A stretch of 64,000 nt of DNA, from the NCBI GenBank assembly GCA_016748015.1, contig JAAOMT010000436.1, positions 1,300,847 through 1,364,846 on the forward strand. The letters are read 5' to 3'. This document shows positions 1 to 64,000 of the stretch, piece after piece. Below the pieces are notes generated by a model, which saw only the letters and a program-made list of their open reading frames with translations, was not told the origin of the DNA and did not search any database. The first letter of the stretch is position 1, and the number at the start of each line of letters is the position of its first letter. The position numbers were made by a program, and so were the translations under genes. The stretch is from Geosiphon pyriformis uo1 (lineage: Eukaryota > Fungi > Glomeromycota).

Positions 1-896
1 TTATCATTTCGATTATCACTTATTATTTAATCAAATTATCAAATATCATTACTCAATCAATAATCCGATTTGTACTCTAGAAATTAAGATGATCAAATTA
101 CACAATACTCTGAACCATTTAACATAGTCAAAATTCGCCGAAATTAATGAAAATTGGCCGAAATAATCAAATAGTTCAGTGAAATAACTTGTAGTTTGCC
201 GAAATGTATCTTTAGTTCACCCAAATTGTAGCAAAAAGAAAAGTGCAAGTTCAAAGACTAGTACTACAACAAATTGTATAAAAGAAGAGCTTCTCTCTTC
301 AAAAAAATGTATCTTCTCATAGTATTTTATCATAGTACTTTACTTTAGATATCTTAATTGAAACAAATCACCTTTTACACATTCAAATAAAAATTAAACA
401 TTCGAAAACCAAATTCTTAAATTATTACACTTGAAATTTCTCTAACACAACTAATGTTTTGAAATTAATTAGCTACCAATTTCAATAATCTGTTAGTGAC
501 TCCAGGCCTGAATAGAAAACGTTTTCCTTGATAAAATTCTATTTTTCTTTACATTTCTTTTATTTTTCTTTTGTTTTCTTATTACAATCATTAGAATAGC
601 CTACAGACAAAATTCCTGTAAAAGAGTTGACTTTTACAGCAAAGTAACTACACATTTTTAGTGAGCTTCCAGATAAGCAATTCCTGGAAAAGAGTTGACG
701 TTTACTACAACATAATTACATAAAGTAACTGGCAAGGAATTGGTCATTCCACTTATAAGCCCAGCAGTTCAAATTATAGGAGATAATTTGAAGATAAATT
801 CAGTTATTGGAGGTTCAACTATCTCTAGAAACGTGAATTAGCAGCAAATCAACATTAACAACATTCAAAAAAAGAGACCAAAAACCTCCGGTAACA
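1..896 (+). mobile_element. Partial LTR (5' end outside window) of a G2-related Gypsy family
   Basis: Colinear with G2 LTR 17928-18906 (GTTCRCCGAAAT repeats, TAGCTA hairpin, ends CCGGTAACA). Followed by LINE ORF2 sequence rather than a PBS, so it is a 3' or solo LTR; putative TSD ACAT 897-900. Confidence 0.9.
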
Positions 897-3097
897 ACAT
901 CTTGATTAATAATGATAAGACAGTGGCTATTCTTATCAATCAAAATGTTAAAACTGCTTTACTATTGATCAATGATTTGCCAATTTCAATTACTAAAAGA
1001 GAGGAATTACACTATTATTTGGGTATATTTTTATCAATTAAAAGTATTTTTAAATCCAGTTTGGTTTAAGTTTATATAAATGTCTGATTTTTTTCTAATG
1101 TGGTGTTAAAAAAGGCTATTACAGATAAACAATTTTTTTACTTGGTTTCAGCTGTTTTACAGCCCATAGTTAGCTTTCAAATACAGTTTAGTTTTATTTC
1201 TTCAGGTGTGTATTATAAATGAAATGTAATGATTAGAAAGAGTCTTAAAACCAAGGCTGGTTTGTTATATGACTTTCCCAATAAGATTTTACATCATCCA
1301 TCTTTGTATAATTTGAAACTTTTTGAATAAGTACAGTCTGAAGAAAAGCTGGTTTTACTGATTTTATTCTTCAATGGCTATGGCATTCTTGGTGTTTATT
1401 TGATCATAGATTTTTGAATTTACAAGTTTTGAGATGGTCTTTTTTAAATCCTTTAAAATTTCCTGTTAAGTTGCATATTAGTTTTGTAAACAATTTTTTG
1501 GTTGGAGTAGTAAAAATATTTTTGGAGAATAAGTTATTGTTGACAAACAACCTGTCTAATGCTTTTTATGGATTTAATAAATTTCTAATGTCTGGTATTT
1601 TGAATTAGTTTTTGTATTACAAATCTGTTTTTTCATTAAAGTGATTTGACATTGCATTTGGAGACAGGCTTCTGGACAAGAAAAGAAAGGTGATAGACTG
1701 GAAGACATTTCAGCAGTAAAAAAAGTTGAATCTGAGGGACTCTGTATCTTACTGGTTTATGTTGACATCTGAGTTTATATACAATTCTGTTTCTTTGAAA
1801 GTCGAAACTGCTGCTGCTGCTCATGAAAAGAATGTGCTGAATGTTTTGGAATCTGAAAAGTTTTTTGATGTTTGTAATAGTTTGCTAAGAGTGTGGTCTG
1901 ATTGCATTGAGATCTATACAGATAGATCATTAAAAGGTGCTGGTTTCAGTAAAGTGGCTGGTGAAACAGCTGCTTACTTTTTAGCTGCAAACATAAGTAT
2001 TAAGATTAGGGTGGCCAGACTTCTGTCTTCTACTTTAACTGAATTACAAGCTGTTGCTTTGGCTTTAGAGTGTGTTCCATCTTTATGTTCTATGGTTCTG
2101 TACTTGGACAGCCAATCTGTGATTGATATATGTATATTTAAGACTTCTTTTACTGTGCTCAACTTCTATAATTGATGTTAGATTAAGAGATTATAGATAG
2201 TCAATCTTCTTAAGAATAAAGATATTTCAATTAAATGGGTAAAGATTAAGAGACATTTTGGCATACTGAGCAATATAAGGGCTAATACATTAACCAATAA
2301 AACCACTTTTTTATTTTTTTCTTTGCTGGTTAGAATTTGGGAGAGATTTTTGGTTGCTAAAAAAACTGCTGTATCTGGCAATACTTATTATTTTGTTTAT
2401 AATCTGTACCAATTAATTTGCTGTGCCTATTGGGAGACTGGTTCTGGTTTTAATATAGTTTTAGATGTTTTGATTAAAGAGATAGATTAGAAGACTATAA
2501 CAAAGATTTGGCATCCTAATTCACATATGCTTTTTGAATTTACTAATAAGAAGTCAGCCAATTTGCACACATATTTAATAAAGGCTGTTTATAGACAGCT
2601 GCCAGTTATAGTTAGGAAGAGATTGTATAACAAAAATTATCTTGGAGTATTGTGCTTAATATGTGACAAGATGAAATTGTCTGACTATATTTTTATTTGT
2701 TTTAATGACTCTGGTTTCTATGAAGACATTTTAATTAAAGCTGCTAAAAAAAAGACATTGTTGTCTGGTCTTTTATGTCTATCTATTTCCACTGTTCTGT
2801 GCTCACTTTTGATGTGTTTTTTAGATGTGAATCTATACACAGCTATTTGCAAAGATTTTGTATTAAGGAATTGGTATACTAAGACAGTTTTGGTTTTTAA
2901 GAGAAAAAAAAAAGTGGCTTTGGCTCTTGTAGAATACATTAGATTTGTGATGAAGTTACATTGCACTAAAATGTGAATTATTAAAGCCAAATACAAGATA
3001 GATATAGAGAAAGCTGGCTTGATCAGAGATAATGATGTGGTTTTAGACTTGTCTTACTGTATAATATCTATGTTGTTAGTTGGAGTAGTTTATATGC
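897..3097 (+). pseudogene. LINE-A ORF2 3' part (RT C-terminus, RNase H, Cys-rich tail), degenerate
   Basis: Homologous to LINE-B 41620-43820. RNase H motifs IYTDRSL, TLTELQAV, LYLDSQS, KIKRHFG; CLIC motif; many stops. Frame resumes after G1 (GVVY M LNVIKSFAVEFG). Confidence 0.9.
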
Positions 3098-3980
3098 TGT
3101 TACTCATAAAAATATAGGAAATATATTAGCATAATTATTAGCCAATCAAAAGTAAGCGTAGTAAATGTGGAATTCTAGGATTCTTTTCAGGAATTGCAGA
3201 ATTCCAGGAATTTCAGGATTCCCTGATGAGAAATTGCAGGATTCCAGAATTCCAGGATTTCTTTCAAAGGAATCGCAGAATTCCAAGAATTCCAGGATTC
3301 CTGTTGTGAAGAATCGAGGAATTGAGGAATCCCAATTATGTATATATAGCAGTAGTGTTAGAAACAGAAAAGGGAGAATCAATACCACAGAATTCTTAGC
3401 CAAGAAACCAATCATCAAATAAATAATTATTTAATATCTCAATCTACTCTCCACTATCAACACTTCATGTTGATAGTAATTGATACTTAACCACACTGGA
3501 ACAATAGCTCTTGATCACAGCTATTGACGAGATACTAACGTACCAAATTGCCTTGGCTTATTTTCTTTATTTTTTTTAATTTTATTTTCTTTTCTTTCTT
3601 TGATTTTGTTGTTGTATACTAATTGAGTAAAAAGTTTAAGCACTGAGTTATTGACGTCAAAGATAACCTGGTAAAAGACCCAAAAATAAGGGTAGAATTA
3701 TATATATATTAACAGATAGCTTACCAGAAGGGCACAACTGCCAGAATAAATCCAGCTGCCAAGCTAAGAAAGAAATTGGGCATAATTGCAACTCCAGGAA
3801 AACTACTACCATCACTATTGAATCTCTGTCTATTATACAAAGAACTCCACAACAAAACCTTTAGATCACCCAAAACCTTCAGATACCATACCTTGCACAC
3901 ATCATCCACGAAAGTAGCTTTTGAGCACCAAGTTACAGATTTGTTATTCAATACACCACTCAAAATAATTACCTGTAACA
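3098..3980 (+). repeat. G1 5' LTR
   Basis: TGTTAC...GTAACA; direct repeat of 12362-13237; GGAATTCC/GGATTCC array followed by TATATATA near 3342. Confidence 0.97.
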
Positions 3981-3982
3981 TT

Positions 3983-3999
3983 TAGTGCTCCCTGTGAGG
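3983..3999 (+). promoter_or_regulatory. G1 primer binding site (tRNA-Ile(UAU)-like)
   Basis: TAGTGCTCCCTGTGAGG 2 nt after the LTR (TGG>TAG decay); related PBS in G2, G3 and G4. Confidence 0.75.
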
Positions 4000-4042
4000 T
4001 ATAATCCTATAGAAAACCAGCACCGACAACACCAAATCAAAA

Positions 4043-7000
4043 GTGGCAGAATCAGAAATTATAGGAGCAAACCATTTAGGATTCGCAAAATCTTTATTTC
4101 AATACTATTGTCAATACTTAAGATTAAATCACAATCATATATCCACCGAATCAGCCTTCAATTTCTATGTCAACAAAAAAATTTTCTCTTTATTAGGAAC
4201 ACCAGTGAATACTGAATCAGCAAGAGAAACTTTTTATAAAGAATTAATTTAAAACACCAACCTACTAACAAACCATAATTTTGCATCCATTATCATTAAG
4301 ATCAACAAAGAAATTGAACACCACACTCAACAAAGATATCCAATTACATACACTAGTAAAGGCAAGAGAAAATTACAAACACTAGCAGTAACACCCCAAA
4401 AAATACAGCCACCTGCTTGGAAAAAAAACAGAGTTGAATCCCCAAGCAACCCATTATATCACTATACACCTGGAAGCACCATCAACATATCATCAACTGA
4501 TGCGTTTTCATCAACTGCGACATCAGCATTTGGATGATTCCCATTCCAAAGTAGACAAAGGAAAACAGAATTGTTAGGACCATACGGCGAATACTTTGAG
4601 GGATTTAATTCACGATCATCAACCCCATCAGGACTTTAATTACCACTGCCTCCACCAGATTTTGGAATCTCTGATCCATGAGAAGCAGCAGAATCAGAAA
4701 AGGAAGAAGAAAAATCAGAGGATTAAGAATTCACTTACCTACACCCAATCTCTGAAAACCCAAAAGTTGAAACTCCGAACATTCAAACTCAGCAACAGTT
4801 AGAAAATCCGGAAATTGAAACTCTGAATATTTGAACACCGCCTAATCAAAGAAATCAAAACCCCGAATTAATTAATCAGCAAAACTTACCTCCAGTAATC
4901 GTTATCGATCAACTGCTGATTAATCTCATAGCCGAACCCATACAGCAGCCACTTCAGCTATCACTCCAACAGCCAGGACAACAACAACTGTTTCAACAGC
5001 CACCACAACCACCTAACTTAGACCCAATGGCCTACGCACCAATCACAAAACTTGACAACTTTACGGGCAAAGAGGATGATGCTTAAATATGGCTGAATGA
5101 TGTAGAAAAGGCCATCGCAGCCAACGGATGGAATGATGCTCGAGCAATGCAAGCCATTCCCTACTTTCTCAAGGATACTGCTGATTCATGATACCAGAGC
5201 TTGATTAATAAACCACAAGATTTTAATGCCTTCAAAGCAGAATTCCTAAGATACTTCAGCAACAATAACAGCATCAACTGTCTAGTCAATGCATTCACCA
5301 CCATGAAACAAGGGGAAACTGAAGCAGTTACCACTTATCTGGGACACTTCCATCAAAACCTACATCAAATTCAAGCAATTGACACCAACTATTTCACAGC
5401 ACCACAGATACTCAATCAGTTTATTTGTGGCCTGCACAGCAGCATCTTGCAACATGTACGTCCATTGCATCCAGGCACCCTTCAAGATACAGTCACACAT
5501 GCCAGAGATTTTGAATCCACTGAGTCAGAGGCTAACCATGCCCAAGCCGTTAATCTAGTAATGAACAGATCATCTGAATTGGATTCCAAATTGAAGAAGT
5601 TCAGTGAATCAATCAATAAGAGATTGGAAGGATACTTAGCTGACAATCATGCCATTTATCAGCCTCCACAATGACACAATAATCAAGGAAACTCTAATCG
5701 TACACAAAATCAACCATGTCCATCTCCATCAACCAATCAACAGTGGCAACAAGAAACGCATATCTGCCACTATTATGGTAAACAAGGACATATCCAAATT
5801 GACTGTCGCCAGCGTTTAAATAACCAACAATTGGAAAATCAATATCAAAACCCCAATCGCCGGTTCCAAACTCCGAATCAGTACCCAAATCAAAACTCAC
5901 CCGCTTACCTACCAGTGACGCAGTCATCAGTCTATCAGTCTTCAGTATATCAACCTCCAATTTATTAGCCACAGCCACAAGTAATATATCAACTACAGCC
6001 ACAAATAATTTATCAACTCCAACAGATCCAAACACCACCCCAAAACTTACCACCCAATGGAACCCAAAGACTGAGAATGACTCAACAGAGCTGGAGATTG
6101 GCAATAGTAGTTCATCAACTGATCTCCAGTTCTTTACAGCAACCATCTGGATTGCGCCAGCAGAATTCAAGTACCAGTCAACCCCAGAACCCGAATTCCC
6201 AGAACTATTTAAGTCTCTTAGTTATCCCAGAAGATGCTTCAACCAATAACCTGGCATTTACCCAAAAACAACCACTCACCAGTAATATCTCACCTGCTAC
6301 CATTACTGAAGACAAGTCATAGGCCGCTATCTTCCCATTTGAATTTGAGGAAACAGCTACAATACTATTATTTAGTGGAGCCACTCTTGAAGCCAAACCA
6401 ATCACCGCGATGTACACTGACGCCAAAGTCGAAGGACAATTCATTAAATTGATCCTGGACAGTGGTTCCGCAGGCAGCATAATCACAAGACAACTCATGG
6501 ACCAATTAGGTTGCCAAGTTGATTGAGCTGCCAACGCCAGAATCATCACAGCTGATGGAGCAACCAAAACTCCAATTGGCAAAATTGACAACTTTCCATT
6601 TAAAGTCAATGGCATTGTGACTCTCATTAAAGTTCTAGTGATAGAAGCCACTCAATGCCAAGCTCTTGTTGGTAATGACTGGCTATCTAAAGTCAACACG
6701 ATGTTAGACTGGAACACCCAAAAACTCCAGCTAACATATCAAAACCAACACATACGTGTTCCGGCCACGTGTGGCCACTTTAAAACTCCTCCAAGAGAGA
6801 AACTATTGATCGAACTGGAGGAGAAGAAAGAAAAACCTATCTGGGAAGCCTATCAAGTGTCATGGGCAGACAAAGAGCACAACAAACTACTGTCAATACT
6901 CTTTTGAAACAACAGCAACAAGGAAAAAGGGAAACAAAAGGAAAAACTTACCTGGGAAACTGATGACCTGACATGGACCGACAACGATGAGAGCAAACCA

Positions 7001-10000
7001 ACTTCAAGCTGGAACTGGGAAGAGGACAAAGAAAATAAAGGAAAAGGGAAAGAAGAAGAGACCACCCAAACCACTACTGCTTATAACACCTATACTATAC
7101 CACAACGATCTATCTATTGTTGACCTAAGCTTATATGCATCGATTGTGGTAAGAAATTGTCGTCAATAGGCGCATGCTGTGGGGATGATGAGGAATATTC
7201 AACGGCAACTAGGTTCTATTGCCACCCATGTGTCCTTAAACACTTTGGAAAACCAAAACGAGTAGGGAAATGGGACAATCAGCCATGCTTAGCTTGTAGA
7301 GAGACTCTTTTGGACAAAGGAATGTGGCATGACATTCCTGGACATGGAAGAACGTGCGATGTAGAATGTCAATACATGATTCTGATCAGCGACTGGATTA
7401 AAAAGGGGACACCAATCGAAGCCACTTGGCAAAGAGCAGTGTGACGATTAGACAGTTGTCCACATGACGATGACAAAATTTGGAGAATGGCAACTGCCAA
7501 AATTGAAGGCGCGTCATCAGAAGAAATCCAGACAATTAAAAACAACCCACCAAAACCTATCGAGCTTGACTGGAATGCAGAGCCAGTTATAAATTTTCTA
7601 GAACCAGAAGAGTTCCATGAACACTACCAAAACTTGGCACCCACTAGAGAAGAGCAAGAACAATGGCTAGCACAGTTAAATACAAAACTGTGTTGCCATT
7701 GTTTAATTCTCAGTGACTTTGAATATTGTGCCGATTGTGACCTCATTTACAATCCACCACCACACATAATCTACTCGATCCCTGAAGAAGAAGAACCAAT
7801 CAGCAGCTGTGCATCAAAATTAGAATCGCCAATCAATCACCATCCAGACTCTGACAATGACAACGAAAACACTGGTTCCAGCTCCGTTCAAAATGGCAAT
7901 AACGACAAAAATGATTCAGACTCAGATTCGAAACCTGATTTAAACTATGAACAATACATTGCACTACCAGATCTCTCCAAGGAACAAGAGTTGAAATGAT
8001 ATAGTGACAATAGGGAAGATATTATGCCAGAACGTATACATGATATGGATGCAGAGTTTGATCTGAGATATCCAGGAAAAGATGCCATCAAATTGGAACC
8101 ACATTTATGCACCTGCATTGATCTGAAAATAGCACTAGAGATTCCAGCAACAACAATAGTTCAATTAGCATCTAGGAGTAGTTTAGCGAAAAGGGGGATC
8201 AATATAAGAGGAAAAATAATTGACATGGGATATGTAAGAAATATTATTGCTATGCTACAAAATGACTCAGAAAAGGCCTATATAATAGAGCCCAACAAAA
8301 AAATAGCACAGGCAATATTCCTGCCTCTGATTAGAGTAGCTCAGTTAGTGTCAGTGGGAAAGAGGAAAGAATTAGGAATAACAGTGAGAGGAATACAAGA
8401 ATTTGGATCAACGGGTAGAATAGATGTACCAGTTAATATGGCAAAGGAAGAAATTGTTGGCCAAGGAGAAATTATCTTAACTGGTCAAGCTATTTCCATT
8501 CCACCATATAGCCAGTACATGTTAGCAATAGAAAGGAAGGAAAAGGAGCAAGAACAGATTTTTGAAGTGGAAGCAACTCTTTGTGAATTAGGAGAGATTG
8601 GGTTGATCAATCTCCACATACCAGTCAAAAGCTATAGCAGCATAAAAATTCCCATCTACAACAACACTGGCAATGTCATCAACATACCAGAAGGAACCAC
8701 CATCGGATATTTAATCACAGAAATAGAAAACCAACCACCAAACCCCATTCCAGACTTTTCACAACTTTGTGGATATATAGACATCACATCACAAACAATT
8801 TATAGACAAGACAAATGTTATTTGCTCCAACCAGAACAATTGGAACAAATGAACATGGGAAACTTAGATCCACTTCAATGTATGCAGCTCAAGATGTTAC
8901 TCAACAATTTCAACAACATCTTTGCCAGCAAAAATGAGTTTGGCCGAACTGACATCATCCAGCATCAGATCAAGACTAGAGATGCAATGCCAATCAAACA
9001 AAGAGCATACAGAGTGCCGCCAGCCAGCCATGAGATTATTTGTCAAGAGATAAACAGAATGCTTGACAATGGGCTAATTCAACCATCAATGAGTCCATGG
9101 TCATTACCAGTGGTATTCGTCCATAAGAAAAATGGAAAAATTCGGTTTTGTGTAGACTACAGAAAACTCAATGGTGTAACTCATGGAGACAGTTATCCAA
9201 CCCCACAAATACAGGAATTATTCAATGCTTTTGGTGGGAACAAATGGTTCTCCACATTAGATTTGGACAGTAGTTACTGGCAAGTAGCCATGAATCCAGC
9301 TGACAAAGAGAAGACGGCATTTACTACTAGAGAAGGGAATTTCGAATTTGAAGTAATACCATTCGGCTTAACCAATGCCCCAGCAACTTTCCAATGGCTA
9401 ATGGAAATTGTTTATACTGGCTTATTGTGGAAATCAGTAGTTGTATACTTGGACAACACCAATGTATTCTCAAAAACATTTGATGATCATCTTCATTATC
9501 TTCAATAAGTGTTTGAAAGACTAAGAAGAGCAGAACTAAAATTAAATGTGACAAAGTGCTTCTTTGGCAAGACAGAACTCAAATTCTTGGGACACATAGT
9601 CAGCAAAGACGGCATTAAAACGGATCCAGAGAAAATAGAGATAGTAAAGAACTTTCCAGTGCTGACCAATATAACAGAACTGAAATCATTCTTGGGATTC
9701 GCCAGTTACTATTGTCATTTTATCAAGAACTTTTCCAAGATAGCACAGCCACTCAATCAACTGCAAAACAAAAATGCAAAATATGAATGGACAGAAAGTT
9801 AACAAAAAGCTTTTTGATATTCTGAGAAAAAAGCTCATCCAAGCTCCAGTACTGATCTATCCAGATTACAGCAAATCATTTATCATCATCACCGATGCAT
9901 CCGGCCAAGCATTGGGAGCAGTATTATCTCAGAGAGGACTGGACGGCAGAGAACATCCAGTAGCATATGCCAGCAGAGGTTTAACACCAGCCGAAAAGAA

Positions 10001-10250
10001 CTATGGAACACCGGAACAAGAACACTTAGCAATATACTGGGCCGTCATGAAATGGAAAAAATATTTGAGCCAGAAGTTTGAAGTATACACAGATCACAAG
10101 GGATTAATATCACTCCAAAAACAAGAATTTGGAGATGAAAGACAGTCAAGATGGAAAATGGCACTTGCACCATACAATTATACTATACATTACAAAAAAG
10201 AAAAAAACAATGGAAATGCTAACAGTTTATCGCGAATAAGACAAATCTAA
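4043..10250 (+). pseudogene. G1 gag-pol: extended Gag, capsid, CCHC knuckle, aspartic protease, Cys-rich domain, dUTPase, RT, RNase H
   Basis: ORF pieces 4043-9802 share one frame. Motifs CHYYGKQGHIQIDC, LILDSGSAGSI, RFCVDYRKLN, PFGLTNAPATF, VYLDN, ITDASG, YTDHKGL, NANSLSR; stops and a frameshift near 9800. Confidence 0.93.
8024..8419 (+). CDS. dUTPase domain within G1 pol
   Basis: All five trimeric dUTPase motifs, some substituted: DAEFDL, ASRSSLA, GKIIDMGY, KIAQAI, RGIQEFGSTG. Confidence 0.92.
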
Positions 10251-10313
10251 GAACATTTCAACTCAAAAATATAATAAAACCAGAATAATACCAATGGAAA
10301 AATACAACAAAAG

Positions 10314-11696
10314 ATGAACATACAAAAATATTAACAATTGCAACATTATCTAAACACTCAACAGTTCAAGGAGAATTTATCTCATACAGAACAAAGGAGT
10401 ATCAAACAACAATCAAAATATTTTATCATTTACCAAAATATACTTTATTGGAAAAATAGAAGGAATTCAGATCAACCAACCAGAGTAATTACGGAGCCAG
10501 AAAAAAAGACAATATTGTTTAACATGTACTCAAATCCAACAGCAGGACATTTTCACAAAGAAGCAATCATAGAAAGAACTAAAAAAAGATACTATTGGCC
10601 ATCAATGTACCCAGACATCATTCAATATATTCAAAATTGTGATGCTTGTCAGCAAAGAGAAGAAACAAGACCCAGTGAACTATTAAGACCAATCAAAGTG
10701 GGACAACTATTTGACTGTATTGGAATTGATTTAGTTGGACCATTAACAATCACCAGCAGAGGAAACAGATACATAGCAGTAGCTATGAACTATTTCACTA
10801 AATGGCCAGAGGCGAAAGCAATTCAAAGAGTGGATGCAGAATCTATTGCCAAATTCATTCATCAGGATTTGATTTGTTAACATGGATGTCCAAAAGAATT
10901 ATTATCAAACCAAGAAACTCATTTTGTGAACAGAATATTAACAGAATTGAGCCAAAGATTTGGAATCAAGAGACCATTATCATTATCATACCATCCACAA
11001 ACCAATGGATTAGTAGAAAGATTCAACAGAACATTGTGTGAAACAATAGCCAAGCTCAGCCAAGAAAACCAGAACAATTGAGATTTGTTCATACCATCAG
11101 TACTATTTGCTTATCAGACAACGAAACAAGATACTATACAAGCAACACTATTTGAATTAGTATATGGAAGAATAGCAATGTTACCAGTAGAGAGAGAAAT
11201 TAATACATATCCAGCTGAACCAATAACAGAAGAAAATTTTCAAGAAACATTGCTAAGAAAAACATATAACTTAATGGAAACATTGGAAAACAAATGAAGA
11301 AGAGCAGCTGATAATATCCAAAAGTCACAAGAAACACAGAAAGAAAGACACAATAGTCAACTACCAGACAAACCAGTTGAATTCAAGATCGGAGACAAAG
11401 TATTACTACATCATACCAAAGCAGAAAAACAATGGAGTGGAAAATTTGACCCCAAATGAGACAAACCATTTCACATAGAAGAAATTCTAGGAAATGGAGC
11501 TTACAAATTAAGATTAAATAACAAAATTTTAACCAAAGCAGCACATAGAGATCAACTGAAACCATATCACAACATCACACTACCATCTACCAATAATATT
11601 CCACAATTAGGAGTACAAAGAATACTAGTCCAACCAGATGAGATTCCACAAGATCTGAAACCAATCATTATTATCGACAACAACACGTTAAATTGA
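10314..11696 (+). pseudogene. G1 integrase as a separate ORF (HHCC, DDE, GPY/F; no chromodomain)
   Basis: ATG at 10314; GHFH..CDAC, GIDLVGPL, YHPQTNGLVERFN, FKIGDKV..KPFHI; TGA 11694-11696. Confidence 0.9.
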
Positions 11697-11751
11697 TCCA
11701 TCAAAAGAATATATAAAGACATGGTAAACACAACAGGAAATATCAGAAAAA

Positions 11752-12348
11752 ATAGAAATTACAGACAACATTTACATACTAGCACAACAACTCTTTCAAT
11801 TAATCCAACACCAGGAAATGGAAATTACAATCAATCAATAAACCATTCAATATTAAGATACTAGAAAGACATTTCAACTCAGAACACAGAAGAAAACTGA
11901 AAATACTGTGGACAAAATTATGGCGAAAGTAAAATTAGCAATAAAAAAATCGACAAAAGAGTTACTATATTAAGAGTTGACTAAAGAAACTTGGAATTGG
12001 TGAATACAACAATTTCCACGAAACTATTGTTATTTTTACTTGGGACAACACGTAAATATCCAGAATCTATATATGGATAAAACAAAGCAATTATTCGACA
12101 AAAGAATACTACAACAATTAGAACATTTTGTGGGAAAGAACAACTTATTTACACAAGTCCAAGCCATATACCAAATACACACAGCATTTCAGGATAAATC
12201 AGAAATATTGCTCAACAGAGCAATGGATATGGTTACCAGTAATCAATTGAGAAAAATCACCAATGCTCAATTTAAAGAAAACAAAATCCAGAAAATACTT
12301 CAAAAGGGGGAATTACATGAGTTAAATTTCGATGGAGCTCAATATTAA
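11752..12348 (+). pseudogene. G1 accessory ORF3, unknown function
   Basis: Start decayed to ATA; same frame as ORF 12040-12348; homologous to ORF3 of G2-G4; ends FDGAQY* at the PPT. Confidence 0.75.
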
Positions 12349-12361
12349 AAGGAGGGAATAA
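12347..12361 (+). promoter_or_regulatory. G1 polypurine tract
   Basis: AAAAGGAGGGAATAA directly before the 3' LTR. Confidence 0.85.
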
Positions 12362-13237
12362 TGTTACCATAGAAATATAGGAAATATATTAGCATAATTA
12401 TTAGCCAATCAAAAGTAAGTGTAGTAAATATGGAATTCCAGGATTCCTCTCAGGAATTGCAGGATTCCAGGAATTTCAGGATTCCCCGACAAGAAATTGC
12501 AGGATTCCAGAATTCCAGGATTCCTCTTAAAAGAATCGCAGGATTCCGTGAAGAATCGAAGAATTGAGGAATCCCAATTATGTATATATAGCAGTAGTGT
12601 TAGAAACAGAAAAGGGAGAATCAATACCACAGAATCCTTAGCCAAGAAACCAATCAACAAATAAATAATTATTCAATATCTCAATCTACTCTCCACTATC
12701 AACACTTCATGTTGATAGTAATTGATACTTAACCACGCTGGAACAATAGCTCTTGATCATGGCTATTGACGAGATACTAACGTACCAAATTGTCTTGGCT
12801 TATTTTCTTTATTTTCTTTAATTTTATTTTCTTTCTTTTTATTTTCTTTTCTTTCTTTGATTTTGTTGTTGTATACTAATTGAGTAAAAAGTTTAAGCAC
12901 TGAGTTATTGATGTCAAGGATAACCTGGTAAAAGACCCAAAAATAAGGGTAGAATTATATATATATTAACAAATAACTTACCAGAAGAGCATGACTGCCA
13001 AAATAAATCCGGCTACCAAGCTGAGAAAAAAATTGGGCATAATTGCAACTCCAGGAAAACTACTACTATTACCATTGAATCTCTGTCTATTATACAAAGA
13101 ACTCCACAACAAAATCTTCAGATCACCCAAAACCTTCAGATACCATATCTTGTGCACATCATTCACGAAAGTAGCTTTTAAGTACCAAGTTATGGGTTTG
13201 TTATTCAATACACCACCTGAAATAATCACCTGTAACA
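12362..13237 (+). repeat. G1 3' LTR
   Basis: Direct repeat of 3098-3980, differing mostly by transitions plus small indels. Confidence 0.97.
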
Positions 13238-13241
13238 ATGC

Positions 13242-13475
13242 TTAATGTTATAAAATCTTTTGCTGTTGAATTTGGTAGATACAAGTTGTGTTGTTTTTTT
13301 TCTGGTTTAAGTGATAATGCATTTATTAGTATAAATGTGTAGTGTTGTCTTGTCTGGTCTAAGTGGCTAGTTATATGTAGTAAGTGTGTAAACTGCATTT
13401 AGTTTGTTCTACTTAGTTTGGTTCTATGTACTAGATAGTGGTTGAACTTTACTCATAAAACTCGTAATAAAAAAT
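13242..13475 (+). mobile_element. LINE-A 3' end (ORF2 stop, 3' UTR, short A tail)
   Basis: TAG 13340-13342; 3' UTR similar to LINE-B 43921-44055; ends AATAAAAAAA. Confidence 0.85.
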
Positions 13476-14589
13476 ATATATATAAATATATACATATTTG
13501 GTTATTCAGTTCATTAAAACTTTTCTGAAATATTCTATTTCTTGCTAACTTGAGTATAAAAAAAAGGAAAAACCATTCATAAATTTCTTTTTCCATTATT
13601 ATTTTCACGAGAAAAAAAGCTCTAAACAAATATCAAATTTTCAATTTCAAACTGATGTATATTTGAAAAAAAAAAAAAAATTCAACTTGTAAAAAAATTC
13701 AAATATTGTTTAAAATAATATTAACTTTTATAAACAACACATTTTCTTTTTTATCCGCTTGTTTAACTGGTTCAAAGATATCCAACACTTTATATTTAAT
13801 CTGACCCTCTTTTTTTAAAATACGAAAAACTTTTTTATTATATCATATATTCTTTTTAGGGGTTTTCAAAAAAAAAAAATCATTATTTTACAATGAAAAT
13901 AATTATATATAAGAGATAATCTGTTGCATTGGATATTTAGATTACCCTTCATAATTACTGATTATCAGTGAATAAAATAAATAAATAAAGAACTTAACCT
14001 TTTTCTCATTCACAAACGCAAAAAGTTAAAATCCAATAACCAAAGAGTTCAGTCTGGTAAGTAAAAAAATCTTGTTTGAACATAATATCTGAATAGAAAT
14101 CATACTATCGACCTCAACTGTTGTGCTCAAAGAAACCAAATAAACTTCGTCGTTTCTGGAATTCTATCGAGTCTGTCGATTTATATACAACAGAATTCAC
14201 GAGTTCTTGGTGGCATGAATTCAGCAGTCTTCTTCTTCTTCCATTCCAAGATAAACAATTAATATAGAGTTTATATGGCGTTCTTTGACAGTTGTTAAAT
14301 CTCTAGAGAAAATAGTTAATCAGGAGAAAAGGTAAAAGACAACAACGAGCACACGTACTACTTGAAAAGTACAGAAAGGCAAGTTTTAAGGTATAAACCT
14401 ACTTCCTCATTAAAAATATTTCACTTGGGAAGATTATCTCTTTTCTAAATTGATTTTAATCATTTGGATGTCTATTATTTTCTTCATCGTATTATTGTAA
14501 AGCAGGTTTTGAAATTTTTCATAATTTTCAATCCATTCGGACAAACTCGTCAGCGATATTTGGTTGACAGTTTGGTTGATCGGCTTATC

Positions 14590-14745
14590 CAGCCGGTGTT
14601 TGGTGTTATTGAGTTAAGATTTGCTAGTCTGGAATGCAGTCTCGCTGACCTGGTGGAACAAGTTGGTAAGTTGGCAAAGAGATTGGATGCACTCATGCCA
14701 ATGGTTTCCCAGCCTCGCCCTGGATGTAAGCCATTGGTGATTTTT
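14590..14745 (+). pseudogene. Short LINE ORF1-like coiled-coil fragment
   Basis: RFASLECSLADLVEQVGKLAKRL resembles LINE-B ORF1 HLIVLECFLEFLSDQVSVLLEKL. Confidence 0.5.
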
Positions 14746-14826
14746 GAAGACCGAGGAGTCAGTTTGACGTGTAAATATTTTTAAACTATTTAAATTTGCC
14801 CTAAATTAATTCTTCATAAATTTCAA

Positions 14827-14866
14827 CTAATATTTATAAATCTCATCTAATATTTATAAATCTCAT
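14827..14866. repeat. Perfect 20-bp tandem duplication
   Basis: CTAATATTTATAAATCTCAT x2. Confidence 0.9.
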
Positions 14867-15128
14867 CTCAAATCACCTGGACGTTTATCAGATTCATGAA
14901 ACTGACTACTGTAATTATGAGCGAACTTACGCAATTGATACTACAGTGTATATTTTGAATAGTAATGTATTGGATATTGGATGGTAAGTGTTAACATTTG
15001 AATACCTTATTCACATTCTGACAAATCTTTTTTAGTGGGTAGTTCGTGGTGCGAATATACACCATATTCTTATAGTATATCAGGGAGATACTCTAAAGAA
15101 AACTGATTTATAAGAAATTATCAAATTT

Positions 15129-15520
15129 ATTGAAAAATTAAAGTTTTACTAACTGCAAAGGTCTCATTGAAGACTTTTTCCTTTTCATCCTCTTTATCCT
15201 CTTCATCCTTTTCATAATCACATTCAATTTCCCACTTTTTATCCATTTAATCAAAAAAGTCAAGAATTTCTTGTCTTTGAAAATTTTCTTTGGCATTCTT
15301 GGATAGTTTAGTAGCTTTCTTTTTCGCACCAATATACTGTATGTTATAAAAGACTTTAAAATCTTTTTAAGTACTCGTTTTCATCCATTATAGATATCAT
15401 TTTTATTATTGGAAGACAATAGTACATAGCCTTCCAGATAATGAAGATAATTTATAAGGGATCAATTTTGAAAAGGTGTGTGCCATTAAAATAGTCATCA
15501 ACGTATCTTGAAATATCCAT
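15129..15520 (-). pseudogene. Possible degenerate hypothetical gene
   Basis: MDISRYVDDYFNG...NYLHYLEG...AKENFQRQEILDFFD...acidic run, readable only across stops and frameshifts. Confidence 0.3.
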
Positions 15521-16053
15521 GTCTATTTTGTTTAAAGAGAAAAGTAAATGAATATTTGTTTAATCAAAGTGAAAGCTACTGTATTCAATAATGATAGTAG
15601 TGCTAAACAAATTCGAAGTATTGATTATATTATTTTTACTAATATTTTATTCTATCTAGGGGTTGAATTGACAGAAATTCTTTAAAACGGAACAACAAAA
15701 TATATCATCTTCCCTGACAATTGGCCAGCTTAAAAGTTGTGGTTTTTTTAATTGAAAACTTATGTGTAAGATATTTATCAGTCATTTTTTTGATGTAGAT
15801 GTTGGTTAGAACAACAATCGGATTGGGAATTTTCCCAAGGATAGATTTACTTGATATCTTAAATGAAAAAATCGGTAATCATCTATTCGAATTAAAAATG
15901 AATAAAGTTTAAATTTTATATTAATTTATATAAATACATTATTAAATGAGAAAGATAAGCTTTATTTTATTTTTTAAATAAAAAACTTTGAGACTAATTA
16001 AGGTATACATGCCAATTTTTTCTTATAGAAAGTACAATTTGGTGTTTTTGATC

Positions 16054-16076
16054 TATATATATATATATATATATAT
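16054..16076. repeat. (TA)n microsatellite
   Basis: Direct observation. Confidence 0.9.
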
Positions 16077-16354
16077 TTTTTAATTCTAAATCTTTCGCGT
16101 TTCATTCGAGGAATATTTAACCCAACAAAGTTCCCCAGGCAAAAAAAAGTTAAGTATATTTTCGATTGTGGGAATATTTAAAAATAAAGTTTTTAATGAT
16201 GATTTATTTTGGACCTGTATGAATCAAATGTTTTTTCGATTAAATTCAACTTGGAGAACTATTCTGTTGAAAATATATATATATATCTATTTTTTTTTGT
16301 ATTTAAAAGAAATGATTTAGTCATAACAGCTCAAAACAAAAAAAGCCATTTCTT

Positions 16355-16355
<1 letters not shown>

Positions 16356-16419
<64 letters not shown>
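16356..16419 (+). repeat. Poly(A) run of about 64 nt
   Basis: Direct observation; explains the poly-Lys ORF 16209-16433. Confidence 0.95.
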
Positions 16420-16421
<2 letters not shown>

Positions 16422-17927
16422 TTTGATAATTAAAAATGGGTTATATATTTGTGTAATTATTTACAAAATAAAATTTAAAACACAATTTTTAAAATTAAAT
16501 TAACAATATAGAATTTAATTAATGTAAAAAATATTAATTTTTAATTTAAATATTTATTAAATTTTTTTTTAATTATAAGATTTAAAAATTATTAAAAGCC
16601 AAGTTTTTTTAAAAATTTGATATTTTTTTTAACTTAATATAAGTATTTAAAAGATTTAATAACATATTTTACAGTAAAACATGTTTTTGAAACTTATTCA
16701 AAATTTTAAAAAAACTATTTATTTTTTTATTAATCAAATTATTAACTATAAAAATAAATTTATTTTAAGAAATATTTTTTATAATATTAATAAAAATATT
16801 GTTTTAATATAATTTAAAAATATTTATTAAATATTTAAAATGATAACAAAACATTTATAATTTTTTTTATATGAATTTAAATTTTATAATAAATTTAACT
16901 TTAATAAAATTTAGAACAACAATATTATTATTTATCAAATAATTTAAAGCAATTTTTCTAAAAACCTGTATTAATATATTTTTTATTATATAATTTTTGT
17001 TGGTTAAAAAATTTTTATGTATTTTTTTATAGTATTATTAATTAATTTTACTTTTATTACTTTAATTTTTCTTATTTTAAAAATTAATATTTTCACAAAA
17101 TTTTTTTTTAAAATACATATATAAATTAAACCAGTTTTTTTTATTATAATTATTTCAAAAATTCAAAAATTCAAAATAATTAGTATTATTATTATTTAAT
17201 TTAAAATATTTAATAATTTTAAAACCTAATTTTTTTAATTTATAAAACTTATATAATAATTTGCTTAAATATTTATTATTACATCTATATTATGTTTTTT
17301 AAAAATAATATTTACTAAATTATTAATTATTAAAACTATTATATTAAATTATAATTATTATTTTTTAGCTAAATTAAAAAATATTAAACAAATAACAATT
17401 TTTGTTAAAAATATTATTAGTAAACTTTAATTAATAATTATATTAACATACTATCTTTTTCTCTTATCTTCAAAAATCCTCAAAAAAGTGCATTTTCTGA
17501 GAAAGAAGTTTTCTATTTTTTCTTGTTAGTTTTTTTAAATAATAATCCTTTCGTCGTGAATTTAAAGACTGCTTCAGACAGTAATATGTCAAAAAAGAAG
17601 ACACCCAAAGATATTTTTTATAGTCCTGTTGATAGTTCTTTTGCTTAGAAAAAGAAAATAGTTCTTGAAAATGTTAAACACTCTGGTGATAAAAAAGATA
17701 TCTCTTTGAGTAAATCTGGGCCTGGTAATAGTGTGTATTTTGATGTAGATAGTCTGTTTGGTAATAATGAGAATGTTGGCATGACTGGTGTAAATGAAGG
17801 GTCTCTTCTGGGTTCAGCTACAACTATTCCCAAAACAAAATGTATTAATACTGGTGCAATATTTGGTTTTTCACTTGGCTCTCCTGATTTTACTATGGAT
17901 GATAATGATATTGTACTTCCTCCTTGC

Positions 17928-18906
17928 TGTTACCAGATGAAATTAGAGATATTATTTAGCATGAAATTATCTTTATAATTCCTATCATTAATTAACATAT
18001 ATTATCGTTTTAAATTATCACTTAGTATATTAGCAAAATGTCCAAAATTATCATTTAATTAATAACCCAATTTGTATATAACACAAATATAACCTAATTG
18101 CAATGATCAATCATGCAATACCCCGAACTATGTAACATTCAAAAAGTTCGCCGAAATTTGTAGAAATTTGCCGAAATAATTAATAGTTCACTGAAATATC
18201 CAATAGTTCACAGAAATAACCTGTAGTTCGCCGAAATGTATTTTCAGTTCAGCAAAATTGTAGAAAAGAGCAAAGTTCAAGTTCATAGAATAGTGTTACA
18301 ACAAGTTGTATAAAAGAAAAGCTTCTTTCTTCGAGGAAATGTATCTTACTTTAGATTTATCACTTAGAACTATTCCTACATACACAAAAAGAAATAAATA
18401 TCAAATAATTCAAAAAACCAAATTCTTTAATTATTGTACTTGGAAAATTCCCAAAATCCAACTAACATTTTGAAATTGATTAGCTACCAATTTCAATAAA
18501 CTGTTAGTGACTCCAGGCCTGGATAGAAAACGTTTTCCTTGACAGAATTCTATTTCTTTTATATTTCTTTTATTTTTTTTTTCTTTTCTTATTACAATTA
18601 TTAGGGTAGCCTACAGACAAGATTTCTGTAGAAGAGTTGACTTTCACAGCAAAGTAACTACACATTTTAGTGAGCTTCCAGATGAGCAATTCCTGGGAAA
18701 AAGTTGATGTTTACTACAACGTAACTACATAAAATAACTGGCAAGGAATTGGCCATTTCACTTATAAGCCCAGCAGTTCAAATTATAGGAGATAATTTGA
18801 AGATAAATTCAGTTACTGGAGGTTCAACCACATCCAGAAAATGTGAATTCACAGCAAACAAGCATCGACAACATTTAAGAAAAGAGACCAAAAATCTCCG
18901 GTAACA
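17928..18906 (+). repeat. G2 5' LTR
   Basis: TGTTAC...GTAACA; 20-bp-period array 18141-18262; TATAAAA near 18310. Confidence 0.97.
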
Positions 18907-18951
18907 TTTGGTGCTCTCCCATAGAAATAACACAGCAACAACAAATTCAAA

Positions 18952-21900
18952 GTGGCAACCACCTCAGACATCACAACCTTAGAGTACTATCAATCGATTT
19001 ACATACACTGCAAACAATGATTTGAAATACACGACAGAATTATAGCTTTCAAGAAAACACTTTTTCAATACATCAAAAATCGAATCAACAACTATCTCTT
19101 TGGAAACTATAACATTACAACAGTTAAAAGAGATCTTCTTGAGAACATATTACACTATTCCAACACTGAATCAGAAAACATTAGTGCTGAAGCTTGTGCT
19201 ACTTATTTTAAGGAACTTGATTATAATATCATTCAATTCTGTGAAAAAAAATATCCTGCAAACGCACAATTTGTCTTTGAACTCAAATCTGAACCTGAAA
19301 CCAGTAGCAACAAAAGACAAAGAGATAACCGACCTGTTTACACAACATCCAATACTCCCAAAATATCATTCAAACATTTACAAACACCTGAACAAGGAAC
19401 CAGTTCAAAACTTCTACTTACTATCACACCTTTTCCAGCTTCACTTGCACAAGCACAAACATTTAATTCACTCTTGAATCAATTTGCAAGACCAGAAGAT
19501 TTTACATCACTCAGAAGTCCCACCAGACAACAAGAACCCCTTCAAACTAGTTCCAATCTCCTTGACTTTCTAGCTGAAAACCAAAGTGAACACTCTGAGA
19601 CAGCAGCAAATGAAGAAAACGAACCTGAAATATCTGAAGAAAAATCAATAGACAGTGAAAACAAAGAAGACAAAATGACAACATACATTGCAAAAATTCC
19701 TGAATTTAATAGAGAAGACATTGAGACCAGTCCCCAAGAATGGCTCGACCAAGTTACTAAAGCTGGAGATGCAAATGAATGGAATGCTGCCAGAATGTTA
19801 AGAACAATTCTCTACTTTCTCAAAGGAACAGCAGGAGAATGGTTTGAAAACCTTGCCGCCCCATTCAATGATTGGAACGCTTTCAAAACAGCCTTCCTTG
19901 AACAGTTCACTGACAATAACACCTTTATCACTCTTCGCAATCATTTTCAAAATATCAAACAAAAACCCTCTGAATCCATTATGACTTATATTGGGAAATT
20001 CAACAAACTTCTCAGACAAATTCGCCAACTCGAGACAAATGATTATTATTTCGATGCTCAAATCTTGGATTAATTTATCGCTGGTCTAAAAGATAAACTA
20101 ATTAAAAAGGTTCGCCCACATGCGCCAGAAGATTTAAACTCTATCATACAGCATGCGAAAAGATACGAAATGGCCATGGAAGAGGCCAACTGCACAAAAC
20201 TTGTAAATTTGGCAATTGGAAAAACCAGTTCAGCAGCTGAGGAAAAAATTGACCAACTCACAAAAAAGATTGAAAACTATTTCACCAATTAACAACAACA
20301 GCAACCCCAAAGATATCAACCATCCCAAAGACGAAATCAAAATAACGTTGCACCACTTTTCAATAACCAGCCTCAGAATTGCCATTACTGTGGAATCTCT
20401 GGCCACTGAAAAAGAGATTGCAGAAAGCTACAACAAGACCAACAAAATAAGAGTAATCAATGTTACCCTCCACCACAGCAATCTTATTATCAACTACCAT
20501 TACCAGCTTACTATCTACCAAGACCCCAATACCAAAATAACTATTATCAGCCAGCCCCACAGCCAATCCCACAGCAATACCAACAACCACCCACACAACA
20601 TTATCAAGTACCTGCTCGAAGACTGATTACACAAAATCAATTCACACCACAAAACCAATACCAAGTAAACAACAATAGAATTAGTTCAAACAACCAATTG
20701 GTTCTCCGAAATACCACTCAACCAAAACCCAACCACTACCATACTCAACCCAGTTATTTAACAATGCTGGAAGAACAGGATTTTCACCATACTGCACTTA
20801 CGAAAGGTAGAGCTGTAGCACAACAACAAAACTCTTCCTATACTCCCATCACAATTCCATCAGCCAGAATTGCTGAAAACGCTAACCTTTCAGATATATT
20901 CCCTTTTGAGTTCAAAGCAAATGAGTCACCATTTCTGCTTAGCAATGCAGCCGCCAATGAACAAAAAGCAATTACAGCCATGTACACTGAAGCCGAAGTC
21001 GAAGGAAAGACAATTCGCTTGATCCTAGACAGTGGATCCGCCAGAAGCATTATCACCTACCAGTTAATGCAACAGTTGAAAAGAAATGTCGACTGACCAG
21101 CTCAAACAGTAATCATTACTGCTGATGGCATGAAAAAGACACCAGTAGAAAAAATTGACAATTTTCCATTCACTCTTGATGGAATTACCATTCCAGTCAA
21201 AGTTCTTATAATAGATGCACCCCAATACCAAGCTCTTATCAGAAATAATTGGCTTCAAAAAACCAATGCTAATCTGAATTGGGAAACACAAGAGTTAACA
21301 ATTTCCTACCAAGGACAACATGCCCGAGTACCTGCCACTTGTGGTACATTTAACAAATGCTCTAAAAAAGCCCCAGCTTTTAAATTCGAACTGGAAGAAG
21401 AAAAACCCTTCATTGAAACATTCATGGCTTTTGGATCAACGTCCAACTGGGCTGATGAAACAAAACAAGAACATTTTACCCCATACTCTGAACCCGAAAC
21501 CTCTGGATGGAATATCCCTTACTCAAAACCTGAACCAAAGAAACAACGCCCCTATATTCCCCTTAAATGTAAGGACTACCACAAGAAACTATCGTCAATG
21601 GGAGCCTGCATTTCATCTAAAGAAGAATATGAGAATCATACTTGTTATTACTGCAAGGCTTGCCACAGAGAATGATGGGGCCATCTAATAAAAAGGAGCG
21701 GAAAATAGGACAACACCCCTTGTTTGACTTGTGGAGATAGGCTACTAGAAGAATGCAATTGGATTGATGTAGCCATGAGAGGAGGAGTCTGCGATCAGAC
21801 CTGCCAATATGCTTTATCAATTTCAGAAAAAGTAAAAAGAGGAACACCCTTTAATGCAGCATACAACAGTGCTCTCAACAAACTTTATCACTACCCCATG

Positions 21901-24560
21901 ATGCTGAAATGATTTTCGACCTAGCAATGGCATTAATTAATGGAGCTACCAAAGAAGATGTTCACCAAATGAAGGAAGCAGAATACATTGAATACACCAT
22001 GGAATTAGCTGAATTCGATTACGAAGACGAAGTAAAAGTCTACCACCAAATCGCAAGTCACACCTAACCAACCCAAGAAGCTCAAATTCAATGATTAGAG
22101 CAAATGAACATTAGGCTATGTAAAAAATGTATTATGTCTTGTGATGAACAGTGGTGTCCTGAATGCTATGCTCTTAGTATTCCCTTGTCCAGCGAAAATA
22201 ATGAATACGAAATTAAATTCGGAGAACTTGAAGTGACAGAAGAAATTGAGACAACACCCATCTATCTTATTGAAAATCAGCCTGCTTTACAACTCAAATA
22301 TTTCAACAACAATGGACAAGAAATAAAACCAGAAAAAGCCCATGAGATCGATGCTGAATATGATCTAAAATATCCAGGAAAAGATACTCTTACTCTCAAA
22401 CCCAAATCTCTCACAAAAATCAACCTCAAAATTGCCCTTGAAATCCCACCAGGAGCAATGGTTCAAATTGCTTCTCAATCATCCTTGGCAAGCAAAGGAA
22501 TCAATGTTAGAGGAGGAATCATCAATGCTGAATACACAGAAGACATCACAGTCATGTTACAAAATGAAACTGATAAACCTTTCAAAATTGGATATGCTGA
22601 AAAAATTGCTCAAGCTATCTATTTACTCTTAATCAACATTTCGGGTTTACAATTAGTTAATTAAAGAGAACAGTTGGGAAAAAGTGAAAGAGGAACACAA
22701 GGTTTTGGTTCAACTAGACGTTTCACAGTTCCAGTAAACATAGCTCTCAATGAACAGAAAGAATCTCACCAAATTTTACAACTTCTACAACCAATTACCA
22801 TTTCACCCTTTGGAGAACACCCTGAAATTTACATTTGTGAAAAGCCAACAAATACACAACAAATTTTTGAATCAAACGAACAAATCTGTTTGAAACATAA
22901 TATCTCAATCCCAAACATTTATATTCCAGAAGGAACAAAGATAGTCCGAGTTACTTTTTACAATCCCAACAATTATCTCATAGTTTTAGTAAATAACTTA
23001 GAAATTGGAATCATTCACAGTAACATCTTTCAACAAGAATTACCCCAAACAGTCCCTGATTTTTCTGAAATTATTGGACATTCACTACCAAAAATCAACC
23101 TAAACCCTAGCTCCGAAAACTACCATATTGTTATGGAAAAACTATCTTGAATCAACATGGGACAACTTGAACCACAACAACAAAACCAGTTCAAGAAACT
23201 AATTGCAGATTTTGCTGACATCTTCGCCGAAAACAACAATGACTTAGGAAGAACCAATTTGGTGCAACACCAAATCTATACAGGAGATGCCAAACCAAGG
23301 TGACAACAAGCCTACCAAGTTGCTCCAGAAAGCCACCAATTTATCCAAAAAGAAGTACAACGGATGCTTAACAATGGGCTTATCCAACCATCAATAAGTC
23401 CATGGGTCTCACTGGTGGTCCTAGTTAAAAAGAAGAATGGAAAGATACGATTTTGTGTTGATTATCGACAACTCAACAGTGTCACCATTGGGAATGCTTA
23501 TCCTCTTTCGCAAATTGATGACATGTTAGATGCCCTTGGAAAATCTAAATACTTTTCAACATTAGACCTAGAAAGCAGATACTGGCAAGTTGCCATGGAT
23601 CCCAAGGACTGTCCCAAAACAGCATTCACAACACAAGAAGGAAACTACGAATTTAATGTAATGCCCTTTGGATTATGCAATGCACCAGCAACATTTCAAA
23701 GACTCATGGATGTTGTATATGCTGGACTCCTTTGGAAATCAGTAGTTGTCTATCTTGATAGCACTGATGTTTATTCTCCATCTTTTGAACTCCATTTAAT
23801 TCACCTATGAGAAGTTTTTCAATGATTACGTAGAGCAGGATTAAAACTAAACATTGAAAAATGCCATTTTGGAAAAACAAGTTTGACCTTTCTTGGTCAC
23901 ATAGTTAATGAAGAAGGAGTCAAACCAGATCCAGGAAAAATCAGTGCTGTTAAGAACTTCAAAGTTCCACAAAATACTACAGAACTAAGAAGATTCATAG
24001 GATTAGCATCCTACTATCGGAAGTTTATCAAAGGATTTTCAGAAATTGCAAAACCCTTCAACCAGCTCACCACCAAAAACGTTGAATACAAATGGACTAC
24101 CGAACACCAAAAAGCTTTTGAAATTCTTAAGGAAAAACTGACAACAGCCCCAATCCTCGCCTACTCGGATTTCAGCAACCAATTTCGACTAGCTACAGAT
24201 GCTTCATATACTGCCTTTGGTGCCATCTTATCACAATTAAATGACAATGGAAATGAGCGAGTAATTGCCTATGCTAGCAGAACATTAAAACCAGCTGAGA
24301 AAAACTACCCTGCCACAGAACTAAAAACAGCAGCTGTAATTTGGGCTCTACACCACTTCAACTTTTATCTCAGGCCTAAAAAATTTGATATTATTACTGA
24401 TAATATTGGACTCAAATGGCTTCAGAACAAAAATACTCAGCTAAATGCAAAACAAACCCGATGGACAGGATTTCTAGCAAACTATCAATACATAGTACAT
24501 CACAAACCAGGAAAACTCCACACCAATGTTGACTGTCTCTTCAGAATGAGACAAGATTAG
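18952..24560 (+). pseudogene. G2 gag-pol (Gag, PR, Cys-rich, dUTPase about 22326-22718, RT, RNase H)
   Basis: CHYCGISGH, LILDSGSARS, DAEYDL/GGIINAEY/RGTQGFGST, PFGLCNAPATF, ATDAS, NVDCLFR; ends TAG 24560. Confidence 0.93.
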
Positions 24561-24609
24561 AAAACAAAAACCAACATGCAACTTAACCAACCAAAAGAGC
24601 CAACAAACA

Positions 24610-25995
24610 ATGAATTCAGAAAACTATAACAATCTCAAACAATATTTAGAAACATTAACAATCCCAACAGATTGGTCTCCAGATAAAAAACATTAACTAC
24701 AATAACAAGCCAAACAATATTTTCTACACAACAACATTATTTATTATCAAAATTTCAAAAATCCAGACAAACCACTCAGACTAATACAAGAACAGAAAAA
24801 AGAGACCATATTATACAACATGCACTCAGATCCTTCATCAGCACACTTCGGAAAAGATAGCACCATTCAAAGAACACTAGAATACTACTTTTGGCCTCGA
24901 ATGAGAAAAGACATTTATGAATATGTCAAATCTTGTGATAGTTGTCAAAGAAGAAGAGGAACACGCCCTACTGAACCATTAAATCCAATCAAAATTGGAC
25001 AACCCTTTAACCGAGTTGGTATCAATTTAGTCAGACCATTATCTATCACCACTCAAGGAAACCATTATATTACAGTAGCTGTAGACTATCTTACTAAATG
25101 GCCCAAAGCCAGAGCCATTCAATAAGCAGATGCGAAATCAGTAGCAAATTTCATCTATGAAGACATCATTTGTAGATATGGATGTTCAATTGAACTTTTA
25201 TCCGACCAGGGAACACACTTTGTGAACAACTTAATACAAAAAATTTGCAAACAATTCAATGTCAAAAGACCTCTGTCTTCGCCCTACCATTTACAAACAA
25301 ACGGACTTGTAGAACATTTTAACAGAACATTGTGTAAGTCATTAGCCAAAGTCTCAACTGATTTTGAGCAAGAATGGGATATCTTTATTCCATCAGTGTT
25401 ATTAGCATATAGAACACTAAAACAAGATACCACAAAACACACACCATTTGATTTAACTTATAAAAAGACAGCAACACTACCAATTAAGTTCACAGTGGAA
25501 ACATACCCAGCACAACCAATCAATAAAAACAATTTCCAGGAAACACTTCAACGAAGAGCCTACACTTTGCTTAGCACGTTGGAAGGAAAATAACGAATAG
25601 CAGCCACCCATATTGAACACTCCCAAGCTCGACAAAAAGAACAGCATGATGACAAATTGCCTTCAGTCACCAATAAATTTAAAATTGGAAACAAAGTTCT
25701 CTTACACAGAACTAAAGCTGAAAAACAATGGAATAGGAAATTTGAAAATAAATAGGATGGACTATTTTTTATTCATGAAGTCCTAGGCAATAGATTATAC
25801 AAACTAAGACTTGATGACAAAATCCTAGCAAAAGTTGCACATGGAGATCGTTTGAAACACTATCATTCCAGAAACAATTCTGAACCATTAATTTTACAAA
25901 TTGGTATACATTCCTCTTTAGTCAATCCCGAAAATATTCCCCAAAACTTAGAACCAATAGTTGTGATTGAACAACCTTCCAACCTGAACATTTAA
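24610..25995 (+). pseudogene. G2 integrase as a separate ORF
   Basis: MNSENYNNLKQYL..., HSDPSSAHFG..CDSC, SDQGTHF, QTNGLVEHFN; different frame from RNase H. Confidence 0.9.
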
Positions 25996-26102
25996 TTTAA
26001 TTTTACTAGTTACTCCTTTATAATTTAGAAATAATCAAAACAAAAATAATATAAAAACCCATACACCAAAAATAATTTTCTTTTATTTTCAAATCTCTTA
26101 TA

Positions 26103-26779
26103 ATGGCTATTCCTCAAAATATTCAACAATTATTCCAAAAATTAATGTTAGCTTTAAAAACAATACCCAAATTATCTATTACTGTCACTGGAAACCACAT
26201 TAATTATACCCAAACAGAAGTAGTTAAAAATTTAGCCCCAAATTCACGAAAATATCACCCATATAAGAAGAACACAAGAAGTTATTCTGGAATTCACCTG
26301 CCAGAACTTTTAAAGCTTGCTTTAAGAGAAAACCTAATGCTCACTCTGATTAGTATTCCACCAAATGCTACAATTTAACAAAAACTTCAACTGTGTCTCA
26401 ATGAGGAAAACACTGAATATCCTCCAATCTATAGATATTTCCACATTGGAAAAACACTCTACGAACGGAAACTGGAACTTACAACAGCAAACTTCACAAA
26501 AAAAGCTATTCAGAAACAACTCCACAACAAATCCAAGACAACAGCTGAACCAACAAACAGTCACTACAAACTCAGAACTGCTCTTAGACTTTATGACCTA
26601 TTCCATATCTGTGAAAATGTTCTACAAAACCCAATTTTACAACCTTTGAAGATACAATACATTGAAAAGCTCACAGAACCGAAATTTAAACAATTTTCAG
26701 ACCAAATTTCTTCAATAATTGTGGATTACTATTTGGAAATTACAGACAGTACTTGGATTTTGACGGAGCTCAGTCTTAA
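26103..26779 (+). pseudogene. G2 accessory ORF3
   Basis: MAIPQNIQQLFQKL...YRYFHIG...TALRLYDLF...DFDGAQS* with frameshifts. Confidence 0.75.
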
Positions 26780-26790
26780 GGAGGAGGTTA

Positions 26791-27769
26791 TGTTACTAGA
26801 TGAAATTAGAGATATTATTTAGCATGAAATTATCTTTATAATTCCTATCATTAATTAACATATATTATCGTTTCAAATTATTACTTAGTATATTAGCAAA
26901 ATGTCCAAAATTATCATTTAATTAATAACCCAATTTGTACATAACACAAATGTAACCTAATTGTGATGATCAATCATACAATACCCCGAACTATGTAACA
27001 TTCAAAAAGTTTGCCGAAATTTGTAGAAATTTGCCAAAATAATTGATAGTTCACCGAAATATCCAATAGTTCGCAGAAATAACCTGTAGTTCACCGAAAT
27101 GTATCTTCAGTTCAGCGAAATTGTAGAAAAGAGCAAAGTTCAAGTTCATAGAATAGTGTTACAACAAGTTGTATAAAAGAAGAGCTTCTCTCTTCGAGGA
27201 AATATATTTTACTTTAGATTTATTACTTAGAACCATTCCTACACACACAAAAAGAAATAAATATCAAATAATTCGAAAAACCAAATTTTTTAATTATTGT
27301 ACTTAGAAAATCCCCAAAACCCAACTAACATTTTGAAATTAATTAGCTACTAATTTCAATAAACTGTTAGTGACTCCAGGCCTGAATAGAAAACATTTCT
27401 CTTGATAGAATTCTATTTTTTTTATATTTTTTTTATATTTTTTTTCTTTTCTTATTACAATCATTAGGGTAGCCTACAGACGAGATTCCTGTAGAAGAGT
27501 TGACTTTTACAGCAAAGTAACTACACATTTTAGTGAGCTTCCAGACAAGCAATTTCTGGGAAAAAGTTGACATTTACTACAACGTAACTACATAAAGTAA
27601 CTGGCAAGGAATTGGTCATTCCACTTATAAGCCCAGCAGTTCAAATTATAGGAGATAATTTGAAGATAAATTCAGTTACTGGAGGTTCAACCACATCCAG
27701 AAAACGTGAATTCACAGCAAACAAGCATCGACAACATTTAAGAAAAGAGACCAAAAACCTCCAGTAACA
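26791..27769 (+). repeat. G2 3' LTR
   Basis: Direct repeat of 17928-18906. Confidence 0.97.
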
Positions 27770-30700
27770 TTGCTTGCCTATTTTTCTGAAAAAAAATGGA
27801 TTGATCCAAAAATTATTAAGATTCCTGTGGAAGTATCGATTAAAAAATCATTTGCTTTGGATATTAATCTTTCAGCTGTGGAAAATAAATCAGCAATGGC
27901 AAAAACTCAATTAATTAGAAAATTTTTTTCTTCAGTTAATAGTTTTGGGGGGCTACTACCTCCTCAAAATTTGAAGGAATTATCTAATCAACATTTATCT
28001 CAAAAAAAAGCATGGAAATGGTCATATTATTGGCCAGAGAAAAAGGAATTGACATAAACAGTAATCTTAAAAGACAAAAAATGAGGTCAGATCGGGCTGT
28101 GGTGATTAAGAAAATTTTCATGAATACATTTAAGGATATAATTGTTGCTGCAGTATCTGAATTTGGGGAAATTAAGTCGATCAAAATTCAATTAATTGGA
28201 ATGTAACAAAAAGCTGTGGTGGAGTTTGCTGAATTAGACCAAGCTGATTTGCTAGCTTCTAAGTAGTCGTTCCTAATTGGTAAGAATTCTGTATATGTAG
28301 CCAAAGCAGTAGAGAATTGTGAGACTTGGGCATCAAGGGATTGGTTCAGAGCACTTTTGTTTACTTTGCCAGTAGGAACAATGACATATGATCTTGGGAC
28401 TCTTCTGAAAAGAGCTGGTGAGAAAACTTGCATTATTAACAAATTTCTGGAAACTGGTAATAAGATTTGTTGTGCTGTAGTTGGTTTTGAATTTGATGAT
28501 AATCTGAAATCTGCCTTTTACACAGAGCCAATTCTTGGCAGTGTTAAACTTTCTTGGGCAAAAATGGATCTGGTTTGGTATGAGAAATGCAGGAAGTTTG
28601 GTTATTCTGTTCTGAAATGTGATGCACCTGTTGTGTCTCCTTCCAAGCCTTCAAAACCATTTAAAAGGGTTGCATCTGATGAATGTTGTCTTAAGTTGGC
28701 AAAATTGTATGAAAAAAAAGATGTTTTAATCTCTTGTTCTGCTGTATTTGGTGGTAAATCTTGGGCCCAAGTGGTTTCACTAGCTCATTCTTTTGGTGAT
28801 GCTTGCTTCAAGTCTGGTTTTGGTTCTCCTCCTCTTGGCAACTTGTGTTTAAGTGGTACTCTCTCTTCTACTTCAGATATTAACTCTGGCTTGAGTGATC
28901 ATTTAATAGTATTAGAATGCTTCTTGGAGTTTTTGTCAGATCAGGTTTCTGTCTTGTTAGAAAAACTGAGCTTTGTGGAGTTGGTGCCTTTGACTGTGTT
29001 TCCCTCTGCTCCCCTTCTGGTTGCTTCTGTTTCTGTGGCTCTTGTTCTGGATTCAGATATGGTTTTGAACAATGTGTTGTTGCCATTCACTCCCTTTCTC
29101 TCTGTTGGTTCAGACTTGGTGGCCAATTTCAGCTCTAGTAGTTCTAAGATTTTAACCACCAAAATTGGTGAATTGGAATCCAAAATGGTGGTTTTGGAGG
29201 TGTTGGTTAAATCTGTTTTGGAAAAATTGAATTGTTTGTGCTCTGACTTAGACTTGTTACCTTTTATTATTTCTCAATAAGTAACTTCGTGTAAAATTTT
29301 GTGACATGTAATGTTCACGGTATTAATGTCCCTGCCAAGCAAGAGGATGTTATCTATTGGCATAAGAATTCTGGGAATTTGGTTTCAATAATTACAGAAA
29401 CTAAGTTAAGGTCTAGCAATAAGCCTTGAATTAGAGATAAGTTTAATGGAATTAGGGTTTTTTTGTCTGGATTGGACAAAGGGTTTCTTGGTGCTGGAGT
29501 TGCAATTATCATGAACACCTCTTTAGCTCATCATGTTAGTAAGGTCTCTAAAGTGTCTGGTCAGCTTCTATCAGTCAAGTTGCTATTCAAGGGTAAACTA
29601 TCTGTGTCAATTTTGGGGCTTTATGCTGGGGTGTCTCTAGCTGCTTGTTTCTTTCAGGCTAATAATATCAATTCCATGATTGCAAACATGGTCAATAAAT
29701 CTTTGTTTGTTGTTTTGGATGGCAACTTCAATGAAGATGGTTCCCAAAAGTGTGCTAGTTTCAAAAAGTGTTTGGATTTTGGTTTAGTCTATTCTTTGGA
29801 TGGAAGTTTTTATGTTAAAGTGTTCACATAGATTAACTCTTGGGCATGGCTAAAACTATTGATTTTTTGTTTGTTTCTTCAAATTTGGCTAATGCTGTGG
29901 TGGGTTACAATGTGTTTAATGTTAGAGAATTTTTTAATATTAACTATTAGGCTATATCTGTGTCTGTGAGTCTGGATGGGCTTTTGAATATGCAGCTTAA
30001 CTCTCTTCACAAGCAAGTAAATAGGGACTAATAAAAGTTTGATTTCAAGAGTATTGATGAAGCTAAATAAAAAAACTTTGAGAATGCTATGTCAGCCAAT
30101 GCTGTGATGTTCTCAGATGAGTTTGCTGCCTCTGTTATGTTCTCAGATTTGGATGCAATATGGGATGTTATTTGTAAAATAATGGTTCTTTCAGCTAATG
30201 AGGTGTTCAAAAAGAAGTGGTTTAAGAGCTTTGATGATGTCTTTACCAAGGAATCTTCAAGATATCAAAAATTGGAGCTGTTGGTTTCTAAAATTGTTAA
30301 GGCTTTGTGTAAGGAAAGTGTTGTGAATTTCGAGTCTTTTATAAAGTGCTGGGTTTTTTTGGACAGTATTGGGACTTTAGTCATTCAGAACATTGTGAAT
30401 TCTGGTGCAGACTCTAATTATGTTTGTTCTGCTCTTTGTGGCACTAGAAAAGCTTATTGTGCATCCAAACTTACTGAATCATGTAGGGCTAAGGAGGCAA
30501 CCATCAGAGCTGCTATAGATAAAAGGATGGAGAGCTTTAAGATTAATAAGGGTCATACTATCAAGAGTGTGCTAGAACACCCATTTTGTAAGATGGTACT
30601 TGATCATCTGGTTGTTGATAATGAACTTGTCCTGGAACCTATTTTGGTTAAGTCTAAAATAAATGTCATCATGGAAGATTGGACTAGAAAGTGTCGAGTG

Positions 30701-31107
30701 GTTGATGATGTCTCTGGTGATTGGTGTCGTCAATATCAACTTTTGGAACATGTTTTTAATGAAGCTTTTTCTGATGTTATGTGTTTAATTGAGTTTGATG
30801 AATTGTTTGGAGTGGTTTTTTCTCTGCCTGATGGCAAAGCTGCTGGTCTTTCAGGTATATCAAATGAGTTTTAAAAACATTGTGATAAAGCAGTCCTGAA
30901 TATGCTTTTGGTGCTTTTGAATTCTGGTTTGTCTAGTGAATCTGTATCTGGCTCCTGGAAGGAGGCCTGGGTTTTAATGATTTTCAAACCTTATGAATAG
31001 GAGGGTGTTCTTACAAATACTTAATCTATTGCTTTGATTAAGATGGCTCATAAGATTTTCTCGGATAGGATTTCATTGGCATACAGCACTTTTAATGTTC
31101 TTTATGG

Positions 31108-31936
31108 TGTTATAAGTGATTATTTAGGATCTCAAATCAAATAACAAACCCATAACTTGGTGCTTAGAAGCTATTGGCAATGATGGTATTGGTAGTCTGA
31201 AGGTTTTATTAATCTGAAGGTTTTGTTGATAAGTTCTTTGTATAACAGACAGAGATTTAATAGTTGTTTTCAGTAGTCTTCCAGAATTGCAATTCTGTCG
31301 AATTTTTTTCTCAGCATGGTGGCCAGTAATCCTTCTAGTAAGCTATCCTCAAATTTATGAGTGTTTTACTCTTGTTTCATGGGTCTTTTACCAGTCCATA
31401 TAATGTCTGTATCTCAGCACTTAATCCTTAATCAATTTAGTAAAACCAAAAAAATGACAACAAAGAAAAGAAATACAAAAAAATAAAAAAAGATAAAGAA
31501 ATAAACAAAAGCAATTGCAAGTTAATATCTTGTCAATAGCCATGATCAAAAGCTATTGTTTCAGTGTGGTTAAGTATTAATTACTATCAACATGAAGCAT
31601 TGATAGTGGAAAATAAATTGAGATATTGAATAATTATTTATTGGTAATATGGAAAGTTGCTTAGATCAAATTTAAACTAAGAGGTCTCTAACTAAAGGAT
31701 TCTGCTTTTTCTACTTTTAATGCTACCGCTATATATACATAATTGATGTTTTATGAGATTGCTCACATTCTTGAGTGATGTGCTATGATTTTTTGAGCAA
31801 TGTTTACATTGCTAAGCAATGTGCCCTAATTTTCTAACATCACTCCACATTGCTGAGCAATGTGTTCATATGCTAAATACTATTCACTTATTGGTCTATT
31901 ATTTTTCCTATATCTGTTTTCTTTTTATAAATAATA
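31108..31936 (-). repeat. G3 3' LTR
   Basis: Direct repeat of 40265-41074 with one extra ~20-nt GAGCAATGT unit. Confidence 0.95.
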
Positions 31937-31950
31937 TTATTTTCTCCTTT

Positions 31951-32586
31951 TTAATATTGAGCTCTATCAAAATCTTCATTCTGAATTAGCTCTAATACTT
32001 CTTTTTCTAGTATTGTTTGTTCGACTTTATTTTTTATGTTTTCTACTTGTACATTGTTTATTTTTTTCTATTGGTTAATAGTTATGGTTTCTATGTTAGA
32101 GTGTAACAGTATTTCTGAATAGTTCTGAAATATGTTGTGCAGTTGGTAAATTGCTCTCACATGTAATGTTGAGTTTATCTTCTTTCCAATAAATTTTTTA
32201 ATTTGCTGTATTATGTTTTGGTTAAATATTCTCTTAGATTTGTTGATATACAACTCCTAAATATTCAACTTTCGACCTAATTGGTAATAACAATATGGTA
32301 TTAGAAGTTGTTTTGTTCATTGCTTCTAATTCTCTTTTGTAAGTTTTTTTGTTGGCACCATAATAAGTATTTTTCCAAAAGTGTTTTTTACTTTTTCTAT
32401 TATGTTATTTGACCAGTTTTTATCATTCTTTAGTAACCACTAATATGATGTATTCTTTGTCTTTCTTTTGGTGTTTCGATAGCAAATTGTTTGGTTGTTA
32501 AAAATAATTTCCATGTCTAAAGGTTGTTGACTTAAGACCTAAAATAATTGTTGAGCTATGGTGTGAATATGATCTGGTATTTTCAT
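31951..32586 (-). pseudogene. G3 accessory ORF3
   Basis: MKIPDHIHTIAQQLF...YCYYQLG...VRAIYQLH...DFDRAQY*. Confidence 0.78.
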
Positions 32587-32645
32587 TTTCTTGGTTGCTT
32601 TTGTCGCATATACTGTGTCTTTATATATTCTTTTCTTGTTTAATT

Positions 32646-34022
32646 TTACATGTTTGGTCTAATGATTATGATTGGTTCCAGATCTTGTGGAATCTCATCT
32701 GGTTGGACTAGTATTCATTGTACTCCCAATTATAGAATGTTATTGATGAATGCTAATGCTATTTGGTGATATAGTTTTAGTCAATTACTATGTGCTGCTT
32801 TGGCTAAGATTTTGTTGTTCTATCTTAATTTATAAGCTTTATTTCCAAGAATTTCTTCTATGTGAAATGGTCTATCTCATTTGGGGTCAAATTTTCCACT
32901 CCATTGTTTTTCCACTTTAGTATGATGTAAAAGTACTTTGTCTCCAATCTTGAATTCAACTGGTTTATCTGGTAATTGGTTATCATGTTGTTTTTTTTGC
33001 TTTTCTTGAAACTTTTGAATGTTATCAACTGCTTTTCATCACTTGTTTTCTAAAGTTTTTATCAAGTCATATGTTTTTTTTAACAACATTTTCTAAAAAT
33101 TGTCTTCAGTTATTGGTTTTGTTGGATAAGTGTTGACTTCTATCTCAACTGGTAATGTTGCTGTTCTACCATATACTAATTCAAATAGTGTTGCTTGTGT
33201 AGTATCTTGTTTTATTGTTTGATAAGCAAATAATACTGATAGTATAAACAAATTCCATTCATCTTGGTTTTTTTGACTGATTTTGGTAATTGTTTTACAC
33301 AATATTCTATTGAATCTTTTAACTAATCTATTGGTTTATAGATGATATGGTAATAATAATAGTCTTTTTATCCCAAATCTTTGACTTAATTCTGTCAATG
33401 TTTTATTCACAAAATGAGTTTTTTGATCTGATAGTAGTTTTTTTGGACATCTATGTCAACAGATCAAATCTTGGTGGACAAATTCAGCAATGGATTTTGC
33501 ATTTGCTCTTTGAATGGCTTTTGCTTCTGGCCATTTAGTAAGATAATCCATGGCTACTGCAATATATCTGTTGCCTCTGCTAGTGATTGTTAGTGGTCTA
33601 ACTAAGTCAATTCTAATTTGATCAAATAGTTGTCCCATTTTGATTGGTCTTAATAGTTCACTTGGTCTTGTTCTACCTCTTCTTTGACAAGCATCACAAT
33701 TCTGAACATATTGGATAATGTCTGGATACATTGATGGCCAATAGTATCTTTTTCTAATTCTTTTCATGATTGCTTCTTTATGAAAATGTCCTGCTGTTGG
33801 ATCTGAATACATATTGAACAATATTGTTTTTTTTTCTGGTTCTGTAATTATTCTGGTTGGTTGGTCTGGATTTTTTCTGTTTTTCTGGTAAAGTATATTT
33901 TAATAATTGATGAAATATTTTGATTGCTGTTTTATGTTGTTTTGTTCCTTTTGAGATAATTTCTCCTTGAACAATTGGGTATTTATATAATGCTGGAGTT
34001 GTTGGTATTTTTGTGTGTTCAT
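32646..34022 (-). pseudogene. G3 integrase as a separate ORF
   Basis: MNTQKYQQLQHY..., GHFH..CDAC, DYLTKWPEA. Confidence 0.9.
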
Positions 34023-34055
34023 TTTTTTGTTATATTTTTTTGGGTTGAAATGTTT

Positions 34056-37000
34056 TTAGATTTGTCTCATTCGTGACAAACTGTTGGCATTTCTATTGTC
34101 TTTTCCTTTTTTATAATGTACTGTAAATATATATAGTAATAGTGCTATTTTCTATTTTGCATGACAATTGTCTCCAAATTCTTGTTTCTGGATTGAAGTC
34201 AATCCTTTGTGGTCTGTGTAAATGTCAAATTTTTGGCTTAAGTATTCCTTCTATTTCATTATTGACCAGTAAATAGCTAAGTGTTCTAATGTTGGTGTTC
34301 CATAATTTTTCTCGGCTGGAGTTAAACCTTAATTGGCATATGCAATTGGATGTTCTTTTCCATCTAATTTTTTCTGAGATAGTACTGCTTCTAATGCTTG
34401 ATCTGATGCATCAGTGGTAATAATAAATGACTTGTTATGATCTGGATAAATCAATATTGGAGCTTGAATAAGTTTTCTTCTTAAAATGTCAAAAGCTTCT
34501 TGCTGAGTTTCTGTCCATTCATATTTTACATTCTTGGTTTGAAGATAGTTGAGCAGCTGTGCTATTTTAGAAAAGTCCTTGATGAAGCAGCAATAATAGC
34601 CTGCGAATCCCAAGAATGATTTCAATTCAGTCAAGTTAGTCAGTACTGGAAAGTTTTTTACAATTGCAATCTTATCTGGATCTGTTTTAATACTATTTTT
34701 GTTCACTACATGTCCCAAAAACTTGAGTTCAGTTTTTCCAAAGAAACACTTAGTTGCATTTAGTTTCAATCCGGCTTTTCTGAGTCTTTTAAATACTTGT
34801 TAAAGATAATGCAGATGATCATCAAATGTTTTTAAGAACACATTGGTGTCATCCAAGTATATGATTACTGATTTCTATAGCAGTTCTGTATAGGCAATTT
34901 CCATAAGCTGTTGAAATGTTGCTGGAGCATTCATTAAGTCAAATGGCATTACTTTAAATTCGAAATTTCCTTCTTGTGTTGTGAAAGCTGTTTTCTCTTT
35001 ATCTTCTGGCTTTATAACTACTTGTCAGTAATCACTGTCTAAGTCCAATATTGAAAACCATTTCTTTCCTCCAAAAACATTGAACAGCTTTTGAATCTTG
35101 GGAGTTGGATAGCTGTCTCTTTTTGTTACTCTATTCAGTTTTTGGTAGTCTACACAAAAACGGATTTTCCCATTTTTTTTACAGATCAATACCACTGGTG
35201 ATGACCATAGACTCATTGATGGCTGAATTAGCCTATTGTCAAGCATCCAATTGATTTCTTGATGAATGATCTCATGGCTAGCTAGTGGTACCCTATATGT
35301 TTTTTGTTTAATTGGCATTGCATCTCCAGTTTTAATCTGATGCTGGATGATATCAGTTCTGCCAAATTTATTTTCACTGGTAAAGATGTCATTGAATTTG
35401 TTAAGTAATATCTTTAGTTGCATCTGTTGGAGTGGGTCTAGATTCCCCATGTTTATCTGTTTCAATTGTTCTGGTTGAAGCAGATAATATTTGCTTTGTC
35501 TGTAAATGGTTTGTGATGTGATGTCCACATATCCACAAAGCTGTGAAAAATCTGGAATGTAGTTTGGTAGTTGATCTTCAACTTCAGTGGTTAGATATCC
35601 AATAATTGTTCTCTTTGGTATTTCAATGACCTTTTCCGTGGTATTGTAGATGGGAATTTTGATGTTTTTGGGGCTTTTGGCTGCTATGTAGAGATTAGTG
35701 AGTTCAATTTCTTCTGATTCGCAAATGGTGGCTTCTGCTTCAAACAACTGAGCTTGATTTTTTACTTCCTTTTTTATGGCTAACATATATTGGTCATATG
35801 GTGAGATGGAAATTGCTTTACAGATTGAGATAATTTCTCTTTTGTCAACAATTTTGTCTTCTGTCATATTAACTGATATATCTATTCTGCCTGTGGATCC
35901 AAATCTCTGTATCCCTCTGGCTATAATCTCTAATTTTTTTCTGTTTCCCACTAACACTAATTGAGCTATTTTAACCAGAGGCAGAAATATTGCCTATGCT
36001 ATTTTTTTATTTGGCTTTATAATATAGGCTTTTTCAGAATCATTTTGTAACATAACAATAATATTTCTTATATATCTTACATCAATTATTCCTCCTCTGA
36101 TGTTGATTCCTTTCTTTGCTAGACTACTCCTAGATGTTAATTGAATCATTGTTGTTGCTAGAATCTCCAGAGCTATTTTGAGATCAATGCATGTACATGA
36201 ATGTGGTTCCAATTTTATGCTTTTTTCCCTGGATATCTCAATCAAACCCTGCATCAGTATCATGCACACATTTCAGCATGATACCTTTATCATTATTACT
36301 GAACCATTTTAGTTCCTGCTCCTTGAAGAGATCAGAAAGTGCAATGTATATTTCAGGGTTTGAATTGGAATCTGAATTATTGCTATTTTTGTTGCCAATT
36401 TGAATGGAGCTAGAACCATTATTTTTGTCATCATTATTGTCAGAGTTTGAATCAGGATTGAAACTTGATTCCAATTCTGATGCACAGCTGCTTGTTGGTT
36501 CATTTTCCTCTGAGATTGTGTAGATTATGTGTAGTGGTGGATTGTAAATAAAATTACACTTATTACAATATTGGAAGTCATATGGAATCAAACAGTGGTT
36601 ACACAATCATGTGTTGATTTCTTCCAAGCATTGCTTCTGCTCTTCTTTTGTGAGTGCTAGCTCTTGGTAGTGTTCATAGAATTGTTCGGGATCTAAGAGA
36701 TTTATGATTGGTTCTGGGTCCCAGTTAAGTTCTATGGGTTCTGGTGGATTGTTTTTGATCGTCCTAATTTCTTCTGATGACACTCCTTCAATTTTGGTGA
36801 TAGCCATTCACCAAATCTCATCATCATCATGTGGACAACTGTCCAAGCATTTGACTACATGTTTCCAGGCAACATCTATGGATGTTTCTTTTCTTACCCA
36901 GTTGCTTATGAGAATCATGTACTGACATGATTTGTCGCATGTTTCTTCCCTTCCAGGAATGTCATTCCACATTCCTTTGTCAAAAAAAGTTTCTCACAAG

Positions 37001-40000
37001 CCAAACACAGTTCATTATCCCATTTTCTTATTTGTTTTGGTCTTTCAAAACATTTTATAATGCATAGGTGACAGTAGAACTTGGTTGCTGAAGTATACTC
37101 CTTATCGTCACCACAGCAAGCACCCATTGATGACAATTTTTTACCACAATTAATGCATACTAGTTTTGGGCAGCGATAAGCAGATTGTTGTAGTATAGTG
37201 TAGGAATTATAAGTGGTAATGCTAGTGAATATTGATCCTTCTTCTTTTTTCTTTCCTTTTTTTTTTGTTTTTTTTCCTATTTCCAATCTATTAGCTCTTC
37301 CTGGTTGTCATCGATTCTCCAGGCTTGGTCGGAATTCCAGATAGGTTCTTTTTTTTCCTTTTCTTTTCCATTGTTGTCTTATGAGAGTATTAGTGGTAAC
37401 TCATTGTGGTCTTTATCAGCCCATGAAACTTAATATGCTTCCCAGGTGGGTTTTTTTTTCTCTTTCTTGAAGTCAATGAGTGATACTGTCGAGGTGGTAG
37501 TCTTGAAATAGCCACACATGTGTGTTGACTGTCCTGGCTAAGTTGGAGTTCCTGTGTGATTCAGTTGAACATTACGTTGGTTTTGAACAGCCAGTCATTA
37601 CCAACAAGTGCTTGGTACTGAGTTGCTTTCATCACTAGAACTTTGATAGGTATGATGATGCCATTAATTTCAATAAGTAAGTTGTCTATCTTACTAATCA
37701 GAGTTTTGGTCACTCCATCAGCTGTTATGATTCTGGCACTTGCAGCTTAATCAACTCGGTAACTTAATTGGTCCATGAGTTGTCTTGTAATAATGCTGCC
37801 AGCTAATCTACTGTCTAGGATCAGTTTGATGGGGTGGCCATTAACTTTGGCATCAGTGTACATGGTAGTAATAGGTTTTTCCTCAAAAATGGCTCCACTA
37901 AACAGCAGTGTGATTGACGGTTCCTCAAGTTTAAATGGGAATATAGCATCTAGTGATTTGTTCTCAGTAATAGTAGCTGGTGGAATATTGCTGATAAGTG
38001 TTGATTTTTTGTTGGTTTCTGAGTTATTGGTTTGGGCATCTTCAGGAGTAACCAGGAGACTTAAATAGTTCTAGGAACTCGGATTTTAAGTATACTTGGT
38101 TCCTAAATTCCACTGTTATGATCCTGACAGCTGGTTGGATGAACTGGAGATCAGTTGGTAAACAACCATTGCTGATCTCCAGTTTTGGATAACTTTTGAT
38201 TTAGGGTTCCCTGATGTCATTTAAGCTGGGTTTAATGGTGGTGTTTGAACTGCGAGTGTTTGATAAATTATTTATGGCTGCAGTGGTTGATATATTACTG
38301 GTGGCTACAGTTAATAAACTGGAGGTTAATATATGGGTGGTTGATATATTGGTTGTTGTGTCATTGGCAGGTAAGTTAGTTGATATGGTGCTGGATTGGA
38401 TTGGTAATTCAAAGTTAGAAACTGGCAATTGGAGTTTTGATATTGGTTTTCTGATTGTTAGTTATCTATCTTTAATTCTTAAATGTCCTTGTTTACCACA
38501 GTAGTGGCAAATACGTATCTTCTGCTGCCACTGTTGATTGGTCGAGGATGATGAACATGACTAATTCTGGAAATGATTCATGTTTCTTTGATTATTGCAT
38601 CATTGTGGAGGTTGATAGATTGCCTGATTGTTAGCTAAGTATCTCTCTAATTTTTGGTTGATGAAATTACTGAATTGTTTCAACTTAGAATCCAATTTAG
38701 ATGATTCATTCATCATTAGATTGATGGCTTGGACGTAATTAACTTCAAGTTCAGCTGCTTCAAAATCTCTGGCATTTATCATGGCAGCTTGAAGATCTGC
38801 TAAATGCATTGAACATATGCATTAAAAAATGCTACTGCACAATCCATAAATAAACTGGTTTAGAATCTGAGGTGCTGTAAAATAGTCAGCTTAGATTACT
38901 TGAATTTGGTACAAATTTTTGTGAAAACGTCCCAAGTAAGTGGTAACTGCTTCAGTTTCTTCTTGTTTAATTGTGATGAAGGTGTTGGCTAGGTGGTTAA
39001 TACTGTTATTATTACTGAAATATCCCAGGAATGCAACTTTGAATTTCTGGAATGTCTAAGGTTTGGTGACTAAACTTTAATACCACAAGTCAGCAGTATC
39101 CTGTAAGAAATAAGAGATGGCTTGGAGTGCTCTTGTATTGTTTCATCCATTGGCTGTAATGGTCTTTTCAATATTGTTGAGCCATATTTGGACATCATCT
39201 TCTTCACCAGTGAATTTCTTGAGTTTTGCTATTGGAGTGTAGGCCATTGAATCCAAGTTTGGTTGTTAAAGTTGTTGTTGTGGCTGTTGAAATGGCTGCT
39301 GTGGTTGTTGGGGTGGTTGAAGTAGGTTGTTAAAGTGGCTGCTGTTAAACTGGTTCAATAATTGGTTCAATTGGTGGCTGATCAATGACAATTATTGAAG
39401 GTAAGTTTTACTGATTAATTGTTTCAGAGTTTGTATTGTTCAGATTTGGCGAATTTTGAAAATTTGGAGTTTCAATTTCTGGATTTTCAGTAATTGGGTT
39501 CTGGTAAGTAAATTCTTGATCTTCAGATTCTTTTTCTTCTTCTTTTTCTTGTTCTCCTTCTGATTCTGTTACTTCTCAGGGATTTGCGATTTCGAAATCT
39601 GGTTGAAGTGACAATGATCAGAATCCTGATGATATTGGCAATCACAATTTAAATCCTTCAAAATAATTGCCATATGGTCCTAATAACTCTGCTTTTCTTT
39701 GTTTACTTTGAAATGAAAAGCATCCAAAGATTGATGTGAACGCATCTGTTGATAAGATGTTGATAGCACTTTTGGGCATATAATGATATGATGGATTGGT
39801 GAGTGATTCAACTCAGGTTTTCTTTTAAGTGAATGGTTGTATTTGTTTTGGTGTCACTGCTGGGGTTTGTAATCTTCCTTTGCCTTTGTCTGCATAGGTG
39901 ATGGGGAATTGTTGTTGTGTGTACCTTTCAATGGTTTGATTGATTTTCTTAATAATTGGTGCGAAACTGTAGTTTTTTGGTAAGCTGGTATGTTGAAATA

Positions 40001-40202
40001 ATTCTGTATGGAAGTTTTCTCTTGTTGATTCAATGTTAACTGTTTCTCTTAAGCAATCTGTGATTTTATCATTGATGTAGAAGTTGAAGGCTGATTCTGC
40101 TAAGAAATAATTATTGCTCAATCCTAATTGTTAACTGTACTGTTGAAATAAGGATTTGGCAAATCTTAAATGGTTTGTCCCTATGATTTCTGATTCTGCC
40201 AC
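34056..40202 (-). pseudogene. G3 gag-pol (dUTPase about 35886-36273)
   Basis: AESEIIGTNHL, CHYCGKQGH, LILDS, DAGFD/GGIIDVRY/RGIQRFGSTG, YLDD, TTDASD, NANSLSRMRQI*. Confidence 0.92.
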
Positions 40203-40264
40203 TTTTGGATGATTGTTGATGATACTGGTTTTTTGTAGGATTATACTTCACAGAAAGCACCAAA

Positions 40265-41074
40265 TATTACAAGTGATTATTTGGGGTCTTAAGTCAAATA
40301 ACAAATCCGTAATTTGGTGTTCAAAAGCTATTGGCAATAATGGTATTAGTAGTCTAAAGATTTTATTAATCTAAAAGTTTTGTTGATGAGTTCTTTGTAT
40401 AACAGACAGAGATTTAATAGTTGTTTTCAGTAGTCTTCCAGAATCGCAATTTCATCAAATTTCTTTCTTAGCATGATGGCTGGTAATCCTCTTAATAAGC
40501 TATCCTCAAATCTATGAATGTTATACCCTTGTTTCACAGGTCTTTTACCAGTCTCTATGATGTCTGTATCTCAGCACTTAATTCTTAATCAATTTAGTAA
40601 AACCAAAGAAATGACAACAAAGAAAAAAAATACAAGAAAATAAAAAAAGATAAAGAAATAAACAAAAACAATTGCAAGTTAGTATCTCATCAATAGCCAT
40701 AATCAAGAGCTATTGTTCCAGTGTGGTTAAGTATTAATTATTATCAACATGAAGCATTGATAGTAGAGAATAGATTGAGATATTGAATAATTATTTATTG
40801 GTGATATGGAAAGTTGCTTAGATCAAATCTAAACTAAGAGGTCTTTAACTAAAGAATTCTGCTTTTTTTATTTCTAATGCTACCACTATATATACATAAT
40901 TGATGTTTTACAAGATCACTCATATTCCTGAGCAATGTGCTATAATTTTTTGAGCAATGTGCCCTAATTTTCTAATATTACTTCACATTGCTGAGCAATG
41001 TGTTCATGTGCTAAATACTATTCACTTATTGGTCTATTATTTTTCCTATATCTGTTTTCTTTTTATGAGTAACA
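40265..41074 (-). repeat. G3 5' LTR
   Basis: Adjacent to the PBS; R/U5 homologous to the G1 LTR, U3 array different. Confidence 0.95.
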
Positions 41075-44000
41075 ATGGGAACAATTTTTCAGTTTTGAAA
41101 AGTACATCAACTCAGTCTCCCATTTTTACAATTGGTTCAGTTATTGAGGATGCTTTAGAGAAGAATTGAGAGCTTTGGTTGGTTTTACAGAATATAAAAA
41201 AAGCATATGATTTGGTTGACTGGGAGCATCTCGAAAAGAGTTTAGTCAGGATTAAAATATACAGCAAGTTCATTTGTTTTTTTGGCAGTATTCACAAAGA
41301 TTGCACCAATCATGTTATGACAGATTTTGGTTTGATGGGTGGCTATCGGGTACATAATGGTTTGGACTAGGGAGAGGTCTTTTCCTCCCTTCTGTGGCAC
41401 ATATTCTATGATTCTCTGCTGTGTGAAATCAAGCATCAGAAAAGTGTATATGAGTATAGGTTGAATTCTCATTTTATTTCCAAAAATGGTCACACTAAAT
41501 CTTGGACTGAACTTTCTTCTTTCTTTGCTGCTGGTGCTTTTGTTAATAATACAATTTGGGTTGATAGCAGTCAGAATGCCACTCAACACATTCTTGATGT
41601 TGTTGGCGAATTTTTTTGAATAAATAATATTTCTATTAATAATGACAAAATAGTGGCCATTCTTATTAATAGCAGAGTCAGCAATCCATCTTTTTCTATC
41701 AGTGGCTTACCAATCTTTATTGCCAAAAAAAGTGAACCTCATTAGTATTTGGGTATTTTTCTTTCAACTGAGGGTTTCTTAAAGCCTAGTTTAGCCAAGG
41801 TGATTTCAGACATTTGTTTTTTTACCAATCTGGTTCTGTGGAAAGCTGTCTTTGATAAACAGCTCTTATATTTGGTTTTGGCAGTTTTTCATTCTATAGT
41901 TAGCTATAAAACACAGTTTAGCTTTGTTTCTGTTGGAATGTGCAACAAGTGAAATGCTCTTATTTACAAGGGCTTAAAGCTTAAATCCAGTCTCCTAATC
42001 AATTTTTTCAGTAATACAATTTACCATCCTTTTTTTTATGGTCTGAGATCTTTCTCTTAGGTTCAGTCTGAAAGTAAAATTGCCTCCCTTGTTAGTTTTG
42101 CAAACTCTGGTAGTGTTGTGGGTTGCTTATTTTCTCATAGGTTTCATAACCTGCAAGTTTTGTGTTGGCACCCTGTTTATCTGTTGAGTTTTCCTGTTCA
42201 TATTTGTGTCAATGCTTCTAATAATTTTTTGGTGGACATGGTTTGTGTTCTTCTTAATTGCAACTTATCTCTGGGTGGCTCTCTGGCCACTTTTTTTTGA
42301 TTCTGCAATGGGATTCTAATGTCTGTTGTTCTGGGTGAGTCGAAGTTTCTCAGGTTTCTCCTTTCTCTTTGGTGGCATGGTATTGCCTTTGTTGACCAAC
42401 TTTGTGATCATCATGGTGCTGTATTTAATTGGTATATCTTTAAGCATTGGAAAAGATTGGATCTTTGTGGCCCTGTTCCTAAGTGGTTCAAGCTTTCTGT
42501 TACATTTTTCAATGGTGTAGACTTCTTTTTTGCTCTCCCCTCATTGTTGCATGATATTGGTCCTTTGAATATTCTTGAATCTAGCAATTTTTTATCTGTT
42601 AGTAATTATTTCTCATGGGCTGGTGCTAGCAGCTTGTCAGTATACATGGATGAGTCCCTTAATAATCTGGGCACAGCCAGCTGTAGAGCAGGCACTGCTG
42701 CATATTTTGAGGACATTGGTTTGGGTTTAGGTGTTAGTGTATCAGGTTTGATGTCATTTACTTTGGCAGAATTGTAGGTTATTGCACTAGTCTTGGAGTG
42801 TGTTCCCTTATCAAGCTCTGTTCAATTTTTTTTGGATAGTCAATCTGCTTTAGATGTTTGTAAGTCGGAATTGGATCTAATGTGTCTTGACTTTCATAAT
42901 CAATGTTGGGTTGAGTGTTATCATATAGTTAATATTATTCATGGTAAGAATTTGAATATTAGTTGGCATAAGGTTAAGGGTCACTCTGGTATTATGGGAA
43001 ATAAATGCACTGATGTGATTGCTGGTGCTGCTTCTCTCTTTAACTGGTATCTACCTCTTCGCTTGGACAAACACTTCTTAATTGCTGATGGCAGAATTGT
43101 TTCTGGTAATTCCAGACATTTTGTCCATGATATTTATTGTTCAGTTTGTTATGCATGCTGGGAGGTTGGGTCTAATTCTAAGTTTTTGGCTGGCAGTTTG
43201 CTCTCAGAGGTTGATTGGTTTCACTTGTCATTGATGTGACATCCTAACTTGCATATGGCTGCTGGTTTTACCAGCAAATGCTTGGCTGATGCACGCATGT
43301 ATTTCATGAAAGCTTTGCACTACTGGCTGTCAGTTGCTATTCGGAAGTGTCTTTATAATAGACTGTATTCTAGTGTGTTGTGCTTATATTGTGGTGAAGT
43401 GGAAGTGTCAGATTATGTGTTCTCTTGTAAGATTAATAAATCTGTTCAGTGTTCTTTATTGGAGTCTCATATGAGTTCCTGGAAGGCAGTTTCTGGTCTT
43501 TCTCATTCTTCTTCAAGTGTATTACAACTGTTGTCATCCTGTATCTTTGATTCTTCTGTAATCACAGTTCTTTATAAAGGTTTTGTTTTTGATGGTTGGT
43601 TTTGTGAGACTGTTTCAGTCTTTTGTGATCTCAAGGTTGCCAGTTTAAAGGTTGTTGAATTTGTGCATTCTTTTGGTCTTGCTTTCAGGACTGATGTTTG
43701 GTCAGTTTGTGCTAAGTATTGTGCTTACATGAAGAAGAATGGATTGATTCCACTTGATGGCTCAGCTCTCATCTCAGTCTCTGGTTTGGTCTTGGGGTTT
43801 TCTGCTAGTGTGGTCAAATTGCTTAGCATTACTGATGATTTTGGTATTTGTTTTGGCTTTCACAAATCCAGTTTGTTTTTTTCTGGTTTGGATAACCTAG
43901 TTTCAGTTTATATAGCTGCGTAGTGTTGTTTTGATTGGTCCAAGTGACTGGTTACATGTAGAAAGTGCATGATTTATGCTTAGTTTAGATCATTTCATTA

Positions 44001-45084
44001 ATGTATAGCACTAGGCTGTGTTTGAATCTCACTTGTTAAGCAAATAAAAAAAAAAAACATACTTAATATTATGTTTTTTAATATTAAATTTATAATCTAT
44101 TAAAATATTTAAATCAATTAAACCATATATTATTTAGTAATTAATATTAAAAAACTTTTTAATATTTTTAACATTATTTTTAATTAAATTTTTTTACTTA
44201 AAAACCAAAAATTAATAATATGTTATATATTGTTTAAATTTTGTTAAGTTTAATTTTTTAATTTAAACTTTTTTGCAAAAATATTAAATAGTCTTATATT
44301 TTTAAAAATAAGTAATAATAATACAATAATTTTTATTATTTTTATTAAAATCTCTATATAAGTATTTTTATTTATAAATTTAAACACAAATTTATTAATA
44401 AATCTGGTTTTTTTAGCAAAAATTTTAATATAAATACCAATAACAATAATAAAAATTTTATTTTAAAATAAAAATTTAATGCTTATTTGTCTGTTTTTAA
44501 TTTTAATAATTTTGTAAATATATAATATTATTATTATTAATAATACAAACTATTTTTAAATCTAAATTTTTATTATTTTTTTTAATAAAAACATTTAAAT
44601 ATTATTAAACTTATTTTTAATATAAAATTTTGACTTTTTTTTTATTTAATTTTTATAATTATAGAATATAATTTTTGTTTTTATGTTATTTAATAATATT
44701 TTTTTATTTAATTGGATTTTTTATTATATATAATAATTTTTAAATTAAATATAATATTATATAATTAAAAAATTGGTTTAATAATAATTAAAATAATTGG
44801 TTTTTTAAAAAAATATTATTAATTTTAATAATATTTAAATAAATAATTTTTGGTTTAATATTTTTATAAAATCTTATATTAATTTATTAAGTAATATTAT
44901 TAAAACTAATTATATTTAATTATTAAAAACAAAATATATAAATTTTTTATTTTAAAATTTTTAAATATTGTTATCAAATATAAATTTGTTAAGTTATATT
45001 TCTTTACTATTTTTAAGATTACAAAGTTTTTTATAATAATTAATATGTTTTTTTGTTAATAATATAATTTCTTATAATATATTA

Positions 45085-47370
45085 TTTTTTTTATTATTAT
45101 GTATTTAACAAGTATAACTCAATCATAATCTAGAAATTAGGACCAAACTAAATAGTTCAGAGCTAAATATGGTTCACACACTTTCTACATATAACTAGTT
45201 ATTCAAATCAGTTTAGGCTATACTATACTGTTAACTTACAAGAAAACTTGTCCAAGATAGACATTTTTTGAATTATATCAAACAAAATAAGACTACTAGG
45301 AACCAATCCAACAAACCACTCAGCTGTTTTTATAGAACAAGACCTAATTTTAAATTCTCAAAATGCCATTAACTTACCAAATATCTCATCACTTACTCCA
45401 ATTGGAGCACCAGAATCACCAAACAAATCAACATTTTTCATGCTATATTCAGTTTTTAATGCTACTACTTTTCTCTCCAACTTACTAACAGATTTGCTAA
45501 ATGCACCCAAATGTATCATAAGCTCATTAACCCTGTTTCTAAGCTTATTGTTAAATACAAGATCACTATTAACAAATTGTTCAAAAATTTTAATCATAAA
45601 GTCAACAGGCTTAACAATAGATTTAACCAAAACAGAAAGCTTGGCCAAATCAGATTTCAGAGACACCAGCCAAGAAGACATTAAAGAATTATCAACAGTT
45701 ACAAAAAAAACAGAAGCCACCAAAAAAGAAAACTCAAAAAAAACAGGAGAAACAGATGTCTTTACATAAGACAAAAAACTAATAAAATATGGTTTAAATA
45801 CCTTGGGAGCCTTAGAAAAAGGAGGTAAAGCAACCTTATAGTCTATGGCCAAATGACCTATCTTTTAATACTAAAAACAATGCCAACAACCAGGAGTTTC
45901 TCACCAGATACAGCACTTTTTTAGTGTATCAGTTTTAATAACAACAAGGTCTAAATCAGCTTGAGAGTTAAATATAATCAGAGCAAAGTGAAAATAACAA
46001 CCAAAATTAAGAAACCAAGGAACAAAACAAGTCTAACCACCAACTTAAAAAACCATATTACTGATTTCAAAGACAGTGCAGCCAGAAAGAAGATTGACCA
46101 ACTTGGTCTTAAACCTATCATGAGACACAATTGTTTCTTATTGATTCACAAAAAGAAAAATTCAAACACTATCTTTGTTTACTAAAACTGACCAGTAATT
46201 AAAAGCAGATGTAACAGCAACCAAATTTTTAAAATGGACCACAACATACTGTTAAATACTGGTAGACTTCAACATAACATAAGTAAACATACCAAAAACA
46301 CTGAGAACTGTCTTAATGTTAATAGTAGACATATTCAAAGACATATTACACAGTGCAACAGCAGCAGAAAGAGAGCCAGACTTAGAAACCACCAAGAACT
46401 TGGCAATTTTGAGAGTGGCCAAACATACAGAGCTTGTAAGCTCAATCAAAAATACAGCTTTCAAAGATACTTGAAAAGCAAACTCCATACAAAACAGCTT
46501 TACATTGTCTTTTAATACTGATTTTGTATCCAAAAAACCATCTACAGACTAAAAAACAGTCTTAACATGAGCCAATTTGATCTTAAAAGTAGCACCAGAC
46601 ACCAGAGTAGAGGCCACCCACCCAGCAAACTTTTGATAATTAGCAATATTTTTTTAAGCATCACTAACAGCAGCACCAAAAACCAAAGAAGAAGATGATT
46701 CAGTTTCTATCTAATTAGCTCAGTTCCCAAAAACAGGTAACCCAACAAAAGATGATTGTTTTGCTTCTAAAACCAGTAATAATCTGCCAAAAGACACCAC
46801 ATTCAGCAACACAGCCAGTAGTTAATCTTGGCCTATCTTAGATAATGTGCTGGATGATGTAACAGAGATCTTATCTGAAATTTTATTTGGAACCACAAAG
46901 GGGTTTGGTGTAATAATAGCAAAAGCAAATAACTGCCTCCATTTTTCTGAACTTTTGGTTTTTTTGACTATTTTTTTTGAAAAGGAGGTATTAAAAGCAC
47001 CAAACATTAAAGCTATAAAAGGAAACACTAGCTTGTTAACTGGTCTACTATTAAACACTTTTGGGCTTTTAGTAGGGGTGGAGGCAATACTGAGACTAAT
47101 CCAAGTGTGTCTTTTTGAGAGAACTTTAACTGGTAAAAAACCAGTCAAAGATGAGAAAGTTGCTTCAATAGCTATCAAAGACAGCTTTTCATGATTACTG
47201 GGTAAAAGAAAGGCTTCTAAAACATTTTGCTTAGTTGTTTCTACAACAGAGAGAGCTTTTCTGGTTGAAATTTTATTAGATATCTAAGGAAAGATATTAA
47301 GTGTAGTCTTTTTACTCTTTGCTCTGGTCATGGTCATAAAATTTAAAGAAACAAAGAGTTTTTTTTGTAT
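45085..47370 (-). mobile_element. C1: ORF1-only non-autonomous non-LTR element (half-LINE)
   Basis: Single decayed ORF 47337-45223 (RRM-like blocks, CCHC knuckle, coiled coil), homologous to LINE-B ORF1, followed directly by a LINE-type 3' UTR and A tail. 5' end approximate. Confidence 0.8.
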
Positions 47371-48198
47371 TATTATAATTACTTTATAATGTATTATTTA
47401 ATGTTTTTATTAATAATATAAAAAATGATTTTAAAATATTTAGTAAAATTTTATTAAATTAAAATTTATTGATTTAGAATAATATGTTATTATTTAATTT
47501 AATTTTTTTAAATCTATTAATTTTGAAAAAAATAATATTTAAATTTTTGAAAAAAAAATTAATATAAATATCTTAAAAGTTAAATTAATCAATTTTTTAA
47601 AATATATAATTTTTAAAATTAGCAATATAATTATTCAAGTATATAATTAAACATGTTTTATTCTTTAATTTCTTAATTTTAATTGTTATTAAAAATATTT
47701 AAAATTTAGATTATTTGGTTTTTAAATATAAATTTTTTTTTTTAGTTTATTAAAATTTGCTTTTAAATGGTTTTTATATTCAAAGTTTTTGTAAACTAAT
47801 TATATAACTCAGTTTTTTATATTAAGATTATTATTTTATTTGGTATGCTTAATGTTATTGTATTTAATAAAATAAGAATTGAATTTTATTTTATTAAAAT
47901 AAATAAAACAACAATCATTATACTTTTTATTAATTTTCTTTTTTGTATAACTTTTTGGATTTTATTTTCAAAAAATCAACAAAAAAAAAGTTTTTAATGT
48001 TATTCCCAATCAAAATGAAGTGCTAAATACAAAGACAAAAATCTTATTTATTGTGTATTTTATGTGAAAAAAGGTATATTGTTTACATTATTAGTAAGAT
48101 TTCCAATAGAGCCTTTGCTGTATTTATAAATAGATTTGTAAACTATGTTTCGAATCCTTGAATCACATAAAAGATGGGCTTATGATCATTTGTAAATT

Positions 48199-49509
48199 TC
48201 AATTCCCGTCTCGATCTGCGTAATACACAATTGTTTCGCTGCTATTTCGCGATCTTCTCACTCGAGGCGAGGAGTCGCTACCAACTACCATCGTTTCTCT
48301 CCAATTTGCTTTGCATGTTGGACATACCTTTTCTGATTGTGATGAGAAATATCTTTGGGCACAGTGTTGGTGCAGTCGTACACTACATTGTTGAACAATG
48401 CATCGCTGTCCCTGAATTGAAACGGTAATCAATTTTCTAATGTGGGCTTCGTTCAGGCAACAGAGTAATCTAATACTTTACCTTAGTTACAATATCAAAA
48501 CATAAAGTACATTCCTTTATTTCATCATCAAATTCTTGCTTTAGGTAATTTTGAAGTTCTAATATAGTTCTTGGACTCATCGAGTATCTCCCGCTCCTAT
48601 TTCAAAGTTAATATAAATTCAGCAAAGATTCCTTAAATTCCTCAAAGATAAAAACTTCACATACAATGATTTAACTAGCCACTTATCATCCACAAATCTT
48701 TGTATAAGTTGTTCTGCCGCGTTTTTTGTCATGGGGGGCTTTACGCGGGAACACTCGCGAAGAGCAGAAATCGCTGAAACCGAGAAGGCTTCATCATCAG
48801 CACGCACAATCATGTCAATCTAGAAATTAACAAGCCCATTAAAGGAGGTTTTAAGAAGCTTATGAAATTTTGAGAAAATATCAATTACTAGAATTTTGAA
48901 ATATGATATTTCTAGAGGGGTGTACTCTGTGGCAAGTTTAGCTATTTCATCCTCGCTAGTATTTACCTATGGGAATAAAAAAGGAAATAGCAGATCAAGA
49001 AAAAACAGATATGTCAAAAATCAATATAATTGTAGATGTGTTTTTAATTTTTCCAAATACCAGTGCCCAAAGTGCTTCACCGGTCGATTCATCAAGACTT
49101 TTGCGAAATTCCATATCCATAGAATTCAACCTTTTATTGATAGTATCCAGAAAAGGCTCAAAATCTTGTTGATGGAACATATCTATTCTCCAAAAACATT
49201 ACAAAATATTGATCAATTCATAAGACGTCTCAAATGTAAAAACCCGTTGGGTTTTTACACAAATAGTTGTTTTGGTTTGATTTTTGAAAAAAATGTCTTG
49301 GCCAATAGATAAAGTAACTGTCGATAAACTAAAATAGTCAAAAATACTTTCTACCACAAACATTTCACTAAAGGAATTCAAAAGACGTTACTTTTTGTCA
49401 CCTCACAAACTCGTTTGTAGATCTCTAAACCCTTTGATTCCAAGAAAACACGTTCAGCTATAGAAGCTTGTAGGAAAAGACGGTGCGCGTTTGTATATGA
49501 AGGTGGCAT
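48199..49509 (-). CDS. NSE1: Non-SMC element 1 of the SMC5/6 complex (Nse1/NSMCE1), 6 exons, 266 aa
   Basis: Exons 49509-49392, 49182-49061, 48966-48889, 48819-48665, 48596-48482, 48411-48199, all GT-AG and phase-consistent (801 nt). Motifs HRLFLQ, WALVNT..DEIAKLATEY, SPRTILELQNYL; RING-like CTLC..C..C..LHQHC..CPTC. Confidence 0.93.
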
Positions 49510-49587
49510 ATTGAATAGAGAATATAGGCTTTGCTAGAAACTGAAGAATAATATAAATCTCGAATATTGACTTTCACCGTCTCCGTT

Positions 49588-49637
49588 ACGCGTCACATTC
49601 TAATCGCTGATCAGTTATATAATATTTTTAAACGCGT
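49588..49637. promoter_or_regulatory. Two MCB (ACGCGT) boxes upstream of NSE1
   Basis: ACGCGT at 49588-49593 and 49632-49637, about 80-130 nt upstream of the ATG, in an otherwise CpG-poor window. Confidence 0.6.
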
Positions 49638-49984
49638 GCACATCTAGCCTGATCGTTTTATTCCCTTTGTTTGGCCTGTATCTCTCCCAGTATCGTATAT
49701 CTTGGTGCCGTGCTTTGTGTGCACTCTAGTTATTTGCAATTGTTTGTAATTATAATTATAGTAATTGATTATGTAACTAGTTACCTAAATCAGTTAAGAC
49801 TATTGATTAAAATTAAAATATATAAAAGATTAATTAAATTCTTTGGATATATTTATATAAATAAAATAAATAAAATTATAATAAATTTTAAAATAATAAA
49901 TAATTATATAATATATAATAGATTAAATTAAAAAAAATAGATTTTTTTTTTTACTATTTTAAAAATTTTTTTATATAAAATTTT

Positions 49985-50227
49985 AAAGTTTATTGTTAAA
50001 ACTGGTAAAATTAAACCCAAAACTGATTTAACTTCTTATTTGGCAGCTAATATATTTGTTAATAATACAATTTGAATTAAAAATAATTAAACTATTACTT
50101 AATATATTTTGAATATTATTAGTAAGTTTTTAGAATTAATAACATATTAATTAATAATAATAAAATTGTAGATATTTTTATTAATTAAAAAACCAGAAAA
50201 TTTTTTTAAATATTAATAATTTGTTTA
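49985..50227 (+). pseudogene. Heavily eroded LINE RT relic (left part; host of C2)
   Basis: Aligns by eye to LINE-B 41490-41720 (FVNNTI region). Confidence 0.7.
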
Positions 50228-51898
50228 TTTTTTTTATTTTTTTTATTAAGATTTAATGAGTATAACCCAATTACTATCTAAAAATTAGAAACAAACTAAG
50301 TATTCTAGTGCTAAATATAGTTTATGTACTTTTTACATATAACTAATTATTTAAATCAGTTTAAACTATATTATATTAATACTTTAGAAAAAACTTACCC
50401 AAAGAAAATATTCTGAACAATTTCAAATAATATAGCACTATTACTAACTTACCAACAGCTTTGCCAAAAAATACTTATATATATCAAAACTTTATTAACT
50501 CTAAGGCCAAGAGCACTATTTAAAACCAAATTCTTATTAACAAATTGTTTAAATATAGTGACCAAAAAATCAACTGACTTAACAATAGAATTAATCAAAG
50601 CAAAAAACTTGGCCAATTTGGATTTTAAAGAAATTAATTAAGAAGAAATCACAGAATTAACAGTTATTGTATTAGCAAAAAAAACCAAACCAACTAAAGA
50701 ATAAGAAGCCAAAAAAAGTGTAGAAGCAGCAGCTTTAACATAAAATTTATTGCCAATAATACAAAAAACAAAAACCTTAAAAACCTTAAAAGGGAAAGAT
50801 AAAGACATTTTACAATTTAAAGCCAGATAATTTAAACTCTAACACCAAAAACAATACCAATTTTTAGAAGTTTCTTATCAAATATGGCATTTTTTCAATG
50901 TATTAGTCTTAATAATTACAGTATTTAAATCAATCTGAAATTTAAATATAACTAAAGCAAATCAGAAATATTAACCAGAATTAAAAAAGCAAGAAATAAA
51001 ACATGTCTAACTATCAACTTAAGAAATTATATTACTAATTTTAAAAACAATACAACCAAAGAAAAGATTGATCAATTTAGTTTTAAATCTATTACAAAAT
51101 ATAATAGTCTTATCTTAATTCACCAAAAAAAAAATTCTAATACTATTTTTATCCACTAAAACTAACCAATAATTTAAAGCAAACACAATAGAGTCCAGTT
51201 TCTTAAAACAAACAATTACATATTGCCAAATATTAGTAGATTTTAATATTATATAGGCAACTTTATTAAATACATTAAAAACTGTTTTAATATTAATAAT
51301 AAATACACTTAAAAGCACATTATACAGTACAATAATAGCAAAAAAAAAACCAGATTCAGAAATCACCAAAAACTTGGCAATTTTAAGAGTAATTAAATAA
51401 ACAGAACTTATAAGTTCAACCAAAAAAACAGCTTTTAAAGATTCTTAAGAAGCAAATTTTATATAAAAAAGCTTTTTATATTGTTTTTTAACATTGATTT
51501 TACATTCAAAAAACTATGTATAGACTGAAAAACAGTTTTAACATAAGCCAATTTGATCTTAAAAATAGCATCAAGTACTAAAATAAAGACTATCTACTTA
51601 GCAAATTTTTGACAACTAATAATAGTTTTCCAGGTACCATTAATAACAACATTAAAAACCAAAGAAAAAATTAAATCAATTTCTATCTGATCAATCCAGT
51701 TTTTATAAACAAATAATTTAACAAAAAACTGTTGTTTTGCTTTTAAAATTGACAATAATCTGCTAGAAAATACCATATTTGACAATACAGCCAGTGGTTA
51801 ATTTTGGTTTATCTTGAACAATATGCTGAATAATATAATAGAAATCTTATTTAGGATCTTATTAAAAATCACAAAAAAATTTAGTATAATAATAGTAG

Positions 51899-52552
51899 TA
51901 TTATAGGTTGGAGTAACAAGTTAACAGATAGCAAAAAAGAACAGAATTGTAGGGTGATGAAAGAAATCAAAGGAAGTTCAACTTTAAAGAGCGAATTGAA
52001 TAAGTATAGATTTAATATGTAAGATTAGTCTCATAAAATATCTTAGTTGCTATACTTTTTAAAAATAACCAGGGAATCTAAAAGTAGAGAGATAGTCCAT
52101 ACTATTAACAAATGATTACATATTAGTATAATTCTATGCCTCATGTTAGCATTTTTAGAATTCAATATCAGGTATTAGATGTATTTTTCAGTCATATTTT
52201 ATTCAATAATTTTCCAATATTGCAATTACATGTTTCAGGAAAAGAGTAAGAAATAACCAACAAGTAATTTTTTATTTCAAGATGTTTAGATACTTAAAGA
52301 TAGAGAAAGAGAATTTAGCAATAAGAGAATAATTAAGATGAAAGTTGTTATTTTATTTCTTTTTTTTCTTTGATTTTTACATACTTTTCTACAGCTAAAA
52401 GATTCATTGTTTATATAGCTATTAAAAATAGTCAATGATCAGATCAATGATCAGATCAATGATCACTTTCTAAAAATAGAGTGGCTAATTATATGACATT
52501 AATGACTAATACATGTAATATTTAATAAGAAGTATAGATTTAAACCATAATA
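51899..52552 (-). repeat. G4 3' LTR
   Basis: Direct repeat of 59751-60445 with fewer 12-bp units. Confidence 0.92.
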
Positions 52553-53149
52553 TTATCCTCTCCAAAGAGATTAAGCTTTGGCAAAATCAAGTTATTCATG
52601 ATGTAATCTATTTGAAGAGTTTTATTTAACTCAAAGCTAACTAGTTTATTGAAGTTTTTTATGAGTTTTATATTCAAGAGACTAAATATTTGTATTAAAG
52701 TTTTGGCTCTTTTAGCAATAGTTAAAACTCCTGAGACATTTAACTATATAATACCCAAAATTTCTTTTTGTATTTTTGAAGTTGTTTTCTTCATAAGTTT
52801 CATATCTTCTATGATTTTTTCAAGATGACCATAGAGTTTTAATTGCCTTCCATATGACAAGTTTTTGTCTATGGGTAAGATTTCTTGGAGTGTTTTTTTA
52901 ATTATATTAAAAGGTAGGAGTATAGCTATTGTTATACTTTCCAACAGATATTTATCCATTTTGCTACCAATTTTTTCTCTTCTAATAGTGGTTTTTTTTG
53001 GTCTAATAACAGTATGTATTCTACTGTTATCAGTTATGGTGGTTTGTTTTTCAATGGTCAGAGTAGCATTTGGATAGTTTTTTAATCCAATACTTATGGA
53101 AAGTATAGAAGGTGTTTTGAATGTTTTGATCCAGAAAATAATTATTTAT
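52553..53149 (-). pseudogene. G4 accessory ORF3
   Basis: DQNIQNTF..IGLKNYPNATLTI (compare G2 PQNIQQLF..ALKTIPKLSIT), LKLYGHLE, TIAKRAKTLIQIF, DFAKA; frameshifted. Confidence 0.6.
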
Positions 53150-53186
53150 GTCAATTGAAGATACCTCTGTTTTGGGAATGATGCAT

Positions 53187-54496
53187 TTATTTATACTTAA
53201 TTTTGGTGATTATTTGGGTTGGTATTATCACAACAGACAACCAATTAGGTTATTTATAATATTTTTTGAGTCATGTACTATAAACAAAATAATTATTAAA
53301 GATTGTTCTAAATTAATCTTGAAGAATATAAAAACTATTGTTCAAAACTTTGTTGACTATAAAGGGTCTTTTCTACTGGCTAGAGAATTTATTACCATAG
53401 ACATTGTTTTTGTCTAAACAGTATTTTAATACAAAGTTACCAACACTTAAAAAAAGTGTTTTATAGGTTTTTTTTTTCTTAAGCTTTTCTTGGAACTGTT
53501 TTATTTTTTCAAAAGCAATTATTTGTGTTTCTACCAAGGAATCAAGAATAGTACTAAGTTTTCTTTGCAAAATGTCTTTGTAATTTTCTATTGTAATCTT
53601 TTCAAAGAGTATTGTCTCAATATCAGTTTTTATTGGTAGTGTTGTCATGTGTTCATAAAGCAGATAAAAAGGTTTATAACTTGTTATGTTATAATTCACA
53701 GTTTTATAAGCAAACAAAGCTGAAGGCAGTACTTTGTCTTATAAGTTTGTTTCTTCACTGGTTTTGGCCAAAGTTTTACATAGTGTTCTATTGAAATGTT
53801 CCACTAAGCCATTTGTTTAAAGGTAGTAAGGGGAAAAAAGTTTATGACATATTCCCATTTTTCTACAAAGTTTTTCAACCAGTGTACTGAGAAAAGCTCT
53901 TTCTCTATCAGATAAAAGTTTTTTGGAGCAGTTATGATGGCAGATAATATCTTTATAAATGAAATTGGCTATTGAGACTGCTGTTTGGTCTGAAGTGGCT
54001 CTTGCTTCTATCTACTTTGTAAGATAGTCAGTAGCTGTGATAATGTATCTGTTGCCATTAGGAGTTATTGTTAAAGGTTCAACAACATCTATAAATGGTT
54101 GACTGACAAAGATTGGATGGATATCTTCTTTACAATTGGGTTTGTCTTTTTTTGGCAGATGTTATAGGTTTTGATGTATTTAGAAATGTTTTTTCTCAAG
54201 ATAGGCCAATAATAGCAAACTAAGATTTTTTGAATTGTTTTTGTTTTTTCAAAGTGTTCAGTTAATGGGTCAGTGTGCATTTTGTATATTACAATTTCTT
54301 TTTTTTCAAATCTGATGACTCTTTGGGGGTGGTTAAGATCTTTTTTGTTTCTTTTATATAATTGATTTTGGCAGATCAAATAAAAATTTAATTGTTTGTG
54401 CAAATGTTCTCTTTGCTGTTAAGTGTAATCTGGTGGGTATTGTTCTTTACCCAAAAATTCTATTAAGACAGAGTAGTTGTTCAAGTTTATTATCAT
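53187..54496 (-). pseudogene. G4 integrase as a separate ORF
   Basis: MIINLNNYSVLIEFL..., HTDPLTEHF, DYLTK, NGLVEHFN. Confidence 0.87.
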
Positions 54497-54558
54497 GTTT
54501 GTTTGTGAAGGAGTTACTAATAATTAGATTAGTTTGGTTTGAGAAGCTTGTACTGTCA

Positions 54559-57500
54559 CTAGATAGTAAACCTAAAGAAAACATTGACATTTTAATGATT
54601 TGCTCCTTTGTGGTATTGAATATTATAGTTAAATTCATCCAAGTGGAGTATTTAGTGAGTTATTCATTTGTGTTCTAACTTTTTTTTATTGCACAGCCAA
54701 ACTAAGACTTGATGATTTGTTACCACTAAGAATTTTGCACCAAGAAGATATTGATCTCAGTAACTAGTAGCCCAAACTACTGCTAAATATTCTTGTTCAG
54801 TAACTGAATAGTTCTTTTCTGCTGGTGTGAGAGATCTACTGGCATATGTTATAGCATGCTCTCTGCTATTTTCATCTTTCTGTGAAAAGACAGCACCAAG
54901 TCCATAGCCAGATGTATCAGTATAGAGAATAAAAAATTGATTCAAATCAGGTTGCTTGAAAATTGGTTCAATAACAAGTTTTTCCTTCAGAATTTCAAAA
55001 GCTTTTTGTTAATGAGTGCTTCAGTAATAATTGACATTTTTCTTGAATAGCTGATTAAGAAAAAAGGTAATTTTGGAGAAATCCTTAATAAATTTGTGAT
55101 AGTAAGAAGCCAAACCAAGGAAAAAGTGTAGTTTAGGAATATTTATTGGTTGTCTAGTGTTTTGAACTTTTTCAACTTTAGTTGGGTCAAGGAAGATTTT
55201 ATCTTTTGTAATAAGATGACCAAGGAACTGGGTGGATTGATGTCCAAAGAAAAATTTGATTGGATTGATCTTAAGACCAGTATTTCTGAGCAGGTCAAAA
55301 ACCTTCTGCAAATATTCAAAATGTTCATTCCAAGTTTTTGAGTAGACTATTATGTCATCTAAATAGATCAGAACAAAGTTTTCTTTTATTGATTCAAATA
55401 CTTTGTTTATTAAACATTGAAAGATGGGAGGAGCATTGGTAAAACCAAAAGACATGACTGTAAATTCATAGATGCCATACTTGGTAATAAAAGCAGTTTT
55501 TTTTTTGCTTTCTAAATTCATCTCTACTTGCCAAAATCCAGCAGTTAAGTCAATAGTTGAGAAGAAAGCAGCACCATTGAATTTGTCTAGTATTACATCA
55601 ATTTTAGGGAGTGAGTACATATCTCTTATAGTAATGGCATTTAATTAGTGGTAATCAATACAAAAACATAGAGTTCCACCTTTTTTGAATATCACTATAA
55701 CTGGAAAAGCCTATTCACTTTTGGTTTCTTGTATGAATCTAAGATCTTTTATCTGGTTTATTTCTTTCTTGATAAACTTATCATTGCATTGATTGAATTG
55801 ATAAGGCTTCAAATAGATAGGATAAGTTTCTTTTGTAATAATAGTGTGTTGTATCATATGGATTTGTCCAGAGGTATTATCTTCTTTTGAGATAATTGGG
55901 CTATTTTTAGCCAATAGATTTTCAATGTCCACTTTTTTTTCTTTAGAGAAAAGTTTTCTTTGTTCTACAACTAGTGATTAGATTTCAGGTGGTTTATTTT
56001 CAAAAGACTTCTGTACTTCTTTTAGTTCTTTTTTAAGTATTAAACTAATTGGCTCCTAATCTTTATAATAGATTAGGCAGAACTTGTATTCATTACTAGA
56101 AGAATACAAAGGTTTATCACACCAGCATCTGGTATAAAGACCATATTACCAATAATTATATTTTGCTTTTTTGCCAGGTTTTCTATCAAAGGTTCTTCTG
56201 AAGATATTATAATAAGACCAGCAGATCAGCTTGCTATTTACCATGATTCTTTTTTTATCTGCTTTAACATTATCTAATGACTTGCCATTGCTGGTAAAAA
56301 TAGTATAAGCAAGTTTAGCAGTTTCTTCTTGTTCTTTTTGTTTATTTTCTTTGTCACTTTCTTCATTATTTGACTCATCTGATTGCTCTTTTTTTTGGCT
56401 TTGTTTGAGTACTGGAGGAGTTGTCCAATGGCAACACTTAATCACAATGGGTTTCTTACTACATCTGATGATCAGTTCACAAAGTTCATAATCAAGCAAA
56501 GCTTTTGCTTTCTTGAGCCATTCATTACCAACTATTATAGTGTATTTTTTTGCTTCAGATATTTCCATATTAGTTTTAATGCTGATGCTATTGATTCAGA
56601 CAAGAACAACTTTGACTATGTTCAGACCTTTCTTCTTGTCACCATGTATATTGGTCATTAGTTTTGTGAATAGTTCATCAATTTTTCTGCCAATTGCTTC
56701 TAAAAAGTGTTGGCAATGATGCTAACAGATGATTTACTATTCAGAATCAGATCAATAAAGTAACTAACCACTTGGGCTTTATAAATGAGAAAGATAACAT
56801 TGCTATTATTAGCAAGTTCAGCTTGGTGTGAGCATTTGTTGGTCTTTGGTGTCTTTTTTTTGGAAATCAAAGATTTGTGAAGATTTTTTCTGAATTGGAA
56901 ATGAGTTATTAACTGGCCAAAGATAATATGAGCAAATGTTTTCATGAGATCTTTGACAACAGAATAAAAACCAAATTTTTGTACTATTTTTGGAGATTCT
57001 AACTTTGGAGAATTCTTAAAAACTTTGGCCTTTGTTGGCTTATTGTTATTAGCAATAAAAGTTGAAGCTTTGTTGGAATCTAGAACAAAATCAACCTTGG
57101 CTTTCTTCTTCTTTCTTGTCAAGTCAGAGGGATTGATAGCCAGTTCATTCATATCATGATTATTGTCAATTAGATTAAAAGCATAAAAGAGATTTTCTTT
57201 TGGTTGGCTTGCACTTTCACCCTTTGGAGGTACATCTACCAGTTTAAAAGCTGATAAACAGTAGCTTCAACTAGGAAATTCTTTCCAAAAAAATTGATGT
57301 TAGCATGATTGGGTCTTTAATTGGGGATATTGTTGTTGATAATTTTGTTGTTTTGATTATTATTGTTTCTAGAAGCTAAAGGTGACAAAGGAGAATTGTT
57401 GGAATTTCTTAAGAAATGTTTAGTTAATTTACAGTAGTAACACACAGGTGGGCCACAATTTTGTAATTTTTAATAAAAGAATTGCTGGAGTTAATTAAAA

Positions 57501-59698
57501 TGGGATTCAAATCTGGCTCTTTGAAGTTGTTGATTCTCTCTGACTGCTTGGGCTAAGGGTTCTAGTAATTGAACAAGATTAGCTGTAAGTTTATTTATTA
57601 ACTATTCATTTGGGTTTTGAGTTTGGACAGCAAAAGAGATATCAGCCATTTGGGAAGCAGGAGCAGGAGCAAAAACTGAAAGTGTGGATCTTAGATGCAT
57701 TTTTTAATTGTCTTCTATTCTCTGGACAAGTTCAATGGCCATATCTATTGTAAGATTGTTTTTTAGTGCCAAAAGGGGCCAAAGAGCATATGACAAATTT
57801 GTTCTTAAATTTTTTGTAAAAAAATGAATCTTTTGCTTTTTTGTTTAGTTTTTTTCAGAATCTACTTGCTTGATTAATTTTCTAATTGCTTTGGCATACT
57901 CAATTACAACTTTACCAAAACCTTGGGTTTTTCTTTCTAATTTTATACACCATTTGAATATCAAGATAGGAGTTCTAAATTTCATTTCAAACTGGATAGT
58001 AAAAGAGGTGTTATCTTTTTCAGCATTTGTTGGTGTCCATCTAATAATTTTTTGCTGAGCATTGACATTGGTTTTTTGTAAAAACAAAGTAGCAAAAGAG
58101 TCTTGGAAGTAGCCACCAATGATTTGGAATTTATATTTATTATTATATTGGTTGGCTGTGGCAGCTCTTTCAAAGTCATTCAACTATTCAATTGAATCTT
58201 GTGTATTATCTCTGAATAAAGGTAGTGAAGTGTTATTTCTTTACCCTAAAGCAGTTTGTATGCTCTAGAGAGTAATCAGAATGTTTTGTTGTATGATGTT
58301 ACAGGTAATTATTTGGGGTGTTGATGAAATAACAAACTCATAACTTGGTGCTCAAAGCAATTAGTGATGATAATAATCTGAAAGTATTTTCAAATGAGTT
58401 CTTTGTATAATGGACAGAGATTTAATAGTTGTTTATCCGTAACTTCCCAGACTCACAAGTCTGTCAATTTTTTTTTCGGCTTGGTGGCTGGCAATCCTCT
58501 GGTAAGTAATCTGTATTTTCTGTATGTGTCCTACCCACTTGCAGAGATCTTTTACCAGGCAATCCTTGACATCAATAATCAGCACTTTTAATCAATTGGT
58601 TAGTACACAATAACAAAATCAAAGAAACATAAAGAAAATAAAAAAATATAAAGAAATAAGCCAAGGCAATTTACAAGTTAGTATCCCATCAATAGCTGTG
58701 ATCAAGAACTATTGTTTTAGTGTGGTTAAGTATCAATTACTATCAACATGAAGTGTTGATAGTGAAGAGTGAATTTGATATAGTGAATAATGATTTATTT
58801 GAGGATTGTGGTAACTATGCTAAGAATTCTTGGTGTTGATTCTGTTTTTTTTTTGTAATTTTAATAATTATAATTTTGCAAGTCTAATTAATTCTATGAG
58901 TCTAATTGACTCTGCAAATCAATTGACTCTAAGTTCCATTGACTAATTTTCTAACTTTTGATACTACTGCTATATATACGTATTTGAGATTCTTCAATTC
59001 CTCAATTTTTCATGTCAAGAATCCTGAAATTTTGCAATTCCTTTGAGAGGAATTCTGGAATTCTGGAATTCTGCGATTCCTCATGTAAAAATCCTGCAAT
59101 TCCTGGAATCCTGCAATTCCTCTGAGAGGAATTCTGGAATTCCACATTTACTATGTCTACCTATGATTGGCTAATTTATATGCTAATATACTTCTTATAT
59201 TTTATAAGTAATAATGAGATCATTAGCCATTGGTTTAGGAGTAGCTGTTTTTGTGAAATGTTCTGATTTACTTGAGAAGAGATTAAAAACAGAAGCAGTT
59301 TGATAGCTTTCTTCTTCTGTTTTAAAAGGAGTTTCAGATAGCTGATGAGCAGCAATTCAGATGTGAATTTGGTGATTCAGATATTCAGAATCAAAAGGCT
59401 GTTGTTCAAAGGTTGTGGAATATAAAAGTTGATTGATGCTGTTGTTTTTTTCTTCAAAGTTGTTTTCAAAATAAGCTTGGTTAAAGTAATAGGTTGTATA
59501 AGCTGTGTAGGTTTCAGCTAAATGCTCATTTAAAAACTAGTTCCAAAAGTCTTGGAATTGTTTACTGAATTGTTTTTTAATGGAGAAGCAAATCAAGCAG
59601 AAGAGCAAAGAATTGAGTTCAATAAAATTTAAATCATTTTTGTTGTATACTTCAAAGTATTCTTCTGATTATTATGGCAGATATAAATAATTACCCAT
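54559..59698 (-). pseudogene. G4 gag-pol (split by solo LTR)
   Basis: MGNYL start, MANDLI|QQN across the insertion, CYYCKLTKH, LILNSKSSVS, IYLDDII, YTDTSG; ends NVNVFFRFTI*. Confidence 0.88.
58297..59213 (-). mobile_element. Solo LTR of the G1 family inserted in G4 gag
   Basis: Reverse complement is colinear with the G1 LTR; TSD ATGA (58293-58296, 59214-59217); gag frame restored on removal. Confidence 0.93.
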
Positions 59699-59750
59699 AC
59701 AATAAGAAACAAAGTAAATTTTGACAATCTTACAGGGAGCATCACTTTTA

Positions 59751-60445
59751 TATTATGGGTTGGAATAACAAGCTAATAAATAACAAAAGAGAACAGGATT
59801 GTAAGGTGATGAAAGAAATCAAAAGAAATTCAACTTTAAAGAATGAATTGAATAAATATGGATTCAATGTGTGAGATCAGTCTTATAAAATATTTCAGTC
59901 ACTATACTTTTTAAGGATAATCAGAGAATCTGAAGGTAAAAGGATAGTTCATACTGTCAACAAATGATCACATACTGGTATAATTCTATGCCTCATATTG
60001 GCACTCTTAAAATTCAATATCAGATATTAGATGTATTTTTCAGTCATGTTTTATTCAATAATCTTTAAATGCTGCAATTACACATTTTAGGAAAAGAGTA
60101 AAAAATAACCAACAAGTAATCTTTTATCCCAAAATATTCAGATACTTGAAGATAAAGAAAGGAAATTTAGTGATAAAAGAATGATTAAGATAAAAGTTGT
60201 TATTTTTTTTTTCTTTGATTCTTACATACTTTTCTATAGCTAAAAGATTCATTGCTTATATAGCTATCAAAAATGGTCAATAATCAGATCAATAATTAGG
60301 TCAATAATTAGGTCAATGATTAGATTAATGGTCAGGTCATTAATCAGGTCAATGATCACTTTCTAAAAATAGAGTGACTAATTATATAACATTAATGATT
60401 AATACATGTGATATTTAATAAGAAGTATAGATTTCAAACATAATA
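59751..60445 (-). repeat. G4 5' LTR
   Basis: Adjacent to the PBS; about 7 units of GGTCAATGATCA at 60276-60358. Confidence 0.92.
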
Positions 60446-60899
60446 GTAGAAACAAATAACTGCTTCTATTTTTTTGAACTTTTGGTCTTTTTAACTATTT
60501 TTTTTAAAAAAAAAATATTAGCAGCATTTAGTATAAAAACTATAAAAGAAAAAACCAGTTTGTTAACTAATTTGTTATTAAAAATTTTTGGGCTCTTTGA
60601 AAAGGTAGAAACAATATTGAAACTAATTCAAGTGTGTTTTTTTAAAAAAACTTTAACTAGTAAAAAACCAGTCAAAAATAAAAAAATGCTTTTGTGACTA
60701 CTAAAAACAGTCTTTTACTATTAATATTTAAAAAAAAAGCTTCTAAAACATTTTGTTTAGCAGTTTTTATGACAAAAAAAACTTTTCTAGTTAAAACTTT
60801 ATTAAATATCTTAAAAAAAATAACAGATACAGCCTTTTTACTCTTTGTTTTGGTCATAGTTATAAAATTAAGAAAACAAAAAATTTGTGTATTTTTACT

Positions 60900-61400
60900 T
60901 TAAAAAAAAAATACATGAATACTTTAAGATTTTTTGTTAACCAAAAATCTATTTAAGTTTAATTTAAAAAAAATTTAAATATGTTTTTTATTAATATAAT
61001 TTTAAAAAAACTATTTTAAATAAATATATTTTTTATTTAATTTTAATTGTTTTATAGTTTATTATTAGTTATAAAACCTAATTTAATTTTGTGTTTAAGA
61101 ATGTTTATTAATAAATAAAATTTATTAATAAAGAATTTTTTAAATAAGTTTTTATATTATTTATTATTGTATGATTTAAAAACTTTTGAACAGATTTAAA
61201 ATAAAAATAAGATTATTTTTATGATAATTTTTTTTAATATTAAGTGTTTTTAAAAAATTATTTAATTATTAATTGTTAAATTTGCAAATTTTATACTAGT
61301 TATTTTAAAATTTTTTAAATATTTAAATAAACAATTTTTTAACTGAATTTTTTGAATTATAGTGCTTTTTTTGTTAATAGTTTATTTATTGTTTTTGGCA
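60900..61400 (+). pseudogene. Heavily eroded LINE ORF2 relic (right part)
   Basis: Continues the 49985-50227 alignment against LINE-B 41725-42250; right end approximate. Confidence 0.6.
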
Positions 61401-61804
61401 TAAATATGGTATTTTTTTAATACATATTTTGAATTTTTTATTGTATTTTAGAATATTTAAATTAAAAAATTTAATATTATGTTTGTAAATTAATTATTAA
61501 ACTACTATAATATATGTTTTAATTAAAAATTTTTGTTATTAAAAAAACTTAATATCAAAAAACCAATCTTTAAGTAGCTTAAATAGACTTTAAAGTTTAT
61601 TAAAAATAATAAAAATTTAGTAATTTTATTTTAATTAAAACAAATTTAAAGATTATATATTTAGATATTAAAATATTTATTAATAGTTTTGTTAAAAGTT
61701 TAATTTATTTAATATAATAACTTATTTTTTAGATTTAAATTGTAATATAAATATTGAAGTTTATAATATTATATTTTCTATTTTTGTTAAATTATAAATA
61801 ATTA

Positions 61805-62230
61805 TGTTAATATTTAAATATAGAAATTTAAATCATTAATTAACATAAAATTACTTTTATAATTTTTATTATTAATTAATATATATTATTATTTTAATTA
61901 TTACTTATAATTTTTATCAAATTATTAAATATTCAATTAATAACTTAATTTATAAAAAGTACAAGTGTGATTAAATAAAATAATCAGATTATAAAATATT
62001 TTAAATTATATAATATTTAAAAATTTGTTAAAATATTTAAAATTTTAATTAAATATTTAACAATTTACTGAAATATTTAATAATTTATAAAAATAACTTG
62101 TAGTTTATTAAAATAGTAATAAAAAAAAATACAAAACTATAGAATAATACTATAATAAATTGTATAAAAAAAAGTTTTTTTTTTAAAAAAAAAATTTTTA
62201 CTAGAATTTTAATTTAAAACAACTAATTAG
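61805..62230 (+). repeat. Hyper-eroded relic of a G2-family LTR (U3)
   Basis: Aligns to 17928-18360 when C>T/G>A is allowed (e.g. AATAACTTGTAGTTTATTAAAAT vs AATAACCTGTAGTTCGCCGAAAT); boundaries approximate. Confidence 0.7.
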
Positions 62231-63585
62231 TTATTATAAATTAATTCAATAAATTTATTTTAAAAATTCAAACATTGTTTATAATTAAAATTGGTTAAAA
62301 ATTTACTAATATCATAAATTTGAATACAATAAATAATTTAAGCTTACATTATTAAAATAAAATAAAATAAAATAAAAAATTACACATAATAGTTTAAAAA
62401 TTTCAAGTTTTATAATTATAATTATATGAAAATATAATTCTATTATGTAAATTAAATGGTTAAAAATTAAAAATTAAAACAAATTATTTTTTATATAATT
62501 CAAAAATTCATAAGACAATTTACAAATACAACAAAGTTTTATTAAATATTATACTAATAAAATAAAAAATTTGTATATTTTTAAATATTAAAATAAAATA
62601 CAATTAATAAAAAATTTTGTGTTTGTATTTAAAATATTATTTTTATTATTTATAATATTAATATTATTAAATTCTTGAATGTTTTGTTGATAATAATGTT
62701 ATAAACCAAAAAGTTTTTAATAATTTATAAAATTATAAATCTAATTAAATACAAATATTTTGATTAAACAAGATTGAACAAATATTATTAATTTAATATT
62801 TAGTTATTTATATTTGTCCACTATGATATTATCAAACAAATTTTTAATCAAGTTTTTCAAATTTTATTTGTTCTTTTAACTAAAATTACCAAATTTGAAT
62901 CTCGATTTCAAATTTTAGCAGGATTCGCATCCACATGTTATTTTATAATAAAACTTGTTTGAACCCAAAAAAAAGTCTATTAATAATTTGGTCAAAAAAA
63001 GAGTTCCCCATATTTACCACAACGTGACTCTATAATTTATAAAATAAAACTCGTTTTTTACCTTTTATTGTAGTCCATTTACTTTTGTTACTCAAAAATA
63101 TCTGAATGCGGAAAAGTCCTTAAATTTTAACTCAACTTAAAATAGAATAGTTTGATCAATAGGATTCATAACATGTAAATAACATGATGGAAGAAACCTA
63201 GACTTTCTGTCACTGACTTGAAAAGTGGTTCGCTTCGGCCGATCATGTTGTCCCACTCAATTATGGCAAAGAATGGTTAGCTTCCGTATCAAATGCGCCA
63301 AATTCACTTGCTCATTTCAGTAATCATTTTCATCCAAGTTAATTTTTTTATGAAGTGAATTCAACTTCTAGTCGTTTTTGGTTTTATATTACACTACACA
63401 TTCTTTCCTTTTTCCCAAATAAAATTTGGCCGTTGGTAATTTCAGACCAGACTTAAAGGTCTCAATATTGAAAAAGAATCAGTACAAAAGGAATTCCTTT
63501 CTTTTCTATCTTATATTGCCCGTCTGTTAAAGCCAACGACAACATTATTTTTTGATTAAGAAGCACTACTGAGAGAGAAAAAAAT

Positions 63586-64000
63586 ATGCTGGCACGTAGA
63601 AAGTCTTCAGTACGACGATTTCTCCTTACCACTTCTCTCATCATTATCAGTTTAATTTTGGGATCACTTTTCTTTAGTTTATTTCTTCCAATTCAAGATG
63701 AATCGTTTATCGATAAATTTTCCCCAAAATTTGACAACACTCTCTATTGTGAACGTTCACTGACCTTTGTATTAAGTGATTGTTGTGGTTTGCCCTTTCA
63801 AATGACGGGCTTGATTAATGCGATGATATACGCAGAAGATACTGGTCGTAGCTTTTTCTTAAACGATAGTCATTGGAATTATGGACGTTGGGAGAATTTT
63901 TTTGAACCATTACGGAAACCTCATTGTGTTCTTCCTGAAAACAATCCTGATTTGTTTGTAAAATTTCCAGACAGGGAATTATCATCGGCTGAACTGAAAG
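63586..64000 (+). CDS. Type II membrane glycosyltransferase, GT23/FUT8-like fucosyltransferase (5' part, runs off window)
   Basis: MLARRKSSVRR + TM helix + LTFVLSDCCGLPFQMTGLINAMIYAEDTGRSFFLNDSHWNYGRWENFFEP, matching the recalled FUT8 pattern CGYGCQ..AYGTQRTLILESQNWRY..WETVFRP. Open to the window end. Confidence 0.7.
   Translation, partial: MLARRKSSVRRFLLTTSLIIISLILGSLFFSLFLPIQDESFIDKFSPKFDNTLYCERSLTFVLSDCCGLPFQMTGLINAMIYAEDTGRSFFLNDSHWNYGRWENFFEPLRKPHCVLPENNPDLFVKFPDRELSSAELK

Follow-up and report, generated by a model that had tools for sequence, protein, structure and literature searches.

The window, by which we mean the whole 64,000-nt stretch of Geosiphon pyriformis DNA that was analysed, contains four full-length LTR elements (G1-G4), each with a 4-bp target site duplication (TSD), a TGGTGCTC-like primer-binding site (PBS) and a purine tract. 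Their features, including the junctions between RNase H (RH) and integrase (IN), are as follows:

3098-13237, + strand: G1 element; LTR pair 94% identical, TSD ATGC
3098..3980, +: G1 5' LTR
3983..3999, +: G1 primer-binding site
3998..10250, +: G1 Gag (long N-extension)-protease (PR)-Cys-rich domain-dUTPase-RT-RNase H, decayed; 3998 is not a fixed start codon; stop 10248-10250
10248 to 10314, +: G1 junction, RNase H stop to integrase ATG; 63 nt, same frame
10314..11696, +: G1 integrase ORF with its own ATG
11710..11716, +: G1 TATA-like box, 45 nt upstream of ORF3
11752..12348, +: G1 ORF3, decayed; the homologous start codon is not ATG in this copy
12347..13237, +: G1 polypurine tract (PPT) and 3' LTR (LTR 12362-13237)
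17928-27769, + strand: G2 element; LTR pair 95% identical, TSD TTGC
17928..18906, +: G2 5' LTR
18909..24560, +: G2 PBS and Gag-PR-Cys-rich domain-dUTPase-RT-RNase H; stop 24558-24560
24558 to 24610, +: G2 junction, RNase H stop to integrase ATG; 49 nt, +1
24610..25995, +: G2 integrase ORF, +1 frame relative to RNase H
26050..26056, +: G2 TATA-like box, 53 nt upstream of ORF3
26103..26822, +: G2 ORF3, 239 aa, one internal stop; last 10 codons inside the 3' LTR
26791..27769, +: G2 3' LTR
31109-41074, - strand: G3 element; LTR pair 90% identical, TSD CCAT
40266..41074, -: G3 5' LTR
34056..40265, -: G3 PBS and Gag-PR-Cys-rich domain-dUTPase-RT-RNase H; stop 34058-34056
34058 to 34022, -: G3 junction, RNase H stop to integrase ATG; 33 nt, same frame
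32646..34022, -: G3 integrase ORF with its own ATG
31951..32586, -: G3 ORF3 with ATG; TATA-like box 41 nt upstream
31109..31936, -: G3 3' LTR
51899-60444, - strand: G4 element; LTR pair 87% identical, TSD CTAC
59751..60444, -: G4 5' LTR
54559..59750, -: G4 PBS plus gag-pol in advanced decay, lacking dUTPase and split by a solo G1-type LTR; stop 54561-54559
58297..59213, -: solo G1-type LTR nested in G4; TSD TCAT
54561 to 54496, -: G4 junction, RNase H stop to integrase ATG; 62 nt, +2
53187..54496, -: G4 integrase ORF, +2 frame relative to RNase H
52552..53186, -: G4 third ORF, candidate only
51899..52551, -: G4 3' LTR

The LTR alignments bear out, at every position, an earlier sequence-only reading of this DNA that had recognised four LTR elements with 4-bp TSDs from at least three families with unrelated LTRs. 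G1 and G3 belong together (75% DNA identity across 8.5 kb), the LTRs of G1/G3, G2 and G4 are mutually unrelated (local alignment scores of 26-46 vs. 415), and mismatches within the LTR pairs are nearly all transitions. Pfam matches in G1 and G2 cover Gag, protease, dUTPase, RT, RNase H and integrase; the Cys-rich domain of these two elements has no Pfam match. An ORF starting inside the LTR has no codon-position bias between G1 and G3 (11/15/14 and 27/24/27) and is not counted among the genes. The layout that had been ascribed to all four elements holds in part: each has a separate integrase with its own ATG, but G4 has neither a dUTPase nor a long Cys-rich domain, and no likeness to ORF3 can be detected in its third frame (E > 7). 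The dUTPase is confined to G1-G3, being absent also from all of the best 80 of 573 relatives.

In each element the RNase H frame ends 3-4 codons past its last motif and the integrase starts 33-63 nt downstream, with three different frame relations among the four; the G1 and G2 spacers each contain one additional upstream ATG. All four copies are dead, with a stop roughly every 75-110 codons; the window by itself is therefore weak evidence for the layout, which the intact relatives settle. Among 80 metagenome loci (the best 80 of 573, retrieved with split-type integrases as query), RNase H lies upstream of the integrase in 48, and a stop separates the two domains in all 48. The integrase is offset from RNase H by 0, +1 and +2 in 12, 19 and 17 of these loci, respectively, and therefore no single read-through or frameshift rule can apply, while 30 stand-alone integrases, including those of Rhizophagus, have their start methionine in a single alignment column. 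Close relatives of G1-G4 were found in soil DNA and mycorrhizal fungi; their integrase is a gene of its own, in many cases with a small conserved third gene behind it. One relative is fully fused, and the viral contig collection gave 3 weak integrase matches.

It could be argued that the stops reflect decay in dead copies of an ancestor with one Pol. The window copies are indeed full of transition-derived stops, and the G1 and G3 integrases are in frame with RNase H. When contigs of sequencing run X1 were compared with positions 9000-12500, private G1 stops were majority differences at places, among the 40 of 960 differences listed. The relatives with long open frames, however, are split without exception and in all three frames, and because the stand-alone integrases also keep the methionine in one column, decay is refuted for the lineage and we assign it a negligible probability. 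From the sequences we consider it confirmed, with corrections, that three distinct reading frames serve Gag-Pol (as far as RNase H), integrase and ORF3 in this lineage. Rather than one uninterrupted pol and an unconserved ORF3, the relatives have split frames and a conserved ORF3, and the proposal of a distinct lineage with a three-cistron layout and a separately initiated integrase stands.

In most respects these elements resemble Ty3/Gypsy elements (Metaviridae) of the fungal non-chromovirus types, with which they have in common TG..CA LTRs, PBS, PPT, gag, the PR-RT-RH-IN order and an H2C2/rve/SH3 integrase. An LTR pair, PBS, PPT and TSD are found in all four, the PR-RT-RH-IN order comprises an RVT_1 RT and RT_RNaseH, and RT and integrase group with Gypsy-type polyproteins (35-57% identity in alignments of RT-RH and integrase with fused polyproteins; the tree holds no named reference clades). 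A chromovirus is ruled out, as no chromodomain was detected at the integrase C-terminus in G1 or G2 at E 0.1, nor among the 120 stand-alone relatives listed. Ginger/GIN DNA transposons are known for a stand-alone Gypsy-like integrase without RT and for terminal inverted repeats; they are ruled out by the upstream RT-RH and LTRs in the window and by the RNase H that precedes the integrase in 48 of the 80 metagenome loci. In canonical Ty3/Gypsy elements, as excerpts of PMC3248453 describe, the integrase is part of the pol polyprotein, whereas here it is a separate ATG-started ORF accompanied by a third conserved ORF. Since the integrase is not the C-terminal part of Pol, the lineage is a variant of the Ty3/Gypsy superfamily and not a canonical member. 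A dUTPase between protease and RT, as in G1-G3, has already been reported in LTR elements of fungi and rotifers (PMC6431247, in excerpt), and dUTPase-bearing LTR elements include those of planarians (Burro); a split integrase is not mentioned for them in these excerpts.

The integrase start codon has a good context, with a purine at position -3 in 62 of 69 cases. The distance from stop to ATG is at most 10 nt in 10 of 47 loci, two of them with a TAATG overlap (L047, L051), 11-100 nt in 24, and more than 100 nt in 13; most of these longest spacers contain AUGs, and a single scanning mechanism therefore cannot account for all members. The 24 short spacers are depleted of AUG (3 vs. 15.1 expected, with a minimum of 8 across 200 dinucleotide shuffles); TTG and CTG are not depleted, GTG is in excess, and CAT is mildly depleted (16 vs. 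24; 5/200 shuffles). The AUG depletion would suit a TATA-less subgenomic mRNA, as part of its 5' UTR, equally well. Upstream of the ATG in 28 loci lies a 35-nt motif that covaries like RNA structure, with an invariant U-G pair. In 2 of 18 its AG is GG instead, and the pairing partner has changed to compensate. This motif had no match in Rfam, 0 matches in the viral contig collection and was not found in the window (best E 0.46).

Stop-restart has precedents in SART1, a non-LTR retrotransposon, and in caliciviruses, and the 19S promoter of CaMV offers one for ORF3 (PMC5902531 and PMC10275272, in excerpt). The stop-start overlap of SART1 and the calicivirus TURBS is common to L047 and L051, but what these systems couple is ORF1 and ORF2 rather than RNase H and integrase, and most spacers of the lineage exceed the TURBS range, viral restart dropping beyond ~30 nt according to excerpts of PMC10275272. 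The window spacers of 33-63 nt are longer than this range as well. We lean, on sequence evidence, towards a three-frame Gypsy lineage whose integrase is likely made by stop-restart and whose ORF3 likely has its own TATA-driven mRNA. Where spacers are short, we infer that ribosomes would restart on the long genomic RNA after the RNase H stop; in the long-spacer subgroup they may enter internally at the RNA structure, and ORF3 would be translated from a short transcript of its own.

The integrase may instead come from a subgenomic mRNA driven by a TATA-less internal promoter, every cistron then being monocistronic. An AUG-free final 80-100 nt and the good start context would suit a short 5' UTR, spacers of 150-1000 nt with AUGs and even an inserted ORF (L079) seem hard to scan, and in one subgroup short motifs recur ahead of the integrase ATG. 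However, TATA is not enriched before the integrase (5/62 vs. 3.5 expected), the 10 of 47 junctions that overlap or abut follow the pattern of coupled translation, and the pre-ATG motif varies as RNA structure would; we regard this route as rather unlikely. Removal of the stop by an intron, giving a spliced Pol-integrase polyprotein or a leader-integrase mRNA, seems very unlikely. Rhizophagus and Cetraspora gene models do link RT-RH with integrase (P0241-P0243, P0247), and 43 of 62 loci have a YAG no more than 40 nt from the ATG (a raw, uncontrolled count), but where these models make the link, conserved residues of RNase H or integrase are lost. Stop-start overlaps leave no intron, splicing would not maintain a methionine that always occupies one alignment column and has A at -3, and the AG of the RNA motif is itself replaceable.

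Ahead of ORF3, TATAWAW occurs within 100 nt in 17 of 25 loci (4.3 expected) and at -75..-22 in 16 of 25 (2.5 expected, in a zone chosen after the data were seen), or in 7 of 13 with spacers of at least 60 nt (1.5 expected). Eight of the 15 loci with TATA at -70..-30 have it inside the integrase coding sequence, where codons may force TATA, and the four window boxes are each within chance (shuffle p 0.17-0.53), so that support comes only from the relatives. A putative internal promoter is indicated by these sequences for ORF3 only, not for the integrase.

The ORF3 profile, built from 24 metagenome proteins, matches G2 ORF3 (E 9e-6) and 107 of 120 Geosiphon ORF3 proteins vs. 2 of 240 integrase/Pol proteins. 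Its predicted structure is helical and soluble (pLDDT 95), the model from Geosiphon proteins alone being poor (pLDDT 42). In Pfam, ORF3 matched no family (lowest E 0.013, from single members; DUF1016_N at E 0.11 in 2/29); it had no match among PDB sequences or in Atlas, and none in a fold search of PDB and BFVD (best Z 5.2, rmsd 4.6, 86 aligned), which is no proof of a new fold. ORF3 is thus a conserved family of proteins, soluble and helical according to the model. At 140-240 aa, with a maximum 19-residue hydropathy of 0.5-1.3 (26 proteins), it has no Env-like hydrophobic segment, and RNase H and integrase are of Ty3/Gypsy type, which reduces the label "retrovirus-like" to an analogy. Retroviridae and errantiviruses are ruled out, as ORF3 is not a membrane-anchored Env. 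In P0244 the ORF3 domain is joined to the integrase C-terminus; this one fused protein is the ORF3-integrase link. As to function, a soluble nucleic-acid-binding cofactor of integrase is the most likely, if tentative, assignment; a translational or transcriptional activator is possible, and a silencing suppressor doubtful.

CaMV is not known to carry an integrase or LTRs; its 35S RNA is polycistronic and its 19S RNA serves TAV/P6. By analogy of layout the closer precedent is nonetheless the caulimovirus genome, not the foamy virus, CaMV being reverse-transcribing, with tandem ORFs, short spacers and the last ORF behind an internal TATA promoter (PMC5902531, in excerpt). ORF3 could then be an activator of the TAV type: produced first, from an mRNA of its own, it would permit restart on the integrase after a Gag-Pol frame of 2,000 codons. 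The CaMV-like layout would agree with this, since the last CaMV ORF, with its TATA promoter in a 106-bp spacer, activates reinitiation (same excerpts), as would a TATA ahead of ORF3 only and spacers that need help beyond the TURBS range. Yet the integrase is split even though 17 of 48 loci with room have no ORF of 90 aa after it, and two have NUDIX or HTH proteins in that place; ORF3 is fused to integrase in P0244, and it has no fold or family likeness to a known protein, which does not decide either way. No likeness of ORF3 to TAV was found, and no TAV is among the fold-search matches listed. We consider this activator role improbable.

In LTR retrotransposons and retroviruses, integrase reaches particles as part of Pol. 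If it is made by restart, the integrase here would not be brought into the particle within Gag-Pol, and RNA or protein contacts would then be needed for packaging. Foamy viruses have an internal promoter for accessory genes; their Pol, integrase included, comes from a spliced mRNA and Env is present, unlike the lineage here. Excerpts of PMC3248453 and PMC7828637 describe integrase delivery within Pol, and those of the latter report that foamy virus enzyme translated apart from Gag is packaged via RNA signals. We can only speculate that a widespread fungal Gypsy clade has freed its integrase from Pol under a virus-like programme, with integrase initiation by restart or guided by RNA structure, among others by a 35-nt RNA fold not described before, and with an ORF3 that has its own promoter and an unrecorded helical fold and either escorts integrase or switches on reinitiation. 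In the latter case it would be a TAV-like activator outside Caulimoviridae, where excerpts of PMC5902531 record none.

Our search, which covered published papers, found no description of this layout, in keeping with the suggestion of a possibly undescribed clade. LTR elements make up 41% of the G. pyriformis genome (PMC11952901, in excerpt), and G. pyriformis and Rhizophagus gene models mis-join or mislabel frames of the integrase lineage; the layout thus matters for annotation. ORF3 adds a conserved family of proteins whose model is confident and matched no fold in the search. Intact members of the lineage are natural material for testing reinitiation downstream of very long ORFs in fungi, and a diverse, successful lineage without a Pol-borne integrase would mean another route to making and packaging integrase.

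Self-comparison and translation of the window delimited four full-length LTR elements, G1 to G4, which are listed here with the identity of each LTR pair and the distance and frame from the RNase H stop to the integrase ATG:

3098-13237, + strand: G1, LTR pair 94% identical; 63 nt, frame 0
17928-27769, + strand: G2, LTR pair 95% identical; 49 nt, frame +1
31109-41074, - strand: G3, LTR pair 90% identical; 33 nt, frame 0
51899-60444, - strand: G4, LTR pair 87% identical; 62 nt, frame +2

A 4-bp target duplication flanks each of them, each includes a PBS and a purine tract, and the differences within LTR pairs are almost exclusively transitions. The RNase H frame ends 3-4 codons past its last motif in every element, and the integrase has its own ATG-started ORF ("split", as opposed to "fused" in one Pol frame), as the sequence-only reading had claimed; the gaps span 33-63 nt and the frames are 0, +1 and +2. 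Its unrelated LTRs are confirmed as well: G1 and G3 form a single group (75% DNA identity), and the LTRs of G1/G3, G2 and G4 gave no alignment between these three sets. All copies are dead, with approximately 1 stop per 75-110 codons. Pfam domains in G1 and G2 comprise Gag, aspartic protease, dUTPase, RT, RNase H and an H2C2-rve-SH3 integrase. The CxxC domain and dUTPase ascribed to all four hold for G1-G3, and both are absent from G4. A dUTPase in such a position is already reported (excerpts of PMC6431247). The Cys-rich domain (~220 aa, between protease and dUTPase; 7127-7756 (+), 21535-22196 (+) and 36538-37163 (-)) shows coding-type substitutions between G1 and G3, has no Pfam match and was not found in the 80 metagenome relatives. 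LTR elements are given as 41.2% of the G. pyriformis genome (excerpts of PMC11952901). The window also opens with a G2-type LTR (1-896, +), and a decayed LINE, with its RT and RNase H, surrounds the inserted G3 (27770-31108 and 41075-43999, +). A solo G1-type LTR with TSD TCAT is nested in G4 (58297-59213, -), and a repeated element of ~1.9 kb occurs in two copies (45479-47375, 50446-51895, 60440-60897), the second broken by G4.

A length-limited protein search with the G2 integrase gave 458 matches; the majority of the 120 listed are proteins of 400-430 aa with integrase domains only, several named Rhizophagus, and 30 of 30 stand-alone integrases aligned from the top of the list start with a Met that falls in one shared column. 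Since such a search is blind to fused forms, we fetched the DNA of relatives (the best 80 of 573 metagenome stretches). Of these 80 loci, 48 show both RNase H and integrase, and rather than an uninterrupted pol a stop separates the two in 48 of 48 (fused, 0). As split-type integrases served as the queries, this is a picture of the nearest relatives and not a layout frequency. Relative to RNase H, integrase lies in frame 0 in 12 loci, +1 in 19 and +2 in 17; long open frames flank the junction on both sides in many, and 47 of the 48 have an ATG close to the expected integrase start. Among the 69 loci, of all 80, whose ATG falls within 12 nt of the expected start, the base at -3 is A (51 loci) or G (11 loci) in most, and 63 have G at +4.

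Searching longer proteins did reveal fused forms, mostly at 30-40% identity. Six microbial or fungal matches reach at least 44% identity. Five are gene models from Rhizophagus or Cetraspora; RNase H is present in four of them, and these four have lost or replaced conserved residues at the join, as is expected of predicted introns. The sixth, P0244, known from protein alone, is a single 1023-aa RT-RH-integrase-ORF3 frame (ORF3 being the third reading frame, 3' of integrase), and P0249 (39% identity) is cleanly fused as well. Some relatives have RNase H extended by 200-340 acidic, Cys/His-bearing residues, or a 170-aa ORF inserted before integrase (L024:2515-3324, L039:3497-4438, L079:9483-9992), none matching a Pfam family. 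A lone in-frame TGA lies between protease and RT in 8 of the 22 relatives having both (L011:2498, L012:2882, L015:870, L058:3290, L062:902, L073:3109, L079:7930, L080:780), in 7 cases as TGA-CTA, a read-through signal.

For a quick IQ-TREE tree, RT-RH and integrase were concatenated in the 65 of 130 rows having both; five gene models, four near-copies and most of the distant fused rows were set aside. The proposal of a distinct clade stands insofar as 26 split loci and the four window elements form one group (SH-aLRT 89), inside which the fused P0244 also falls. P0249 is sister to this group, and 29 fused rows are separate (branch support 99). G1-G3 form a clade (support 99), with G4 elsewhere inside the split group. 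Single-gene RT and integrase trees are in loose agreement with it (support 81 and 92, respectively) and place more fused rows, several long-branched, within the group. As few as two changes explain the layout in the concatenated tree, and the simplest reading of this unrooted tree, built without named references, would be a single origin of the split and one re-fusion.

The spacers before integrase point to a start signal that is probably translational. The stop-to-ATG distance in 47 loci is at most 10 nt in 10, 11-100 in 24, 101-500 in 10 and >500 in 3, with a TAATG overlap at two junctions. AUGs number 3 vs. 15.1 expected in 24 short spacers (minimum 8 in 200 shuffles) and 10 vs. 15.6 expected in the final 100 nt of 12 long spacers (6/200 shuffles). 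An extra upstream ATG in both G1 and G2 counts against simple scanning. The TATAWAW motif occurs within 100 nt 5' of integrase in 6 of 61 loci (10.2 expected), and between -75 and -22 in 5 of 62 (3.5 expected). In 28 of the 80 loci (L028:16-60 and 27 others) a 35-nt structured RNA motif precedes the integrase ATG by 0-35 nt and is confined to this place, with two-sided changes in 7 of 12 pairs and a covariation score reached by 0 of 500 shuffles, for a structure derived from the same alignment. It has no Rfam match and is absent from the window elements and the viral contigs searched; ribosome entry, a packaging signal, a nuclease block or a ribozyme are candidate roles. Another subgroup has a second recurrent set of short motifs before the integrase ATG (L001, L002, L004, L005, L007, L009, L010, L013, L014, L017).

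ORF3 had been assigned to all four elements, and a conserved family does include those of G1, G2 and G3; the third frame of G4 has no likeness to it detectable by sequence comparison. A Geosiphon protein connects the ORF3 of G1, G3 and G2 (E 4e-27, 1e-22 and 1e-12), and changes between G1 and G3 are 84/52/97 by codon position, lowest at position 2. Of 198 proteins related to G2 ORF3, the best 120 all carry the name Geosiphon pyriformis (60-92% identity), and this fungus has many intact 239-aa copies. An ORF3 profile run against 1.84 billion representatives gave 35 matches, extending to G1-type proteins and two environmental ones. In 48 metagenome loci the sequence continues for 450 nt or more past integrase; an ORF of at least 90 aa that opens with ATG follows in 31 of them and is missing in 17. 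The family alignment holds 25 of the 31, leaving out one near-copy and five unlike proteins. A profile of 24 of these aligned proteins, with Geosiphon sequences excluded, detects the window's G2 ORF3 (E 9e-6). It also picks up 107 of 120 ORF3 proteins from Geosiphon, compared with 2 of 240 that are integrase or Pol. The 147-aa core is predicted to fold into eight helices (pLDDT 95), and family, sequence and structure searches matched neither family nor fold. The same slot holds a NUDIX hydrolase in one relative (E 1e-10; L031:1945-2886) and an HTH protein in another (L017:6546-6941).

TATAWAW occurs within 100 nt 5' of the ORF3 ATG in 17 of 25 loci (4.3 expected). The TATA box proposed before ORF3 recurs in relatives, with 16 of 25 loci carrying it between -75 and -22, a zone picked post hoc with the data already seen (2.5 expected; maximum 7 in 300 dinucleotide shuffles), and 7 of 13 where the spacer is at least 60 nt (1.5 expected). 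Eight of the boxes lie within integrase codons, where the protein sequence may force them. The window's own TATA-like boxes, in G1, G2 and G3, are at -45, -53 and -41.

As to the function of ORF3, we favour, weakly, a cofactor of integrase, since P0244 carries it joined to the integrase tail and it adjoins the integrase stop in several loci. Nearly as likely is a transcriptional activator or one resembling TAV, the CaMV activator of reinitiation; the CaMV 19S promoter lies in a 106-bp spacer before TAV, and no TAV-type activator is known outside Caulimoviridae, according to excerpts of PMC5902531.

The split-integrase lineage is a real feature, and by structure and enzymes it is Ty3/Gypsy. It departs from canonical Ty3/Gypsy elements, in which integrase is part of Pol (excerpts of PMC3248453), and is neither a chromovirus nor a Ginger-type transposon. 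The label "retrovirus-like" does not fit, as the lineage is not env-bearing and ORF3 has no membrane segment. The layout appears as a variant without a matching description in the full-text literature searched, and goes unmentioned in the consulted portions of the mycorrhizal TE literature; it may already be recorded in subscription papers, supplements, Repbase, GyDB or REXdb, which lay outside that scope.

The layout has three genes, and precedents exist for parts of its likely expression: SART1 and caliciviruses stop and restart, the calicivirus signal TURBS having a range of ~30 nt (excerpts of PMC10275272), and separately made foamy Pol is packaged in an RNA-dependent manner (excerpts of PMC7828637). 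On the best reading, the genomic RNA would yield a Gag-Pol terminating at RNase H, ribosomes would restart at the integrase ATG or, in the subgroup with long spacers or the motif, enter internally, and ORF3 would be made from a separate TATA-driven mRNA.
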